Source: an uncultured bacterium (GTDB taxonomy: Bacteria; Oederibacteriota; JAAXVQ01; JAUVAV01). From it: 64,000 nt of DNA. The DNA lies in contig CAVQBK010000003.1 in NCBI GenBank assembly GCA_963710755.1, forward strand, positions 608,001 to 672,000, given 5' to 3'. The notes beneath the pieces are model-generated. The model was given only the letters and a program-made list of their open reading frames with translations. It did no database searches and was not told the origin of the DNA. The position numbers were made by a program, and so were the translations under genes. This document shows positions 1 through 64,000 of this stretch, piece after piece (within the stretch, counting starts at the first letter, position 1; each line of letters begins with the position of its first letter).

Positions 1-140
1 AGTGGCCGGCGCAGGTGACTGTAACTATAGTTCCAGGGCAAATGGGGCATCACCAGGCTGCTCAAAACCAAAAGCGCGAAAGCAGGGTGAACATAATGAC
101 CACGATAAAACCATTGAGTGCTGTTTATTTGTTGCTGCAT
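1..140 (-). CDS. 5' part of a probable gene running off the window (starts MQQQI), possibly degenerate
   Basis: ATG at 140 (minus strand) with GGAGGGAAGG RBS upstream; frame open to the window edge; same MQQQI start as the gene at 26913. Confidence 0.35.
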   Translation of the reverse strand, partial: MQQQINSTQWFYRGHYVHPAFALLVLSSLVMPHLPWNYSYSHLRRP

Positions 141-181
141 AGAAACCTTCCCTCCTTGTGGCACTATCAATCATGTCCCTA

Positions 182-1504
182 TCATTTCTTGTAAATCTCC
201 ACCTGGCATGTGCTGGTGATCTCTCCGCTTTGCTCTTTCACCAGCGCCAGGCTGCGGGTGGCATAAACTTCCTTGATTTCCACGGAAGCAATGGTTTGAC
301 CATTGCTGATAATAACGCCTCGCCATCCGGGCCGTAGTCTTTTGTTTTTCCCCACGCTTAATATCACATTTTTTACCTGGTCTCCAACTTTCCCCATCTC
401 CAATATTTCAGACATGATGGGCGGTTCCGGCGTCGGGGCTGCGGTTGGCGCCGGCTGCGCGGCGGGGGCGGCAACGGGTTTGGGGGCGGGGGTCGGCGTA
501 GGTTTCGGTGTTTTACGGGGCCGGACTTTTTCCACCCATTGTTGACGCTGCGGATCGGACGCCAGCGTATAGGTGAGCGCGATTTTATGAAGGGAATTCA
601 TGTCCGACATGTAGGTGAAAGCATAGTCCAACTGCACCATTCGGTAACGAAAGCCCAGGCCCACGCTAAAGGTGTCAAGGGAATAGCCGAATTTGTACCC
701 GGCGCGGATGGCCAGCATTTTGGCATACCAGTACTCCGCCCCCACATTGGCGCGCAGGTTTTCGTCCAGGGTATAGACCAAGTCACCGGCCACCACCAGA
801 TCCTGACCCAGCAGATGTTTCAAGGAATAGGCCAAGCCCAGGCGCGCTTCCATGGGCAAAGGCTCCGAGGCTTCCAGATAGGTCATCGGCAGGCCCACAT
901 TGCGCAGCGCCAGCCCCACCCTGAGATCACGCGTCAGTTCCTTGAGCTGATACTGGAAACCCAAATCCCCGGCTACGGAATAAGCGGTGGCTCGCTCCAG
1001 GAGATCGGAGTAGATGCCTTTGATATTCACGCCTACCAGCACTTCATAACCAATCAGGTCGAGCAGATCGTAGGCCGCGGAGATGGCGGCCGTATAATCG
1101 CGTTCCGCCGAGAGGTTCTGGCTGGTGCCATTGTCCTGCAGCCATTCAAACGTGCCCGCATCGTAGGCCATGAGGTTCACCCCAAAAGACCAGTCCAGGC
1201 CATAGGGCATGGAAAAAGACAGGGCCGTCAGGGAATCATCCAGCAAGCCGTGATAAAACATGGCGGAAATGTCCTGGCGAAAAGCCCGGTACAGGCCGGC
1301 CGGGTTCCAGCCCACGGCGCCTGCCTCGCTGTCCGCAAGGGCGGTAAACGCCCCGCCCATGGCCTCCGCCCGGGGGTTGTTGTCAAAGGTCAGAATGATT
1401 CCCGACGACGACCCGCTGCCTGTGGAGGCCGGACATGGTTGCACCCAGACGCCGGCAAGAAGAGTGAAGACCGAAATGACAAGGGTGGTTATTTTTTTTA
1501 TCAT
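182..1504 (-). CDS. PorV/PorQ-like outer-membrane beta-barrel with Pro/Thr/Ala linker and C-terminal FlgT-C-like beta domain
   Basis: Signal peptide; PRAEAMGGAFTALAD...WNPAGL motif; RAGYKFG...GLGF...LDYAF barrel end; PTPTPAP linker. Confidence 0.8.
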   Translation of the reverse strand: MIKKITTLVISVFTLLAGVWVQPCPASTGSGSSSGIILTFDNNPRAEAMGGAFTALADSEAGAVGWNPAGLYRAFRQDISAMFYHGLLDDSLTALSFSMPYGLDWSFGVNLMAYDAGTFEWLQDNGTSQNLSAERDYTAAISAAYDLLDLIGYEVLVGVNIKGIYSDLLERATAYSVAGDLGFQYQLKELTRDLRVGLALRNVGLPMTYLEASEPLPMEARLGLAYSLKHLLGQDLVVAGDLVYTLDENLRANVGAEYWYAKMLAIRAGYKFGYSLDTFSVGLGFRYRMVQLDYAFTYMSDMNSLHKIALTYTLASDPQRQQWVEKVRPRKTPKPTPTPAPKPVAAPAAQPAPTAAPTPEPPIMSEILEMGKVGDQVKNVILSVGKNKRLRPGWRGVIISNGQTIASVEIKEVYATRSLALVKEQSGEITSTCQVEIYKK

Positions 1505-1560
1505 AGGTTAAGACTCCTTTCGTTTGCCCCGAGAGATAGCAATGGATGAGGAAGGGGAGA

Positions 1561-2499
1561 TTACAGTTCCAGATTTCTAAACCGGCCATGATCCGCTTGG
1601 GATGGGCTGTCTTCAGGTTGCGGTGAGGCAGGCCGAGCATCCGCCTCTTTTACCGCATTGGGCGCGCCCAGGCTATGCATCTGCGGTTTGATTTCCACTT
1701 CACGGTCATGAAACATGAGAAAGACTTTTCCTGCCTCCACCCGGAAGCGCCGCAGCTCGGGAAAGCGGTATTGGCGCATGAGCAATTCCAACAGCGCGGC
1801 AAAATTGGGACAGCGATCAAATTCGAGCGCCGGTTCGGGCGCAGGCGCCGCGGCTTGCGGCGTTTCCAGGAACAAGGCGCCCGCTGTCCGGGCCTTGTCC
1901 CAGTTCACGCCCCTTAACTGACAATCATAAAAAAGAGCCTCCGTGAAATCCGCGTCCGTGACATCCGCATCGGACAGATCCGTTCCCAGCCACAGGGATT
2001 GCGAGAAATCACCGCGCCGCAGATCGGGTCTGCCCAGGTAATTGTTCGTGATAAAGCGGCAATGAATCAGCCGCGCCTGGCGCCAGGAGGCGCCGGTAAA
2101 TTCCGTGTTTTGAAAAAGCGTGTTATGGGCCTGCATCCCGTCCAGCAGGGCATTTTGAAAATTACAGCCCGACAATTCGCAATCCAGCCAATGGCTGTGG
2201 CGCATAGCCGCTTCCTTGGCATCGCAGTTTTCCAAGATGCCGTGCTCCCAGACGCTTTGCGGCAAGCAAGCCTGGGCCAGATTGCACGACGCCAGGCGCG
2301 AGCTGAGCAATTTGAAGCCGGGAACCACGCGGCCGGCCAGCCGCAGACGGGATAGGGTGGCGTTGATAAGGAGAAGGTCCCCGGCCTTGTCGCCGGATAA
2401 ATCCATATCCTCCCAATGCCCGTCCTTTAAGGTAAAAGGTTCCGGCGGGCCGGGCCTGGAGGGGGGCTCGTTTTCGATGAATCCACCGGGCCGGTTCAT
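1561..2499 (-). CDS. Pentapeptide-repeat protein with an extra C-terminal domain
   Basis: Runs such as DLSDADVTDADFTEA and CNFQNALLDG; ends GRFRNLEL. Confidence 0.8.
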   Translation of the reverse strand: MNRPGGFIENEPPSRPGPPEPFTLKDGHWEDMDLSGDKAGDLLLINATLSRLRLAGRVVPGFKLLSSRLASCNLAQACLPQSVWEHGILENCDAKEAAMRHSHWLDCELSGCNFQNALLDGMQAHNTLFQNTEFTGASWRQARLIHCRFITNNYLGRPDLRRGDFSQSLWLGTDLSDADVTDADFTEALFYDCQLRGVNWDKARTAGALFLETPQAAAPAPEPALEFDRCPNFAALLELLMRQYRFPELRRFRVEAGKVFLMFHDREVEIKPQMHSLGAPNAVKEADARPASPQPEDSPSQADHGRFRNLEL

Positions 2500-2502
2500 G
2501 GC

Positions 2503-2922
2503 TTAGGCCTCGGATAACACGGCATTGCCCGTACGGCGCGCTTCGCCTTCGGGCGTATAGGCGGAAAAACAATCTTCCAGTTGCAGCGGTTGTTCGGTCT
2601 GGCAATGAGGACAGGAAAAGGTCAGGGTTGTCGGCTGGTCCGTATTAATGCGGTTGTAGAGTTCCTGCAGAAAAACAAAGTCAGCCTGGAATAAATTTTC
2701 CAGCACTTCCAGGTTGATTTCCTTGATTGCGCCCAGCTGGGTCACCGTGCGCGCCAGGAGCAGCAGGGACATCATGGCCGGGTTTTTTTGTACCCGCGAA
2801 TCCGCGGCGGTCTCGATTTCATCCTTGGCCGTGACCAGACGCATCACCCCTTCGCGGTGCACGCGGCTGTTAGCGTCCTGATAGCCAAGCGGCAAGACAA
2901 ATTCATATTCTGTTTTAAGCAT
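2503..2922 (-). CDS. Phage tail assembly chaperone (eCIS-type), paralog of 9500..9862
   Basis: KTEYEFVLPLGY..G.MRL.TAKD...D.RV.KN...LL.R.VT.LG...LF.AD..L...Y.RIN...CPHC aligns by eye with 9500..9862. Confidence 0.8.
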   Translation of the reverse strand: MLKTEYEFVLPLGYQDANSRVHREGVMRLVTAKDEIETAADSRVQKNPAMMSLLLLARTVTQLGAIKEINLEVLENLFQADFVFLQELYNRINTDQPTTLTFSCPHCQTEQPLQLEDCFSAYTPEGEARRTGNAVLSEA

Positions 2923-3016
2923 GAAGGTCCCCTTATTAAATCAAAGATGCCGTGGCTTGCCACGGGGATACAGCTTTCCCTGGCCCCAATGCTCCACACC
3001 CTGGTTGTGGAGAAAG

Positions 3017-3220
3017 TTACTCTTTGGTTTCCACAATCCGCCCCTGCTGCGCCTGAGGGGCGTAGTAGTCCGTGGTTTTTTCCACGCGCACTGTTTCTCC
3101 CAGTGCCTCCTGCAAGGCGCGGGTGGCTTCCAGGCAGCGCGGTCCGGAGATGCCGCGCACATGCACGGTCACGTGGCCCTGGCTGTCGATGGTAATTTCC
3201 AGTTCCTGTTTTATTGCCAT
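3017..3220 (-). CDS. DUF2997 family protein
   Basis: EITIDSQGHVTVHVRGISGPRCLEATRALQEALG...KTTDYY; overlaps the DUF1257 gene stop. Confidence 0.8.
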   Translation of the reverse strand: MAIKQELEITIDSQGHVTVHVRGISGPRCLEATRALQEALGETVRVEKTTDYYAPQAQQGRIVETKE

Positions 3221-3615
3221 CGTCGCACCGTCAGGGTAATATTTTGATTTTCAGCCGTGGTTTCCCCGGCCACGGCATAGCCTTGGGCTTTGACTTCCCG
3301 CACCACTTTGAGGTAGGCATAGCGCTGCACGATTTTTTGCACCCACTCGGCCTGGGTGGCGCCGGAGGCGGTTTCAATACCCCACCAATCGGCAATCAAT
3401 TCATAGCTGCCGTCGGCCTTGCGCCGCACGCCGATGTCATAGGGCGTGCCCGTGCGGATGACCACATCTGCTTCCATGTCCACGCCATTCCAGCCGCGCA
3501 CCTTGACCTGGGCGCCTGCTTGGGCTGGCTGCCAGTCTAAATTCAAGACCGTGAGCGCCTCCTGCAGACAAACCAAATCCTTGATTTGGGTTTCGACTTC
3601 CGTAATATGGGACAT
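3211..3615 (-). CDS. DUF1257 (Ycf35-like) protein
   Basis: MSHITEVETQIKDL..L..AL...YDIG....DGSYELIADWW...QRYAY......GY; start placed at the MSH ATG just after the AAA stop. Confidence 0.85.
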   Translation of the reverse strand: MSHITEVETQIKDLVCLQEALTVLNLDWQPAQAGAQVKVRGWNGVDMEADVVIRTGTPYDIGVRRKADGSYELIADWWGIETASGATQAEWVQKIVQRYAYLKVVREVKAQGYAVAGETTAENQNITLTVRRWQ

Positions 3616-3617
3616 GG

Positions 3618-5156
3618 CTATTGGCTCATTTCCAGTTTGCGTGCTTGTCCGTCCGGCATTTCCGAAGGCGTCGAGGCGCGGCGCGCGCGCGACGCCGCCC
3701 ATTGCCGGATAGCGATGATTTCCTGTTCCAGGGTGCGGGACAAGGGCACGGTTTCGCGCAAAGCCTGTAAAATCTGACGGGTGGACAATTCGCTGTCCGC
3801 CTCAAAAGCATCATACAAAGCGGCAATGACCGCCTGCTCAATTTCGGAACCGCTGTAGCCGTCGCTGTTTTTGACCAGCTCATCCATGGAAAAATCTCCA
3901 GCCTGGCGCCGTCGTTTTTCCAGATGGATACGGAAGATATCGGCCCGCTCGGCGGCATTGGGCAGGTCCACGAAAAAAATATCATCAAAACGTCCCTTGC
4001 GCAGCAGCTCCGGAGGTAACTGGTTGACATTGTTGGCCGTGGCCACCACGAAAACGGGTTTGATTTTTTCCTGCAGCCAGGTAATAAAAGTTCCGAAAAC
4101 GCGGGCCGTAGTGCCGGCGTCGGAAAAGGTGGAACTTTGAGTGCCGGCAAAGCCTTTTTCCAGCTCATCCAGCCAGAGAATGGACGGCGCCACGGCTTCC
4201 GCGGTTTCAAAAGTCCGGCGCATATTTTCTTCCGATGATCCCACCACCCCGGAAAATATTTTTCCCATGTCCAGGCGCAGCAGTGGAAGTTTCCATAAGC
4301 TGCCGATGGCTTTCGCGGTCAGCGATTTTCCGCAGCCGGGTATGCCGATTAAAAGGATGCCTTTGGGATAGGGCAGCCCGAAATCCCGGGCCTTCTGGGA
4401 AAAGGCCAGACCGCGTTTGCGCAGCCACACTTTTAAAAATTCCAGGCCTCCGATATCCTCCAGCTGTTCGCGGGCCGGATAAAATTCCAGCACCCCTGAT
4501 TTGCGGATAATCTGCTCTTTTTCTCCCAGTACCACGTCCAAATCCAGGCTGGAGGTCTTAATTAGACTTTTAGCAAAAACATTTTCCGCCTCTTCGGCGG
4601 TCAGCCCCAGGGCGGCTTCCACGATGCGTTCCGTTTGATCCCCATCGGGCCTTGCCAGGGTTTGATCGGGCAAAGAAGCCCACATCTTATCCAGCAGGCG
4701 GGCCAAGTCCTGCGCTTGCGGCAGGTGAAAATGGACCAGGGCAACGGTCTTTTCCAACTCCGGAGGAATTTTGGGCAGCGGCGAAAGGAACAGCAGGGTC
4801 TTGTAGCTGGTTTTTAAAGCGTGGGCCGCATCGCGCAATTTGCGCACCACCCCCGGATCGGAAAGGTATGGGTGGAAATCAAGCAGCACAAAAAGCGCGC
4901 TCTCCTGGCTGGAGATTACCGCGTCCAGGGCGCGCAAAGGATCTTTTACATCCAGGAGTTGATTGAGGGTTTCATTGGCCAGGCCTTGGGTGATGGTCCA
5001 ACGCAGGAAGTGTTTGCCCCGGTGGTGCGCCAGGGACTTTAATCCCTGCAAAACCCGCTCCTCCTCATGTGAGACAATATAGATCAGCGGATAGCGCGCG
5101 CGGATCAGGCAATCGATTTCGGCAAGTGATTCGGAAGCAGACAGCTGTTCAGGCAT
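3618..5156 (-). CDS. Ycf46-like AAA+ ATPase
   Basis: [18 protein letters not shown]-terminus; Walker A GIPGCGKS; Walker [10 protein letters not shown]; [12 protein letters not shown]. Confidence 0.9.
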
Positions 5157-5175
5157 GGCGTTTCGTCCCCTTGAA

Positions 5176-6312
5176 TCAGCGTTTGGTCTTTAAAACGTCC
5201 TTGGAATAGTAGGGAGTGTATTTGCAAAACAGGCATTCGTCCCAGTCGTCCTTCATCACCCGCTTGCACGCGGGACAGCGGCGCTTATAGCCTGGGACAG
5301 GCGCGGTCAAAAACCAAACCAGGGCCAGAATAATCAACGAGGCGGCGAGCACAATCAGCACAATGCGCAGCACTTTTTGCCAGAAGGTCAGGGGCTTGGC
5401 AATGGCCAGAAACCCTTTGGTTCCGACCACTTCCTTGCCACCCAACGTGTTTTTAAGGGTAAGCTGGTGCATTTGGCCGTCGCCCTGGATGCCGCGGCTG
5501 CGGAACTTGATCACAAATCCTTTTTGAATTTGATTCAGTATGTTCAGCACATTCTGGGACAACAGGGATTCTTTGGCGGCAAAAAGGTAGGCGCCGCCGC
5601 TGCTTTCCGCAATGGACTTGATCTGAGGCAGATAACTGCCGGAAAGCAGGGTATACCCAATGGCATAAATGGGAATATTGCTTTTTTTGATTCGTTGCTG
5701 CAGTTCGGCTTTGGTGAGAATAATACCACTGTTGCGGCCATCGGTGATCACGAGGATGGCCTTGCGTTGGACGGTGGATTTGGAGAGTGTTTCCAGGGCC
5801 TGCCAAAGCGCATCGTAGAGCGTGACTTCGTCACCAAAGGTGTTCATTTTTCTGATCTTGATACGGCGGTCCTCTTTTTTGTCGTTGGCGCTGGAAACGG
5901 TCTCTACCCGGTCGCCATACGCCAAAATGGTCATTTGATCATGGGGGCTAAGCTTGGAGGCCAGGTGCAGCACGGCTTTCTTTTCGTTTTCCAAAGGCTG
6001 CCCTTTCATGACACCGCTGGCCATGAGGACCACGGCCAGATGAACGCCTTCCCGGCTGAATTTAAAAGGCACGGCGTTCAACCGGGCGCGGCTGGTGGCG
6101 CCGTCTTCGAGCAAACTCCAGGAAGAGGGTTGAACATCGGTGACAGGCTGCTCCTGCTGGTTCAGCAAGGTGGCGTAAACCGTCAGATCGGGAAAACGGT
6201 CGGCGTCAATTTGATCGATGCGCAAATGGCCGGCGTAGGCGGATTTTCCCGCCACCAGGCATAGCGCCAAGATCAGGAAGGTTCGTTTCCAAACAACATT
6301 CGTTGATGTCAT
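5176..6312 (-). CDS. Exported vWA-domain protein with C-terminal TM helix and zinc ribbon
   Basis: Signal peptide; degenerate MIDAS (MASGVM...TLYDAL...VITDGRN); TM IVLIVLAASLIILALVWFL; CPAC...CLFC. Confidence 0.8.
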   Translation of the reverse strand: MTSTNVVWKRTFLILALCLVAGKSAYAGHLRIDQIDADRFPDLTVYATLLNQQEQPVTDVQPSSWSLLEDGATSRARLNAVPFKFSREGVHLAVVLMASGVMKGQPLENEKKAVLHLASKLSPHDQMTILAYGDRVETVSSANDKKEDRRIKIRKMNTFGDEVTLYDALWQALETLSKSTVQRKAILVITDGRNSGIILTKAELQQRIKKSNIPIYAIGYTLLSGSYLPQIKSIAESSGGAYLFAAKESLLSQNVLNILNQIQKGFVIKFRSRGIQGDGQMHQLTLKNTLGGKEVVGTKGFLAIAKPLTFWQKVLRIVLIVLAASLIILALVWFLTAPVPGYKRRCPACKRVMKDDWDECLFCKYTPYYSKDVLKTKR

Positions 6313-6322
6313 GCCTGCACCT

Positions 6323-6718
6323 TTATCGTTTTAATAAAAATTTGGGAACGCATTTAAAAATAAATTCCAAATCCCCTAATTGCAAAGGATAGTTATCGAT
6401 CAACTCGGCATCATGAACCTGCGCGCCATTGACGCGCGTGCCTTTGGTGGAATTCAAATCGGCCAAAGTGAATTCGTCGCCGTTCATATTGCGGATAAAG
6501 GCGTGTTCCGGTGAAATGGAGGTATGCTTTAAGACAATATCATTTTTATCCAAAGAGCCAATGGTGTTTTTGCCCTCGCGAATGGGAAAATCCATGCCCA
6601 AATAAAGGCCATTGGTGCCCAGCAGCCAGCCTACGACCGGTTTGAGGCAGGTGGGACAAATTTTCCAGGAAGGATGCATTATATGTTTTTTTCTGCAAAC
6701 TTTTAATCTTCTCAGCAT
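6323..6718 (-). CDS. Zinc-ribbon plus FHA domain protein
   Basis: CRKKH..W..CPTC, then NTIGS...ISPEHA...DLNSTKGTRVNG. Confidence 0.85.
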   Translation of the reverse strand: MLRRLKVCRKKHIMHPSWKICPTCLKPVVGWLLGTNGLYLGMDFPIREGKNTIGSLDKNDIVLKHTSISPEHAFIRNMNGDEFTLADLNSTKGTRVNGAQVHDAELIDNYPLQLGDLEFIFKCVPKFLLKR

Positions 6719-7064
6719 AATCCTTGATCTCCATTGGCCGGACTAGCGTAGCCGCAGTTTCACAAAACAAATACTCATTATCCATGTTTAGGCTTGGAAA
6801 GCAAGGAGTTTTTGGACGTGGCCGATCGGGCAAGGATGGCGGGAAGCCCTTGTTAATCATATAAAGCCGAAAGTGTGTCAATTAAAGCTTCCCTTACGCA
6901 AACATTTGGTTTAAAATTTCCCAGTTCCATAAAATAAGATTTTTGTCTTAATTAATCTATTAAGAAGATTTTTGCCTACATTCTATATAAAATGCCATAC
7001 AGCAAGCCGTCCGGTGTTTAGTCCTGAAGTGATGAACATTTAATGCATTCATTCAAGCCAGTAC

Positions 7065-7081
7065 GGGGCATTGTAGTTGCA
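7065..7081 (+). promoter_or_regulatory. Candidate sigma-54 (-24/-12) promoter of the eCIS structural operon
   Basis: GGGGCATTGTAGTTGCA: GG(7067-68)-N10-GC(7079-80) with TTGCA core, about 40 nt before ATG 7120. Confidence 0.5.
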
Positions 7082-7119
7082 CAATAAAGGCCATGACTTG
7101 ATGTGTTTAAAGGAAATCA

Positions 7120-7695
7120 ATGACGGAGAGTGCTGTTTCCATGGATCCTATCAACTGTATAGAAGCGATGGGCGCTTTTCTCAAAGAGAAGGTTCACGAG
7201 CATCATCAATTAACTCTTGGGATGGAATTCAATCCGCCTACTGATGAGCGCCTGCGTGAAAAAAAATTATTCATCTTTCCTTATGAAATCAAAGAAGACC
7301 TTTTAAAAGCCAATAAAAGCAGAAGCCATTTCACCGCCACCGATAAAAATGGAAAACCCTATGAATACGAAACCCTGCCGCCCTTTTATGGACAGCTCAC
7401 CCTGATCCTGACCTGCAATGCGGAATCCTCCCTGCATAGTTCGATTCTCCTGCTTAAGGTTCAGCAAATCATACAAGAATACGGCACCTTTAAAGTTCAG
7501 GACGAAGTCGTGCCCTTCAAAATACTTTCATCATTTTCCATGTCAAATTTGGCGGACCTATGGCGCAGCCTGGGCGTGCCTTTTCGACCGGCTTTAGCCA
7601 TGCAGATAAACCTGGAATTGGCACCAGTGCGCCGCTGGAACATCAAATTGGTTAAAGAACGGATTATTCATACCAGTATTAATGAAGATAAATAA
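7120..7695 (+). CDS. eCIS tail terminator/cap (DUF4255, Afp16/Pvc16-like)
   Basis: LFIFPYEIKED...LPP...LADLWRSLGVPFRPAL...VKER; first gene before the sheath. Confidence 0.8.
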   Translation: MTESAVSMDPINCIEAMGAFLKEKVHEHHQLTLGMEFNPPTDERLREKKLFIFPYEIKEDLLKANKSRSHFTATDKNGKPYEYETLPPFYGQLTLILTCNAESSLHSSILLLKVQQIIQEYGTFKVQDEVVPFKILSSFSMSNLADLWRSLGVPFRPALAMQINLELAPVRRWNIKLVKERIIHTSINEDK

Positions 7696-7721
7696 AATAA
7701 ATCAGCACAAAGGGGGTAAGC

Positions 7722-8915
7722 ATGCCAACGTATCAAACACCGGGAGTGTATGTGGAAGAAAGGGAAGGAACGTCCAAACCCATCGAGTCGGTGGGAACAT
7801 CGGTGGTGGGCTTTTTGGGTATCTCCCAAAAAGGGCCCGTCAATGAACCGAAATTAATTACCAATTGGTCTCAATTTACGGCCACCTTCGGCGATTTTGA
7901 ACACAGCGACTATTTGGCCCATGCGGTTTACGGATTTTTTGCCAATGGCGGTGGGCGTTGCTATGTCAGCAATGTAGGGTCCGGCAAGGATGATCGCCGA
8001 AAAAATATCGAACCGCCCAAGGAAGGGCAGCCAGCCCCCGCGCCGGCGCCGGACAAGGGCTTTGACGCGCTTTTTATCGGCGAGGATAAGGGCCCGGGCG
8101 CGCGTTCGGGAGTAAAGGCTTTTGAAGACATCGATGATATTTCAATTGTGTGCGCGCCGGGCATTACGTCTCCCGCGATTTGGGATGCTTTGTTGTCGCA
8201 TTGCGAAAACAAGAAAGACCGTTTTGCCATTTTGGATTCACCGCGCGAAATCAAAGCCATCGACCAAATGCCCAAACCAAGGGATTCCAAATACGGCGCT
8301 TATTATTTCCCCTGGATCAAGGTCTACGATCCCTTGAAAAAGAAGGAGGTCTCCATGCCGCCGAGCGGCCATATGGCGGGTATTTATTCCTTTGTGGATG
8401 GCTCACGCGGGGTGCATAAGGCACCGGCCAATGAAGTAATACGCGGGGCCCTGGGGTTGGAATACCGCATCAGTCATGGGGAGCAGGAACTGCTCAATCC
8501 CAAGGGGATCAACTGCCTTCGTGAATTCCCCGACCGCGGCATTCGGGTGTGGGGAGCACGCACGATTTCCAGTGATCCGGCCTGGCGTTACATTAACGTG
8601 CGCCGCCTGTTCATTATGGTCGAAAAATCCATAGAAATCGGGACGCAGTGGGTGGTGTTCGAACCGAATGACATGAAACTTTGGAAAAAAATTCAGCGCA
8701 ATATCAGCGCGTTTCTGTTGCGGGTATGGCGCGACGGCGCCCTCTTCGGCACCACGCCGGAGGAAGCTTTTTACGTCAAATGTGACAGCGAAACCAATCC
8801 GCCTGAAGTCATTGACGCGGGTCAGGTGGTGATCGAGGTCGGTATCGCCCCGGTCAAACCCGCGGAATTTGTCATCTTCCGGATAGCCCAGAAAGCGTAT
8901 GGCAAGGAAGACTAA
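7722..8915 (+). CDS. Contractile tail sheath protein (Afp2/3/4-like)
   Basis: MPTYQTPGVYVEE; FFANGG; RFAILD; PPSGH; KAPANE; RVWGART; WRYINVRR; FEPND; PVKPAEFV. Confidence 0.95.
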   Translation: MPTYQTPGVYVEEREGTSKPIESVGTSVVGFLGISQKGPVNEPKLITNWSQFTATFGDFEHSDYLAHAVYGFFANGGGRCYVSNVGSGKDDRRKNIEPPKEGQPAPAPAPDKGFDALFIGEDKGPGARSGVKAFEDIDDISIVCAPGITSPAIWDALLSHCENKKDRFAILDSPREIKAIDQMPKPRDSKYGAYYFPWIKVYDPLKKKEVSMPPSGHMAGIYSFVDGSRGVHKAPANEVIRGALGLEYRISHGEQELLNPKGINCLREFPDRGIRVWGARTISSDPAWRYINVRRLFIMVEKSIEIGTQWVVFEPNDMKLWKKIQRNISAFLLRVWRDGALFGTTPEEAFYVKCDSETNPPEVIDAGQVVIEVGIAPVKPAEFVIFRIAQKAYGKED

Positions 8916-9061
8916 AAGCGACTCAGAAAGAGGATGACTGGTGATCCCTATGGGGATGAAAGGTGACGGGCCCGATCACGGCTAGGGTGGTCGGGCATTG
9001 ACACCAGGCGTGACCGAACTTGCGCACTAGCATTGAACAATATCAAAAAGGAGGATACATT

Positions 9062-9496
9062 ATGGCAACCGGCACTCGGAAAGATCCTTTAATCGGCGGC
9101 AGTTTTATGGTCGAGATAGACGGCATCAACGTGGGTAATTTTAAGGAAGTGACAGGCCTCAATTCCGAAACCGAAGTGGTGGAAGACCGCGGCGGCAAAG
9201 ACCGTACGGCGCGTAAAATTCCCGGCAAGATCAGGTACCAAAATATCGTGCTCAAACGCGGCTGGACCGGTAGCGACGAACTCTGGAAATGGCGTAAATC
9301 GGTCATTGACGGCAAAGTGGAACGCAAATCAGGCTCGATTATTCTCTTAGGTGAAGATGGCGAGACCGAGTTGTTGCGTTACAATTTTTTTGAGGCTTGG
9401 CCGCTTAAGTGGGAAGGACCGACCTTGGCCGGTGGCAGTCAGGATACCATGATCGAAGTTGTGGAGCTGACCCACGAAGGCGTGATGCGGGCTTAA
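9062..9496 (+). CDS. Tail tube protein (T4 gp19/Afp1-like)
   Basis: FMVEIDG..FKEVTGL..KIPGK.RY.NIVLKRG...WPLKWEGP..LTHEG; AGGAGG RBS. Confidence 0.95.
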   Translation: MATGTRKDPLIGGSFMVEIDGINVGNFKEVTGLNSETEVVEDRGGKDRTARKIPGKIRYQNIVLKRGWTGSDELWKWRKSVIDGKVERKSGSIILLGEDGETELLRYNFFEAWPLKWEGPTLAGGSQDTMIEVVELTHEGVMRA

Positions 9497-9499
9497 GCT

Positions 9500-9862
9500 A
9501 TGAAAACAGAATTTGAATTTACACTCCCGCGCGGCTATGTGGATGGCGAGGGCAACCTGCATCAAAAGGGCTGGATGCGGCTGGCTCGGGCCAAGGACAC
9601 CCTGCTGCCGCTGCAGGACCCCCGGGTTAAAAAAAATGAAAATTATCTGATACTTATTCTGCTTTCCCGGGTGGTTACCCGGCTGGGAAAATTAAAGATG
9701 GTCAATCCGCCCGTGATTGAAGGCTTGTTCGCGGCTGATCTGGCCTATCTTATGGAATTTTACCGCCGGATTAACGAAGCGCCTTTCCGGGAAATTGCCC
9801 TCCATTGCCAGGCATGTCAGAAGGATTATACCGGGCAGGTGAATTTATTGGGGGAATGGTAG
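9500..9862 (+). CDS. Tail assembly chaperone (gpG-like)
   Basis: KTEFEFTLPRGYVD..GNLH..G.MRLA.AKD...DPRV..N..YL...LF.ADL.YL..FY.RIN; CxxC; ends at a slippery GGGGGAA. Confidence 0.85.
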   Translation: MKTEFEFTLPRGYVDGEGNLHQKGWMRLARAKDTLLPLQDPRVKKNENYLILILLSRVVTRLGKLKMVNPPVIEGLFAADLAYLMEFYRRINEAPFREIALHCQACQKDYTGQVNLLGEW

Positions 9863-10026
9863 GCTACCCTTTGGAGTTGCTCCGCAAGGAGGTAGCCTAC
9901 ATTGCCTATCATTTCCATTGGAGCAAAGATGAGGTGCTGGCCATGGAGCATGGGGAACGCCAGGCCTGGTTACGGGAGATTGCCGATATCAACCGCCGTA
10001 TGAATGAAGGCCAGCCGGAAAGCTAG
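9856..10026 (+). CDS. DUF6760-like small protein (gpT-like half of the chaperone, probably also made as a -1 frameshift fusion)
   Basis: EVAYIAYHFHWSKDEVLAMEHGERQAWLREIADIN; lies in the -1 frame overlapping the chaperone stop. Confidence 0.8.
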   Translation: MVGYPLELLRKEVAYIAYHFHWSKDEVLAMEHGERQAWLREIADINRRMNEGQPES

Positions 10027-10240
10027 CCGGCAGGGGCGTGACTTCTCGCGCCCCTTCACGGCGGATGATCCTAATAAGCTTGTGGTGAAGCAGATATCGA
10101 AAATAGACTGCATTGTAAGTACTCAGGTCTTTTGCATATCTAAGCTGGCCAAAGACACGTTATCTACGCGCGGTATGCGCGGAATGGCCTGAGCAGTTAC
10201 ACCGTATTTATTTATGTTTTATTTTATTAATGTTCAAATG

Positions 10241-10289
10241 CTTCGTAACTCATCCATCACAGACTTGACAGGACTGATGAGTTACAAAG
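10241..10289. repeat. Inverted repeat / stem-loop upstream of sheath 2
   Basis: CTTCGTAACTCATC ... GATGAGTTACAAAG (13 of 14 complementary). Confidence 0.6.
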
Positions 10290-10298
10290 AAGGTACCT

Positions 10299-11816
10299 AT
10301 GCTTCGTTATCCTTCTCCAGGGGTATGGATTGAATCCACTGATAAAAATCCTTTGCCTCTGAAATTGACAACCACCAGTGCAGCCGGTTTCGTGGGCCTG
10401 GCCCAACGGGGGCCGCTGCATACGCCTGTACGCATTCACAGCTGGGAAGAGTTTAAAACCATTTTCGGGGAGCCTGTAACTTTTGCCCATCTGCCCTGGG
10501 CCGTGGCCGGCTATTTTGAAAATGGCGGCCAATCCTGCGTGGTGGTGCGGGTGGCTCATTTGGATCCCGGGCAGCCCACCACAGAAACATCGGCAGCTTC
10601 CCTTTTGCTGAACGATCAGGAACAAAAGCCCTATTTGCGCATTCAGGCCATTGAGCCCGGAACGTGGGGCAATGCCATCACCCTTTCCGTTGTGCCCTTG
10701 AACGAACCAGCCGGTGCCTTTCATTTTTTTGTGCAGTATAAGAAACAACGTGAGGAGTACCGGCAGGTATCGCTCGATCCCGGGCATGAGCGCTATGTGC
10801 TGAGCTATGTGAACAGCCATTCGCGCTTGATTCAGGTCGCCGCCGTGCCGGGGCTGAAGGATCCGTCTCCCATGTCCCTGGAAAATCTTTGCCTGGAAAA
10901 TGGCCGAGACGGTTTGGCGGCCATGCACCCAGGGGATTTTTTAGGGCAGCCCGAGGGGGAACAACCGGCCACAGGACTGCACGCTCTGCAGCGGTTTGAA
11001 GAGGCGGTGGTGCTGGCCATTCCCGATGCAGTGAACGTCCTGTTGTTTACTGGGCAGGATGGCGCACAGCAGGTGAAGATGATCCAACAGGGGCTGATCG
11101 ATTATTGCCATCTCCATCCCTTGCGCTTTGCCTTGTTGGATCCTCCCCCGACGTTGGACTTGGCGGGCATTACGGCCTGGCGCAGGCAATTTGATTCCAG
11201 CCGGGCGGCGCTTTATTATCCTTCGTTGCGTATTTTGGATAGCGACGGCCGGTTGCTCCAGCAACCGCCTAGCGGGCATGTAGCCGGTCTGCTGAGCCGG
11301 CTGGACCGGGAAAGCCTGATGAAAAAAAATCCAGCCAACGAACCCCTGGCCGGAGCCGTGGGCACATTGATGGAATTCGATGTGGCAAGTTTGGAATTGT
11401 TGCATCAGCGTCACATCAATCCCATTCGCACAATGAAAGGCCGCGGCCTGCGCGTGTGGGGTGCCCGCACCTTGAGCAGTGCTCCCGAATGGCGCCATAT
11501 CAACACCCGGCGCCTGATCTCGCGTATTGAACAAAGCCTGCAAGCCGGCATGGCCTGGGCCATTTTTGAACCTAATTACCCGGATTTATGGAAAACCCTG
11601 ATCCGCAGCGCCACCGGCTTTTTACTGGACCTTTGGAAAGACGGTTATCTGTCCGGCGTTACGCCCGAGGAGGCGTTTTACGTTAAATGCGATGAGGAAA
11701 CCAATCCCGAAGCCGAGCGTGACTTGGGCCGGGTAACCGTGGAAGTGGGGCTGGCCATTGCCCGCCCGGCGGAGTTTTTTGTGGTCAGAATATCGGAAAA
11801 GACCATGGAGGCGTAA
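10299..11816 (+). CDS. Second tail sheath protein
   Basis: PGVWIE; YFENGG; PGTWGN; RFALLDPP; PPSGHVAG; RVWGARTL; FEPN; RPAEF. Confidence 0.93.
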   Translation: MLRYPSPGVWIESTDKNPLPLKLTTTSAAGFVGLAQRGPLHTPVRIHSWEEFKTIFGEPVTFAHLPWAVAGYFENGGQSCVVVRVAHLDPGQPTTETSAASLLLNDQEQKPYLRIQAIEPGTWGNAITLSVVPLNEPAGAFHFFVQYKKQREEYRQVSLDPGHERYVLSYVNSHSRLIQVAAVPGLKDPSPMSLENLCLENGRDGLAAMHPGDFLGQPEGEQPATGLHALQRFEEAVVLAIPDAVNVLLFTGQDGAQQVKMIQQGLIDYCHLHPLRFALLDPPPTLDLAGITAWRRQFDSSRAALYYPSLRILDSDGRLLQQPPSGHVAGLLSRLDRESLMKKNPANEPLAGAVGTLMEFDVASLELLHQRHINPIRTMKGRGLRVWGARTLSSAPEWRHINTRRLISRIEQSLQAGMAWAIFEPNYPDLWKTLIRSATGFLLDLWKDGYLSGVTPEEAFYVKCDEETNPEAERDLGRVTVEVGLAIARPAEFFVVRISEKTMEA

Positions 11817-11854
11817 GCAGGGGTCCGTTTTGTCCTGTAAACCAAGGAGGCGCT

Positions 11855-12316
11855 ATGGGGATTTTTCAAACAGGTGGACGTAACGAGGACGCGCACGGCA
11901 GCCACAGTTTTTCCATCGACATTGACGGGTTGAGCTTGGGGCAATTCACCAACGCCAACGGGCTGGAGATGGAAACCGAAGTGGTGGAGTATCGCGAAGG
12001 CGGCAACAACCGGCAATCGTTGAAATTCCGGGGTGCCGGCCGTTATCCCAACATCACGCTGGAGCGTGGGTTTACCGCTTCCGACGAGCTGTGGCGATGG
12101 TTTGTGGACTGCCAAAGAGGGAGCGGGGCCATGCCGCGCAAAGACGGTTCCATTGTCCTTCACGACCAGGAAGGCAATGAAGTCTGCCGGTGGAATTTTT
12201 TTAGAGGCTGGCCATGCCGCTGGGTAGGGCCGGCGCTGCAATCAGAAGACAGTGGGGGATCGGTGGAGGTGCTGGAGATTGCCCATGAATTGCTGGAATT
12301 TCAAAAGGGGAGATAA
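11855..12316 (+). CDS. Second tail tube protein (Afp5-like)
   Basis: GLEMETEVVEYREGGNN...YPNITLERG...WPCRWVGP...LEIAHE. Confidence 0.93.
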   Translation: MGIFQTGGRNEDAHGSHSFSIDIDGLSLGQFTNANGLEMETEVVEYREGGNNRQSLKFRGAGRYPNITLERGFTASDELWRWFVDCQRGSGAMPRKDGSIVLHDQEGNEVCRWNFFRGWPCRWVGPALQSEDSGGSVEVLEIAHELLEFQKGR

Positions 12317-12322
12317 CCGGGC

Positions 12323-14737
12323 GTGACATTCGAAAGGATTTTGAAAAAACTAATTTTTGCCCGCCAAGCCTATATAACCGGCGCACGCTTTATGGAACAA
12401 GCTGAAAGAGCCGGCGATCCTGGGGAGCAACAAGAACTTCGTCAGCAGGCAGAGGGCCATTTTAGCCGGGCTCAAATCATCCATGCCGAATTGCAGCCCT
12501 GGCACGGCCAGGCCTGGCCGGAACAGCTGGGTCCGGAGCATGGAAAACAGATTGAAGCTGTGGAGCACAGCCTTACAACTTTAATGATCGGACCATGGTT
12601 GGGACGACAATACCGTTTGCTCTGGCCGCAGCTTGAGCGCGTCTGCCATTTGTTTCCACAAATGTTGAAACCCATTTATGAGCAGGCCCATCGCGGCAGC
12701 ATTCTTTTTCCCCAAGCTCCTGAAGGTGCCTATGCTGGGGGAGGCATGCCGGGCATGGCCCAGTCCGGCCTGGCCAAGCCTGCATTTTGGCGCCAGCTCG
12801 ATGTCTGGCAAAATGTCAATCAAGAACTTGTTACGGTGGTGGAACGTTCTTCTGAAGGGGAGCTCCCTTTTCCTCCGGAGGAAGGGGAAAAGACATCGAA
12901 AGCCATAGCCGGAAAGTCCGAACCTGCTGCTGCGATCACCTCCCAGGGGCTCCTGTCTACGGCCAATGCATCTCAACCTCAGGATACCGCCACCAAGGTA
13001 GAAGGGTCATTGTCCGGCGATAAATCTTTCCACCCGGCGCAAGAGAATGCAACGCCGAAAGCCATGACAGGAAAGTCCGAACCTGCTGCTGCGATCACCT
13101 CCCAGGGGCTCCTGTCTACGGACAATGCATCTCAACCTCAGGATACCGCCACCAAGGCGGAAGGGTCATTGCCCGGTGACAAATCTTTCCACCCGGCGCA
13201 AGACAATGCCGACCCGGAAGCCATGGCAGAAACTTCTGAATCTACGGGCTTGATTCCCTCCGGCAGCCCCATACCCACGGCTGATGATATCCAACTCCGG
13301 ACGTTCTTACCACCGCCGCCGCGGCTGCTTTTTTTCCACCTGGGAAAATCCAATCCTGGCGGCATACTTTATGATCCCACCGGTGAAGTCATGGAATGGC
13401 TTCACCCCCGTCACCAGGAGACACCGTTGGAAAACGATGGCCAAACCACTGCTACGCTGCAGGAAAAAATTCTGGAAAAGCTTCAGGTTCTGCGCCAGGC
13501 CATGGCCAAGCAGAACATTCGGCAGGTGCAGTGGATTGTAGCGCCGCCTACATCAACCGAAGCTTGGCAGCAGGTTAAACAAGCCGTACCGGCGGCTTAC
13601 AGTGAGCTATTTAACAACCAAGCTCACATCATGCCGGTTAGCGATTTTCAATGGGCTGCCTTCAGACAAAGCAGTCCGATTCCGGTGTTAAGCGCCCAGA
13701 GCTTGCCTTCGCCTGTGTCCCTGCCTTCTGCATTGGGGAAAGCCGACACTGCTGTCCGTCAGTCAATGGATAGTTCGGCAGCAACACCTGCTTTTACGCC
13801 GCCTCCGGGCCGTGTTGATTTTCAGGAAAGGGTGAACCCTCGCCCAACCGAACAGCCCCTGGCCATGCGCACCTCGCCAGGGCAGCCTTCGTCTGCATTC
13901 ACCAATTCCGTGGAAGCAGAAAAAGCTCAAAACTATTCACCTACGGTTGCCGGAGCCCAAGGGGTATGGCCTGAGCCACCTGAACCAGTGTTGCCAAGGT
14001 CAGCTGAATTTAAAACTGAAATTAATTCCTTTTTCCCACATCCAGCGGATAACCGCCTGCAGCCGGAATATCCTGCACCTCTGTCACCAGCGTCCGGGAC
14101 CATGCCGCCCATAACAACGTTTTCTTTGCCGCTAGTTGATGTAAAAGCCGCGGAGGCGCCATCCCACCCATCTGGGATGGGCGTAGCACAGATAAGGCCA
14201 TCGGGGACAGATAACTTAAAGAAAGTAAATGCCGGGCGGAGGGGCGAACAATTTTTTGCTCCTGCAACTGCTGCCCCCCGGGCATTGGCAGAACCGTCAT
14301 TGGCAATGCCCGGAAAGCGGGCCCTTAATACCGGTGTACCTTCATCCCTACTGCCTTTGACCGGGCCGGCCTCGCGCTCTACAAGTCCTGCGTTGCCCAA
14401 CCAGCCCAGGCCGGGCAAGACCGTTGCCCATTACGGCACGCCCTGGCAGCAATTGATTTTTCTTATTTCACGAAAATCCGGAAAGGCGGGATCTTCCTCG
14501 CAAGACCAGGTCACGCCGGCCGTTCACAGGGATGTTGCGGCCATTAGCACGCCCAGGGCGCAGGTTAACCCTCTGCGTCTGGCTGCTGAAGACCGGTCCG
14601 GATTCACGGCGCCAACCGGGCGCAATACTCCGCGCCGCCAATTTATACAAGAAGCGGCCCAGATGTTTTACCGCTGGTACACGCGGTTGAAGAAGCAAGA
14701 GTCTGAACGGCAGACCATGGGACAAGGCGGGTTATGA
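12323..14737 (+). CDS. Long low-complexity Pro/Ala/Ser-rich protein; candidate tape measure or cargo
   Basis: 804 aa, follows tube 2; internal 53-aa duplication; basic helical C-terminus (QMFYRWYTRLKKQESER). Confidence 0.5.
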   Translation: MTFERILKKLIFARQAYITGARFMEQAERAGDPGEQQELRQQAEGHFSRAQIIHAELQPWHGQAWPEQLGPEHGKQIEAVEHSLTTLMIGPWLGRQYRLLWPQLERVCHLFPQMLKPIYEQAHRGSILFPQAPEGAYAGGGMPGMAQSGLAKPAFWRQLDVWQNVNQELVTVVERSSEGELPFPPEEGEKTSKAIAGKSEPAAAITSQGLLSTANASQPQDTATKVEGSLSGDKSFHPAQENATPKAMTGKSEPAAAITSQGLLSTDNASQPQDTATKAEGSLPGDKSFHPAQDNADPEAMAETSESTGLIPSGSPIPTADDIQLRTFLPPPPRLLFFHLGKSNPGGILYDPTGEVMEWLHPRHQETPLENDGQTTATLQEKILEKLQVLRQAMAKQNIRQVQWIVAPPTSTEAWQQVKQAVPAAYSELFNNQAHIMPVSDFQWAAFRQSSPIPVLSAQSLPSPVSLPSALGKADTAVRQSMDSSAATPAFTPPPGRVDFQERVNPRPTEQPLAMRTSPGQPSSAFTNSVEAEKAQNYSPTVAGAQGVWPEPPEPVLPRSAEFKTEINSFFPHPADNRLQPEYPAPLSPASGTMPPITTFSLPLVDVKAAEAPSHPSGMGVAQIRPSGTDNLKKVNAGRRGEQFFAPATAAPRALAEPSLAMPGKRALNTGVPSSLLPLTGPASRSTSPALPNQPRPGKTVAHYGTPWQQLIFLISRKSGKAGSSSQDQVTPAVHRDVAAISTPRAQVNPLRLAAEDRSGFTAPTGRNTPRRQFIQEAAQMFYRWYTRLKKQESERQTMGQGGL
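12897..13214 (+). repeat. Two tandem near-identical 159-bp in-frame repeats (a partial third follows)
   Basis: Units start CGAAAGCCAT at 12897 and 13056; both encode GKSEPAAAITSQGLLST.NASQPQDTATK.EGSL.GDKSFHPAQ. Confidence 0.9.
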
Positions 14738-15432
14738 GCATACACTTTCGCAAAATCAAAGTCACCGTGCGCTTTAACAACAGCGGAGAAGCCAAGCCGG
14801 ATTTAGCGGACATTAAACCGTCAGAAGAAACCCCGCCGGCTTGGTTGGCGGGGATTAAGCCGCAGCCTCTGGATATGAGCACGCAAAACGCTTATAGGTC
14901 CATTTTGGGGGATATGAGCGACGTGCGGATTTTTCAGCATCCTGCTTTTTCCACGGCCCTGGATCAACTGCGTGCTGATGCAGCTGCCCAGGGAAAAGAT
15001 ATTTTTATACGGCAAGGCAAATTCAACCTGGACACAGCCGAGGGCCGAGGTCTGCTGGCCCATGAATTGACCCATGCAGCGCAGGATAGCGCCATGGACC
15101 CGGGTGCAGCCGAACAGGCAGCGTTGTATCAGGAAAAAGCCGCACGCACCAGGGAAAAAGCCGGGCCTGACCGGCCGGCTTCCCGTCCTGCTTTAGGTAA
15201 GAAGCCCGATCTTGCTGCCGGCCAACCTGCTGTCTTGCGCACGGCAGCCAAAGATCGCTCCCTGGCCGGGACCAGTGCAACAGGCATTCCTTCAGATGGC
15301 TGGCCGGTGCAGCTGGCCAGTGGAGAGCTGGCTTTTTTGTCGCGCACGGAATTGCAGCAGGCCTTTTATTTGGCAAAGAAGTTGATTGAAGAGCAGGGCA
15401 ATGAATTCGAAGGGTCAGGTCCGCAGGTTTAA
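14734..15432 (+). CDS. DUF4157 (eCIS core domain) protein
   Basis: PLD....Y..ILGDMSDVRI...ADAAAQGKDIF...GLLAHELTHAAQ. Confidence 0.85.
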   Translation: MSIHFRKIKVTVRFNNSGEAKPDLADIKPSEETPPAWLAGIKPQPLDMSTQNAYRSILGDMSDVRIFQHPAFSTALDQLRADAAAQGKDIFIRQGKFNLDTAEGRGLLAHELTHAAQDSAMDPGAAEQAALYQEKAARTREKAGPDRPASRPALGKKPDLAAGQPAVLRTAAKDRSLAGTSATGIPSDGWPVQLASGELAFLSRTELQQAFYLAKKLIEEQGNEFEGSGPQV

Positions 15433-15470
15433 AAAGCACGGGGACAAAGTTGAGAATGAAGAGGGGCGGG

Positions 15471-17450
15471 ATGACGGAACCGGATACTGTTTTAGATATG
15501 CGACAGGAGAAGGCAATGGAAGCCGGGGCCCGCGCCTCCGTTCTGAATGCTTTCACCCATTATCTGCTGCGCCAGTCCCTGGCCTCACCGGCCAATCTGC
15601 AAGCTTTGGCCGGACAGCAGCAGCGCGAAAGCATGGCCCGCCGGATTATCCAGGACAGCCAACGCCTGTCCGGCATCAGCGGCCTGCTGCCCGGCCTGAC
15701 CCAAACCCTGGGCATCGCGCAGGGCAGCGTGGGCGTGCATGCGGATGCACCGGCCCAAGCCGCGGCCGAGGTGCTCGGCGCGCGGGCCTTTACCCTGGGC
15801 AATGAGATTTATTTGGGACCAGGCGAAAACCGTCTGGGCACCCTGGAAGGCAAACAACTTCTGGCGCATGAACTGACCCACGCCGCCCAGCAAAGCGTCC
15901 AAGCTGCCAATCATCCTGCCGGCAAAGGCATGGCTGCAGTGGACATGCCCCTCAGGGAAGACCAGGCTGAAGCCGTGGAGCGCGCCTGGGCACGGATAGA
16001 AGCCAAGGCCGCCAACAAGCCTTTGCTGCAAATCGACCAGCTTGAAGTCTTGCCCACGCCCGGCCGGACCGTCGGCGTTGAGGCGTCCATGACCCTGGCC
16101 CTGGCCCGCCATATGCTGCCGGGTATGCTGCAAGAAGCCATTGTCAGGGATGCACGGTTGCATGAAGCGCTGCTGTTGGGAGAGGTGGAGTGCGGGGACG
16201 TGGAAATCAGGATTGAAGGCCTGTCTCCAAGCACGGATTTTCATTTTAAGGCAAAACAAATCGCCGAGAAAGCGACGGCAAAATTACTGGAAATTTATAA
16301 ATCCAGGTTGGCGGGCGCTCAAGGCGTTCAACCCAAGCAGCACATTGTTCAATATAAAAGAAAGTCCAATCGCAACTCCAAACAAGAGGCTATACCTGCG
16401 TATGAGCCCATAACCGTCATTCCCTATATTCCTAAATTTAAATACAGAGGCAGCGTATGGGACGTGCCTGCGGTCGTGGACAATATAGGCATCAATTTAG
16501 TTAACGGTGCATCCTCCCTGGTTAACGGGCTGGTTTCAGAAAGTGGCTATATTGTCAAACACGGCCCTTGGAATTACTGCAAGGCCGCAATGATCAGCTA
16601 TAAGCATATGGGGTTATCGATAGGAAATTATTTTAAAAATTTATGGGGATATACCATCCACACGTCGGTTAAAACGCAATTTAAAGATGCGTTGCGAACT
16701 TATGCCAGCCCGGATTATTGGGAAGCCATTGGCACCTTTGCCGCAGGCATTTTGCTGACGAAAAAAATGGGCGCTGTTTCTGAAAACATCGGCAAAAACG
16801 TTTTGGCTGGTTTCAAGCGAATACCCCGGCTAAGAATAATTGCTAAAATTAGAAATGTGATTAAGAAACCGGTTGCTGTTATCAGGCAAAACACGGCTGA
16901 ATTGGAAATGTTGTACCGCGATGCTGCAATTGCAGATAAGGAATTAAAAAGCGTCACCGTGAAAATTGCGGCTGAAAACGGCGGCCAGGCAAAATTCCCG
17001 CCTGGCGGGGGGTTGAAGGAAAGGACAAGAGTTTTGCAAAAAATAGCCACCGATTATAATGGTGATCCATCGCAATTACTGGATATATCCAGATCAACCA
17101 TCGAATTTGATAAACTTGATGATCTTTATAACACACTTGGGAAAATATCTAAAGAGTACAAAATCGTCCGGATCAAAGACAGATTCAAAACACCAAACCC
17201 CAGTGGATACCGCGATATTATGATCAATATGGAGATGTCCAATGGACATGTTGTGGAAATGCAATTGCATCTAAAGTCCATTTTGAAGGCCAAAAAGCTG
17301 GAAACACCCATCTATAATAAAATCAGAGATATTCAGGCGATGGTCATTAAGGAGAACCGGAAGCTTACCCTCAAAGAAAGATATCAAGTGAAAAAATTGC
17401 TGAGAAGATCAAGAAAACTTTACAAGGCAGCATTAAAAGAATCAAAATGA
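15471..17450 (+). CDS. DUF4157 protein with C-terminal RelA/SpoT-type alarmone synthetase (Tas1/Apk-like toxin) domain
   Basis: VHAD...LGARAFTLGNEIY...LLAHELTHAAQQ; C-terminal LKERTRVLQKI, LLDISRSTI, SGYRDIMIN, VEMQLH; 3' half visibly AT-rich. Confidence 0.85.
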   Translation: MTEPDTVLDMRQEKAMEAGARASVLNAFTHYLLRQSLASPANLQALAGQQQRESMARRIIQDSQRLSGISGLLPGLTQTLGIAQGSVGVHADAPAQAAAEVLGARAFTLGNEIYLGPGENRLGTLEGKQLLAHELTHAAQQSVQAANHPAGKGMAAVDMPLREDQAEAVERAWARIEAKAANKPLLQIDQLEVLPTPGRTVGVEASMTLALARHMLPGMLQEAIVRDARLHEALLLGEVECGDVEIRIEGLSPSTDFHFKAKQIAEKATAKLLEIYKSRLAGAQGVQPKQHIVQYKRKSNRNSKQEAIPAYEPITVIPYIPKFKYRGSVWDVPAVVDNIGINLVNGASSLVNGLVSESGYIVKHGPWNYCKAAMISYKHMGLSIGNYFKNLWGYTIHTSVKTQFKDALRTYASPDYWEAIGTFAAGILLTKKMGAVSENIGKNVLAGFKRIPRLRIIAKIRNVIKKPVAVIRQNTAELEMLYRDAAIADKELKSVTVKIAAENGGQAKFPPGGGLKERTRVLQKIATDYNGDPSQLLDISRSTIEFDKLDDLYNTLGKISKEYKIVRIKDRFKTPNPSGYRDIMINMEMSNGHVVEMQLHLKSILKAKKLETPIYNKIRDIQAMVIKENRKLTLKERYQVKKLLRRSRKLYKAALKESK

Positions 17451-17462
17451 AGGAGCTATAAA

Positions 17463-17681
17463 ATGTGCTGGTTCAAAAATGAATATTATATCGTAGGAAA
17501 CCGTCCGGTCAAATTTATTACGGATTTTAGTGGAATGGATATTTTAGCCTATGATTGGAAGAAAAAAACTTTTGTCAGGGATATGAGTTATTTGTCCAAG
17601 GTTTTTTCTTCAGAGGAAGTTGAGCAAGTCAGCAAATGGGCTTTTAACGCTTATGTTAAAAAATTGAAAACTGAAAAATGA
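17463..17681 (+). CDS. Small protein, candidate immunity protein
   Basis: 72 aa, AAGGAG RBS, 12 nt after the toxin stop, same AT-rich composition. Confidence 0.65.
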   Translation: MCWFKNEYYIVGNRPVKFITDFSGMDILAYDWKKKTFVRDMSYLSKVFSSEEVEQVSKWAFNAYVKKLKTEK

Positions 17682-17699
17682 GTTAAGAAGGAGGACCCC

Positions 17700-18326
17700 A
17701 TGACCACATCCCTGGAAAAGGCCACCATCACCAATCTGGACACCAATGAGGAAATCAGGGTGTTGTTCAATCCCAAGGAGTACGAGCTTTCCAAGCAGAC
17801 GCCCTGGCGGGAGCATGTGATCCAGGGGCTGGATTCGCCGGCTGTGCAGTTCACCACCGGCGAGCGGCAGGTACTGGCCATGGAATTGTTTTTCGATACC
17901 ACCGATGATAACAGCGACGTGCGCAGCCATACGGAAAAGGTGGAAAAGCTCATGCTGGTGGACGCGGACCTGCACCGGCCGCCTCTGGTCATGTTCAGCT
18001 GGGGTAGAATGAAGTTCAAGGGCGTGCTGGAAGACTTGGCCCAGCGCTACACCATGTTTTTAAGCGACGGCACGCCGGTGCGGGCGGTGCTGAATGTGAT
18101 CCTGCGCGAGTACGCCACTTCGGCCAGCCAGTTTCAGGCCAAACCGCGCAACAGCGCGGACCATACCAAGGTGAAAAAAATGGAGCAGGGTGACAGCCTG
18201 GCCAGCCTCGCCAACCGTGAATACCATGACCCGGAAAAATGGCGGGTGATCGCCGAAGCCAATGGGATTGATGATCCCATGAATGTGCCGGTGGGCAAGA
18301 CCCTGAAACTGCCGCCGATCAAATAA
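17700..18326 (+). CDS. CIS tube initiator with LysM domain (Afp7-like)
   Basis: LEKATI...FNPKEY...LFFDT...RPPLV.F.WG...F.SDGTPVRA; GDSLASLA.REY.DP..WRVIAEAN. Confidence 0.9.
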   Translation: MTTSLEKATITNLDTNEEIRVLFNPKEYELSKQTPWREHVIQGLDSPAVQFTTGERQVLAMELFFDTTDDNSDVRSHTEKVEKLMLVDADLHRPPLVMFSWGRMKFKGVLEDLAQRYTMFLSDGTPVRAVLNVILREYATSASQFQAKPRNSADHTKVKKMEQGDSLASLANREYHDPEKWRVIAEANGIDDPMNVPVGKTLKLPPIK

Positions 18327-18405
18327 CTATCCACAAGGGTGATTCAATCCAGGGAAATCATCCTTGTGGCGGACTCGTCATATTTACACTATAAGGAGAC
18401 TCACC

Positions 18406-19449
18406 ATGCCGGCCACTGATGTTTTAGTCCCAAATTACCTGGTGAAAATCAACGGCCAACGCCTGACCCAGGCCATGGCCGCCGATGTCATGGAGGTGCG
18501 GGTGGAGGAAAAACTGGATCTGCCCGCGCGCTTCAGCCTGATGTTAAGCGATCCGGACCATCAGTGGGTCAATGCCCATGACCTGGCCGAGGGCGGCAGC
18601 GTCAAGGTGGAGCTGGGGTACTTAAATGACACGGTGGAATTATTCGACGGCGAGATCACGGGGTTGTTTTTCGATTATCCGGCCCACGGGCCCAAGACCA
18701 TGACCGTGCGCGGTTATGACCGGCTCCACCGCCTGGCGCGGGAGAAAAAAACGCGCACTTTCCGCGACATGCAGGAAAGCCAGATTGTGCAACAAATCGC
18801 AGGAGACGCTTCCCTGCAAAACGACGTGGAGAGTACCACTGAAGCCCAACCCTATTTGCTGCAGAACAACCAGACCGATCTGGAGTTTTTGCACGAGCGC
18901 GGCGAGCGCCTGGGGTTTGAGTTGGGCATCAGTGGTGAAAAACTAATCTTTCGCAGGCCCAAGGAAAATTTGGAGCCTGTGGCCACATTGGAATTGGGCA
19001 AATCGCTCATGGAGCTTTCCGGTGACATCAGCACCATTGGCCAGGTGAGCGCGGTGGAAGTGCGGGGCTGGGATGCGCAGAGACAGGAAGTGGTGGTGGG
19101 CACAGCCGGCACGGAATCCCAGAATACCACCATGCGTGGCAGCCAAAGCGGCGCGGATTCAGCCAGGCAGGTATTTGGCAGCAATAAAGTGGTGATTCTG
19201 GACAATGCGTCCCATTCCACCACAGAGGCGGAGAATCTCGCCAAGGCCCGTTTCCGTGACTTTGCCATGCGTTATGTCACGGTGGACGGCAGATGCCAGG
19301 GCAATCCCAAGCTGCGGGTGGGCAGCACCATCTCGATCAAGGGCGTGGGCGACAAAGTGAACGGTACCTATTATGTTGTGGAGGCTGCCCATGAATTGGG
19401 CGAGAGCGGGTATGTGACGGGCTTCAAACTTCTTAGGAATGCCAGGTGA
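18406..19449 (+). CDS. Baseplate hub, phage late-control gpD-like (N-terminal half of Afp8/VgrG only)
   Basis: VELGY....LFDGEIT...RGYD.LHRL.R....RTF...Q.NQTDLEFL...VEVRGWD...GNPKLR.G...GTYYV..A.H; 347 aa with no gp5/gpV spike part. Confidence 0.88.
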   Translation: MPATDVLVPNYLVKINGQRLTQAMAADVMEVRVEEKLDLPARFSLMLSDPDHQWVNAHDLAEGGSVKVELGYLNDTVELFDGEITGLFFDYPAHGPKTMTVRGYDRLHRLAREKKTRTFRDMQESQIVQQIAGDASLQNDVESTTEAQPYLLQNNQTDLEFLHERGERLGFELGISGEKLIFRRPKENLEPVATLELGKSLMELSGDISTIGQVSAVEVRGWDAQRQEVVVGTAGTESQNTTMRGSQSGADSARQVFGSNKVVILDNASHSTTEAENLAKARFRDFAMRYVTVDGRCQGNPKLRVGSTISIKGVGDKVNGTYYVVEAAHELGESGYVTGFKLLRNAR

Positions 19450-19452
19450 CCT

Positions 19453-19875
19453 ATGAATAAAAATATCCTGGGCGCAGGCTGGCGCCTTGATCTTCAAACC
19501 GACCGGCGTGGCAATCTTGCGCTCATCACCGGCGCGGCCGGCGTGGAGCAAGCCATGCGTTTTATTATTGGCACCGCGCCGGGCGAGCGGCCCATGCTTC
19601 CTGATTTCGGTTGCCGCATCCATGATCTGCTATTCGCGCCCAGCACCCCGCATACCTGGAATTTGGCCGCCCACCATGTTGAGGAAGCGCTGATCAAATG
19701 GGAACCGCGCATAGAGTTGATCAAGGTGGAAGCCGGGCCCAGTCCTGATGATGACAGTTGCGTGCTGGTGCAGGTGGAGTACAAGATCCGGCAGATCAAC
19801 AGTTTTTATAACCTGGTGTATCCTTTTTACCTGGAACAGGGCGAACAGGATACGCGCAGCCAACTGGAGGTATAA
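19453..19875 (+). CDS. Baseplate gp25/GPW (Afp9-like)
   Basis: LGAGW...I.TAPGERPMLPDFGC.IHDLLF...WEPRI...NLVYPFYL. Confidence 0.92.
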   Translation: MNKNILGAGWRLDLQTDRRGNLALITGAAGVEQAMRFIIGTAPGERPMLPDFGCRIHDLLFAPSTPHTWNLAAHHVEEALIKWEPRIELIKVEAGPSPDDDSCVLVQVEYKIRQINSFYNLVYPFYLEQGEQDTRSQLEV

Positions 19876-19877
19876 GC

Positions 19878-22800
19878 ATGATCCCCAAACCGAATTTGGA
19901 CGACCGTACGCACCGGCAGATCATGGAAGAAGCCATCCGGTTGATCCCGCAATACTGTCCGGAATGGACCAATCATAATCCCAATGACCCTGGTATCGCC
20001 TTGCTGGAATTGTTCGCCTGGATGATGGAAATGGGGTTGTACCGCCTTAACCGCGTGCCGGAAAAAACCTATCTTACCCTGATGGAGCTGATGGGCATCC
20101 AACTCAAAAGCGCCCAGGCTGCCAAAGTGTTGGTGCGCTTTGCCCTGGCTGAAGGCAGACAAAAGCAGCAATGGGTGCCGCTGGGCACGTCGGTGGCCAC
20201 GGCGCAGACCGAGGAAACCGATGCCGTTGTTTTCGAGACCAGCCGTCCCTTGCTGGTGACGGATGTGCGGTTGGAGCGCTGCGTGAGCGTGGAGGATGAC
20301 CGTGTCAGCGACAACAGCGGCATCGTGGCGCGCGAAGAATCGACCGCGGCTTTTCCTGTTTTTCAAAGCCACACCCCCATGGAACGGTCCTTGTATATTG
20401 GGGACAGCCAATTGGAAATGCTCAAGGACGCCATGCAGGTGAATATCAGCTTGAAGACCGGTTCTGTGCTGGAAGCGCCTATCAGCTCCCTGCTGGCATG
20501 GGAATACTACAATGGACGGCGTTGGGTGGAGGCCGAACCGCTCAGCGGGTTTGGGCAGCAGCCGGACCGGTATAATCAGTTTGTCTTTCAGGGCCCCTTA
20601 GTCGGCATTGCTGCTGTTGAGGTGGCCGGGCTGGAAAAGATATGGCTGCGGGCAAAGCTGTTATTGCGCCCCGTGCATCCGCGCCAAGCCGCGGTTCTAT
20701 CAGCCGGGGTGAAGACGGTGTTGTCCACCGAAGGCCTGGCGCCAGAAATGTGTTTTGCCAACGCGGAAAGCCAGCTTTTTGAGGTGCTCGATTTAAGCAA
20801 GGATTTCCATCCCTTTTCCAAAAAACCAAAATTCAATGATGCCTTTTACCTGGCGTGCCGCACGATTTTTGCTAAAGCCGGCGCGCGCGTTACCCTGTCC
20901 GTTACCTTCACTACCAATCCCTCCATTCCCAAGCCGCAAGCCTCCGAGGATCTGATGATCGCATGGGAATACTGGGACGGGCAAAACTGGCGCAATCTGG
21001 GCAATAGCCGTTGCCAGCCGGGCGTGGAACCGGAGGGGGAGCATGCCTTTTTGGACAGCACGGCCGCGCTGACGCAGGAAGGGGAAATCACCTTTATTGC
21101 TCCGGCGGACTGGTCCCCGGGCAGTGTCAACCAGATCGAAAACTATTGGTTGCGCGCCCGTTTATTGACAGGTGATTTTGGCGTGGGAGGAAACTATGTG
21201 CAAAATGAAAAGGGAGAGTGGATCTGGAATTTTGATCGTCCCTTGCTGCCGCCGGTATTGTCCAAATTGAGCCTGCGTTATGCCTTGGAAGAAAAACCAG
21301 CCCAAGCCCTGGTGGCTGTCAACGCCGGACAGAGCAAGGATGCCAGCGCGGTCTGCGCGGAAAATTTTCAACTTCTCCAGGACGGCAAGCCTCCCAAACC
21401 GGCGGACCTGTTCACCTGGCAGCTGGAAAAAAATCCGGTTTGTTATTTCGGATTTTCCGATCCTTTTCCCGCGGAGGAGCAACAGCTGTATTTTTTGCTT
21501 AAAGACAGCGAGGTGTTTGCCGGCCAGGATGGTGAAGAAGCGCCGGTCACCTTGGCTTGGGAATACTGGAACGGGCAGGCCTGGCATGCTCTGGCAGTGC
21601 AGGATCATACGCTGGGGCTTAGCCACAGTGGTTTGCTGCTGTTTACGGGGCCCAAGGATATTGCAGCCAGCGAATTATGGGGGAGCCGCCAGTATTGGCT
21701 GCGCGCGCGTTTGGAATATGGCAGTTATGAGAAAATTCCTTATTTGAGCCGGGTCTGGACCAATGTAGTCGAAGCCAACAGCTGGCGCACCATCCGCAAT
21801 GAAATTCTGGGCTCCAGTGACGGCGCGCCCGGCCAAGGTTTTAGCCTGCTGCAAACACCGGTGGTCGGAAACCCGGAAATCTGGATCATTGAACCCAATT
21901 TGGCTTCCAGTCCGGAACTGGAAAGCTTCATGCGGACCGCGGGGCAGCAGGCCGTACGGGAAATAAATACGCCCGATGGACGCCAGGTTGCCACCCGCTG
22001 GCAACGGGTGGATTATTTTTATAATTCCACACCTTCTGATCGTCACTATTTGCTCGATCCGGCATTTGGAAAAATTCAATTTGGCGACGGCCTTCATGGC
22101 CGGATTCCGCCTGAAGGGCGCAACAACATTCAGGCTGCCCTTTACACTGTCGGCAGCGGAGCCGAGAGCAATGTTGGTGTTAATACTATCACGGTCATGC
22201 GTAAATCCATCCCGTTTATCAGCAAAGTTTGGAACCCTGTTCCTGCTGAAGGCGGGGCTGATGCGGAGACCGTGGACGAAGCCAAGTTGCGCGCACCCCA
22301 TTTATTTAAACACCGTTTCCGGGCGGTGACTGCGGATGATTATGAATGGCTGGCCAAGGAAGCGTCCAGCCAGGTTGCCCGCGCGCGCTGCCTGCCCGCG
22401 CATCGCCGAGAAGGCGAGGTCACGATCGTGATCGTCCCCAAAGCGCCGGGCAATCACCTGGATCTGCGCGAGCGCCTTGAACCGAGCCGGGAATTGTTGC
22501 GCCGGGTTACGGCCTATCTGGATGAACGGCGTTTGCTGACCAGCCGTTTGCATGTCATTGGCCTGGCCTATGCTGATCTGGGTATCCAGGCTGAGATTGC
22601 CGTAAAAACATCCACCAGCGAGGGGAGCCAGGCGGTGAAAACCGAGGTGGAAAAAAGAATCCGCGAATTTTTACATCCCCTGACCGGCGGACCGGACGGG
22701 CAAGGCTGGCCATTTGGCATGGCGGTGGGCAAGTCCGATTTATACATTGCCCTGGAAAAAGTGCCGGGCGTGCACTTTGTTTCCGAAATCCGGCTGATGG

Positions 22801-22898
22801 ATCTGGATAGTCAAGCTGAAGTGGAAAAATTGGTACTCGAACCGAGGGTGTTCGCTTTTCCAGCGCAGGTGCAAGTAACGGAAAAAAGAATGTATTAA
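19878..22898 (+). CDS. Baseplate J-like wedge protein (Afp11-like)
   Basis: PNLDDR...IPQYCPEWTNHNPNDPGIALLELFAW; LGSSDG.PGQ; FGDG.HGRIP; GGAD.ET; RAVT.DDYE; FLHPLTGG.DG.GWPFG. Confidence 0.92.
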   Translation: MIPKPNLDDRTHRQIMEEAIRLIPQYCPEWTNHNPNDPGIALLELFAWMMEMGLYRLNRVPEKTYLTLMELMGIQLKSAQAAKVLVRFALAEGRQKQQWVPLGTSVATAQTEETDAVVFETSRPLLVTDVRLERCVSVEDDRVSDNSGIVAREESTAAFPVFQSHTPMERSLYIGDSQLEMLKDAMQVNISLKTGSVLEAPISSLLAWEYYNGRRWVEAEPLSGFGQQPDRYNQFVFQGPLVGIAAVEVAGLEKIWLRAKLLLRPVHPRQAAVLSAGVKTVLSTEGLAPEMCFANAESQLFEVLDLSKDFHPFSKKPKFNDAFYLACRTIFAKAGARVTLSVTFTTNPSIPKPQASEDLMIAWEYWDGQNWRNLGNSRCQPGVEPEGEHAFLDSTAALTQEGEITFIAPADWSPGSVNQIENYWLRARLLTGDFGVGGNYVQNEKGEWIWNFDRPLLPPVLSKLSLRYALEEKPAQALVAVNAGQSKDASAVCAENFQLLQDGKPPKPADLFTWQLEKNPVCYFGFSDPFPAEEQQLYFLLKDSEVFAGQDGEEAPVTLAWEYWNGQAWHALAVQDHTLGLSHSGLLLFTGPKDIAASELWGSRQYWLRARLEYGSYEKIPYLSRVWTNVVEANSWRTIRNEILGSSDGAPGQGFSLLQTPVVGNPEIWIIEPNLASSPELESFMRTAGQQAVREINTPDGRQVATRWQRVDYFYNSTPSDRHYLLDPAFGKIQFGDGLHGRIPPEGRNNIQAALYTVGSGAESNVGVNTITVMRKSIPFISKVWNPVPAEGGADAETVDEAKLRAPHLFKHRFRAVTADDYEWLAKEASSQVARARCLPAHRREGEVTIVIVPKAPGNHLDLRERLEPSRELLRRVTAYLDERRLLTSRLHVIGLAYADLGIQAEIAVKTSTSEGSQAVKTEVEKRIREFLHPLTGGPDGQGWPFGMAVGKSDLYIALEKVPGVHFVSEIRLMDLDSQAEVEKLVLEPRVFAFPAQVQVTEKRMY

Positions 22899-22911
22899 AA
22901 GCGAGGAGTTT

Positions 22912-23772
22912 ATGACTGCCCTTTCATCTGAAACAGCAGGGACCACCGTGCGCATGCCTGATCTCAGACGCCGGCCTTTGACCCAGGCCAAGACCATGCT
23001 GAGCCTGTCCGGATTGCGCCTGGGGAAAATTGTATACCAAGAAAGCATGGAATGGCTGGCCGAAGATACGGTGCTTAGCCACCATCCCCAGCCCGGGCAG
23101 GCTGCCGGCGCGGGGCAAGCCGTGGACCTTACCCTCCATCGCCGCAGCTATTTACACTATTTGCCGGGTATGATGCAGCAGGAAGACCAGCGCGCCGGGG
23201 GGCTGTTGAAAAATTATTTATGGATTTTCCAGCATTTGCTGGCAGGCTTTCAAGACAACATCAACCGCCTGCCCGACTGCTTTGGCCCGCAGACCGCGCC
23301 CCGTGCATTTTTACTGTGGCTGGCTGAATGGACCGCGGCTGAGATCGACGGGGATTGGCCCGAGGCCAAGGTGCGCCGTTTTTTGGCACAGGCCGTGGAA
23401 ATCTACAACCGGCGGGGGACCCGCCGGGGACTGCTTCAATACCTCAGCGTGGTGACCGGGGTGGACGCTGCGATTGAGGAACACACCATCCCTTTTAAAC
23501 TGATGGTACTGGATGGAACCAACAGCCTGGGTGTGAGTTCCATGCTTTTTAACGCGCCCCGTTTGGAGCATTGCTTCACTGTGCGTCTGCCCGGGCCGAG
23601 GACTGCTTATGCCCGGGCCGTGCTGCGTAAAATGCACCGCATTTTGCAGGTCGAGCAACCGGCACAAACCTTGTATTTTATTGCATTTACCGAAAGCCGT
23701 AAAACCTATCAATCCCTTGTGCCTTGGATCATAGGCCAGACGCCTCTCGGCCAGGGCTGGGTGGGAGGTTAA
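22912..23772 (+). CDS. P2 gpI-like baseplate/tail protein with N-terminal PASTA domain
   Basis: MPDLRRRPLTQAKTML..SGL...TVLSHHPQPG....VDLTL (PASTA); YLP..Q...P..FLLWLA.W...IY.RRGT.RGL..YL (gpI). Confidence 0.8.
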   Translation: MTALSSETAGTTVRMPDLRRRPLTQAKTMLSLSGLRLGKIVYQESMEWLAEDTVLSHHPQPGQAAGAGQAVDLTLHRRSYLHYLPGMMQQEDQRAGGLLKNYLWIFQHLLAGFQDNINRLPDCFGPQTAPRAFLLWLAEWTAAEIDGDWPEAKVRRFLAQAVEIYNRRGTRRGLLQYLSVVTGVDAAIEEHTIPFKLMVLDGTNSLGVSSMLFNAPRLEHCFTVRLPGPRTAYARAVLRKMHRILQVEQPAQTLYFIAFTESRKTYQSLVPWIIGQTPLGQGWVGG

Positions 23773-23843
23773 AACTCCCACCCAGCCCCCTCTTTAATAA
23801 AGAGGGGCAGCGAGTGGGCGTTAAATTCATGCAGGAGGCAGGC

Positions 23844-25373
23844 ATGTCGATTAAACTTGAAGAATTAAAAGAAAGTACCTATGTCAACTATTTCCAGGGC
23901 CTGGTGGTTTCGGAGCAGCATCTCAATGGCACGAACCGCTACCATACGGAGAAGCGACTGCTTACCCATCAGCTTTTTCATGGCTCGGGCATTGTTCCCG
24001 GGGTTATGAACGAGTTGCGGGTATCAGCCCATCAGGGCGGTGATGGGCTGACACTGGAAGTGGGCAGCGGCATCTGCCTCGATCCCCAGGGCCGGGAGAT
24101 CATTGTTCCCGAACCCAAACTGCTCAGCCTAGATCTTAAAAAATACAAACCGCCGCGCACCATTTATGTGGTGGCCGCCCATCTGGAAAATCAGGAAGAG
24201 CATTATGTCAATGAAGCCAATCCCGCCTACCAGGGCTATCAAGCCGTGCGCGAAACCAGCAAAGTGGAGATCATCGGCCAGGAACCTGAGTCCGGCCGCC
24301 AGATCGAATTGGCGCGGATCACCTTGCAGGAAGGCAAGGGCAAAGGCCAGAACATTGCCCTTCAGGATGCGCGGGATTTCGGCAATCCTCAAGCCAATGA
24401 AATCGACCTGCGCTTCACGCCTTGGTGCCGGGCGGCCAGCGCCGCTCTTTCTCCTGATCTGTCTTCCCATCTGGCCTTTATCCTGGAACGTACCCGAGAC
24501 AGCGCCGCCCTGCTGGAGGAGGAGATCAAGATCCAGGCGTTGCGCGAGTTGCAACTGGTGGCCAGCACAAGCTTGATTGTGGTTTCCGGCGGGCAGATGA
24601 GCTTTAATAATCTCATCCACCTGCTCAAGCCTTTGATCCGGCTGGATCAAAAAATCGTGCAGGAACTGCAGGACCTTGAAAAAAACACAGCCAAAAAACA
24701 TTACACCACCATGGAGATGTTTGAACAATACAAGCCTCTGGCCGCTGGGCTTTCCCAAGCCTTGGAGCGTTACAATCATTCAGTCGAGGAATTTTACCAG
24801 ATCATCAACGGCCACCGGCAGGGTATGGATCTGCTCAGCCGTATGCTCACCCGGAAACGCCTGACTTGGGAAGATGTCCGGCTGCTCAGTGATGACCTAC
24901 CTCAGGTGCTATTGGTCGGAGAGACCAAGTACAAACTTGTGGACAGCATGGAATTCGGCTCCAAGGAGAATCTTGAAGCCCATCTGTTCACGGTCCAGGG
25001 CAGCCGCGATCAAATACCCAATCTACAAAGTTTCACCTATCCTGACGGCAAAGCCGTCAAGGATGTGGTCATGAGCTACCGTGGCGGCAACTGGACCTGG
25101 AAGGTGCGCAACTGCCTGCCCAACAAGCCCCTGGTCATGGTGCGGCGTTTTGACTACTTCCACGGCTCACTGGAATTTGAGATCGCGGTCAATGGAAAAT
25201 CCGCAGGCAGCCTGCTCATTGACGGCCGGGACACGCACAACCGCTGGCGCAACTGGGCTTTTCAAATGAATGCCCAATTGATGAATTCGGATACAGTGGA
25301 AATCTCCCAGCGCTGGATCAAAGGCCAGCAGGACGGCGTGGCCAGACTATGGTTTTATCAACCGGTGGTATAA
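23844..25373 (+). CDS. Fibre-like baseplate-attached protein (Afp13 position) with C-terminal beta-rich domain
   Basis: VNYFQG......L..Y..KR.L....HG.GIV.G.L.V...V..G..LD.QGREI N-terminus as in eCIS fibre proteins; GGAGG RBS before ATG 23844. Confidence 0.65.
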   Translation: MSIKLEELKESTYVNYFQGLVVSEQHLNGTNRYHTEKRLLTHQLFHGSGIVPGVMNELRVSAHQGGDGLTLEVGSGICLDPQGREIIVPEPKLLSLDLKKYKPPRTIYVVAAHLENQEEHYVNEANPAYQGYQAVRETSKVEIIGQEPESGRQIELARITLQEGKGKGQNIALQDARDFGNPQANEIDLRFTPWCRAASAALSPDLSSHLAFILERTRDSAALLEEEIKIQALRELQLVASTSLIVVSGGQMSFNNLIHLLKPLIRLDQKIVQELQDLEKNTAKKHYTTMEMFEQYKPLAAGLSQALERYNHSVEEFYQIINGHRQGMDLLSRMLTRKRLTWEDVRLLSDDLPQVLLVGETKYKLVDSMEFGSKENLEAHLFTVQGSRDQIPNLQSFTYPDGKAVKDVVMSYRGGNWTWKVRNCLPNKPLVMVRRFDYFHGSLEFEIAVNGKSAGSLLIDGRDTHNRWRNWAFQMNAQLMNSDTVEISQRWIKGQQDGVARLWFYQPVV

Positions 25374-25527
25374 ATGCAAGGCGTCCTTAGGTGAGGCGAA
25401 CCCCGTTTGCGGCATTATCGGATGACGGGATGATGTCCCCCAGGATCATTAGGATTCTCGTTACCATGGTCCATGGTGGGTGACGGTCTATGTGGCAACA
25501 CCAATAACCGCGAGGAGACTTCAGTTT

Positions 25528-26841
25528 ATGAAACCGATTTTAAATGTGTGTATCATGCTCTTACTGGTGAACCGCATGATGAATGCTGCAGGATGAGCCG
25601 ACAGTACGGGAGCGAGTTCGGCGATGGTACTAAAACAAACCACCAGTCCCCGTGCCGAAGCGATCGCCGCTTATACAGCCCTGTCCGACGATGAGGCCGG
25701 GGCCGCAGGCTGGAACCCGGCCGGTTTATACAACGCTTATCGCCAGGACATGAGTGCCGCCTATTTCAGGGGGATCGTGGATGATGCTCTGGGTTCAATC
25801 ACCTATGCCCAGCCGTATGCTGAAGATTTCTCATTGGGCGCCCAATTGGTGTTCTACGATGGAGGACGCTTTGAGCTCAATACGCTCTCCGGAGAGAGCA
25901 GTCAAGTGAACGCGGAACAAGATCTGCTGGGCGTTTTGACGGGTGCCTATAAGCTGAAATGGTTGGCTCGGGATTGGTTGGTGGGGGTGAACCTGAAACT
26001 GATCTATTCCAGTTTACTGGACTCGGCTTCGGCGTTTTCCATAGGGTTTGATGTGGGTGTGATGTCTGAACTTAAGGAAATTAGCAATGGCTTATTCGCA
26101 GGTTTGGCGGTCAGGAATATGGGTATGCCTATGAAATATCTGGATGTTGCCGATCCCTTGCCCTTTGAATTTCGGGCCGGTCTTGCTTATAAAATATTAA
26201 AAGACAGCCATCATGATTTCTTGGTGGCAGGTGATTCAGCGTTGGGGCCGGATCATAATATCAGAGGATCGGTGGGCGCGGAATATTGGCAAGATAAGAC
26301 CGTGGCCCTGAGGGTAGGCTACAAGCTTGGTTACGACCTGGACTCGTTTACAGCCGGGGTTGGGTTGCGTATTCAAAATTTCCAACTGGATTATGCCTTT
26401 GGGTTGATGTCAGCCTTGAATTCCACGCATAAGCTTAGTCTGACGTACAGTCTGGCCACGGACGAAGTAAGAAAAGCGGACGTCTTGAATGCTTCGCCCG
26501 GCCTTGTGAGCACTCCCAAACCGACACCTAAACCAACACCCAAGCCAACCCCGGTTTCCACGATCGCCGCTCCGAAAGCAGTACCTACGCCGGTTCCTGT
26601 AGTGATGGCGGAGGTATTGGAGGTCGAAAAAACCGGTGATGTGACCAAAACGGTGATTTTGAACATAGGCAAAGACAAAGGCATCAGACCTGGTGCTGAA
26701 GGCACCATTTTAAATGCCAGTGGCATGACAATTGCCAAAATTAAGATTTCAGAAGTTTACCCCAGCCGCAGCCTGGCACGGGTGGTTGAATCCAGCGGGG
26801 ATATTCAAGGTTCCGATAAAGCAGAAATACTGAAGAAATAA
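25528..26841 (+). pseudogene. PorV-like barrel paralog of 182..1504 with an in-frame TGA in its signal peptide
   Basis: GAGGAG RBS and ATG 25528 give MKPILNVCIMLLLVNRMMNAAG*ADSTG; TGA at 25594-96; frame continues into ORF 25624..26841 (WNPAGL, PTPKPTP, same C-terminal domain). Confidence 0.7.
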
Positions 26842-26912
26842 GGTCGAAACACTTCGCTCCACCATATTCACGGAAAACGTCATAATTACAATTGCAGGGA
26901 GGATTTTCACCA

Positions 26913-27575
26913 ATGCAACAGCAGATAGGCGTGATCACAGGAATCATTTTAGTTTCATTGATTGGGTTTCTAACACCGGTAAAAGCGGCGGGCAGCAAAC
27001 AAATAGCAGAAGTGGCAGTCCGCCCGCAGCCGATGATAAACACAATCGTTTACTAGGAGGTAACGCCCGCTGCGGGCACAGCAACAGTCTCGCCTACCGT
27101 TTCCTCCACACCAACTATTACGCCCACTCCTACGGTTACCGCAACCATTACCCCAACATCTACCATCACAACCACCGCAACGATCACGCTTACATTCACT
27201 ATAACCCCCACCTTTACCATATCGCCCACTATTACCGAAACATCCACCATCTCCCCAGCAAGCACCATTTCGTCCGCCAACGCGCCTGCGCAACTCAAAG
27301 CCTTCCCCAGTCGGATTAACCCGGTTCAAGGCGAGAGTGCCGGGATTCGTTGGCATCAACCTGAAGCGGGTCCCACCACCATAGAAATTTATGATATGCG
27401 GGGGGAATTTGTCAAAACCTTGGTGGATCATAAATTCCACGATAGTGGACGTGTGCAGGAAGTGCTTTGGCGCGGTGAAAGTGGGGCCGGGAACACCGTG
27501 GCCAGCGGGATTTATATTGTGTACATCCATGCCCCGCGATATGACGATCATATCAAGGTGGCGGTCATCAAATGA
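26913..27575 (+). pseudogene. Secreted Thr-rich protein with FlgD-Ig/T9SS-CTD-like C-terminus, interrupted by an in-frame TAG
   Basis: GGAGG RBS; MQQQIGVITGIILVSLIGFLTPVKA; TAG at 27054-56; TITPT repeats; AFPSRINP...IEIYDMRGEFVKTL...W.G....VASGIYIV...KVAVIK stop; absent from the ORF track. Confidence 0.75.
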
Positions 27576-27660
27576 TCTTTGTTGTCACGGACATGCTGAT
27601 CTACTAAGCAACCCGTATAATTTGGCATGAGGGAGCAGATCCAACCCTGCAAAGGTTAGG

Positions 27661-27703
27661 AAAAAATCAGCCTGGAGTGAGACTCGTTCCAGGCTGATTT
27701 TTT
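27661..27703. terminator. Bidirectional intrinsic terminator
   Basis: AAAAAATCAGCCTGGA-loop-TCCAGGCTGATTTTTT. Confidence 0.85.
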
Positions 27704-27879
27704 ATTAAAAAGTCCTTTCTCTTCAAAAATGATGTCGTTGCCCAAGTCCTGTTCGTCATCCCGTGATAGGCAGGATGGCCCAAAAAAGCCTTTAAGGCTG
27801 AATTTCCTGGATTCTGGTATGGTTTGCACCAAAACGGCGCCGGCTGATTAATATTGATAATAAAATTAAGGCAGGAAGA

Positions 27880-28062
27880 ATGAAAAGAGAACCTTCCTGG
27901 CCCAGAGCAAAATTGATGGTCCGTATTAATTCTTATCTGCGCGATCGGAATTACGGTAATATGGTGGATGGTGTTTACATCATGCGGATTACAGCCGGGT
28001 CAGCTGATGGTAAGATCGAAAGCGTTAAGATAACCATCGCCCTAATAAATAAGGATGAATAA
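27880..28062 (+). pseudogene. Probable remnant of a FlgD/T9SS-CTD-like C-terminus
   Basis: DRNYGNMVDGVYIMRITA...KITIALI resembles the end of such domains; no N-terminal part. Confidence 0.35.
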
Positions 28063-28064
28063 TC

Positions 28065-28778
28065 ATGTCAATTGCCGATGCCCTAAGGAATTATTATCGC
28101 CGGTCAATGGTCGCTATCACGAATCAATTCCTAACCGGTCAAAATGAAATAGTCACCAATAATCAGGAACTGATAGAGATAGTCAAGACCGCAACCAGGA
28201 GTGATATCAGTGACCATTTGCCCACGCTATTTATTGAAGCCCTGACCACCAGAGGCCAAACCATGGTGGAATTGGGAACGCGCGGCGGTGAAAGTACCTT
28301 TGCTTTGGAAAAAGCAGCTAAAATAAAAGGCACTACTTTAGTCAGCGTGGATATTGAAGGATGTGACCATGAGCATAAATATGAAAACTGGATTTTTGTA
28401 AAAAAAGACGATCTGCTCTTTGCCAATGAGTTTGAAAAATGGTCCGAAGCCAACGGTCTTGATTCAAAAATAGATTTTTTATTTATCGACACCTCCCATG
28501 AATACGACCATACCAAAAAAGAGATCAAAAGCTGGTTCCCCTTATTAAACACCCACGCCAAAGTTGCCTTTCATGATACGAACATGAGTGAGCTATACAC
28601 ACGGGCCGATGGCAGCAAGGGCCTTGGTTGGCATAATGACCGCGGGGTTATCAGAGCAATTGAAGAGTACTTGAACGTTCGTTTCAATGAAAAAAAGAAT
28701 TTCCAAACCGTCATGGACGACTGGGTGGTGAGACATTGGCATAACTGCAATGGTCTGACGATTTTGGAGAAAATATGA
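28065..28778 (+). CDS. Class I SAM-dependent methyltransferase (Methyltransf_24-like)
   Basis: VELGTRGGEST; LVSVDI; IDFLFIDTSHEY; FHDT. Confidence 0.85.
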   Translation: MSIADALRNYYRRSMVAITNQFLTGQNEIVTNNQELIEIVKTATRSDISDHLPTLFIEALTTRGQTMVELGTRGGESTFALEKAAKIKGTTLVSVDIEGCDHEHKYENWIFVKKDDLLFANEFEKWSEANGLDSKIDFLFIDTSHEYDHTKKEIKSWFPLLNTHAKVAFHDTNMSELYTRADGSKGLGWHNDRGVIRAIEEYLNVRFNEKKNFQTVMDDWVVRHWHNCNGLTILEKI

Positions 28779-28881
28779 TTATCAGCTGTGGTGACGATAA
28801 CAATTCAGCCATCGCCTGTCTTATAGCTCTTTAATTTTTTAAACCATCAAGCCGTACCTTATTAAAAATAAGGAGAGAATT

Positions 28882-29481
28882 ATGCTTAATCCAATCAAGC
28901 GTTTGGCTGTACTGCTGATTGTGATTCAAGGTCTGGCCGCAACAGCCATGGCCGATCGCCGTGATTTTGAGGAAACAGTTCCCATGGCCCTCAATGGTGC
29001 GGTGGTCGGCAGTTTTTTTGGATTTTATCAATACGGCATGAGCAAAAACATGAATCCCAAATTAATCGCGATCAGCACGGCTTATGGCCTGGCCTCGGGC
29101 GCGCTATTGGGGGCAGGTCTGGATGTCACGGAAATGCTCTCATACCGGGAAATTGCGGGAGGCAGAATCAGCGAGAGTGTTGTGCTGGGCGGCGTGGCAG
29201 GCGCCTTTTTCGGTTCTTTTTGCGCATTTATTCCCTATGCACTGGATGATGTCATGGAAAACAGGAATTTCTATCAAGCGTTTATCGGCGCCGGTGTGGG
29301 AGGCGTTATCGGGGCTTCTCTTTGGCTGACCGTGACCATGTTGACCGAGCCGCTGGTGGTCACACCTAAGGACAATCTGAAGATGAAAGTGGGCCTCATG
29401 CCTGAATTGGATTGGTTGAATGTCAAAAGAGGTGAACAGCCGCCCTTGTTTGCCTGTCGTTGTTTGGAAATTAATTTTTAA
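28882..29481 (+). CDS. Exported Gly-rich membrane protein, function unknown
   Basis: AGGAG RBS; signal peptide ending AMA; several GxxxG hydrophobic segments. Confidence 0.65.
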   Translation: MLNPIKRLAVLLIVIQGLAATAMADRRDFEETVPMALNGAVVGSFFGFYQYGMSKNMNPKLIAISTAYGLASGALLGAGLDVTEMLSYREIAGGRISESVVLGGVAGAFFGSFCAFIPYALDDVMENRNFYQAFIGAGVGGVIGASLWLTVTMLTEPLVVTPKDNLKMKVGLMPELDWLNVKRGEQPPLFACRCLEINF

Positions 29482-29766
29482 GAGCCGCTTGTGAAAACGT
29501 CGTGCTTTAGATTTCCTTGACCCGATAAAATGTTCCTACCAAAGCATTTTCCATAAAGCCCTGCCAGCCACGATTTATCCTAATTCTTTATAGCTCTTTT
29601 AGTCATGGAGAAACTGGTGCCCGTCACCAAGAAAAATTTCGCGTCGTTCTGGCAAGGGTCTGTGCAGCCGGAGATGGGTAAACTCTATTCGGACACCTGG
29701 ATGACAGTTAGACACGTAATAGCTGGCACAAACTTTCGGGCAGAAATGGAAACCCGAAGGCATGAC

Positions 29767-29932
29767 ATGGAAATTCAAATCCGAAAATTATTAGATAATG
29801 ATATTGAGCAAATGGGCATACCGAAATGGCCGATCTGGGAAAAGGAACCAAGCCGGTTTGATGGGGGCTAGGATACCCAGGAACAATGCCCTTTTTTAGA
29901 GGGTGACGCCATAATTCAAATCCCGGACGACG
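29767..29932 (+). pseudogene. Degenerate, truncated cupin (DUF861/Cupin_3-like)
   Basis: MEIQIRKL...MGIPKWPIWEKEPSRFDGG*DTQEQCPFLEGD resembles WPIWEKE.SRF.W.YD..E.CY.LEG; TAG at 29869-71; similarity ends at the TonB receptor 3' end. Confidence 0.6.
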
Positions 29933-32164
29933 CTAAAAATGCAGGGCGTAATCCGCGCTCAAACGGTAAATACGCTTGCCGGACAGATAGTCATCGTGGA
30001 CTAGGTCATAGTCGCGGGCGTTTTCGAAAATGTTCAGCACGGCCAAAGTCACGTGCCAGTCTTTTGCATTGATACCCATGCTTACATCGTATTCCTTCAG
30101 CCAGGGAGCCTTGACGACACTCACGGCGCTCTCGTTCTGCCGTACCAGCTGGGGATAACGATCAGTGTGGGCATAAAAATTCAGGAAATAGATGTCCTGA
30201 TGCAGCCCGAGCATGGCGTTGATGATATCGACATCGCCTTCCGCCCAGGCCGCATGCTGGGGCTGGACCACGGCGTATAAATTTTCCCGGGTGTAATTCA
30301 ACGTCACATCCAAAAAGGGCAGGGGCTTTAACTTGGCTTCCAATTCCAGGCCGCGGCCGATACGGGAATTGGCGTTCGACCAGGAAATTTCGCCGGGCGC
30401 GGCATTAAGCTGGCTGGAATAGATCAGGCCGGGCCCAGTGAGCAGGGGACTGAGTTGGCTTAAATCGGTGGTGTATATATACAAGGGTGTGAAGTGCTGG
30501 TCAAATTGGATATCGTTTTCGGTGATCCAGTAAAAATAGCGGCCGGTTAACTCCGCCCAATTTTTGGGTTTGTAACTCAGGCTGGCCTCGCCCTGCTGAA
30601 TGCCTTCCGGCTGCAGGTCGCGATTTCCGAGTGCTTTGAAGAGGCCATAGCTCTCGTCCGTGAAGCGTTCCAGAAACGCGGGCGCCCGGTAGGCGCTGCC
30701 ATACATCAGCTTGGCCTGCAGGTTGGGAAGCGGATTGTAGATGGCGCTCAGCCGCGGGCTGAAATTACCCTTGTAGTCCGTGTTGTAGTCGTAGCGCGCG
30801 CCAGCCAGCAAGATCATGTTATCCAAAAGGTGGTATTCATCCTGCAGGAAAAAGGCGACATTTTGATCCGACTCGCTGCGATCATAAAAATAATTAAGCT
30901 GCGCCCAGTCCCAGGTAAAACTCAATCCGGCCAGCAGGTAATTGTTTTGGGGCCAACTTAGGTCATACTGGGCTTCAGCCAGGAATTCGTTCATAGGGCC
31001 GTCACCGATGGGAATGACCTGTCCGGCGGTGTCCAGATGCATGAGGCTGTTCATGTCGATATAATCACCACCCACGGCATTGGTGGCGAGTTGAGGAAGC
31101 CCTCCCTGGTCCGAGAAAATCAAGTTCGCGCCCGGCGGAAGATCGGCGACACTGTTGATGGCATGACGCTGGATATCATAGGCCGCCGACATTACCGTGC
31201 GGTTGCGGTAATAGGTGTCCTCCAGCCGCAAGCCCAGTTTGGAATTATCGTTGAGTTTCCAATTAACGTTGGTATCCGCGAACCATAGATCCTCCAGCCC
31301 GCGGTTGTCCGGGGTGGGTTCGGAAAAGGATCCGATCCAAGGTTCGGACATGCTTTCATAGCCGGTCCTCAAGCTCCAGATGTCCTCATAGGCAAGGTTG
31401 ATATGCGCCCGCTTGCCGTAATAGAGTTCATTGGTCCGGTCGATGTTGATCGGGTCAAGGCCGAACTCACGCCAATAGTCCGCGCTGACCACATAGTCCC
31501 AGGGGCCGGTTTTCTGGCCATAACTCAGGGAATACAACTGGCCTAGCTCTTTTTTTCCGGCCAGCAGCTGGTCCAGTTGGGATAGCTGCAGGTCGTCCAT
31601 TTGATTGCTTAGGCTGACTGTGGTGTGCAGGCCGTTCAACTCCTGACCGGTTTTGGTGATGATGTTGACCACCCCGGCATAGGCATTGGCGCCGTAGAGT
31701 GCGGAGCCGGGGCCTTTGATGATTTCAATCTGGCGAATATTGGTGAGCGGCAGGCTGTAATCCGGGGGGTAGTTGCCGAAATCCAGGAGGTTTAGCTTGC
31801 GCCCGTCAAGGAGCACCAAAATCTTGTTGTTGTTGTTGGACTCAATGCCCCGGAAGCGTATGGATGGCAGGACGCCCTCATTGGCAAGGGAAATGCCGCA
31901 GGTGTTGAGCAGAAGTTCCCGTAGAGTCAGGCTGCCTTTTTCACGAATCTCCTTTTCCGTGATGACCATGACGCTGCCCGGAACTTCCGACAGTTTTTCC
32001 AGGTGCTTGGTGGCGGTGATGGTGGTGTATTCCTCGAACAGCAGGAGTTCGCGGGGAGAAGAGCCAATGTCAAAGGTTGCCGCTTGGTCGTCGGCCCAGA
32101 CGGACGGCGTCCAGAGCAGGGGTATTATAAGAACTGCTGTAAGCAGTTTTCTGAAGTCTGACAT
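29933..32164 (-). CDS. TonB-dependent receptor
   Basis: Signal peptide; plug motifs ITATK...VIT..EI, LVLLDGR, IEIIKGPGSALYGANA.AGVVNIITK; C-terminal Phe. Confidence 0.92.
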   Translation of the reverse strand: MSDFRKLLTAVLIIPLLWTPSVWADDQAATFDIGSSPRELLLFEEYTTITATKHLEKLSEVPGSVMVITEKEIREKGSLTLRELLLNTCGISLANEGVLPSIRFRGIESNNNNKILVLLDGRKLNLLDFGNYPPDYSLPLTNIRQIEIIKGPGSALYGANAYAGVVNIITKTGQELNGLHTTVSLSNQMDDLQLSQLDQLLAGKKELGQLYSLSYGQKTGPWDYVVSADYWREFGLDPINIDRTNELYYGKRAHINLAYEDIWSLRTGYESMSEPWIGSFSEPTPDNRGLEDLWFADTNVNWKLNDNSKLGLRLEDTYYRNRTVMSAAYDIQRHAINSVADLPPGANLIFSDQGGLPQLATNAVGGDYIDMNSLMHLDTAGQVIPIGDGPMNEFLAEAQYDLSWPQNNYLLAGLSFTWDWAQLNYFYDRSESDQNVAFFLQDEYHLLDNMILLAGARYDYNTDYKGNFSPRLSAIYNPLPNLQAKLMYGSAYRAPAFLERFTDESYGLFKALGNRDLQPEGIQQGEASLSYKPKNWAELTGRYFYWITENDIQFDQHFTPLYIYTTDLSQLSPLLTGPGLIYSSQLNAAPGEISWSNANSRIGRGLELEAKLKPLPFLDVTLNYTRENLYAVVQPQHAAWAEGDVDIINAMLGLHQDIYFLNFYAHTDRYPQLVRQNESAVSVVKAPWLKEYDVSMGINAKDWHVTLAVLNIFENARDYDLVHDDYLSGKRIYRLSADYALHF

Positions 32165-32494
32165 GTGCTTCCTCCTCAATAGGTATGACGAAAGTATCGG
32201 GTGAACTGATGATGCCTTTAGCCTTGTAATTTAAGATAGTACAGGTCCATGGGACCTATTCCGAAAGACCATATTCTCATGCTCAATATCTGGCAAGCAC
32301 GATCCGTTGCGGCAAATAGCGGGGGGCACCAACATGCCGGCAACACCGATAATGGTGGAGGAAAAATAGGGTATCCTGGAGTGAGGAAGAAAAGGCATTT
32401 TGTAGATAACTGCACGAAGAAAACTAAGAGGATTTTGACATTCTTCTGACCGGTTACAAGATTTAATTAATAATGATAAAAGGTTATTTTGGCC

Positions 32495-32525
32495 TTGACT
32501 CTTACGTTACGTCAGCATCTATCCT
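32495..32525 (+). promoter_or_regulatory. MerR-type promoter with 19-bp spacer and dyad operator
   Basis: TTGACT-cttacgttacgtcagcatc-TATCCT; dyad CTTACG-TTA-CGTCAG of the tipA/mta type. Confidence 0.85.
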
Positions 32526-32547
32526 TTACTTAAAGGAGGCTGAGGTT

Positions 32548-33309
32548 ATGCTCTACCAGGTCAAACAAGTTGTGGCAATATCCGGTGTCAGCGTGCGCAC
32601 GCTGCACCACTACGACCAGATCGGCCTGCTCAAGCCTGCATCGGTCAGTCCGGCCGGCTATAGATTGTATTCACAGCACGATCTGGAGAAGTTGCAGCAT
32701 ATCCTCTTTTACAAAGAACTGGACTTTAACCTGGAGGAAATCCGGCATCTGCTCGATTTGCAGGGCCAAAAGAAAAACAAGCTTCTGCAAGCCCAACACC
32801 GGTTGTTGCTGAAAAAGCAGGAGCGCCTGAAAAAAATCATTACCACGCTGGAGCATATGATGCATCCAAAGAAAGGAGCAAAAAAGATGACACAGGAATC
32901 TATATTCAAAGCTTTTGACAACAGTGATTTTGAATCCCATCAAAAACAGTTTGCCGCTGAAGCGGAAAAATTATATGGCCATACCAACGCTTATAAGGAA
33001 AGCCGGGCCAGGGCCAAGAAATACAGCAAACAGGACTGGGCCAAAATCATGAATGAGGGTAATCGTATCTATCAGGAAATCGCAAATAACATGGATAAAG
33101 CCCCTGATCATGAGGTGATACGAAAATTGGTCCGGGCGTGGCAGGAGCACATCAGCCGTTATTTTTATGAATGCAGCACGGAAATGCTAAGCGGCCTGGG
33201 GGAGCTGTATGTCAATGATCAAAGATTTACAGAAAATATCGACAAAATCAAACCAGGGCTGGCCGGTTACCTTAATAAAGCGATTGCCAGCTATTGTAAA
33301 AAAGCTTAA
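32548..33309 (+). CDS. MerR-family regulator with TipAS domain (Mta/TipA-like)
   Basis: SGVSVRTLHHYDQIGLL.P....GYRLY; C-terminal GLGELYVNDQRFTENIDK; AAGGAGG RBS. Confidence 0.92.
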   Translation: MLYQVKQVVAISGVSVRTLHHYDQIGLLKPASVSPAGYRLYSQHDLEKLQHILFYKELDFNLEEIRHLLDLQGQKKNKLLQAQHRLLLKKQERLKKIITTLEHMMHPKKGAKKMTQESIFKAFDNSDFESHQKQFAAEAEKLYGHTNAYKESRARAKKYSKQDWAKIMNEGNRIYQEIANNMDKAPDHEVIRKLVRAWQEHISRYFYECSTEMLSGLGELYVNDQRFTENIDKIKPGLAGYLNKAIASYCKKA

Positions 33310-33742
33310 TGTGTAATAATCCAAACTTAATCGTGCCATCATTGTCAGATCTGCATGATCGCGGGGTAGACAAAGGCATCAAGTCCGAAAACTTATCTTT
33401 TTTGTTTTGAAAACTATCCCGTTAGGTCTATGGAGAAAGTATTTGCGAAAAGGACTATTTTTATCACCTTTTCGCAAGCTAAGGCTGCCCTCCTTCGGCA
33501 GCCGTCTTTCGAAATAGACCTAACCAAAAAACAATCAACGTGGAAAACTCATCCTGCTGCCGCATGGTTTTCTCAAGGGCGCTGGCCGTGCTTGTCAGAT
33601 CAAGTTTGAACTAATTCAATTAAAGCAATAGAGAACACTGCTCCACGCCCTCTCCAAAGATTACAAGTCTCATCTCAACATCACGAGGATCAATTTTTGC
33701 CATTGGTCAGCAAGTTTGATCCCTGTGGTCACAAGTTTGGAT

Positions 33743-33766
33743 TGCCGGTGGCTGGCACCAACCGGT
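33743..33766 (+). repeat. 24-bp direct repeat, copy 1
   Basis: TGCCGGTGGCTGGCACCAACCGGT; matches 36866-36889 at 23 of 24. Confidence 0.8.
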
Positions 33767-34041
33767 CACACAAAAGTTTAAAAGAAACACTTGAACCGGT
33801 TTTTGAACAACTGGAAGGATTTGATATGAAACTCCAACGAACGGAAAAGATTGAACAAGAATTGTACGAGGGGAAAATGTAATGGTTTGGAATGCTAGTG
33901 GCTTGCACCGATTCACAATTACAACAAACGACCTGAGTAAAGCCATTGATTTTGATCAATATGTGCGTATGAAATTAACAGATGCAACTGATGACGGCGG
34001 TCTTCCAGGTATTAGGTTTTAAATTTATTAAAATTATAAAT

Positions 34042-35649
34042 TTATTTCATCCCATCTGCCGCCGGTTCACTTTTTCTCCTAAAAACCACCACATACTCCG
34101 ATTTTCCGTCAAACGTGTACTCCCAATATCTACCCCAAGCCTCATATTGTTGCTTAAACTGAGGCAGGTGGTACAAGGCGGTCTCGCCGACCCAGTAATC
34201 AGCTACAAATTTATCCTTTTCCGGCTTGGTTCTGGTGGTCAGGATCACATAATCCGGATGACGGGCCAGGATGGCCTGGGGATCGTTTTTTTCGTGGAAT
34301 CGTTTATTTAGTTTGGCCACCGTTGGATTGGTCAAGCCTACCATATCAATAATCGTAAAATTGGAATAATAGCCCAAGGCGCCGATGTGATTGGCGGCAA
34401 TGACTGATCCAGCCGGGGCATGTTCAGTAAGGTATTGGGCTATTTCCCTGTGTGTCTTGATGATAAGCGCTTCAATATTAAAGGCGGGCTTTTTAACCTG
34501 TAATTGCAGCAACCCTTTCAAATCACTGGAACCAATAAAGGTATGACGCATTGGGAAAAGAAAAATAACCATCAGTAGCAGAATCATTCCGATGCGGGCA
34601 TATGCATTTTTAACAAAGCTTTGGTTCAACCAGTCCCAGCTTTTAAGAAACAGGTGGGCAACAGCAAGCCACAATAGGGCCAGCAAGGGAACAAAAAACC
34701 TGAAATACCACATCCAATCGCCACCGATAAAAATGATCAAAGCCGTGTATCCTACCAGATAGGCTGCGATTAGGTTGCGCAGATAAGCCAGCGGACCTCG
34801 CATCAAAATCAGCCCGATGGTACCCATGATCATCAACCCATAATAATGACGGGCAAAAGAAAGAAAATAAGCCATCCCGACATGCCAGGGGCTACCGCCA
34901 AGTTTGGCGTAATAGGTGTTGGATATCCATTGACCATAATAAGCGTGCCTAATCAGAAGGGCAACAAAAAAGGCACTCAGGACCAGCACGCCCTCTTTCA
35001 ACAGTTTTCGGGATAAAAGAAGATCGGGATTTTTTCGGAGAGATAACCATTTAGGCAGAAGCGAAAAACCATAAAACACGATACCTTCAACGCGGCATAA
35101 AGCCAGTAAAATAAAAACCGCCCCGGAGACAGTCCAAGTGGATTTGCTTTCAATATCTTTTAGTTGGGTTAAAAGGGATAGGAGAATTAAAAAAGCATAA
35201 AGGGAAGTTTCCATGCCTGACGCTGACCAGAAAACAAAAGCGTAAGACATCGAAAAAAAGAAAGCTGTTGCAAATGCTGTTACAAGTGTAGCTGAAGAAG
35301 ACGGGCGTAATTCATTTTTGACCATCAGCCAGAACAGACTTATTGTTCCGGCACCGAAAAGCACACTTAAAAGTTTGCTCAGAAGCGGCAGGCGGGCACG
35401 AAAAAAGGCCCCTATGGCCAGCAACAGCACCCAAAGAAAATTGGAAAAACCTTCCACCCGTTCACCAAGATTGAATACCAGCCCATGACCAGTGGCCAGG
35501 TTGTACGCATAGCGCAGGGAGATATACAAATCATCAACTGTGGCATGCTGGAAATGATAGCTGGCCATGAGAAATAATAGAATGATAATCCCCAAGCCTG
35601 TTTTGGCCACGATCGTCATAAGGGATTCAGGGTGGAGTGTCTTATTCAT
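34042..35649 (-). CDS. Polytopic GT-C-type glycosyltransferase (AftB-like)
   Basis: DDLYISLRYAYNL..GHGLVFN.GERVEGFSNFLW; SGMET; R.EG; GGDW...RF..P; IDMVGLT. Confidence 0.75.
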   Translation of the reverse strand: MNKTLHPESLMTIVAKTGLGIIILLFLMASYHFQHATVDDLYISLRYAYNLATGHGLVFNLGERVEGFSNFLWVLLLAIGAFFRARLPLLSKLLSVLFGAGTISLFWLMVKNELRPSSSATLVTAFATAFFFSMSYAFVFWSASGMETSLYAFLILLSLLTQLKDIESKSTWTVSGAVFILLALCRVEGIVFYGFSLLPKWLSLRKNPDLLLSRKLLKEGVLVLSAFFVALLIRHAYYGQWISNTYYAKLGGSPWHVGMAYFLSFARHYYGLMIMGTIGLILMRGPLAYLRNLIAAYLVGYTALIIFIGGDWMWYFRFFVPLLALLWLAVAHLFLKSWDWLNQSFVKNAYARIGMILLLMVIFLFPMRHTFIGSSDLKGLLQLQVKKPAFNIEALIIKTHREIAQYLTEHAPAGSVIAANHIGALGYYSNFTIIDMVGLTNPTVAKLNKRFHEKNDPQAILARHPDYVILTTRTKPEKDKFVADYWVGETALYHLPQFKQQYEAWGRYWEYTFDGKSEYVVVFRRKSEPAADGMK

Positions 35650-36600
35650 TTAGTATCCAACAGCGATCCAATAAAAATAAGTTGCTGCCGTACTTGATCC
35701 TGCCGGCCAACTTCCCTTTACCGTAAAGCTGCTATTGGTTACATTGGTTACCACCATGATAAACATGGAGTTATCTCCGCGTCCGGGAATGCAAACGACA
35801 TTGGGCACATGGGAAAAGCTGGCCGGAAAGGTAATTGTTTTTGATCCGGAAGGAGAATCGGCGGTCAACCCTACGCCTGAAATGATAATGGGATTATTGA
35901 CCTGAGCTGGGGATATATCTTTATTATTGCTAAAATAAACCTTGGCAGCAAAGGGGGCTTCACTCTGGGAGACTGCTCCGGCGGCGATGGTTCTGGCGTC
36001 CACAGCATCAGTTTCAATATTGGGGGCCGTGATACGTTGACCGCTGGTGGTGGAGATATCAACGCCGCGAACATTGCCATCGGCAATTTTAGCCGTGGTA
36101 ACCGCATTATCGGCGATTTTGTCGGTAATGACCGCACTGTTTTCCATTTTGTCGGCCGTGACCGCATGATAGGCGAGTTTGGCATTGGTGACAGCACCGT
36201 CACTGACCGTGATGGCATTATTGGCGCACATGGCATAGGGAACGGCGCTAAGAGGCTGACGCGGCGCCATTTCGGAGTCAGACCCGACTTTTACCCCCAG
36301 ATAAAGGGGCTTGGTGAAATCAAGAATGGACACGCCTTCAACCGTCTTGCTTCCCAGGGCAACGTTAAAGTAGCCCAGCTTAGTGGTGACATCATGACTT
36401 TCCTGCCAAAGATAGCTGCCGCCTGTTGCCACATCATAGATTCTAAAACTGATGGTGTAATTGCCATCGCTCAAAGGGGCACCGTCTTGCTTGGTCAGTC
36501 TGCCCTGGTAATTGATTTGTGGCGGTACAGCAGCTAAGACCATTTGCGCACCGGAAAGTAGAAGTATTGCCAACCACAACATTATTTTTTTTCTGCTCAT
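35650..36600 (-). CDS. Secreted fibre/adhesin-like protein
   Basis: Signal peptide; PPQINYQGRLT...PRQPL..VPYA domain; AVT..KIAD repeats; C-terminal ITFP.SF...P...F..YWIAVGY fibre/lectin-like end. Confidence 0.65.
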   Translation of the reverse strand: MSRKKIMLWLAILLLSGAQMVLAAVPPQINYQGRLTKQDGAPLSDGNYTISFRIYDVATGGSYLWQESHDVTTKLGYFNVALGSKTVEGVSILDFTKPLYLGVKVGSDSEMAPRQPLSAVPYAMCANNAITVSDGAVTNAKLAYHAVTADKMENSAVITDKIADNAVTTAKIADGNVRGVDISTTSGQRITAPNIETDAVDARTIAAGAVSQSEAPFAAKVYFSNNKDISPAQVNNPIIISGVGLTADSPSGSKTITFPASFSHVPNVVCIPGRGDNSMFIMVVTNVTNSSFTVKGSWPAGSSTAATYFYWIAVGY

Positions 36601-36865
36601 TAAAATTCTCCCTCTTGTTTTGATATGACTTTTAAGCCAAACCGGCGGATTAGGTTAGAAAGATTTATAGCACAGATTAGGGCTTTTTACATCAGTGTAG
36701 AAAATCACAGGTCGGATTAAAATGGATTTCTTCATATATGGCCTCCTTTAAGCGGGTTTACTTCTTTGGACAGAAAACCCCTAAATTTATTTCATGATTT
36801 TTCAATAAAATGAGGGCAGCGGATTTTCTTACGGTCGCCTCGACAGGCTCAGTGGCCAAGGCCAA

Positions 36866-36889
36866 TGCCTGTGGCTGGCACCAACCGGT
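36866..36889 (+). repeat. 24-bp direct repeat, copy 2
   Basis: TGCCTGTGGCTGGCACCAACCGGT. Confidence 0.8.
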
Positions 36890-37008
36890 TGACGATTTTA
36901 AACGCCTAAGGCCAGGATGATGGAAAATGCATGGAAACCACTTGTACTTTTAGGCCCGGTGGGGTACAAAATATTCACACCACCATCAGGTTAGGGAGGA
37001 CCAGGCTG

Positions 37009-38892
37009 TTGAAAAAAGATTTCCGCACCTACATGAAAGACCATGTCGTGCTTTTTGACGGCGCCATGGGCACCATGCTGTACAAAAAAGGGGCCTATAT
37101 CAATCAATGCTATGAAGGACTGAATCTCACTGCCCCCAAGATGGTCAGTGATATCCACGAGGAATACATCAAGGCCGGGGCGGATGTAATCGAGACCAAT
37201 ACCTATGGCGCCAATGGCTACAAGCTCAAGGGCTACGGGCTGGATAAAAAAGTAGTGGAGATCAACCAGGCGGCCGTGAGTCTGGCTCAAGATGCGGCCG
37301 GAGAAAATCATTGGGTGGCCGGGTCCGTAGGGCCTTTGGGCGCCTACTTGAAACCGCGCGGGCCCATTGCCTTCGAAGAAGCCAGGCAGTTGTTTACGGA
37401 ACAGCTCAAGGCCCTGATCGAGGCCGGGGTGGATGTGATCATCCTGGAGAGCTTTGTGGACACCAATGAATTGAAGCTGGTGGTGGAGATCATCCGCAGC
37501 CTCAGCGATCTGCCTATTATTGCCCAGGGCACATTCAACGAAAAAAACGAGACCGCCATCGGCACCACGGTTGAAACCTTTATCTGCGAGATTGGGGCGC
37601 TCGACATTGATGTCATTGGCTTTAACTGTTCCACCGGACCGGCACCCATGATCGGGCTTTTAGAAAAAGCAGTGACCCTGACCAATAAACCCCTTTCCTG
37701 CATTCCCAATGCCGGGTTTCCCAAAGTGGTGGAAGGCCGCTACATGTACCTGGCTTCCTCGGAATACATGGCGGAGTATGCCAAACGCTTTATTCAAACC
37801 GGCGCCCGCGTGGTGGGCGGATGCTGCGGTACCGGGCCCAAGCATATCAAAGCCATGCGCAGTGCCATCCGCGCGCTCTTTCCGGGCAAACAGGATTCGG
37901 AAGTAGGGGCTGTGTGTGTGACCGAAGGCGCGGGCGATGGACAACCAGAAACCCCCATGGCCGATAAAAGCAATTTTGGCAAGAAACTGGCGACCGGAGC
38001 GTTTGTGACCTCCATTGAAATAACACCGCCGCGCAGCGCTGATCCTGCAGGCGTACTGGAAAAATGCCGCTATCTCAAAGCCCACGGCATTGATGCTGTC
38101 AATATTCCCGACGGTCCCCGGGCGTCGGCCCGCCTGTCGCCTCAGGTGCTGGCCATGCTGGTAGAAAAGGAAGTGGGCATTGAGGCCGTGCTGCACTACA
38201 CCTGCCGCGACCGCAACATCATTGGCATGCAGTCGGACTTGCTGGGCCTGCATGCGGCCGGCATACGCAACCTGCTGATCATCACCGGCGACCCGCCCAA
38301 GGTGGGCGACTATCCCGAGGCCACGGCGGTTTTTGATGTGGATTCCATCGGCCTGACCAAAATTGTCTCTGGTCTTAATCATGGCCAGGATGTAGGCGGC
38401 AATCCCATTCCCCAAGCCTTGTCCTTTTTAAAAGGCGTTGGGGTTAATCCGGGGGCTATCAACCTGGAGCAGGAGATCGAACGCCTTCGTCAGAAGATTG
38501 AGGCCGGTGCGGAGTTTGCCATTACCCAGCCGGTGTTTGATCCGGAGATATTTTTACGCTTCAAGGAAAAGATCAAGGACATGACTATTCCCATCATTGC
38601 CGGGGTATGGCCGCTCATGAGTTACAAGAACGCCGAGTTCATGAATAATGAAGTACCCGGCGCCACGGTGCCTGAGCCGATCCTGGAGCGCATGCGCCAA
38701 AAAGGCAGCGGACCTGACGCACAGCAAGAAGGCGTGCTTATTGCCGGAGAAGCACTGCAACTCATTAAGGCCCATATCGCGGGTGTGCAAGTCTCGGCTG
38801 CCTTTGGCCGGGTCGATCTGGCGGTGGACGTCATGAAGGCCGGTGGCATTGACTTGGACAGTGGGGATGCGGAAAAGCCGCTTTCTGAATGA
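37009..38892 (+). CDS. yitJ: Bifunctional homocysteine S-methyltransferase / methylenetetrahydrofolate reductase
   Basis: FDGAMGT; GFNCSTGP; GGCCGT; EITPPR; HYTCRDRN; ITGDPP; ITQP; TTG start after GGGAGG. Confidence 0.88.
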   Translation: MKKDFRTYMKDHVVLFDGAMGTMLYKKGAYINQCYEGLNLTAPKMVSDIHEEYIKAGADVIETNTYGANGYKLKGYGLDKKVVEINQAAVSLAQDAAGENHWVAGSVGPLGAYLKPRGPIAFEEARQLFTEQLKALIEAGVDVIILESFVDTNELKLVVEIIRSLSDLPIIAQGTFNEKNETAIGTTVETFICEIGALDIDVIGFNCSTGPAPMIGLLEKAVTLTNKPLSCIPNAGFPKVVEGRYMYLASSEYMAEYAKRFIQTGARVVGGCCGTGPKHIKAMRSAIRALFPGKQDSEVGAVCVTEGAGDGQPETPMADKSNFGKKLATGAFVTSIEITPPRSADPAGVLEKCRYLKAHGIDAVNIPDGPRASARLSPQVLAMLVEKEVGIEAVLHYTCRDRNIIGMQSDLLGLHAAGIRNLLIITGDPPKVGDYPEATAVFDVDSIGLTKIVSGLNHGQDVGGNPIPQALSFLKGVGVNPGAINLEQEIERLRQKIEAGAEFAITQPVFDPEIFLRFKEKIKDMTIPIIAGVWPLMSYKNAEFMNNEVPGATVPEPILERMRQKGSGPDAQQEGVLIAGEALQLIKAHIAGVQVSAAFGRVDLAVDVMKAGGIDLDSGDAEKPLSE

Positions 38893-40316
38893 ACCCATCG
38901 GCCAAGACCATACAATCACTGGAAGCCATAATTCAACCGGTATTACAAAGGCTATTGCCCCGCAAAGGCCGGCTGGTGGTGGGTGTTTCCGGAGGGGCTG
39001 ACTCCATGGCCTTGCTTACGCTGCTGGTGCACTTGCTGCCCAGGCCGCAGGAGCGTTTGATAGTGGTACACGTCCATCATGGCCTGCGCGGCCGCAGCGC
39101 TGATCTGGATCTTAAACTGGTGGAGCAAACAGCGCAGCGCTATGGTCTGGTCTTCCGGGCTTTTCATGGCGATGTGGCGGCTGAAGCCAAAAGACAAAAA
39201 AAATCTTTGGAAGACGCCGGCCGTCTGCTGCGGCAACGCTGCTTTATGGACGTTGCCGCCAGCAATCAGGCCAAGGCTGTGCTGCTGGCTCAACACCAGG
39301 ACGACCAGGTGGAAACATTTTTAATGCGCTTGCTGCGCGGGGCCGGCCGCCAGGGCCTGAGCAGCATGCCGGCCAAACGGCCTTTTCCCCATCCTCAGGC
39401 GCCGTCAGGGCTGTGGCTCATCCGGCCGCTGCTGAAGGTGTCCAAAGCGGACTTGGAACACTACCTGGTAACGCAGCGGCAGCGTTGGCGCCGCGACACC
39501 AGCAATGATCAGCTTCATTTTACCCGCAATCAGCTTCGCCATCAGTTGCTGCCTTTACTTGAAAAAACCTACAACCCTCAGATTAGAGCCACCTTGGCCC
39601 AAACCATGACCAGTTTGGCCTTAGAGTCTGATTTTATTAACCTTGAAATTCAAAAAAAACAACGCCAAGTGGTATCTGTCCTCACGACACAAAAGGCCAC
39701 CGTGGATTTGAAAAAATTCAAGCGCCTTCATCCTGCATTGCAGTGGGGGCTATTAAGCTGGCTCTGGGATAATCTCCATCTGCCGGCCAAGTCGCACCGA
39801 CATCTGCAGCGGTTGATGACGGCCTGCCATCAAGGTCATGCTGGCTTGGCTTTGCCCGGCCAATGGCAGGCCCGAAGTGACCAACAAATCTTGCATATGA
39901 AAGCGCTGCAGCCTGAGAAAAAGACTCATCAAGAACCAGTGCTACTTAAAACGGGTCAAACTAAAATTTCATTGCCCGGTTTCACCGTAACCGTGGCCAC
40001 CATGGCTGTTACTGCATCTGTACCCAAAAAGCGTGGCAGCAATACGGTAATGATTGACAGTAGCTGTGGGAAGCACTTGCAAGTGCGATCGGTGTGGCCG
40101 GGCGACAAAATGCAGCCTATGGGCATGAACGGCCAGGTTAAGGAAGTTCGCAAAATCCTTGGTGAGCTTAAGCTCAGCCGTGAGGAACGACAGCATTGGC
40201 CGGTGATCCTTAATAATAAGGAAATTATCTGGGTCTATCGAGGCCCTATCGCAGAATCAGCCAAAATAACTGCCAAGACAAAGGCAGCTATAAAAATCAC
40301 CATCTATCGGCTGTGA
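38889..40316 (+). CDS. tilS: tRNA(Ile)-lysidine synthetase
   Basis: VSGGADSMAL; HHGLRG; HQDDQVET; IRPLL; D.SN....TRN. Confidence 0.93.
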   Translation: MNPSAKTIQSLEAIIQPVLQRLLPRKGRLVVGVSGGADSMALLTLLVHLLPRPQERLIVVHVHHGLRGRSADLDLKLVEQTAQRYGLVFRAFHGDVAAEAKRQKKSLEDAGRLLRQRCFMDVAASNQAKAVLLAQHQDDQVETFLMRLLRGAGRQGLSSMPAKRPFPHPQAPSGLWLIRPLLKVSKADLEHYLVTQRQRWRRDTSNDQLHFTRNQLRHQLLPLLEKTYNPQIRATLAQTMTSLALESDFINLEIQKKQRQVVSVLTTQKATVDLKKFKRLHPALQWGLLSWLWDNLHLPAKSHRHLQRLMTACHQGHAGLALPGQWQARSDQQILHMKALQPEKKTHQEPVLLKTGQTKISLPGFTVTVATMAVTASVPKKRGSNTVMIDSSCGKHLQVRSVWPGDKMQPMGMNGQVKEVRKILGELKLSREERQHWPVILNNKEIIWVYRGPIAESAKITAKTKAAIKITIYRL

Positions 40317-40542
40317 TGCCTGAAAAGCTTTGATTTATAATGTCCGAAATGAAGTGGCCAAATTTCCAGAAAAAGTGTTTCATATATTAACAGGATCACG
40401 GAAATAAGTTGCCAGGCCTTCGGGGGTGTGTTACGATAAAAAACCTTAATTATTTCTGGATTTTTAGTAAAATTGACGGTTTTATGACCGATTATTTAAT
40501 CCTAAAGCATGAAAATCACAAGGTTGATTTGGGAGGTCGTTT

Positions 40543-42411
40543 GTGAATAATTCTTTAAAGACCCTTTCGTTTTGGTTGTTCATCTTCGTGATTGTGGTGA
40601 TGGTGGTGAATTACCTTAATTTACCCAACCGGATGGCGCCAAAACAATATACTTATTCCGAATTTTTACAGGATGTGCAGCAAGGGGACATTAGTAAAGT
40701 TCAAATTGTGCAAAAAGGCACGGATGGCAAACAATTAAATGGCATGCGCAAGGATGGCACCAGTTTTACCTTGGTGGCACCCAATGATGATCCCACCATG
40801 TGGCAGGATTTGCATGATCACAAGGTGGAAATTACCAGTAAGTTTCCCCAGGAATCACCCATGCAATGGCTGGCCACCTTCTTCTTTTCTTGGGGACCGG
40901 TCATTGCCTTCATATTATTTTGGCTTTATTACCTGAATAAAATGCAAGGCGGAGCCGGCGGGGCCATGGCCTTTGGCAAGAGCAAGGCCAAGCTGCAAAC
41001 GCCCACCAATAAAGCCAAAATCACCTTTGCCGATGTGGCCGGGGTGGATGAAGCCAAGCAGGATTTGGAAGAAATTATTGAATACTTAAAAGATCCGTCG
41101 CGCTTTCAAAAACTGGGGGGCAAGATTCCCAAGGGTGTGCTGCTGCTCGGGCCTCCGGGCACAGGCAAGACCTTGCTGGCCCGTGCCATTGCCGGGGAAG
41201 CAGGCGTGCCTTTTTTCAGCATCTCCGGTTCGGACTTCGTGGAAATGTTTGTGGGCGTAGGCGCTTCGCGCGTGCGTGACCTGTTTGAACAGGGCAAGAA
41301 AAACGCCCCCTGCATCATCTTCATTGATGAGATCGATGCTGTGGGCCGTCATCGCGGTGCTGGTCTGGGCGGCGGTCATGATGAGCGCGAGCAAACCCTC
41401 AACCAGTTGCTGGTGGAGATGGATGGATTCGAGACCAACTCAGGCGTGATTTTAATTGCCGCCACCAACCGGCCCGATGTACTTGATCCTGCGCTGCTCC
41501 GGCCCGGACGTTTTGACCGCCAGGTGGTGGTGGACCGGCCTGATCTTGGCGGCCGGGTGGGGATCCTGAAAGTGCACACCAAGAAGATTGTGCTTGACCC
41601 TGACGTGGACCTCAATGTGCTGGCCCGACGGACGCCCGGGTTCTCCGGTGCCGACCTGGCCAATCTGGCCAATGAGTCGGCCCTGCTGGCCGCGCGGCGC
41701 AATAAAAAATCTGTCACCATGGCGGAGATGGAAGAAGCCATTGAGCGCGTGCTGGCCGGACCGGAACGCAAGAGCCGGGTGATCTCGGAAAAAGAAAAGA
41801 GGACCATTGCTTTTCATGAATCAGGTCATGCTCTGGTGGCCAAGCTGCTTCCCGGCACTCATCCGGTGCATAAAATTTCCATTATTCCCCGTGGAGCGGC
41901 GGCCTTGGGCTACACCCTGCAACTGCCTACGGAAGACCGCTTCCTCATGATGCGCGAGGAGCTGCTCAATGAGATCGCGATTCTCTTAGGCGGCCGGGCG
42001 GCGGAGGAGTTGGTGTTCAAGGAAATATCCACGGGCGCTTCTAATGATTTGGAACGGGCGACCGAAACTGCTCATCGGATGGTGTGCGAATATGGCATGT
42101 CCTCGGAATTGGGCAACATGACCTTTGGCCGCAAAGACCGGGAAGTGTTCATAGGCAAGGATTTGATGAAAGAGAAAAATTACAGTGAACAGACAGCTCA
42201 GGAAATCGACCATGAAGTGCGTAAGATCGTAACCAATGCTTATGAGCGGGTGAGCGCGCTTTTGAAAAAAAATCAAAGCAAACTGGAAAAGCTGGCGACC
42301 ACGCTGTTGGAAAAAGAGATCATCAGTGGTGATGAGGTGGACACGATCATTAACAGCAAAAGCAAGTCCGCGGCTGCTTCCAAGGGCACGAAAAAAGATC
42401 AGAATATCTGA
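40543..42411 (+). CDS. ftsH: ATP-dependent zinc metalloprotease FtsH
   Basis: Two TM helices; GPPGTGKT; IFIDEID; HESGH. Confidence 0.97.
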
Positions 42412-42520
42412 GCTAGGCCATAGCCGCCTGGCTTGCCAGCGTCGCGTTGGGGGCGTCCGGCCGGGCGTGTGAAGGGCATTACCCGTTTTCCCAAACCTTA
42501 CCCATCAGAAAGGAAGCTCA

Positions 42521-43393
42521 ATGCAGATGGGGTATCGTCATTTAAAGATAACCTGCGGTCCTTTCCATTTAAACCTGGAACAACGTCCCCATATCATGGG
42601 CATTATTAATTTAACTGATGATTCCTTTTCCGATGGCGGTCAGTACAACACCCCGCAAAAAGCCTTTGTTCAAGCCCGACGCTTAAAAGCCGAGGGTGCT
42701 GATATTCTTGATCTGGGCGCCGAATCCACCCGTCCCGGCGCTAAGCCGGTGAGCGCCCAGCAGGAATTGCAACGGCTGTTGCCGGCGTTCAAGCGCATCG
42801 TGACCCTGGGACTGCCGATTTCCATTGATACCTACAAACCCGAAGTGGCCCGAGCCATGGCGGCCGCCGGAGCCCACATGCTCAATGATGTTACCGGCGG
42901 CCGCAATCCGGAAATGCTGCGGGTAATGGCTCAGGCCAAAGTGCCTGTTGTCCTGATGCATATGCGCGGCACACCGCAGACCATGCAAAAAGCTCCGCGC
43001 TACCACAATGTGGTGGCTGAAGTCAAAGCCAGTCTCAAGTCTGCAGCCCAAGCGGCACTGGCTGCAGGGGTCCTGCCCAGGAACATTATTCTTGATCCTG
43101 GCATTGGTTTTGGCAAAACCCTGAACCACAACCTGCAGCTGATTCGGGAATTGGGGCAGCTGATACGGTTGGGCTACCCTGTTTTGGTGGGTCCTTCCAG
43201 GAAATCTTTTATTGGCAAACTGCTGGGCAATCTTCCGCCGCCGCAGCGAGATTGGGGAACCGCTGCTGCCGTAAGTCTGAGCGTGGCCGCAGGTGCCCAT
43301 CTGTTGCGGGTGCATGCCGTGAGCGCCATGGCGATGGTCAGCCGCGTGGCCGCGGCTATAACCAAAGGCCAAGCCGTTGGAGGTATCCGCTGA
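42521..43393 (+). CDS. folP: Dihydropteroate synthase
   Basis: IMGIINLT.DSFSDGG; GAESTRPG; DPGIGFGK; SRKSF. Confidence 0.96.
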   Translation: MQMGYRHLKITCGPFHLNLEQRPHIMGIINLTDDSFSDGGQYNTPQKAFVQARRLKAEGADILDLGAESTRPGAKPVSAQQELQRLLPAFKRIVTLGLPISIDTYKPEVARAMAAAGAHMLNDVTGGRNPEMLRVMAQAKVPVVLMHMRGTPQTMQKAPRYHNVVAEVKASLKSAAQAALAAGVLPRNIILDPGIGFGKTLNHNLQLIRELGQLIRLGYPVLVGPSRKSFIGKLLGNLPPPQRDWGTAAAVSLSVAAGAHLLRVHAVSAMAMVSRVAAAITKGQAVGGIR

Positions 43394-44166
43394 TGTCGGA
43401 ATGGGCCCACTTTTACCAACCCATCTTGGGTTTTCGTTGGCAGGATGCGGTGGACATCATTTTGGTCAGCTTTATCATTTACCGTATTCTAGTTATGGTA
43501 CGTGACACCAAAGCCATGCAGATGCTTAAAGGCTTCATGGTGCTCATTATTGTGGCTTTTATTGGATCTCAATTTCAGTTTTACACCATTAACTGGCTGA
43601 TTACCAGTTTGTGGGCTGTGTGGTTGATTTCTTTTGTCATTATCTTTCAACCAGAATTAAGACGTATGCTGGTGACCTTGGGTCATCGACGCATGTTTAT
43701 CGGCCTGTTGAAAGAGGAAGAGCGGCTGTATAAGGAGATCACCGAAGCCTGCCGGGTTATGGCGCGCCGGAAAATTGGGGCTTTGATTGTGCTGGAACGG
43801 GATGTTAATTTAAAAAACTATATTGAAACCGGTACGGCCTTGGATGCGGAATTAACGGCCGAGTTGTTGGTTACTATTTTTGTGCCCCGCACGCCTTTGC
43901 ACGATGGGGCGGTACTGATACGTGAGAACCGGCTGGTGGCCGCAGGCTGCATCCTGCCGCTTTCTCAGGAGAGCACTATTTCCAAAAGATACGGCACCCG
44001 TCACCGCGCGGCTATCGGTATCACCGAGGAATCAGACGCAGTGGCAGTGGTGGTCTCCGAAGAGACCCGCAGCATTTCCTTAGCCGTGGGCGGCAAGATG
44101 ACGCCGGCCATTGACCCCCAGACCCTTGAGGAAATGCTGACCCTCTACGGACCCAAGCGAGGCTAA
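43393..44166 (+). CDS. cdaA: Diadenylate cyclase
   Basis: Three TM helices; FQPELRR; PLHDGA; GTRHRAA; VSEET. Confidence 0.95.
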   Translation: MSEWAHFYQPILGFRWQDAVDIILVSFIIYRILVMVRDTKAMQMLKGFMVLIIVAFIGSQFQFYTINWLITSLWAVWLISFVIIFQPELRRMLVTLGHRRMFIGLLKEEERLYKEITEACRVMARRKIGALIVLERDVNLKNYIETGTALDAELTAELLVTIFVPRTPLHDGAVLIRENRLVAAGCILPLSQESTISKRYGTRHRAAIGITEESDAVAVVVSEETRSISLAVGGKMTPAIDPQTLEEMLTLYGPKRG

Positions 44167-44169
44167 CCC

Positions 44170-44610
44170 ATGCGTTATTGGCAGAAACGGCTTAGAAAAG
44201 TAGTCAAAGAAAAATTGCTATCCGACTGGCGCTATAAACTGGCCGCTGTGGCGGCGGCCATGGTGGTTTGGATATATGTCGTGGGCCAGCAATCCATGCA
44301 AGCCGTATTCCGGGTACCTGTCTATTTCCAGAATCTTCCGGTCAGCATGGAAATGGTAAGCCAGAAATTGGAAACCGTTCAGGTCACCATTTCCGGCCGG
44401 CGCGACCGTATCCTGTCACTCAAGGAACGTCAAATCTGGGTGTCCATTGATTTGACCGGCATGCATGCAGGCCGCAACAGTTATAAGATCAACCGCAATG
44501 ATGTGGTGGTACCGGCCGGCATCGAGGTCAAGGATTTCACGCCTAAGAAAATAAAAATCATCCTTAAGACTGTCCAAAAAGAAGAAGCTTCTGAATCAAC
44601 CATTAACTAA
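44170..44610 (+). CDS. cdaR: CdaR/YbbR-like regulator
   Basis: KL.AV..A...WIYV TM then one YbbR-like domain; directly follows cdaA. Confidence 0.8.
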   Translation: MRYWQKRLRKVVKEKLLSDWRYKLAAVAAAMVVWIYVVGQQSMQAVFRVPVYFQNLPVSMEMVSQKLETVQVTISGRRDRILSLKERQIWVSIDLTGMHAGRNSYKINRNDVVVPAGIEVKDFTPKKIKIILKTVQKEEASESTIN

Positions 44611-44650
44611 CTATTGATTTCTGCCGATAGTAACCTGGGCGGGAGCGAGC

Positions 44651-45262
44651 TTGACTGCAGGACTCCCGGTCTTAACCAGGGGTAGTGCCTTGGGGAGCGA
44701 AGAGAACAGTCTAATTTCTGAAGAGGGGTTCGTAGTCGTGGCCATAAGCCAGCCAGATAGGTTGTCAATTTTACAGGCGAGCCGCCTGCCCAAGGGCAAG
44801 CGGCTGAAAACCATTTTAAGCATGCAGCTTTATCCACTGTGGGAACTGATACCCATCGTACGCGAGCATGTTAAAAAGGTGCTGAGCCTCTTGGTCAAGA
44901 ACAACAATATTATTGATAGGATCACGATCGCGGTTTCCGAGTTATTGGAGAACGGGGTAAAATACGCCAGCAGCGGACTGGTTTTTCTGTCCCTGGCTTA
45001 TGCTGATGATCCCAGCCGACTGGTGATCAAGGTGGCCAACAAGAGCAATCTCCATCACGCCCAGGTGTTGAAACAGTTTAAAACCGCGATGGGCAAGAAA
45101 GACCAGCAAACGTTTTATATGCAAAGCCTTAAACAGAAACACCGCCAGCATGGCATGAGCCAAAAAGGCCTTGCCCGCATCAATTATGAAACCGGCGGGC
45201 GTTTAAAACTGACAGTAACTGCAGATCAGTCGGTCCAAATGGAAGTATTATTTTTGATATAG
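44651..45262 (+). CDS. HATPase-type anti-sigma/Ser kinase-like protein (Slr1658/SiaB-like); true start probably further downstream
   Basis: IAVSELLENGVKY N-box; GLARI.YE; paired with a STAS-like gene. Confidence 0.65.
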   Translation: MTAGLPVLTRGSALGSEENSLISEEGFVVVAISQPDRLSILQASRLPKGKRLKTILSMQLYPLWELIPIVREHVKKVLSLLVKNNNIIDRITIAVSELLENGVKYASSGLVFLSLAYADDPSRLVIKVANKSNLHHAQVLKQFKTAMGKKDQQTFYMQSLKQKHRQHGMSQKGLARINYETGGRLKLTVTADQSVQMEVLFLI

Positions 45263-45273
45263 GAGCGTGGATA

Positions 45274-45642
45274 ATGAAAAGTCTGAAAATGAATGATGAG
45301 CGGTACGCACTGTCCCTGAGCAACAATGCCATTACCGTGATGGGAGATATTGATACCCGCAATCCTTATGATGTACTGGGTGTATTTCTCACCCGGGTGC
45401 ACCAAGGGGCTGTTGATGAAAAGGTCCCGGAAATTCATGTGGATGTTAAAAAACTGGGGTTTATCAATTCCATTGGCATCAAAGAGTTCACCACCTGGAT
45501 CATGCAGGTAGATCAGCTGCCGGACCAGGAAAAATATAGAATCAGGTTCATCATCAACCCCGACGTACAATGGCAAAAACTAACCTTTACCTCTTTGAAA
45601 TGGCTGAATGAACGTTATGTGGAATTGAAAGAAGAAAAATAA
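45274..45642 (+). CDS. STAS-like protein (Slr1659/SiaC-like)
   Basis: VDVKKLGFINSIGIK; WQ...SL. Confidence 0.7.
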   Translation: MKSLKMNDERYALSLSNNAITVMGDIDTRNPYDVLGVFLTRVHQGAVDEKVPEIHVDVKKLGFINSIGIKEFTTWIMQVDQLPDQEKYRIRFIINPDVQWQKLTFTSLKWLNERYVELKEEK

Positions 45643-45737
45643 TTTTTCTTTGGGCCCGCTTGTCTTGAGGTTGATCCGCCGGTCCGGCCAAACCTGACCC
45701 TGCTTATCCTTCCGTTATCTTCTTCCCATATTAGGCA

Positions 45738-45766
45738 TTGACGCTCCCAGAGCGCTGGGGTATGAT
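45738..45766 (+). promoter_or_regulatory. Sigma-70-type promoter
   Basis: TTGACG-17 nt-TATGAT before the DUF4416-fabH genes. Confidence 0.6.
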
Positions 45767-45799
45767 CTTGCTCGATTCCGGTGACCATAAAAAGGGGCC

Positions 45800-46342
45800 A
45801 TGATGGGTGATATTGTCGTGCCTGAACCAGTACGGCCTTTGGCAGGTTTATTGTGCACAGTACCAGAAGAATTAGCCTTAATCCTCTCAGCGTTAAGCAG
45901 ACTGTGGGGAGCGATCAACCGCCAAAGCCAAGTACAGCCTTTTGCTTATACCCGCTATTATGAATCAGAAATGGGTCCGGATTTATGGCGTCAGTATGTG
46001 GTGTTCGACGGGCTTTTCCCGTCTGAACGCCTGGTGGAGTGGAAGCGCTTGACCAATGATATGGAACAGCGCTTCGGCCTGAACGGCCGCCAGGGACGAC
46101 GGGTGAATATTGATCCCGGCTATTTGGCCCCCGGTAAATTGGTGCTGGCCAGTACCAAGGATTTTGCGCACCGCCTCTATCTGGGTCAAGGTATCTACGG
46201 TGAAATCACCTTAAAAATTGAGAAAAGAAAATTTACCTCCTGGCCCTGGACTTATCCGGATTATGCCGACATGGCGCCCTTTTTTGACGAGGCTTATCAG
46301 GATTATTTAACTGCCCTTAAATCAGCCCGGCCGCAGGGGTAA
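45800..46342 (+). CDS. DUF4416 family protein
   Basis: YY.SEMG..L; RRVNIDPGY...LVLASTK.F.HR.YL..GIY.E; PWTYPDY. Confidence 0.85.
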   Translation: MMGDIVVPEPVRPLAGLLCTVPEELALILSALSRLWGAINRQSQVQPFAYTRYYESEMGPDLWRQYVVFDGLFPSERLVEWKRLTNDMEQRFGLNGRQGRRVNIDPGYLAPGKLVLASTKDFAHRLYLGQGIYGEITLKIEKRKFTSWPWTYPDYADMAPFFDEAYQDYLTALKSARPQG

Positions 46343-46404
46343 TGACCGCTTAGGCGCGGGTTGCAGCATTTAACAGACCAGGAAAAGCGGGAAGGAGAAG
46401 GCAC

Positions 46405-47394
46405 GTGGAAGCATTACGCAATGCAGGTATTGTTGGTACGGGACGCTATATTCCCAGCAAAGTGCTGACCAACCAGGATTTGGAAAAAATGATGGATACC
46501 AATGACGAGTGGATTACCACGCGGGTGGGGATCAAGGAGCGTCATATTGCCGCACCGGAGGAATCCACCTCCACCATGGGGGCAGCCGCAGCCAAGGCTG
46601 CTCTGGCTGATGCCGGCGTGGCTCCGGAAGCCGTGGATTTAATCATCACGGCCACCATCACCCCGGATATGCCCTGGCCGGCCACAGCTTGTTTCATTCA
46701 ACGTGAGCTGGGCGCAGTTAATGCCGCTTGTATGGATTTGGAAGCCGCTTGTACGGGTTTTATTTACAGCTTGGTCTTGGCGAAAAGTTTTATTGCCACG
46801 GGTATGTACAATACCGTGCTGGTGGTGGCCGCGGAAACCCTGTCACGCATCACGGACTGGGAGGATCGCAACACGGCCGTCTTGTTTGGAGATGCCGCCG
46901 GTGCCGCGGTGGTTCAGGCCGTGGGGGAAGACAAAGGCATCCTTTCCAGCTATTTGGGCTCGGATGGCAGCAAAGGTGAATTACTAGAGCTGCCTGCCGG
47001 CGGATCGCGTATGCCGGCGTCCCATCAAACCGTGGAGGAACGACTGCATTATATGAAAATGAGGGGCAACGAAGTCTTCAAATATGCAGCCAAGGCCATG
47101 GCCAGTGCCAATAAAAAAGCGCTCGATGCTGCCGGGATTTCCGTGGAAGACCTGGACTTGCTCATTCCTCATCAGGCCAACATGCGCATTATCGAAGCCG
47201 CGGCCCGGCTCTCCAAGTTACCCATGGAAAAGGTGTATTTGAATATCGCCAAATATGGTAATACCTCGGCTGCCACCACTGCCGTGGCCCTCGATGAAGC
47301 CCGCCGGGAAGGCCGGATCAAAGACGGTTCTCTTTGCCTGCTGGTGGCCTTTGGCGGCGGTTTTACCTGGGGCTCTTGTTTGATGCGTTTTTAA
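46405..47394 (+). CDS. fabH: 3-oxoacyl-ACP synthase III
   Basis: AACTGF; FGDAAGA; PHQAN.RI; GNTSAA; FGGG.TWG. Confidence 0.96.
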   Translation: MEALRNAGIVGTGRYIPSKVLTNQDLEKMMDTNDEWITTRVGIKERHIAAPEESTSTMGAAAAKAALADAGVAPEAVDLIITATITPDMPWPATACFIQRELGAVNAACMDLEAACTGFIYSLVLAKSFIATGMYNTVLVVAAETLSRITDWEDRNTAVLFGDAAGAAVVQAVGEDKGILSSYLGSDGSKGELLELPAGGSRMPASHQTVEERLHYMKMRGNEVFKYAAKAMASANKKALDAAGISVEDLDLLIPHQANMRIIEAAARLSKLPMEKVYLNIAKYGNTSAATTAVALDEARREGRIKDGSLCLLVAFGGGFTWGSCLMRF

Positions 47395-47497
47395 GCCTTT
47401 CCCAGGCTCCTGCACTTATCCTCAACCAGACATCATTTGAATTGTCCGCAGGCACATGCTAAACTAAGAGCAAGACGTTTGGCCTTGGGAGGTCGTC

Positions 47498-47839
47498 ATG
47501 GGAATTTTGAATTACAGGAAATATGCCCGGGTGGAAGTAAATTTGCCCATTCAGCTGGTGCTGCAGGGCCAGACGGCCAAGGCTTATCTAAGCAATGTGA
47601 GTGAGGAAGGGTCCAATCTTATCGCGGAAAAATCCATCCCCGTGGGTACCACCATGGAATTTGACATGCATCTTCCGGATATGCAAGAGCCCACTCATGT
47701 GCGGGCGGATGTGCTCTGGACCAGACCGGTTCAGGATCAAGGCCAAGCCATGTATGCCCATGGGTTGTTATACAACCGCATTTCTCCGGAAGACCGCATC
47801 CGGCTGCATACCTTTATTAACAATGCCATGACCTATTAA
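47498..47839 (+). CDS. PilZ-domain protein
   Basis: RKYAR and NVSEEG c-di-GMP motifs. Confidence 0.85.
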   Translation: MGILNYRKYARVEVNLPIQLVLQGQTAKAYLSNVSEEGSNLIAEKSIPVGTTMEFDMHLPDMQEPTHVRADVLWTRPVQDQGQAMYAHGLLYNRISPEDRIRLHTFINNAMTY

Positions 47840-47938
47840 TTCTGTTGTTGGCCGCCGGTGAAGGGGAGTTGAACTGACTTGCTGTGGTTCTGTTGACCTG
47901 CTACAAGTTAACTATTATTTTTTTACAGGTGATGGTGA

Positions 47939-48472
47939 ATGATGTTTAAAAAGCTGGTGCAGGTGGGGCTCTTGGGGGCCATTGGTCTTTTGGTACTCGG
48001 GCTCAGCGCCCACGCCGATATAATTGGTGACAGAAAAGCCAAGATTTATCATGCTGAAGGCTGTCCTGAGATCGATAAAATTGAAAAACCCTATTTACAG
48101 GTGTTTGACAGTGAACCCGAAGCCGAAGCTCATGGATATTACCCGTGCCGTCAATGTTTGCCACCCTTGGGGGAAAGCGTGCAGGCATTGGAAGGCAGAA
48201 GAAAACATGCACTGCCTATCACCAAGACTCAGGCCTTTATCGGTGACCGGAAAAGCAAGGTCCTTCATCAGACTTGGTGCCCGCAAGTAACCGGCATCGC
48301 AACCGCTGATAAAGTGGTCTTTAAGGATATTGACCAAGCCTGGGCCAATCAATATCGTCCTTGTACGGAATGTCATCCCCCGGTCAAACCGGAAAAAGCG
48401 AAAGCCCTGAAATCGGCGATGCAGGAAAAGGATACTAGCGCCTTGCCGGAAGCGGAACTGGGCACGGAATAA
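47939..48472 (+). CDS. Exported protein with two Ada-type Zn-binding domains
   Basis: Signal peptide; two copies of IGDRK.K..H...C......F....A....Y.PC..C.P. Confidence 0.8.
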   Translation: MMFKKLVQVGLLGAIGLLVLGLSAHADIIGDRKAKIYHAEGCPEIDKIEKPYLQVFDSEPEAEAHGYYPCRQCLPPLGESVQALEGRRKHALPITKTQAFIGDRKSKVLHQTWCPQVTGIATADKVVFKDIDQAWANQYRPCTECHPPVKPEKAKALKSAMQEKDTSALPEAELGTE

Positions 48473-48496
48473 TCCACCTGTTATAAGGAGAAGCAC

Positions 48497-48730
48497 ATGG
48501 AGTCCTATGGACCTTTTAATTCTCTCGATGAAGTAGTGAGGTTTTGGACAGCCGTTTTTGGACTCTGGGCCATCAGTGCCACCCTGTGTCTGGGACTGGC
48601 CAGCTGGAAGCAAAAAAATCCGGTACTTTGGACTTTGCTAGGCGTGGTGTTTGGCCCGTTTGCCCTGCTGGTGCTCATTTATAAATCCTGGAAAAAGCCG
48701 CCGTCCGATGCTTCGGGAGACCAGCGGTGA
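48497..48730 (+). CDS. Small two-TM membrane protein
   Basis: AGGAG RBS; A..K......W..LG..FGPFALL. Confidence 0.65.
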   Translation: MESYGPFNSLDEVVRFWTAVFGLWAISATLCLGLASWKQKNPVLWTLLGVVFGPFALLVLIYKSWKKPPSDASGDQR

Positions 48731-49155
48731 AAGTCATCATCATTGACGACGACAACAAAATGGCTGATCTGCTCAAGACCGCCCTGCAAATGACCTTCTA
48801 TGAAAAAGCCAAGGCCTTGGCCAAAGGTCATGAGCAACTGACGGAATCTTTGGATGTGCATAAATTTAATCATCCCCAAGCTGCCCTGGATTTTCTCGAT
48901 CTGCCGGATCAGTTTGTGGATCTGGTGTTTGTGGAACTCCAGCATGAAGATGCCCTGGCTTTTGTAAAAACATGTCAAGGCCAGCTAAAAGATCATTATG
49001 GCGAGCTGATCGTGGTTTCCGACCGCGCGGATCGGGAGACCGTGAAACAAGGTCTGGCGGCCGGCGCCCAGGGCTATATTTTTAAACCCTTCAGCCCGGC
49101 TGATCTTAAGATCCATATTTTTGAAGTCTGGCAGCATCGTCTGCACCGCAACTGA
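48727..49155 (+). CDS. Atypical single-domain response regulator
   Basis: IIIDDD; DLVFVE (Glu at the phosphoacceptor position); GAQGYIFKPF. Confidence 0.75.
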   Translation: MKVIIIDDDNKMADLLKTALQMTFYEKAKALAKGHEQLTESLDVHKFNHPQAALDFLDLPDQFVDLVFVELQHEDALAFVKTCQGQLKDHYGELIVVSDRADRETVKQGLAAGAQGYIFKPFSPADLKIHIFEVWQHRLHRN

Positions 49156-49189
49156 GCTGCGGTCCACCATTTATTTCTGAGGACGACGG

Positions 49190-49531
49190 ATGACCATCGA
49201 ACGAAGACAACGGTCGCGGGTGCGGGTTTCTTTTGCACTGGATGGATTCAGCCTATTTGGGGAAGACGAGGTGGTGGAAGGCCGCGGTCTGGTCAAGGAT
49301 ATCACCACCAGTGGATTAATGCTGACCACCACATGCCTGCTCAAGAAAAACGATCTGGTGCAATTACCCCTGGCTCTGCCGGGAGAATCCAAAATCCTGA
49401 ACATGGAGGGCCGGGTGTGCTGGGTCCAAGGCGATGGTAATGGTATCAAAGCCGGTTTGGAATTTATGGACCTGTCGCTGGACCAACGGGAACGGATCGA
49501 TAATTATTTACAGACCATGGGCACATCCTGA
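49190..49531 (+). CDS. PilZ-domain protein
   Basis: RQRSR and DITTSG; V.W...GLEF. Confidence 0.8.
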   Translation: MTIERRQRSRVRVSFALDGFSLFGEDEVVEGRGLVKDITTSGLMLTTTCLLKKNDLVQLPLALPGESKILNMEGRVCWVQGDGNGIKAGLEFMDLSLDQRERIDNYLQTMGTS

Positions 49532-49912
49532 TGATAAAACGCGGGGGCAAAGGAAAGCGCGAGCATTCGTGACTCCATGAGCCGTGCCCTGCTTAAGAGG
49601 GAAAAAAATTTTCTAATGAAATTAATCACCCTACGGCTTGTGGCCGAAGGCAGTACCGTTAAATTGGCGTTCATGACGGGCCGGGGCCGAGGGATCGTGC
49701 ATATGAGTGGAATGCACTAATGTGTTTTCCCATTTCACTTCTCGAGTGAAATTTTCACAGGGCTTGCCCTGGGGGATTATGGAAACGTATTGAGCAAGCC
49801 TTCAACACCCCCCTTTCCAAGACACTGGCCAATGTTGGCGGAGAATAATTTGCGAATCCCGGCTAAATCTGGGGAGGGTATGCATCTTAAAAAACGTCCT
49901 GGGGAGGCCTTC

Positions 49913-50776
49913 ATGACAGCAAAACTAATCGATGGGCGGGCTTTAGCCAACCGTATCAAGCAGGAAGTCGCCGATGAGGTGAAAATTATGACCCAGCAAC
50001 TAAGCCGGGCGCCGGGATTGGCGGTGGTGCTGGTAGGTCAGGATCCGGCCTCCATGACTTACGTCAACAGCAAGCGCCGGGTCTGCCGGGAATTGGGACT
50101 GGTTTCTTTTGCCCACGATTTGCCGGACACCACCACGGAAGTCGAATTGTTGCAGCTGGTGGATCGCCTCAATCAGCAGACCGAAGTGGACGGTATTCTG
50201 GTGCAGTTACCTTTACCCCCTCATATTCACAGCGATAAAGTAATTGAAGCCATCTCTCCCGACAAGGATGTGGACGGCCTGCATCCGCTTAACTTGGGTT
50301 GGCTGCTAGCTGGCCATCCACGGTTTGTGTCTTGCACGCCAGCCGGTATTATGAAATTGATCCAATCAACCGATAGTGACATAGCGGGTAAAAAAGCCGT
50401 GGTGGTGGGCCGGTCTAACATGGTCGGCAAACCCATCGCTCAGCTGCTGTTGCAGGCCAATGCCACGGTCACCATGTGCCATTCCCGAACCCAAGATCTG
50501 GGACGTGAATGTGAGCAAGCCGACATTTTGGTGGTGGCCGTAGGACAGAAGCACTGCATTCTGGGAGACTGGATCAAGCCGGGCGCCGTGGTGATCGATG
50601 TAGGCATGAACCGGGATGAAAGCGGTCTCTGTGGGGACGTGGCCTTTGAACAGGCACGCCTAAAGGCCGGCTATATCACCCCGGTTCCCGGAGGAGTCGG
50701 GCCCATGACCATCACCATGCTTATGGCCAATACGCTTAAAGCCGCCAAACTAAAGCTTCAAAACCAACCGGGCTGA
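49913..50776 (+). CDS. folD: Methylenetetrahydrofolate dehydrogenase/cyclohydrolase
   Basis: AKLIDG; GILVQLPLP; KDVDG; GRS..VGKP; PVPGGVGPMT. Confidence 0.96.
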   Translation: MTAKLIDGRALANRIKQEVADEVKIMTQQLSRAPGLAVVLVGQDPASMTYVNSKRRVCRELGLVSFAHDLPDTTTEVELLQLVDRLNQQTEVDGILVQLPLPPHIHSDKVIEAISPDKDVDGLHPLNLGWLLAGHPRFVSCTPAGIMKLIQSTDSDIAGKKAVVVGRSNMVGKPIAQLLLQANATVTMCHSRTQDLGRECEQADILVVAVGQKHCILGDWIKPGAVVIDVGMNRDESGLCGDVAFEQARLKAGYITPVPGGVGPMTITMLMANTLKAAKLKLQNQPG

Positions 50777-50857
50777 ACCGAGCCCGGTGCCATCAACGCC
50801 CGTTGCCCCAGGCAATCTTTTAAGGTTGCCTACCTCACCTTCAGGAGGAGCTGACCC

Positions 50858-51586
50858 ATGAGCAGTGCGTCTAGAAAATATCCCCGTACCGTACCTTCCA
50901 AAAAAAATTTAAAAAAAGAACCGATCATGGACCAGAATTTATATGATCAGGATTCTTGGCGTATTTTCCGCATCATGTCCGAGTTCGTAGACGGCTTTGA
51001 GATGATGGCCAATATCGGGCCGGCTGTCACCGTGTTCGGCTCGGCTCGCACTCAGCCGGAAGACCCGGTTTACCAAAAAACCGAGCTCATTGCTTACAAA
51101 TTGGCCAAAGCCGGGTTTGCCATTATCACCGGCGGTGGACCGGGCTCCATGGAAGCGGCCAATAAAGGCGCCATGGAAGCCGGGGGGAGGTCCGTGGGCC
51201 TGAACATTGAACTGCCCATGGAACAAAAAGCCAACCCCTACCTGAATGTGCCCTTGGGCTTTCGCTACTTTTTTGTACGCAAAGTGATGTTCATTAAATA
51301 TGCCCAGGCGGTCATTATCACCCCAGGAGGCCTGGGCACCATGGACGAATGCTTTGAAGTCATGACCCTCATCCAGACAGACAAAATCAAACCAGTACCT
51401 TTGATTCTGGTGGGTCGTGATTATTGGCAAGGTCTGCTGGAATGGATGCAAAGCACCATGATCCCCAGAGGCATGATCAGCGCGGAGGACATGTCGCTCA
51501 TTAAAATTATGGATGACCCTGATGAGATCGCGCGGACCGTCAAAAAAGAAGCCCGCCATCTCAAGAGCAGATTGGAGAATTTTTAG
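50858..51586 (+). CDS. LOG-family (TIGR00730) Rossmann-fold nucleotide-binding protein
   Basis: VFGSAR; TGGGPG.MEAAN; YFFVRKVMF; PGG.GT.DE. Confidence 0.9.
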   Translation: MSSASRKYPRTVPSKKNLKKEPIMDQNLYDQDSWRIFRIMSEFVDGFEMMANIGPAVTVFGSARTQPEDPVYQKTELIAYKLAKAGFAIITGGGPGSMEAANKGAMEAGGRSVGLNIELPMEQKANPYLNVPLGFRYFFVRKVMFIKYAQAVIITPGGLGTMDECFEVMTLIQTDKIKPVPLILVGRDYWQGLLEWMQSTMIPRGMISAEDMSLIKIMDDPDEIARTVKKEARHLKSRLENF

Positions 51587-51707
51587 CCCTGGCAATTGAC
51601 AGGCCGCTGGCCCATCTGTTACCATCATGAGCCCATGACCGCACGGAGGCGATTTAGGGGGTTCCAGCGGCGGTGCAGGGAAGCACCTTAACCGTTAAAG
51701 GACGATC

Positions 51708-52670
51708 ATGCCGCTGTCTGTAAAGCAACGCTTAAAAATTTCCCTTGCCCGGGTGAATGAGCACCTAGCCGCTTTTCTAACCGTGGACTTTCCCTTTGCC
51801 CGAAAAATGATCCGCCATGTGCTGCAAACATCGGGCAAACAACTGCGTTCCCGCGTCACCTTGCTGGCAGCACTTAGCAAAGGCCCGATTACCACGCAAG
51901 TGGAGCGTCTGGCCGCAGCCATCGAACTTTTTCATCAAGCCACCCTGATTCATGACGACGTCATTGACCATGCCCATACCCGGCGCCGTCGCAGCACCCT
52001 CAACCAGCGCTATGGCAACGAGGCTGCGGTGATGCTGGGTGATTATCTGTTTACCAAGACCATGCACATCATGATTCATGATTTGCCGGCGCGGGTGCAA
52101 ACCATTAGTGCTCAGACCATCACCCAGGTTTGTTTGGGCGAGATCGAGGAAATCGGCATGCGCCATAATACCCGCTTGTCCTGGGAAGACTATGAAAAAA
52201 TTATCCATCTAAAAACCGCCTGCCTCTTCAGTGCGGCCTCTGAGTGCGGGGCCTTGCTGGCCGGGCACACACCGGCCATGCAACGCCGCTTTGCGGCCTA
52301 TGGGCAAGCCCTGGGCATGGCTTTTCAGATCCAGGATGATTGGCTTGATCTTCTGGGGTCTTCGCAAAAATTGGGTAAGCAACCGGGCATTGACCTGCAT
52401 GAAGGCCACATCACCTTACCTGTCATTTTGGCCATAAAAGCCCTGCCTCCCAAGGAACGTAACCGCTTTCAGCGCCTGCTGCAACAACCGGACACAACCA
52501 GGGAAATGATTTTACCGTGGCTGGAAAAAACCCAGGCCCTACAGGCCAGCCGCCGCATCGGTGAAGATTATATCAGGCTGGCGGAAAAAGCCCTAGCCCC
52601 TTTAGCTCCGGGACCGGTAAAAACCGAATTATTGAATTTGGCGCATTTTTCTATTGATCGTGAACACTAA
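51708..52670 (+). CDS. Polyprenyl diphosphate synthase
   Basis: GKQLR; HDDVID..RR; KTA.LF; FQIQDD.LD. Confidence 0.92.
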   Translation: MPLSVKQRLKISLARVNEHLAAFLTVDFPFARKMIRHVLQTSGKQLRSRVTLLAALSKGPITTQVERLAAAIELFHQATLIHDDVIDHAHTRRRRSTLNQRYGNEAAVMLGDYLFTKTMHIMIHDLPARVQTISAQTITQVCLGEIEEIGMRHNTRLSWEDYEKIIHLKTACLFSAASECGALLAGHTPAMQRRFAAYGQALGMAFQIQDDWLDLLGSSQKLGKQPGIDLHEGHITLPVILAIKALPPKERNRFQRLLQQPDTTREMILPWLEKTQALQASRRIGEDYIRLAEKALAPLAPGPVKTELLNLAHFSIDREH

Positions 52671-52789
52671 ATCGGTTATTAATAATGAATCCTAATTAAA
52701 TATATGAACTTTGTCCTTTATCTCCTCGACCTAAGAGGGGATAGGTTCCTTTATACTGAACCTGATTTCAATTCTTTTGAGGCCAGCGC

Positions 52790-53155
52790 GTGATCAGTTT
52801 AAATACACCCTTACTATTATTATTGGCTTTAGGGACTGCCATCTTTTGTTTGGCCGCAGGCCTTTGGATCTCTTGGCTGCTCCGTCCCAGTCATAAAACT
52901 ACGGTTAAATTGGAACCTTATGAATGCGGTGAGCCCACCATCGGGCCGTCGCAGGTGCGGTTTAAAACCAGGTTTTATTTGTTGGCCATCGCTTTTGTGA
53001 TCTTTGACGTGGAAGCAGTCTTCCTCTTTCCCTGGGCTGTGGCTTTTGAAAAATTGGGCTTATTTGCCTTTGTGGAGATGGTGGTCTTTGTGGGTATTTT
53101 ACTGGTCGGTCTGGGCTATGCCTGGCGGAAAGGAGCCTTGGTATGGCGGTCGTAG
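52790..53155 (+). CDS. nuoA: NADH-quinone oxidoreductase subunit A
   Basis: YECG; FVIFDVE..FLFPWA; AWRKGAL. Confidence 0.95.
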
Positions 53156-53670
53156 AAAAAGTCACCGGTCTGGTAGAGCGTTTCCCCGGGGGCGGTCTGG
53201 TATTGACTTCCCTGGAATGGGTGGTCAATTGGGGACGCAAGAATTCCCTGTGGCCGCTCACTTTTGGTCTTTCCTGTTGCGCCATCGAAATGTTTTCCAC
53301 CGGTGCTTCCCGGTTTGATTGGGCTCGGTTTGGCAATGAAGTTATCCGGGCCACGCCCAGACAGGCGGATCTGATGATCGTGGCGGGTACGGTATGCTGG
53401 AAAATGGCCCCCCGTCTGACCAGGCTCTATGAACAAATGGCGGAACCACGTTATGTGATCGCCATGGGCGCCTGTGCGGTGTCGGGTGGGCCTTTTTATT
53501 ATAATTCCTACGGCACGGTGCGCGGCGTGGATCAATTGGTGCCGGTAGACATTTACATTCCCGGCTGCCCACCCAAACCAGAAGCTTTGATGAACGGTAT
53601 TCTGGAATTGGAAAAAAAGATCATGGAAGAGCCCCTGCCCGGCCGCCGTGCCAAGGTGAAAAAAGCATGA
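53143..53670 (+). CDS. nuoB: NADH-quinone oxidoreductase subunit B
   Basis: GLSCCAIEM; PRQAD; GACA; PGCPP. Confidence 0.95.
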
Positions 53671-54125
53671 GCTCATCGTCGTTAAAGATTATACTGCAAC
53701 AACTGCCTCAGACCAAACTTACGGAAGGCCAAGGGTTTGCCCGGCAGCTGGAGTTGGCTGCGCCGACTGCTTGGCTGCAGGCTGCCCGACTTCTGAAGTC
53801 GGATGTTGGTTATGACGTGCTGGAAGATTACACAGCTTTGCATCTGGCACCAGGTTTTCAACTGGTCATGCATCTGCTCAGCAGCGAGGATAAGGAAAAG
53901 AAACTGACCGTTAAAACCAGCCTGCCCCAGGACAGCCCGCAGATAGACAGCGTCACGACAGTTTATGCCAGTGCTAATTGGTATGAACGGGAAATCTTTG
54001 ACATGTTTGGCATTGTTTTTAATCAGCATCCTGATCTGAGGCGGATTTTGTGTCCTGACGATTGGCAGGGCCACCCGCTGCGCAAGGATTATGAAGACGA
54101 TAAAATGTTAAAAACCCAGGGTTAA
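53667..54125 (+). CDS. nuoC: NADH-quinone oxidoreductase subunit C
   Basis: [21 protein letters not shown]...GHPLRKDY. Confidence 0.93.
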
Positions 54126-54146
54126 GGGCATTATACCATTGGCGGC

Positions 54147-54178
54147 CTGAAGGGAACAGTCGCGACCGTTCCCTTCAG
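54147..54178. repeat. REP-like palindrome between nuoC and nuoD
   Basis: CTGAAGGGAAC-AGTCGCGACC-GTTCCCTTCAG; related copy at 59908. Confidence 0.75.
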
Positions 54179-54230
54179 ACGACGGCAGGCTTGAAAACAA
54201 CGCCGGAATTTTAAAACAAAAAGGCAACTC

Positions 54231-55364
54231 ATGACACCAATAGACATTGATTACGTCAGTGCGGACAACCTTGAGACCGATGAGCTGATCCTCAACATGG
54301 GACCGCAGCACCCCAGTACCCATGGCGCCTTGCGTCTGATCCTAAAGCTGGATGGGGAAGAGGTGTTGTCCGCTGATCCGGAAATCGGCTTTGTCCATCG
54401 CGGCTATGAAAAGATGGCCGAGGCCCTGACCTATCCTCAATACATCTATTTAACGGACCGCCTCGATTATCTCTCGGCAATTTTCAATGAATGGGCTTAT
54501 TGTCTGGCCGCAGAAGAATTGGGCCAGATCGAAGTGCCCAAGCGGGCGCAATATCTGCGCGTAATTAGCGGGGAGCTGTGCCGGCTCTCCAGTCATTTGG
54601 TGTGGCTGGGCAGCATGGGCATGGACCTGGGGGCGTTTACGCCCTTAACCTATAGTTTCCGTGAACGGGAAATGATCCTGGAACTTTTTGACGCGTTGTG
54701 CGGCCAGCGCATGACCTTCAATTATTGCCGTATTGGCGGCGTGGCCCGTGATCTGCCGCATGGATTTGTCAGTGCTACCAAGGCTTTTTTGGATTATTTT
54801 AAGCCCATGCCCGATGTTTATGATAATTTGCTCTCGAAAAACCCTATTTTTTTGGCCAGGATGAAGGGCATTGGCCGATTGGATGTGAAAACCGCCTTGT
54901 CCTATGCAGTGACCGGTCCCAATTTAAGAGCCTGCGGGCTGGCCTATGATCTGCGCCGCAGTGAACCCTATTCCAGTTACGGAGATTTTGATTTCAAGGT
55001 GGTTACTGAAACAGAAGGCGACTGCCTGGCCCGTTACCGCGTGCGGGTGGAAGAAATGCGCCAGTCAGTCCGAATCATTGAACAAGCCCTGGCAGGCTTG
55101 CCGGAGGGTCCGGTACAGGCCAAGGTGCCGCGTGTGTTTAAACCCCAGCCCGGCGAAGCCTATAGCCGGCTGGAATCATCCCGTGGAATCCAAGGGTTTT
55201 ACCTGGTCTCCGATGGTTCGGTCAAGCCCAGCCGTTGCCGGATCAGGGTCCCCAGTTTTGCCAATATTGCGGTGTTGCCAGAATTGCTCAAAGGTGTGCA
55301 TGTGGCGGACATTGTGGCCATTATGGGCAGCATTGATTTCATTGTCCCGGAGATCGACCGATGA
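54231..55364 (+). CDS. nuoD: NADH-quinone oxidoreductase subunit D
   Basis: NMGPQHPSTHG.LRL; HRG.EK; DRLDY; EIDR; no NiFe CxxC motifs. Confidence 0.95.
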   Translation: MTPIDIDYVSADNLETDELILNMGPQHPSTHGALRLILKLDGEEVLSADPEIGFVHRGYEKMAEALTYPQYIYLTDRLDYLSAIFNEWAYCLAAEELGQIEVPKRAQYLRVISGELCRLSSHLVWLGSMGMDLGAFTPLTYSFREREMILELFDALCGQRMTFNYCRIGGVARDLPHGFVSATKAFLDYFKPMPDVYDNLLSKNPIFLARMKGIGRLDVKTALSYAVTGPNLRACGLAYDLRRSEPYSSYGDFDFKVVTETEGDCLARYRVRVEEMRQSVRIIEQALAGLPEGPVQAKVPRVFKPQPGEAYSRLESSRGIQGFYLVSDGSVKPSRCRIRVPSFANIAVLPELLKGVHVADIVAIMGSIDFIVPEIDR

Positions 55365-56398
55365 ACTATGTGATGGAACCGGCCCAGTTGCTGGCCCTAA
55401 TCCAAGGGTTCTTGGACCAGGTGACCACCACCTTGGGGTGGCCGTCCTGGATTGCCCAGGTAGTTGGCGCTTTGCTCATGCTCTTGACCCTCTTTATCTT
55501 CTGCAGCCTGGTGGTCATGGTGCTGGTGTACGCTGAAAGAAAAATCGCGGCTCGTATGCAGGCCCGCGTGGGGCCCATGCGGGTGGGCTGGCACGGCTTG
55601 CTTCAGGTGATTGCCGACACCATCAAGCTGCTTTTCAAGGAGACGGAAGTTCCCGCCATGGCGGATAGCTGGGTCTACCGGGCCGCGCCCTATGTGGTGT
55701 TCACAGCCGGGTTCATGGCCCTGTGCGCCCTGCCCATGGGCAGGGGTCTGGTGCCCATTCCCATGAACTTGGGACTCTTATATATGATAGCCATCACCAC
55801 GCCCGGGGTGATCGGTATCCTTATGGCCTCCTGGGGGTCGAGCAACAAATATGCGCTTATCGGCGGCATGCGCAGCGCCGCCCAAATGATCAGTTATGAA
55901 ATACCGCTGGTAATCTCCGTGCTGGGCGTGGTGATGCTGGCACGGTCTTTGGATCTGGCAGTCATCGTGCGAGCCCAGCAGATACCCTATATTCTGTTGC
56001 AGCCCATTGGCTTCATTATCTTCTTGATTGCTGCGGTGGCGGAAACCAACCGCAATCCCTTTGATATTCCGGAAGCAGAATCCGAATTGACCGCCGGGTT
56101 TCATACCGAATACGGCGGTCTGCGTTTCGCTTATTTCTTTTTGGCGGAATACGTCAATATGTTTGTGTTGTCCGCCTTGGCGGCCACACTCTTTTTAAGC
56201 GGATGGCGCGGACCCTGGCTGCCGGGGTGGCTGTGGTATTTGCTTAAAACGGGCTTGGTCTTGTTCGTTTTTATTTGGTTCCGCTGGACCTTTCCACGCC
56301 TGCGTTCCGACCAGCTCATGAGTTTCTGCTGGAAGTTGCTGACGCCTTTGGCTTTTTTAAACCTGATCGTGACCGGCTTGATCATGGTATTGAACTAA
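55361..56398 (+). CDS. nuoH: NADH-quinone oxidoreductase subunit H
   Basis: ERKI.A.MQ.R.GP; AQMISYE; NR.PFD.PEAESEL; PRLR.DQL. Confidence 0.95.
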   Translation: MNYVMEPAQLLALIQGFLDQVTTTLGWPSWIAQVVGALLMLLTLFIFCSLVVMVLVYAERKIAARMQARVGPMRVGWHGLLQVIADTIKLLFKETEVPAMADSWVYRAAPYVVFTAGFMALCALPMGRGLVPIPMNLGLLYMIAITTPGVIGILMASWGSSNKYALIGGMRSAAQMISYEIPLVISVLGVVMLARSLDLAVIVRAQQIPYILLQPIGFIIFLIAAVAETNRNPFDIPEAESELTAGFHTEYGGLRFAYFFLAEYVNMFVLSALAATLFLSGWRGPWLPGWLWYLLKTGLVLFVFIWFRWTFPRLRSDQLMSFCWKLLTPLAFLNLIVTGLIMVLN

Positions 56399-56438
56399 TT
56401 GACATAAGGGATGCGGGCGAAGGCCCGCCATCTCCGGA

Positions 56439-56936
56439 ATGATGGTGCTACGACAAATGAAAGCATTTATATCTCAATTAATCAGCCTGTTGACCGGCCT
56501 GGGGGTTACCTTTGTACAGATGTTTAAAAAACCCTGTACGATTCAGTACCCGGAACAGCGTTTGGTCTGGCCCGACCGCACTCGCGGCCGGCTGGTGCTG
56601 CCTTTGGATCAGAAGCTCAATAAAAACCGCTGTACAGCTTGTATGATGTGCCAAAAAATATGCCCCAACGGATCCATAGAAATCACCACCAAACAACTGG
56701 AATCAGGCAAACGGGTGTTGGATGATTACCTGCATCATCTGGATCGCTGCACTTATTGCGGGCTGTGCGTAGAGATCTGTCCCTTTGATGCCCTGCGCAT
56801 GAGTCATGAGCATGAAATTGCCGCCCGCGATAAAAACACGCTGAAGCGGCATTTGCAAGAGGAAACACTCTATTTTGCTGAATCGTGGCAAGGCGGCCTG
56901 CCGGCGCCCAAGCAGCAGGGGGAGGCAAAAGCATGA
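56439..56936 (+). CDS. nuoI: NADH-quinone oxidoreductase subunit I
   Basis: TIQYPE; CTACMMCQKICP; CTYCGLCVEICP. Confidence 0.93.
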   Translation: MMVLRQMKAFISQLISLLTGLGVTFVQMFKKPCTIQYPEQRLVWPDRTRGRLVLPLDQKLNKNRCTACMMCQKICPNGSIEITTKQLESGKRVLDDYLHHLDRCTYCGLCVEICPFDALRMSHEHEIAARDKNTLKRHLQEETLYFAESWQGGLPAPKQQGEAKA

Positions 56937-57427
56937 GTTGGTTAGGCTTTGGCCTGCTGGCCCTGGTGACACTGGCCAGCGCTCTGGTGGTGGTCGTGAA
57001 ACGCAATCTTTTTCACGCGGTCCTGGCGTTTGCCATTACCAGTCTGGGCATTGCCGGGTTCATGCTGACTCTGCGGGCGGAATTTCTGGCTCTGGTCGTG
57101 ATCCTGGTCTATATCGGGGCGGTGGTGGTCATGGGTGTCTTTGCGGTCATGCTGACCGGTAAATTTGAAGAGTCGCCAATACCCACCAGCAATGAACTAG
57201 TCTCCACGGCCGTGGTGGTGGTACTGGCCTTGGTAGGGCTGGTGATTGGGGTTATCCTGATTCAACCCCAGCCGGGCGGTCGCTTGGGCACCCCTCTCAG
57301 CTTGGAACGATTAGGCCAACTGCTGCTTACGGATTATGTATTACCCTTTGAGCTGGTCTCCATTCTGCTGTTGGCTGCGCTCATTGGGGCTATTGTCATT
57401 GCCAAAGGAAAGGAGCGCCAGCCATGA
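56933..57427 (+). CDS. nuoJ: NADH-quinone oxidoreductase subunit J
   Basis: AEFL...LVYIGAV.V; PFEL.S.LLL.ALIGA. Confidence 0.92.
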   Translation: MSWLGFGLLALVTLASALVVVVKRNLFHAVLAFAITSLGIAGFMLTLRAEFLALVVILVYIGAVVVMGVFAVMLTGKFEESPIPTSNELVSTAVVVVLALVGLVIGVILIQPQPGGRLGTPLSLERLGQLLLTDYVLPFELVSILLLAALIGAIVIAKGKERQP

Positions 57428-57732
57428 TGACCCTGGGGGCTACCCCTTATTTAATTATCTCGTCCATGCTTTTTGCCATTGGGCTGTTCGGTGCCTTGAC
57501 CAGGCGCAATGCCGTGGCGCTGCTCCTTTCCATTGAATTGATCATGCTGGCCGTGGCCTTGAACTTTGTGGCGGCCACGGTGTTTACCGGGCTGGCCGAA
57601 GGCCAAGTGTTTGCGGTATTCGTGATCACCATTGCCGCTGCGGAAGCAGCCGTGGGCTTGGCTTTGATTATCACCATCTTCCGTCTGCAGAAAGATGTGG
57701 ATCTTGATCGCCTGACGATTTTAAAAGGTTAA
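57424..57732 (+). CDS. nuoK: NADH-quinone oxidoreductase subunit K
   Basis: RRN....IEL; AAAEAAVGLA; LKG end. Confidence 0.95.
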   Translation: MMTLGATPYLIISSMLFAIGLFGALTRRNAVALLLSIELIMLAVALNFVAATVFTGLAEGQVFAVFVITIAAAEAAVGLALIITIFRLQKDVDLDRLTILKG

Positions 57733-57880
57733 GCGTCTGAGCTTTTAGGCAACTACATGAAAATCGAGAATCGAGAATCGACCGCATTTAAACGAATTGA
57801 TCAACTTTTGATTTTCGATACTCGAATGCTTGGGAACATGAATACTTGATGGTTATGTTCCCAGGCTTGAGGAGACCGCA

Positions 57881-59758
57881 ATGACAGAACTTTCTTGGAT
57901 TATTCCTATGCTGCCCTTGACTGGGGCGGTGGTGGTTTTTTTACTGGGGAAACGGGTTAACCGCTGGAGCGGCTGGATCACGTCCATCATGGTATTTCTG
58001 GCTTTGATGATTGGTACTAAGATCTTCAGTTATTTCCTGGTTCATCCTGACATCAAACATGTTTCCATAACCTGGCTAAAAACAGCAGGCCAATTGCAAT
58101 TGGATTTTGGCATTCTACTCGATCCCTTGTCTGTGCTCATGCTGGTGATCGTGTTGCTGGTGTCCTTTATGGTTCATATTTATTCCATGGGCTACATGGC
58201 CGACGATCCCAACCGTTCCCGCTACTTCGCCTTTTTATCATTGTTTACTTTTTCCATGCTGGGGCTGGTACTGGCGGACAACCTTATCTTGCTTTACATG
58301 TTTTGGGAACTGGTGGGGCTCTCGTCCTACTTGCTCATCGGGTTTTGGAATCACAAGCCGGAGGCGGCCAATGCCGCCAAGAAAGCATTTATTGTTACCC
58401 GCTTTGGCGACCTGGGGTTCCTAGTGGCCTTGCTGCTGCTGGGGTTAACCCTCAACCAATTTAATATTTTAGATCTGGGCCGCGCTGTCAACAGCGGCCA
58501 ACTGAGCGGCCCGGTGGTCACGGCCCTGGCGTTGCTCATTTTTGCCGGTGCTGCCGGTAAGAGCGCTCAGTTTCCCTTGCATATTTGGTTGCCCGATGCC
58601 ATGGAAGGGCCCACCCCGGTCTCGGCGTTAATTCACGCGGCCACCATGGTAGCCGCCGGCATCTTCTTAGTGGCTCGGGTCTTCCCGCTGTTTGAAGCCT
58701 CGGCCACGGCCATGACCGTGGTGGCGACGGTGGGCGGCATTACCGCCTTTTTTGCGGCCACCATTGCCTGTGTGCAGAATGACATCAAGCGCATTCTGGC
58801 TTACAGCACCTTGTCCCAATTGGGCTACATGATGATGGCCATGGGTTGCGGCGGCTATGCGGCCGGCATGTTCCACCTGACCACGCATGCCGCCTTCAAG
58901 GCTTTACTCTTTTTGGCAGCCGGAGCCGTGATTCATGCGGTGCACACCAACAATATTTGGGAGATGGGTGGTCTGGGCAAAAGAATGAAAATCACCGGCC
59001 TGACCATGGGTGTGGCGGGCCTGGCCCTGGCAGGGGTACCGCCCTTGTCCGGCTTTTTCAGCAAGGACGTGGTGCTCATGGCCAGTTACAACGCCCACCG
59101 GCTCGATCTTTTGGTCGTTGGCTTGATAACCGCTCTGCTGACCAGTTTTTATATTGCCCGTTTGTTTTTTGTGGTCTTCACCGGGCCTGAGCAAAACCAT
59201 GGTAGCCACGAAGCACCTCTGGTGATGACCATTCCCTTGATGATTCTGGCCGCGCTTACAGTGGGGTTGGGCTTTTTCGGCAAGGGATTGGAACACTTTC
59301 TTCAGTTCTCTTTTGGTGCACCTCAACCGAACGGGGAGGTGCATACCCGGGTGGTACCCATGCTGGCTTTTTTAGCAGCCATCATGGGTATGGGCTGGGC
59401 TTATCTGGTGTATGCCCAAAAAGCTGTTTCCGCGGCTTTGCTGCAGCGGCGCTTTGCCGGATTACACAGCTTGCTGACGCATAAATATTATATTGATGAG
59501 ATCTATATGTTTCTGGTTAGGCGCGTGTTGTGGGTTGTAGCCTCAGGCTTGGCCTGGTTTGACCGGCATGTCGTGGACGGTGCGGTCAATGGCGTAGCCT
59601 GGATTTGCCAACAAATGGGTCAGGGACTGCGGGTGTTGCAGTCCGGCCGTTTGCATGCGTACATGCTCGTATTTATACTGGGCGTGCTGGTGCTGTTGGT
59701 CTCGTTGCTGGTTAATCATCCCCAGGTTATGGCCGCTGTGGCCGGGATAATGCATTAG
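57881..59758 (+). CDS. nuoL: NADH-quinone oxidoreductase subunit L
   Basis: WELVGL.SYLLIGFW; GKSAQFPLH.WLPDAMEGPTPVSALIHAATMV. Confidence 0.96.
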   Translation: MTELSWIIPMLPLTGAVVVFLLGKRVNRWSGWITSIMVFLALMIGTKIFSYFLVHPDIKHVSITWLKTAGQLQLDFGILLDPLSVLMLVIVLLVSFMVHIYSMGYMADDPNRSRYFAFLSLFTFSMLGLVLADNLILLYMFWELVGLSSYLLIGFWNHKPEAANAAKKAFIVTRFGDLGFLVALLLLGLTLNQFNILDLGRAVNSGQLSGPVVTALALLIFAGAAGKSAQFPLHIWLPDAMEGPTPVSALIHAATMVAAGIFLVARVFPLFEASATAMTVVATVGGITAFFAATIACVQNDIKRILAYSTLSQLGYMMMAMGCGGYAAGMFHLTTHAAFKALLFLAAGAVIHAVHTNNIWEMGGLGKRMKITGLTMGVAGLALAGVPPLSGFFSKDVVLMASYNAHRLDLLVVGLITALLTSFYIARLFFVVFTGPEQNHGSHEAPLVMTIPLMILAALTVGLGFFGKGLEHFLQFSFGAPQPNGEVHTRVVPMLAFLAAIMGMGWAYLVYAQKAVSAALLQRRFAGLHSLLTHKYYIDEIYMFLVRRVLWVVASGLAWFDRHVVDGAVNGVAWICQQMGQGLRVLQSGRLHAYMLVFILGVLVLLVSLLVNHPQVMAAVAGIMH

Positions 59759-59817
59759 TCTCCATATCTCCAAGATCTACGTTTTTGGCGTAGATGACGG
59801 ATCCCTTGTTGATTGAG

Positions 59818-59935
59818 GCAGGGTCTCAACATATTGAGCCCCTACATAGAAAAAAATACCTGCCATTCATAGTATTGGCACCAGGCGAATGTATTGAAAA
59901 AAATGTTGTAGGGCCCGGTCGCGACCGTTCCCTAC
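59818..59935. repeat. Two GTAG-type REP-like palindromes between nuoL and nuoM
   Basis: GCAGGGTCTCAACATATTGAGCCCCTAC (59818-59845) and GTAGGGCCCGGTCGCGACCGTTCCCTAC (59908-59935). Confidence 0.7.
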
Positions 59936-59965
59936 CAATGCGCAGATAAGGTAACAGGAGCAACC

Positions 59966-61423
59966 ATGATTCTTTCGATGTTGATTATCATTCCACTGGT
60001 CTCGGCTCTACTGATCATGATCTTGCCCAGGGAGAAGACCACTTGGCCACGTTGGATCGCTCTGGCCGGAGGCCTGGTATCGCTGGGGCTTTCATTGTAT
60101 CTCTTCAGTCACTATAATTTGCAGACTGCGGGCATTCAATTACGCGAACATATGGATCTGGTGCCGTCATTGGGTATTCAATATGCCCTGGGCTTGGATG
60201 GCATGGGTGCGGCCATGGTGCTGCTGACAGGCATTATTATCTTTGCCGGAGTGTTGGCCTCCTGGCAGGTTTTGGAACGAAGCCAGGAGTTTTTTGCTTT
60301 GCTGCTGGTGCTGGTGACCGGTGTGTTCGGCGTGTTCGTGGCCCGCGATCTCTTTATCTTTTTCCTGTTCTATGAAATTGCCGTGCTGCCCATGTACCTG
60401 CTCATCGGCATCTGGGGCACTGGTAAAAAAGAATATTCGGCCATGAAACTTACCCTCTATTTATTGGTGGGCAGCGCCTTGATGCTGGTAGGTTTCCTGG
60501 CCATGTATTTTGCCGGTGAGGTGCACAATTTCCAGCTTGAGCAATTGATGATGAAACATTATTCGAGAACATTTCAAATCATCTTCTTTCCCATCTTGTT
60601 CGTGGGTTTTGGCATACTGGCCGGGTTCTGGCCCTTTCATACCTGGTCACCCGATGGGCATGCCTCCGCCCCCACTGCGGTTTCCATGCTGCATGCCGGG
60701 GTATTGATGAAATTGGGGGCTTTTGGGATTATCCGTATCGGCCTGGAAGTGTTGCCGGAAGGCGCCAAATTCTGGGTGCCCATCCTGGCCTTGTTTACCT
60801 TGGTTAACATCGTTTATGGTTCCCTGGTGGCGACCCACCAAAAGGATTTGAAATACGTGGTGGCCTATTCCTCGGTCTCCCACATGGGCATTGTGCTGCT
60901 GGGAATCTGTACGCTCAATCCCATCGGGCTCAATGGCGCGGTGCTGCAAATGTTCTCTCATGGTATCATGACCGGGCTTTTCTTTGCGCTGATCGGAATG
61001 GTTTATGGCCGTACTCATACCCGCATTATTCCCGACATGGGCGGTCTGGTGAATCAAATGCCTTTCCTGGCCACAGCCTTCATTATCGGTGGGCTGGTAT
61101 CCCTGGGACTTCCCGGGTTTTCCGGATTTGTAGCCGAGTTTCTGGTATTCCTGGGCGCTTTCAAGACCAATGCCATTGTGTCGGCGATTGCGGTGACCGG
61201 CATCTTATTCACGGCTATTTATGTGCTGCGGGTTGTACAAAAAATATTTTTCGGCCCCAACAAAGCCTCTTTTGCTGGCTTAAACGACGCCAACTGGATA
61301 GAACGCGCTTGTCTGCTGCTTTTAATGCTGGTGCTGTTGGTTGTGGGTGTTTACCCCAGCCTGATGATCAATGTGATCAATACCACTATCGCGCCGTTGG
61401 CCGGTCTTTTAGGAGGCGCTTAA
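59966..61423 (+). CDS. nuoM: NADH-quinone oxidoreductase subunit M
   Basis: FFLFYE..LPMYLLIG.WG; PFHTW.PD.H..APT; AYSSVSHMG; LPG.SGF.AE. Confidence 0.95.
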   Translation: MILSMLIIIPLVSALLIMILPREKTTWPRWIALAGGLVSLGLSLYLFSHYNLQTAGIQLREHMDLVPSLGIQYALGLDGMGAAMVLLTGIIIFAGVLASWQVLERSQEFFALLLVLVTGVFGVFVARDLFIFFLFYEIAVLPMYLLIGIWGTGKKEYSAMKLTLYLLVGSALMLVGFLAMYFAGEVHNFQLEQLMMKHYSRTFQIIFFPILFVGFGILAGFWPFHTWSPDGHASAPTAVSMLHAGVLMKLGAFGIIRIGLEVLPEGAKFWVPILALFTLVNIVYGSLVATHQKDLKYVVAYSSVSHMGIVLLGICTLNPIGLNGAVLQMFSHGIMTGLFFALIGMVYGRTHTRIIPDMGGLVNQMPFLATAFIIGGLVSLGLPGFSGFVAEFLVFLGAFKTNAIVSAIAVTGILFTAIYVLRVVQKIFFGPNKASFAGLNDANWIERACLLLLMLVLLVVGVYPSLMINVINTTIAPLAGLLGGA

Positions 61424-61424
61424 G

Positions 61425-62852
61425 ATGTTTTCCTCTTGGTTGGTATTAAGTCCTGAACTGATTATATTGGTGTTGGCCATGACCTTGATTATCACCGGTC
61501 TTTTGGTCAAGAAATCCCATTCTTGGGGGATAACGCTATTGGTACTGATCGGCCTGGGTCTGGCCTTGGCCGCGCTATGGCTCGGTCCCCAAGCCAGCTT
61601 TGGGCAAGCCTTTATCGTGGACGGTATGGCCAAGATACTAAAGACAGTTGTGCTGGCAGCCTTGGGCTTGTTGGTGCTGATGGTAAAAGACTTTGAAGCA
61701 GTCTGGAAACGACCGCAGGTGGAATTTCAAACATTGCTGCTTTTTTCCGGGCTGGGTATGATGAGTTTGATTTCCAGCCAGGAATTGATTTTAATGGTGG
61801 TCTCCCTGGAATTAACCACTTTTCCTCTGGTGCTGCTCACAGCTTTTCAACCGCAAAATCGTCGTTCCGCCGAAGGTGGCATCAAGTACCTGCTTATGGC
61901 GGCTTTGGGCTCGGCTGTTTTGCTTTTTGGATTATCCCTGATCATGGTGGTTACCGGGGTAACCACTTACCTCGGTTTGGCGGAGATTATCAATGCCCAA
62001 GTTCAGCACCCTTTGCTGGTCACAGGACTGGTATTCGTCGTGGCCGGCGTGGGCTTTAAAATTGCCATGGTACCTTTTCATATGTGGGCGCCTGATGCCT
62101 ATGAAGGCGCACCTACACCGGTAACGGCATTTTTGTCTATTGCCGGTAAAACCGCAGGTTTTGCCTTGGCTATTCGTTTGTTTGCTCAGGCTTTTCCGGC
62201 TCTGCAGCATCACTGGGTCATGGCCCTGGCTATTCTGTCCGCCCTGACCATGTCCTTAGGCAATTTCGCCGCTTTAGTGCAAACCAACATTAAACGGCTG
62301 CTGGCATACTCTTCCATTGCTCAGGCCGGCTATATGCTGATGGGCTTGGTGGCCTTCAGCCAGGACGGCTTGGCAGCCTTACTTTATTACCTCATGGCCT
62401 ATCTGGTCACCACCATCGCGGCCTTCAGCGTGGTCATTGCCATGGAACGCGGGTCGGGCCGTACCGACCTGGAGGCTTATCGAGGACTGGCGGAGCGCTC
62501 GCCGCGTTTGGCCCTGCTGATGCTCCTGGCCTTATTGTCCCTGGCAGGCATTCCGCCCCTGGTGGGCTTTACCGCCAAATTTTATTTATTCACCGCAGCT
62601 TTCAGCCAGGGCTTTGGCTGGCTGGTGCTCATTGCCGTGCTTAATTCCTCTTTGTCTGTTTATTATTACCTGAAAATCGTGCGCCTCATGTATATTGAAC
62701 CGAGTGAAGATCAGCCGGCCGTGCTGCTCACCCCCCACTGGGCGCTGAGCTTGACCATGGTGGTGGCCGTGATCGGTGTGCTGCTGGTGGGCATTATTCC
62801 CAATCCTTTCATTGCCACGGCCAAAGCGGCTGTGCTGACCCTTTTTCCTTAA
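61425..62852 (+). CDS. nuoN: NADH-quinone oxidoreductase subunit N
   Basis: EG..KY; FKI..VPFH.W.PD.YEGAP; KRLLAYSSI; SLAGIPP..GF..KF. Confidence 0.95.
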   Translation: MFSSWLVLSPELIILVLAMTLIITGLLVKKSHSWGITLLVLIGLGLALAALWLGPQASFGQAFIVDGMAKILKTVVLAALGLLVLMVKDFEAVWKRPQVEFQTLLLFSGLGMMSLISSQELILMVVSLELTTFPLVLLTAFQPQNRRSAEGGIKYLLMAALGSAVLLFGLSLIMVVTGVTTYLGLAEIINAQVQHPLLVTGLVFVVAGVGFKIAMVPFHMWAPDAYEGAPTPVTAFLSIAGKTAGFALAIRLFAQAFPALQHHWVMALAILSALTMSLGNFAALVQTNIKRLLAYSSIAQAGYMLMGLVAFSQDGLAALLYYLMAYLVTTIAAFSVVIAMERGSGRTDLEAYRGLAERSPRLALLMLLALLSLAGIPPLVGFTAKFYLFTAAFSQGFGWLVLIAVLNSSLSVYYYLKIVRLMYIEPSEDQPAVLLTPHWALSLTMVVAVIGVLLVGIIPNPFIATAKAAVLTLFP

Positions 62853-63129
62853 CTTCATTATCCTTCTTTATAGAAAGCAACCGGGATAATTTGCATCCGC
62901 ACAGTAGCAAGTGCTTGGCGAATGGAGCGGTTCTTTGTATAATCATAGACGTTCTATCACTCCGGCATGGAGCTGCTCATGACTTTCAGGAAACGCACTT
63001 CCCAACGCGTTTACGCGCAAACGTTCGTGCCCTGCGCGCCGGAACTGGCTTATTGCAGTGATTGCCAGCAAAACCGGTTACAAGGCCACTGTCCCAGGCA
63101 AAAAGCATTGCGTCATGGAGGGAAGGACT

Positions 63130-64000
63130 TTGCAAAATCAGCCAAAATCATGGTCAAAAAAAACATCGAGCATTAAAGTCGAATTTACGCTGTGGGTCAT
63201 TCTTCTGATTTTAACCACCACGGTGACCATTACCGCGGTGGTGTTGAAGCAGGAGAAAACGGCTCTGACCAAGGAGGTCACCCGGCGCGGTGTGGCCTTG
63301 GCGCAATATGTGGCTACTCACAGCATTGATCCTTTTTTGGCTGACGACAAGCTCAGCCTGGCCACACTGGTGGCGGATGTCATGAAAAACGAGGACATGG
63401 TCTACGCCCTGATCGTGGACCGCAACAACCGGGTGGTGGCAGCTGATAATTCTCCTCTGGTAGGCAAAGCCTATCAACGCCCGCCTAATAGTTATCCCCT
63501 CGACCGCCCGGCGCCCAAGACGCACAGTTTTTACTATGACAAAGTCCATGGCTGGGTGCTGGACGTGGGCATTCCCATTATTCTGGAGGGCACCACCAAG
63601 ATCGGGGAAGTGCATATCGGGGTATCCCAATCCACCATCAAGAAAGTGGTCACCGCGGCCTGGCAAAATGCCAGCGGTTTGGCGGCTCTGTTTGTCCTGG
63701 CCGGCCTGCTGGGATCCATCATCATGGTGACCTGGATGTTACGGCCGGTATCGGCCCTTACCAAGGGTGCCCGTGAGATCGGAAGCGGCAACTTGGATTT
63801 TCATATTCCCCAAATGAAAAATAATGAACTGGGTCAGCTGGCCATGACCTTCAACAAAATGACGGATGAGCTGAAGGTGGCTACCGAGAAGGCTTTGGAG
63901 CAGGAGCGTATTGAAAAAGAATTACAAGTGGCCCATCAAATTCAGCACATGTTGCTGCCCAAAGATACACCAACGCTCCGGGGCTATTCCTTTGGAGCCC
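63130..64000 (+). CDS. Membrane sensor with HAMP domain and probable PP2C/SpoIIE (RsbU-like) phosphatase, truncated by the window end
   Basis: Read manually: TTG start after GGAGGGAAGG; TM, extracytoplasmic domain, TM, HAMP (RPVSALTKGAREIGSGNL...NELGQLA.TFNKM), then EKELQVAHQIQHMLLP. Confidence 0.8.
   Translation, partial: MQNQPKSWSKKTSSIKVEFTLWVILLILTTTVTITAVVLKQEKTALTKEVTRRGVALAQYVATHSIDPFLADDKLSLATLVADVMKNEDMVYALIVDRNNRVVAADNSPLVGKAYQRPPNSYPLDRPAPKTHSFYYDKVHGWVLDVGIPIILEGTTKIGEVHIGVSQSTIKKVVTAAWQNASGLAALFVLAGLLGSIIMVTWMLRPVSALTKGAREIGSGNLDFHIPQMKNNELGQLAMTFNKMTDELKVATEKALEQERIEKELQVAHQIQHMLLPKDTPTLRGYSFGA

Follow-up and report, generated by a model that had tools for sequence, protein, structure and literature searches.

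A Ycf46-type ATPase, DUF1257 and DUF2997 module embedded in an eCIS-lineage island: a candidate loader or remodeller

ORF mapping and family searches revealed two divergent operons at 1561-25373 of the window (the whole 64,000-nucleotide stretch of DNA that was analyzed), with the gene content and coordinates proposed in an earlier note. The plus-strand operon (7120-25373) is an eCIS-type structural operon. The minus-strand accessory operon carries, in order, genes for FHA, vWA, AAA+, DUF1257 and DUF2997 proteins, a chaperone paralogue and a pentapeptide protein, and is tightly packed with intergenic gaps of -10 to 94 bp. The features are listed here by position.

1561..2499, minus: pentapeptide-repeat protein, 312 aa (Pfam Pentapeptide_4, 6e-15)
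2503..2922, minus: TAC2, second tail-assembly-chaperone-like copy, 139 aa (PHROG 508 'tail assembly chaperone', 6e-11)
3017..3220, minus: DUF2997 protein, 67 aa (PF11211, 1.9e-15)
3211..3615, minus: DUF1257 (Ycf35-like) protein, 134 aa from the conserved start (PF06868, 7e-23)
3618..5156, minus: Ycf46-type AAA+ ATPase, 512 aa (PF00004, 7e-28)
5176..6312, minus: vWA membrane protein, 378 aa (PF00092, 6e-15)
6323..6718, minus: zinc-ribbon-FHA protein, 131 aa (PF00498, 3e-15)
6719..7119, no strand: divergent intergenic region between the operons, 401 bp (ORF map)
7120..7695, plus: Afp16-like tail terminator/cap, 191 aa (Pvc16_N, 5e-9)
7722..8915, plus: sheath 1, 397 aa (Phage_sheath_1, 3e-20; Phage_sheath_1C, 7e-19)
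9020..9496, plus: tube 1, 158 aa (Phage_T4_gp19, 5e-37)
9500..9862, plus: TAC1, chaperone-like protein, 120 aa (paralogue of TAC2)
9855..10026, plus: small ORF, 57 aa, ATG overlapping the TAC1 stop codon (read from sequence)
10299..11816, plus: sheath 2, 505 aa (Phage_sheath_1C, 4e-11)
11855..12316, plus: tube 2, 153 aa (Phage_T4_gp19, 5e-36)
12323..14737, plus: Ala/Pro-rich protein, 804 aa (tape-measure position)
14734..15432, plus: DUF4157 (eCIS core domain) protein, 232 aa (PF13699, 2e-16)
15450..17450, plus: DUF4157 protein of cargo-like architecture, 666 aa (PF13699, 7e-19)
17463..17681, plus: 72-aa ORF after the putative cargo gene (position)
17700..18326, plus: Afp7-like tube initiator with LysM, 208 aa (CIS_tube, 1e-34; LysM, 6e-5)
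18364..19449, plus: Afp8-like baseplate hub, 361 aa (Phage_GPD, 4.5e-10)
19453..19875, plus: gp25-like wedge protein, 140 aa (GPW_gp25, 5e-23)
19878..22898, plus: Baseplate J-like protein with long N-terminal extension, 1006 aa (Baseplate_J, 9e-20)
22912..23772, plus: gpI-like baseplate protein with PASTA, 286 aa (Tail_P2_I, 2e-9; PASTA, 7.5e-6)
23724..25373, plus: p549, lineage-conserved 549-aa protein after gpI (conserved position)

Sheath 1 is 57-72% identical to sheaths from related loci, the Afp7-like protein is 54-63% identical to Spirochaete orthologues, and the Baseplate J-like protein has full-length matches (34-41% identity) in Spirochaetota and Myxococcota. Of 80 sheath-anchored loci, 56 have a TAC1 homologue (52-63% identity) downstream of the tube gene, and TAC1 is thus a conserved member of this eCIS class. 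p549 matched nothing in family searches, PHROG included; it lies directly upstream of FHA-vWA in other phyla, and its orthologues (27-43% identity) adjoin FHA in Spirochaetota and in loci L190 and L195. The 804-aa protein gave no Pfam, NCBIfam or PHROG match, and its gene position suggests a candidate tape measure. The 232-aa DUF4157 protein carries an HExxH motif, and the 666-aa protein ends in a weakly RelA/SpoT-like region (RelA_SpoT at 9e-5, under the cut-off). The 72-aa ORF that follows had no match in family searches, PHROG included, and an immunity function for it would be a guess. The searches of the window's operon turned up neither a spike-tip nor a PAAR gene. GC content drops to 0.454 in the 16-18 kb region, which overlaps the 666-aa gene, and a tail-fibre-like gene is present 10 kb downstream of the operon. 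A consensus promoter scan of 1300-7300 returned four sites, compared to 3.6 expected in shuffled sequence, and none fell within the intergenic region.

The AAA+ ATPase combines a degenerate AAA-fold N-domain (residues 1-222) with a classical AAA domain with intact motifs (231-510). The N-domain model (pLDDT 89.8) matched AAA+ folds at Foldseek probability 1.0. The protein aligns with p97/Cdc48 D2 at an E value of 1e-53, and all 91 relatives retain Walker A, Walker B and the two arginine fingers, with sensor-1 retained in 90. Its C-terminal domain is therefore predicted to be an active p97-D2-like domain with intact catalytic motifs. Pore-loop position 304 counts against the loader reading, as the residue there is aliphatic in most relatives, not aromatic. 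The DUF1257 gene most likely starts at 3615, and the upstream ATG at 3702 is an unlikely start; all 22 sequences compared share the N-terminal M-S-H and a D-W pair, and a second W varies. The AF2 model of DUF1257 (pLDDT 92) matched no clear known fold. As the earlier note held, the DUF2997 family is present, though as the 67-aa ORF at 3220-3017, which also matches PHROG 23133 at 3e-11 and was placed in an alignment of 22 sequences. The 73-aa ORF at 2941-3162 that had been named instead has no family match and was rejected.

The remaining accessory proteins have recurrent architectures. Among 18 orthologues of the FHA protein, 17 have a CxxC within the N-terminal 13-27 residues, and 16 of these carry a fuller C..H..CxxC ribbon. 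The vWA protein comprises an N-terminal hydrophobic signal/anchor, the vWA domain, one transmembrane segment (residues 308-342) and a C-terminal CxxC-x10-CxxC zinc ribbon, an arrangement kept in 16 of 17 orthologues. FHA and vWA are fused as a single 510-aa frame in locus L096. TAC2, which has a CxxC close to its C-terminus, is a paralogue of TAC1 as had been proposed (44% identity over 109 aa, E 4e-33); it also matches Pfam Gp41_Mu at 5e-4, under that family's cut-off. Its orthologues follow DUF2997 in 11 loci, with stop-over-start overlap in at least six of them. The pentapeptide protein has a fused C-terminal domain ending in a conserved GRFxNLE[LI] motif common to the window, L013, L054 and L099, and its residues 226-312 correspond to small stand-alone genes at Spirochaete eCIS loci.

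The earlier note predicted that the trio of AAA+, DUF1257 and DUF2997 genes should accompany eCIS in other genomes, and this co-occurrence was strongly positive in other phyla. We surveyed the best 80 of 464 AAA relatives for structural genes within 10 kb and found at least two in 21 loci, all from Spirochaetota; L014, a 3.6-kb contig, has a single Afp8 match near the AAA gene. In Spirochaetota the accessory genes are interleaved with structural genes in several orders, with overlapping or near-abutting frames; one order, on a single strand, is DUF1257-gpI-p549-FHA-vWA-sheath-tube-Afp7-Afp8-X-AAA-DUF2997-TAC2. The complete Breznakiella genome divides the trio between two divergent structural operons, where adjacent genes overlap or are separated by a few bases. 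For two long-flanked Spirochaete "AAA-only" loci, the sheath is encoded elsewhere in the genome. Physical linkage extends beyond Spirochaetota to Planctomycetota, Myxococcota and one more MAG. L168 (Planctomycetota) has a divergent arrangement like that of the window, L190 reads gpI-p549-..-FHA-vWA-AAA-DUF1257-DUF2997-TAC2-penta, G426 (Myxococcota) holds a single 37-kb cluster ending in AAA-DUF1257-DUF2997-DUF4157-penta, and in G357 the trio lies 4 kb upstream of sheath 1. Linkage is kept through at least five gene orders over five phylum-level groups. Together, these results show that the accessory block belongs to the machine's gene set and is not a chance neighbour, and they support the proposal that the trio resides in a distinct eCIS lineage with FHA, vWA, a second chaperone and a pentapeptide protein.

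We also examined co-occurrence across whole genomes. Sheath 1 of the eCIS occurs in 47 of 201 sampled Myxococcota genomes, and an AAA scoring at least 500 bits is present in 44 of these 47 compared to 8 of the 154 others, a threshold set after the score distribution was seen and a count in which related genomes are not independent. At E 1e-100, a Ycf46-like AAA is found in 142 of 201; only the high-identity subclade tracks eCIS, and the common lower-identity paralogue does not. Among 201 sampled Spirochaetota genomes, two encode a 57-58% identical AAA, both belonging to the five with the lineage's baseplate-J protein. Among eCIS-positive genomes, the high-identity AAA was not seen in 3 of the 47 from Myxococcota and 3 of the 5 from Spirochaetota. 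At least in Spirochaete G236, contig ends truncate the locus, and Afp7 too is missing from G178 and G241. Of 99 genomes from the window's phylum, three encode the AAA, and the window's genome is the sole one with the full-length baseplate-J protein and with the eCIS.

The trio also exists without this eCIS. It stands alone in Nitrospinota (L003, L007), it occurs in phage genomes, and its distant paralogues had no eCIS in 10 of 10 loci, including loci from Spirochaetota and the window's phylum. For an Armatimonadota AAA clade (47 entries), no eCIS genes and no DUF1257/DUF2997 were seen within 10 kb, and in several Myxococcota and Planctomycetota genomes the trio and the sheath are on different contigs or over 10 kb apart. 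The trio is thus a general module recruited into this eCIS and not confined to it. Of the earlier interpretation, the assignment to a distinct lineage and the separation of the ATPase from Afp15 were supported.

The structural operon lacks an Afp15-type ATPase, as first noted, and there is none elsewhere in the window, where the sole other AAA is FtsH at 40543-42411. A canonical Afp15 does exist in the same genome: a second eCIS about 390 kb upstream encodes a 722-aa ATPase beside a Pvc16_N protein, forming an Afp15-Afp16 pair that could in principle act in trans on the window's machine. The 722-aa protein is 44.6% identical (218 bits) to a Serratia plasmid ATPase preceding Pvc16_N. The window AAA shares 30% identity (61 bits) with the former and 25% (52 bits) with the latter, has only the AAA core in common with Afp15 (25-30% identity) and lacks the WHD domain. 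By these comparisons it is not an Afp15 orthologue. A clear Afp15-family ATPase was not found in 8 of 15 other lineage genomes (G309; G001-G005, with the complete Breznakiella genome among them; and G306 and G307, which give weak matches only). The other seven (G304, G305, G308, G426, G357, G310, G390) have one elsewhere, and in L195 (Myxococcota) such an ATPase adjoins DUF1257. Replacement of Afp15 is therefore no strict rule, and the AAA may instead supplement it. Published Alg15 work reports that Alg15 ATPase activity is needed to load NTD-DUF4157-CTD cargo and that Alg15 itself is absent from particles; two proteins with DUF4157 are encoded in the window.

We lean toward explaining the locus as an eCIS-lineage island with the AAA module as loader or remodeller. 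That the accessory module works with the eCIS is very probable; a role specifically in loading or assembly, suggested by architecture and context, is more tentative and falls somewhat short of probable. The island at 1561-25373 would have been acquired horizontally, as part of a widespread eCIS lineage also present in Myxococcota, Planctomycetota and Spirochaetota. Its AAA may act as a hexameric, non-structural unfoldase or remodeller that does the job of Afp15, Pvc15 and Alg15 elsewhere, feeding DUF4157-type cargo, tape-measure-chaperone complexes or both into the tube as it grows. The substrate adaptors could be DUF1257 and DUF2997, and cytoplasmic FHA with membrane-spanning vWA would make up a regulatory or anchoring pair that depends on phosphorylation and sets where or when this occurs. 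We found no link of these families to CIS in the papers searched, and the trio-eCIS pairing in several phyla would provide the first concrete, testable job for the long-unexplained Ycf46-type ATPase, DUF1257 and DUF2997.

We considered the possibility that the machine is a regulated, cell-associated CIS used in a T6SS-like manner, with vWA anchoring or sensing, FHA tying firing or assembly to Ser/Thr phosphorylation, and the AAA recycling or dismantling contracted or misassembled sheath-tube complexes like ClpV instead of loading. This is unlikely. In its favour, FHA and the TM-anchored vWA are conserved with the system and can share one frame, the membrane-spanning vWA keeps its cytoplasmic zinc ribbon in nearly all orthologues, there are two sheath paralogues, and no lysis cassette was seen in the operon. 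Moreover, zinc-ribbon-FHA and vWA proteins form a phospho-dependent pair, ArnA/ArnB, as described in PMC6509490. The FHA protein also weakly matches T3SS YscD-type and T6SS TagH-type models, although its VI_FHA match reaches 22 bits against a cut-off of 120. Neither a kinase/phosphatase nor a TssJLM-like membrane complex was seen within the window, and the ATPase is of p97-D2 type, not Hsp100/ClpV type. The Pvc16_N cap and DUF4157 cargo-type genes, which are typical of released eCIS, and the downstream tail-fibre-like gene also argue against this model.

A stress or proteostasis role is assumed for cyanobacterial Ycf46/Ycf35, and the trio could be an independent module of that kind riding the same mobile island, its adjacency to eCIS functionally meaningless. 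The solitary trios, the loci distant from a sheath and the abundance of Ycf46-like AAA in Myxococcota are consistent with this idea, which nevertheless appears improbable given the interleaved frames in Spirochaetota, the linkage through many gene orders, the eCIS tracking confined to the high-identity AAA subclade (44/47 against 8/154) and the eCIS chaperone paralogue that follows DUF2997. We regard as very improbable a self-protection or conflict module, such as ATPase-driven immunity or an abortive system directed against the machine's own RelA/SpoT-like cargo or phages. The candidate cargo does have a weak RelA/SpoT-like domain, prokaryotic conflict systems often contain vWA, FHA and AAA domains (PMC7159879), and the AAA core is similar to the defence ATPases IetA/IteA (81-87 bits). 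However, the IteA match of 81 bits compares with a cut-off of 510, PADLOC was blank for six of seven proteins and gave only generic AAA-core matches for the ATPase, and no block protein resembles a known immunity protein. Furthermore, the block is conserved where loci differ in their DUF4157 cargo genes.

The stretch encodes two divergent operons separated by a gap of 401 bp (6719-7119), whose genes run in the following order.

Gene content of the two operons
7120-25373, plus strand: structural operon, with a Pvc16_N cap gene at its 5' end, then sheath 1 and tube 1
Structural operon, plus strand, continued: a 120-aa chaperone-like protein (TAC1), then sheath 2 and tube 2
Structural operon, plus strand, continued: an 804-aa protein, then two DUF4157 proteins, then a 72-aa ORF
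Structural operon, plus strand, 3' part: CIS_tube+LysM, GPD hub, gp25, a 1006-aa Baseplate_J protein, Tail_P2_I and a 549-aa protein
6718-1561, minus strand: accessory operon, with a 131-aa FHA protein, a 378-aa vWA protein, a 512-aa AAA+ protein, DUF1257 and DUF2997
Accessory operon, minus strand, 3' part: a 139-aa chaperone-like protein (TAC2), then a 312-aa pentapeptide protein

Genes in the minus-strand operon are separated by -10 to 94 bp. The earlier note, written from the sequence alone, had described this gene content correctly, except for two small corrections to gene calls: DUF2997 is the 67-aa ORF at 3220-3017 (-), and DUF1257 most likely starts at 3615. Sheath, tube, Afp7 (the LysM tube initiator), Afp8, Afp9/gp25, Afp11/Baseplate J and the Afp16 cap all scored above their curated Pfam cut-offs (7 of 7), and the machine, known here from its genes, is thus predicted to carry the core set of an Afp/PVC-like eCIS. 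The cluster contains a single AAA+ gene, and it belongs to a family other than Afp15. No family match was obtained for the 804-aa and 549-aa proteins, and Pfam identified no CIS_spike_tip, PAAR or Phage_base_V domain in the operon. A promoter and terminator scan of 1300-7300 returned sites no more commonly than in shuffled sequence.

We asked how regularly the accessory operon (the block), and in particular its AAA, DUF1257 and DUF2997 genes (the trio), accompany the eCIS class of the window, a lineage traced through its sheath 1 and baseplate-J proteins. A search with the AAA, limited to one genome per species, gave 464 relatives, and the best 80 were retrieved with 10-kb flanks. Genes for eCIS lay near the AAA in 22 of these 80 loci, all from Spirochaetota, and 21 of the 22 carried at least two structural genes; the other, on a short contig (L014), had a single eCIS match. 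The accessory and structural genes of these loci are interleaved on one strand, in the order DUF1257-gpI-p549-FHA-vWA-sheath-tube-Afp7-Afp8-X-AAA-DUF2997-TAC2, where p549 is the 549-aa protein that follows gpI. Breznakiella homolactica, whose genome is complete, has the trio divided over two divergent structural operons. In one, DUF1257 is placed between tube 1 and TAC1; the other opens with DUF2997-TAC2 and closes with Afp8, a Fer4_12 protein, the AAA and the spike genes. Adjacent genes overlap or are a few bases apart. The Fer4_12 protein is a 190-aa radical-SAM-like product (L020 9387-9959); a slot of about 600 bp between Afp8 and the AAA is present in the other Spirochaete loci as well, and has no counterpart in the window.

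Other arrangements were found outside these loci. The closest relative by sheath (72%) and AAA (62%), locus L190, has the order gpI-p549-..-FHA-vWA-AAA-DUF1257-DUF2997-TAC2-pentapeptide gene, and in a locus from Planctomycetota (L168) the block and the sheath operon diverge, as they do in the window. In the Myxococcota genome G426, the block is at the 3' end of a single 37-kb cluster and is followed by a DUF4157 gene, and genome G357 has the trio 4 kb upstream of sheath 1. We then sampled 201 Myxococcota genomes, with a threshold of E 1e-100 for the sheath and of 500 bits for the AAA. The sheath was present in 47 and the AAA in 52; 44 genomes had both, three the sheath only, eight the AAA only and 146 neither. 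The Fisher p value of 2e-32 for this co-occurrence is overstated, because the sample contains related, non-independent genomes and the bit threshold was chosen with the scores in view. A paralogue of lower identity (39-47%) is common in Myxococcota with or without an eCIS. Among 201 Spirochaetota genomes, a 57-58% identical AAA occurred in two, both of which belong to the five with the lineage baseplate-J protein. The other three showed no AAA and are uninformative, since their loci look incomplete: contig ends truncate that of G236, and Afp7 too is missing from G178 and G241. Two Spirochaete AAA loci had no eCIS genes even in long flanks, and in both genomes the sheath is on another contig. 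The proposal that the trio travels with eCIS in other genomes was thus borne out, by interleaved genes in Spirochaetota and by an AAA in 44 of 47 sheath-positive against 8 of 154 sheath-negative Myxococcota, and the association of block and eCIS is strongly supported by comparative genomics.

Two scans had seemed to give a different picture. A sheath 1 scan with 10-kb flanks recovered the trio in only 1 of 80 loci, as if the nearest eCIS relatives lacked it; we rejected this reading as an artefact of flank size, because the Myxococcota block lies 20-35 kb from sheath 1 or on another contig. A scan of genome contigs with Afp7 as single protein returned 12 loci, all of them ordinary eCIS without the block, and is too insensitive to serve as a census because it missed the Spirochaete loci. 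A Pvc16_N family search of five Spirochaete genomes gave no match but is uninformative, its control being silent everywhere too.

Within the phylum of the window (99 genomes), the AAA was found in three genomes and a full-length lineage baseplate-J protein in the window's genome only. Both are otherwise absent from its genus, family and order, which indicates that the island was, on this distribution, acquired horizontally. The genes on either side of it, at 182-1504 (-) and 25624-26841 (+), are inverted paralogues, 47-49% identical, that resemble outer-membrane proteins (weak DUF5723 match), and a homologue also adjoins the eCIS of locus L110. This family has 14-37 matches per genome in the window's order, and synteny is therefore unable to set the borders of the island.

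The single ATPase of the cluster was analyzed by domain. Residues 231-510 most resemble p97/Cdc48 D2 (E 1e-53). All 91 relatives retain Walker A, Walker B and the two arginine fingers, 90 of them retain sensor-1, and the pore-loop position 304 is aliphatic in most. The N-terminal 235 residues were modeled with a pLDDT of 89.8, and the model matched AAA+ domains in Foldseek (probability 1.0, E ~1e-7, at least 500 matches), including those of RUVBL, proteasome Rpt, FtsH and p97 D1. This N-terminal module has no Walker A. An AAA fold without Walker A, followed by a p97-D2-like domain with intact motifs, indicates that the protein is a degenerate AAA module joined to a predicted active one. JGI annotates close relatives as 'SpoVK/Ycf46/Vps4 family', and look-alikes of the N-domain in the Atlas were commonest in Cyanobacteriota, which we take as a lead only. 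In a tree of 91 sequences (one of 92 was left out for an internal stop), the eCIS-linked ATPases form their own clade of 31 rows (SH-aLRT 99). The window protein lies within it, together with sequences from Nitrospinota, Planctomycetota and Spirochaetota, on a long branch whose exact position the tree leaves unsettled.

Work on AlgoCIS (10.64898/2026.05.27.728243) has shown that Alg15, the Afp15 homologue, is a non-structural ATPase needed for cargo loading and that its Walker B site is required for cargo to enter the tube lumen; this cargo has a DUF4157 domain between a disordered N-terminal stretch and a C-terminal effector domain. Afp15 is also listed among eight core subunit types, found in more than 85% of loci, in the survey by Chen et al. 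2019 (PMC6899500). The earlier note had stated that the structural operon of the window lacks an Afp15/Pvc15 ATPase, and this is the case: the canonical Afp15-type gene is instead in a second eCIS of the same genome, 390 kb away (window contig, ~205000-225000; L001 4669-19856 plus L002 1-1839). This second locus has Baseplate_J, gp25, Phage_base_V spike and tube genes, and a 722-aa AAA protein (weak WHD match, 2e-4) that directly adjoins a 389-aa Pvc16_N protein. The 722-aa protein shares 44.6% identity (218 bits) with an ATPase of 735 aa from a Serratia marcescens plasmid, which has a clear WHD-variant domain (8.5e-23) and whose gene precedes a Pvc16_N gene, the Afp15-Afp16 arrangement. Thus, the canonical Afp15-type ATPase of this genome is attached to another machine.

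These two proteins served as our Afp15-type references. Similarity of the window AAA to them was confined to the AAA core: against the 722-aa protein it reached 30% identity in 142 aa (61 bits), and against the Serratia protein 25% in 255 aa (52 bits). A WHD-variant N-domain gave no match in the window AAA. Nor is its gene beside the Afp16 cap gene, which is on the opposite strand beyond the FHA and vWA genes and the intergenic gap. Since the likeness is limited to the AAA core, the window AAA is, by sequence comparison, not an Afp15 orthologue. Pairwise comparison with Afp15-type proteins thus places it in a different family. Across genomes with the lineage, an Afp15-family ATPase was absent (at most 55 bits) from G001-G005 and G309, weak (86 bits) in G306 and G307, and clear (175-247 bits) elsewhere in the genome in G304, G305, G308, G426, G357, G310 and G390. 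This mixed distribution shows that some carriers of the lineage have no Afp15-type protein, the complete Breznakiella genome being one example. In a Myxococcales locus (L195 9833-11116), an Afp15-family ATPase (32% identity, 182 bits) directly follows AAA-DUF1257, which puts both ATPase types in one accessory block. The Ycf46-type AAA and the Afp15-type ATPase are therefore not mutually exclusive.

The remaining accessory proteins were compared with their orthologues. TAC2 is 44% identical to TAC1 (E 4e-33), in agreement with the first reading, which had recognized a paralogue of the tail chaperone in the accessory operon. TAC2 matches PHROG 508, 'tail assembly chaperone' (6e-11), and scored 20.5 bits against Pfam Gp41_Mu, under the cut-off of 27; TAC1 is tied to the chaperone family only through its identity to TAC2. 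A 57-aa ORF in the -1 frame (9855-10026, +) overlaps the end of TAC1, with its own ATG across the TAC1 stop codon, and is followed by an AT-rich gap of 272 bp before sheath 2. We saw no slippery heptamer, and the ORF looks like a coupled small gene and not a G/GT-type frameshift product. A complex prediction for DUF2997 (22-row alignment) with TAC2 (12-row alignment), run without controls, scored 0.00 against a mark of 0.32, a value that speaks neither for nor against contact.

All 22 DUF1257 orthologues compared, drawn from five phyla, keep an N-terminal M-S-H as well as a D-W pair. Such invariance is unusual for a start region (M-S-H at 3603-3615), and suggests that the N-terminus is functional. 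The DUF1257 model (pLDDT 92) had no match in the PDB by Foldseek at E 0.001 or better, and the best hit of a wide VIA structure search, a KA1-like alpha+beta fold with Z 6.8, is in the range that the tool rates as noise. Searching PDB sequences with DUF1257 and with TAC2 returned nothing meaningful. The vWA protein has an N-terminal hydrophobic segment, one TM segment at about 305-345 and a C-terminal CxxC-x10-CxxC ribbon, and 16 of 17 orthologues are built in the same way. The FHA protein has a CxxC close to its N-terminus in 17 of 18 orthologues, with a fuller C..H..CxxC ribbon in most. In a Spirochaete locus (L096 10917-12449, genome G255), FHA and vWA are fused in a single 510-aa frame.

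The trio also has a life outside the eCIS. Nitrospinota carry it alone, with no sheath in G512 and partial sheath matches only in G513, and none of 10 loci of more distant AAA paralogues contained eCIS genes. A 47-row AAA clade from Armatimonadota (L005-L081), 53-59% identical, represents a third context: within 10 kb it has neither DUF1257 and DUF2997 nor any eCIS gene. All three trio families also occur in phages (PHROGs 8638, 20456 and 23133). The AAA homologues of phages are full-length, 30-38% identical (PHROG 8638 at 4e-143) and annotated only as AAA-ATPase; the hosts are mostly Mycobacterium, Pseudomonas, Rhizobium and Rhodobacter, and examples are the Mycobacterium phages Dylan and Firecracker and the Rhizobium phage vB_RleS_L338C. 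We considered a phage-tail origin of the trio and set it aside, there being no visible link to contractile tails among phage homologues seen as proteins and annotations alone. A defence system was likewise rejected: PADLOC gave no match for six of the seven block proteins, and its matches to the AAA (IetA, 87 bits; TRIP13) cover the AAA core only.

The window system resembles Afp, PVC and AlgoCIS in its cap, sheath, tube, LysM initiator, GPD hub, gp25, Baseplate J, gpI and DUF4157 proteins, and in retaining an AAA+ gene with the cluster. It differs from Afp/PVC in that this ATPase is of another family, 25-30% identical in the AAA core only and without the WHD-variant N-domain, and in the addition of DUF1257, DUF2997, a zinc-ribbon-FHA protein, a vWA membrane protein, a second chaperone paralogue and a pentapeptide protein. 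These extra proteins are unnamed in the eCIS literature that we searched, and the block families are not mentioned in the accessible parts of two eCIS surveys (PMC6899500 and PMC12210884). We found no publication that joins contractile injection with Ycf46 or that combines eCIS/Afp15 with FHA and von Willebrand terms, and no DUF1257 or DUF2997 paper on CIS as judged by titles and abstracts. A further eCIS survey is reportedly that of Geller et al. (2021).

The trio itself corresponds to the cyanobacterial and plastid set of Ycf46, Ycf35 (DUF1257) and DUF2997, which are the same families in one operon (PF00004, PF06868 and PF11211 consecutive). The ATPase shares with Ycf46 a length of about 500 aa and an N-terminal domain followed by one active AAA domain, a likeness drawn by family. 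Unlike the cyanobacterial trio, the window module lies within a contractile-injection cluster of non-photosynthetic bacteria. As in p97/Cdc48, a D2-like active domain is preceded by a second AAA-fold module and small partner proteins are encoded alongside, but the first module lacks Walker A, a p97-type N-domain is absent and position 304 is mostly aliphatic. The small zinc-ribbon-FHA gene next to a vWA gene recalls the phospho-dependent ArnA/ArnB pair of Sulfolobus, and also T6SS Fha/TagH; what sets the window vWA protein apart is that it spans the membrane and carries a C-terminal zinc ribbon of its own. Near the block we saw no gene for a kinase or phosphatase.

These comparisons bear on what the block might do. 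In the model that we favour, the AAA would be a hexameric unfoldase or remodeller that serves cargo loading and/or assembly of tube and tape measure, with DUF1257 and DUF2997 as its putative adaptors, TAC2 as a possible bridge and the FHA-vWA pair as a regulator coupled to the membrane. Its main rival is a cell-associated, T6SS-like mode in which the AAA would recycle assemblies. Membrane and phosphorylation control are known for T6SS, and the block pairs an FHA protein with a membrane-spanning vWA protein; the FHA protein, however, scored 22 bits against the T6SS TagH-type family VI_FHA (cut-off 120), the AAA is p97-D2-like and not Hsp100-like as expected of the T6SS ATPase ClpV, and no T6SS membrane-complex genes (TssJLM) were seen within the window. 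An unfoldase or loader is favoured by the precedent of the AlgoCIS loading ATPase, taken with two DUF4157 proteins and no Afp15 in the window operon. It is also favoured because the Ycf46-type protein is the only ATPase that travels with the lineage, and because the DUF4157 gene of G426 directly follows the trio. We propose, tentatively and with low confidence, that Ycf46, Ycf35 and DUF2997 form a portable unfoldase with two adaptors, and that in this eCIS lineage they are a dedicated loader of DUF4157-type cargo, or of a tape-measure-chaperone complex, into the tube, gated by an FHA-vWA transmembrane switch. The FHA-vWA pair by itself suggests that eCIS assembly or loading can come under membrane and phosphorylation control, which is undescribed for eCIS in the literature searched.

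Ycf46, Ycf35/DUF1257 and DUF2997 are conserved in cyanobacteria and plastids, and to our knowledge have no known biochemical activity. In the eCIS they come with candidate clients (cargo, chaperone and tube) and a countable output, loaded particles, and the window system offers a practical route to their function. If the loader model is true, eCIS genomes would give the first direct readout of the activity and substrates of the cyanobacterial and plastid Ycf46 family. The lineage itself has a helper set unlike that of the Afp/PVC textbook and is present in 47 of 201 sampled Myxococcota as well as in Spirochaetota and Planctomycetota; classifying or engineering such machines by 'Afp15' would misread it.

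Further observations concern single genes of the window. The 666-aa DUF4157 protein (in the stretch 15450-17681) has a weak RelA/SpoT-like C-terminus (9e-5, under the cut-off), the GC content around its gene is low (0.454), and the 72-aa ORF is next to it; the pair may represent a nucleotide-pyrophosphokinase-type cargo with its immunity gene. The minus strand at 34042-36600, which lies 10 kb downstream of the structural operon, encodes a 316-aa protein containing Gp53-like_C and H-type lectin domains (fibre-like gene, 35650-36600) and, after it, a 535-aa unknown protein; these are possible detached tail-fibre genes of the eCIS. The C-terminal domain of the pentapeptide protein is a separate gene in Spirochaetota. 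A GRFxNLE[LI] motif forms the very end of the pentapeptide-associated protein in the window (1561-1830) and in loci L013, L054 and L099, and may be a docking or recognition tag.
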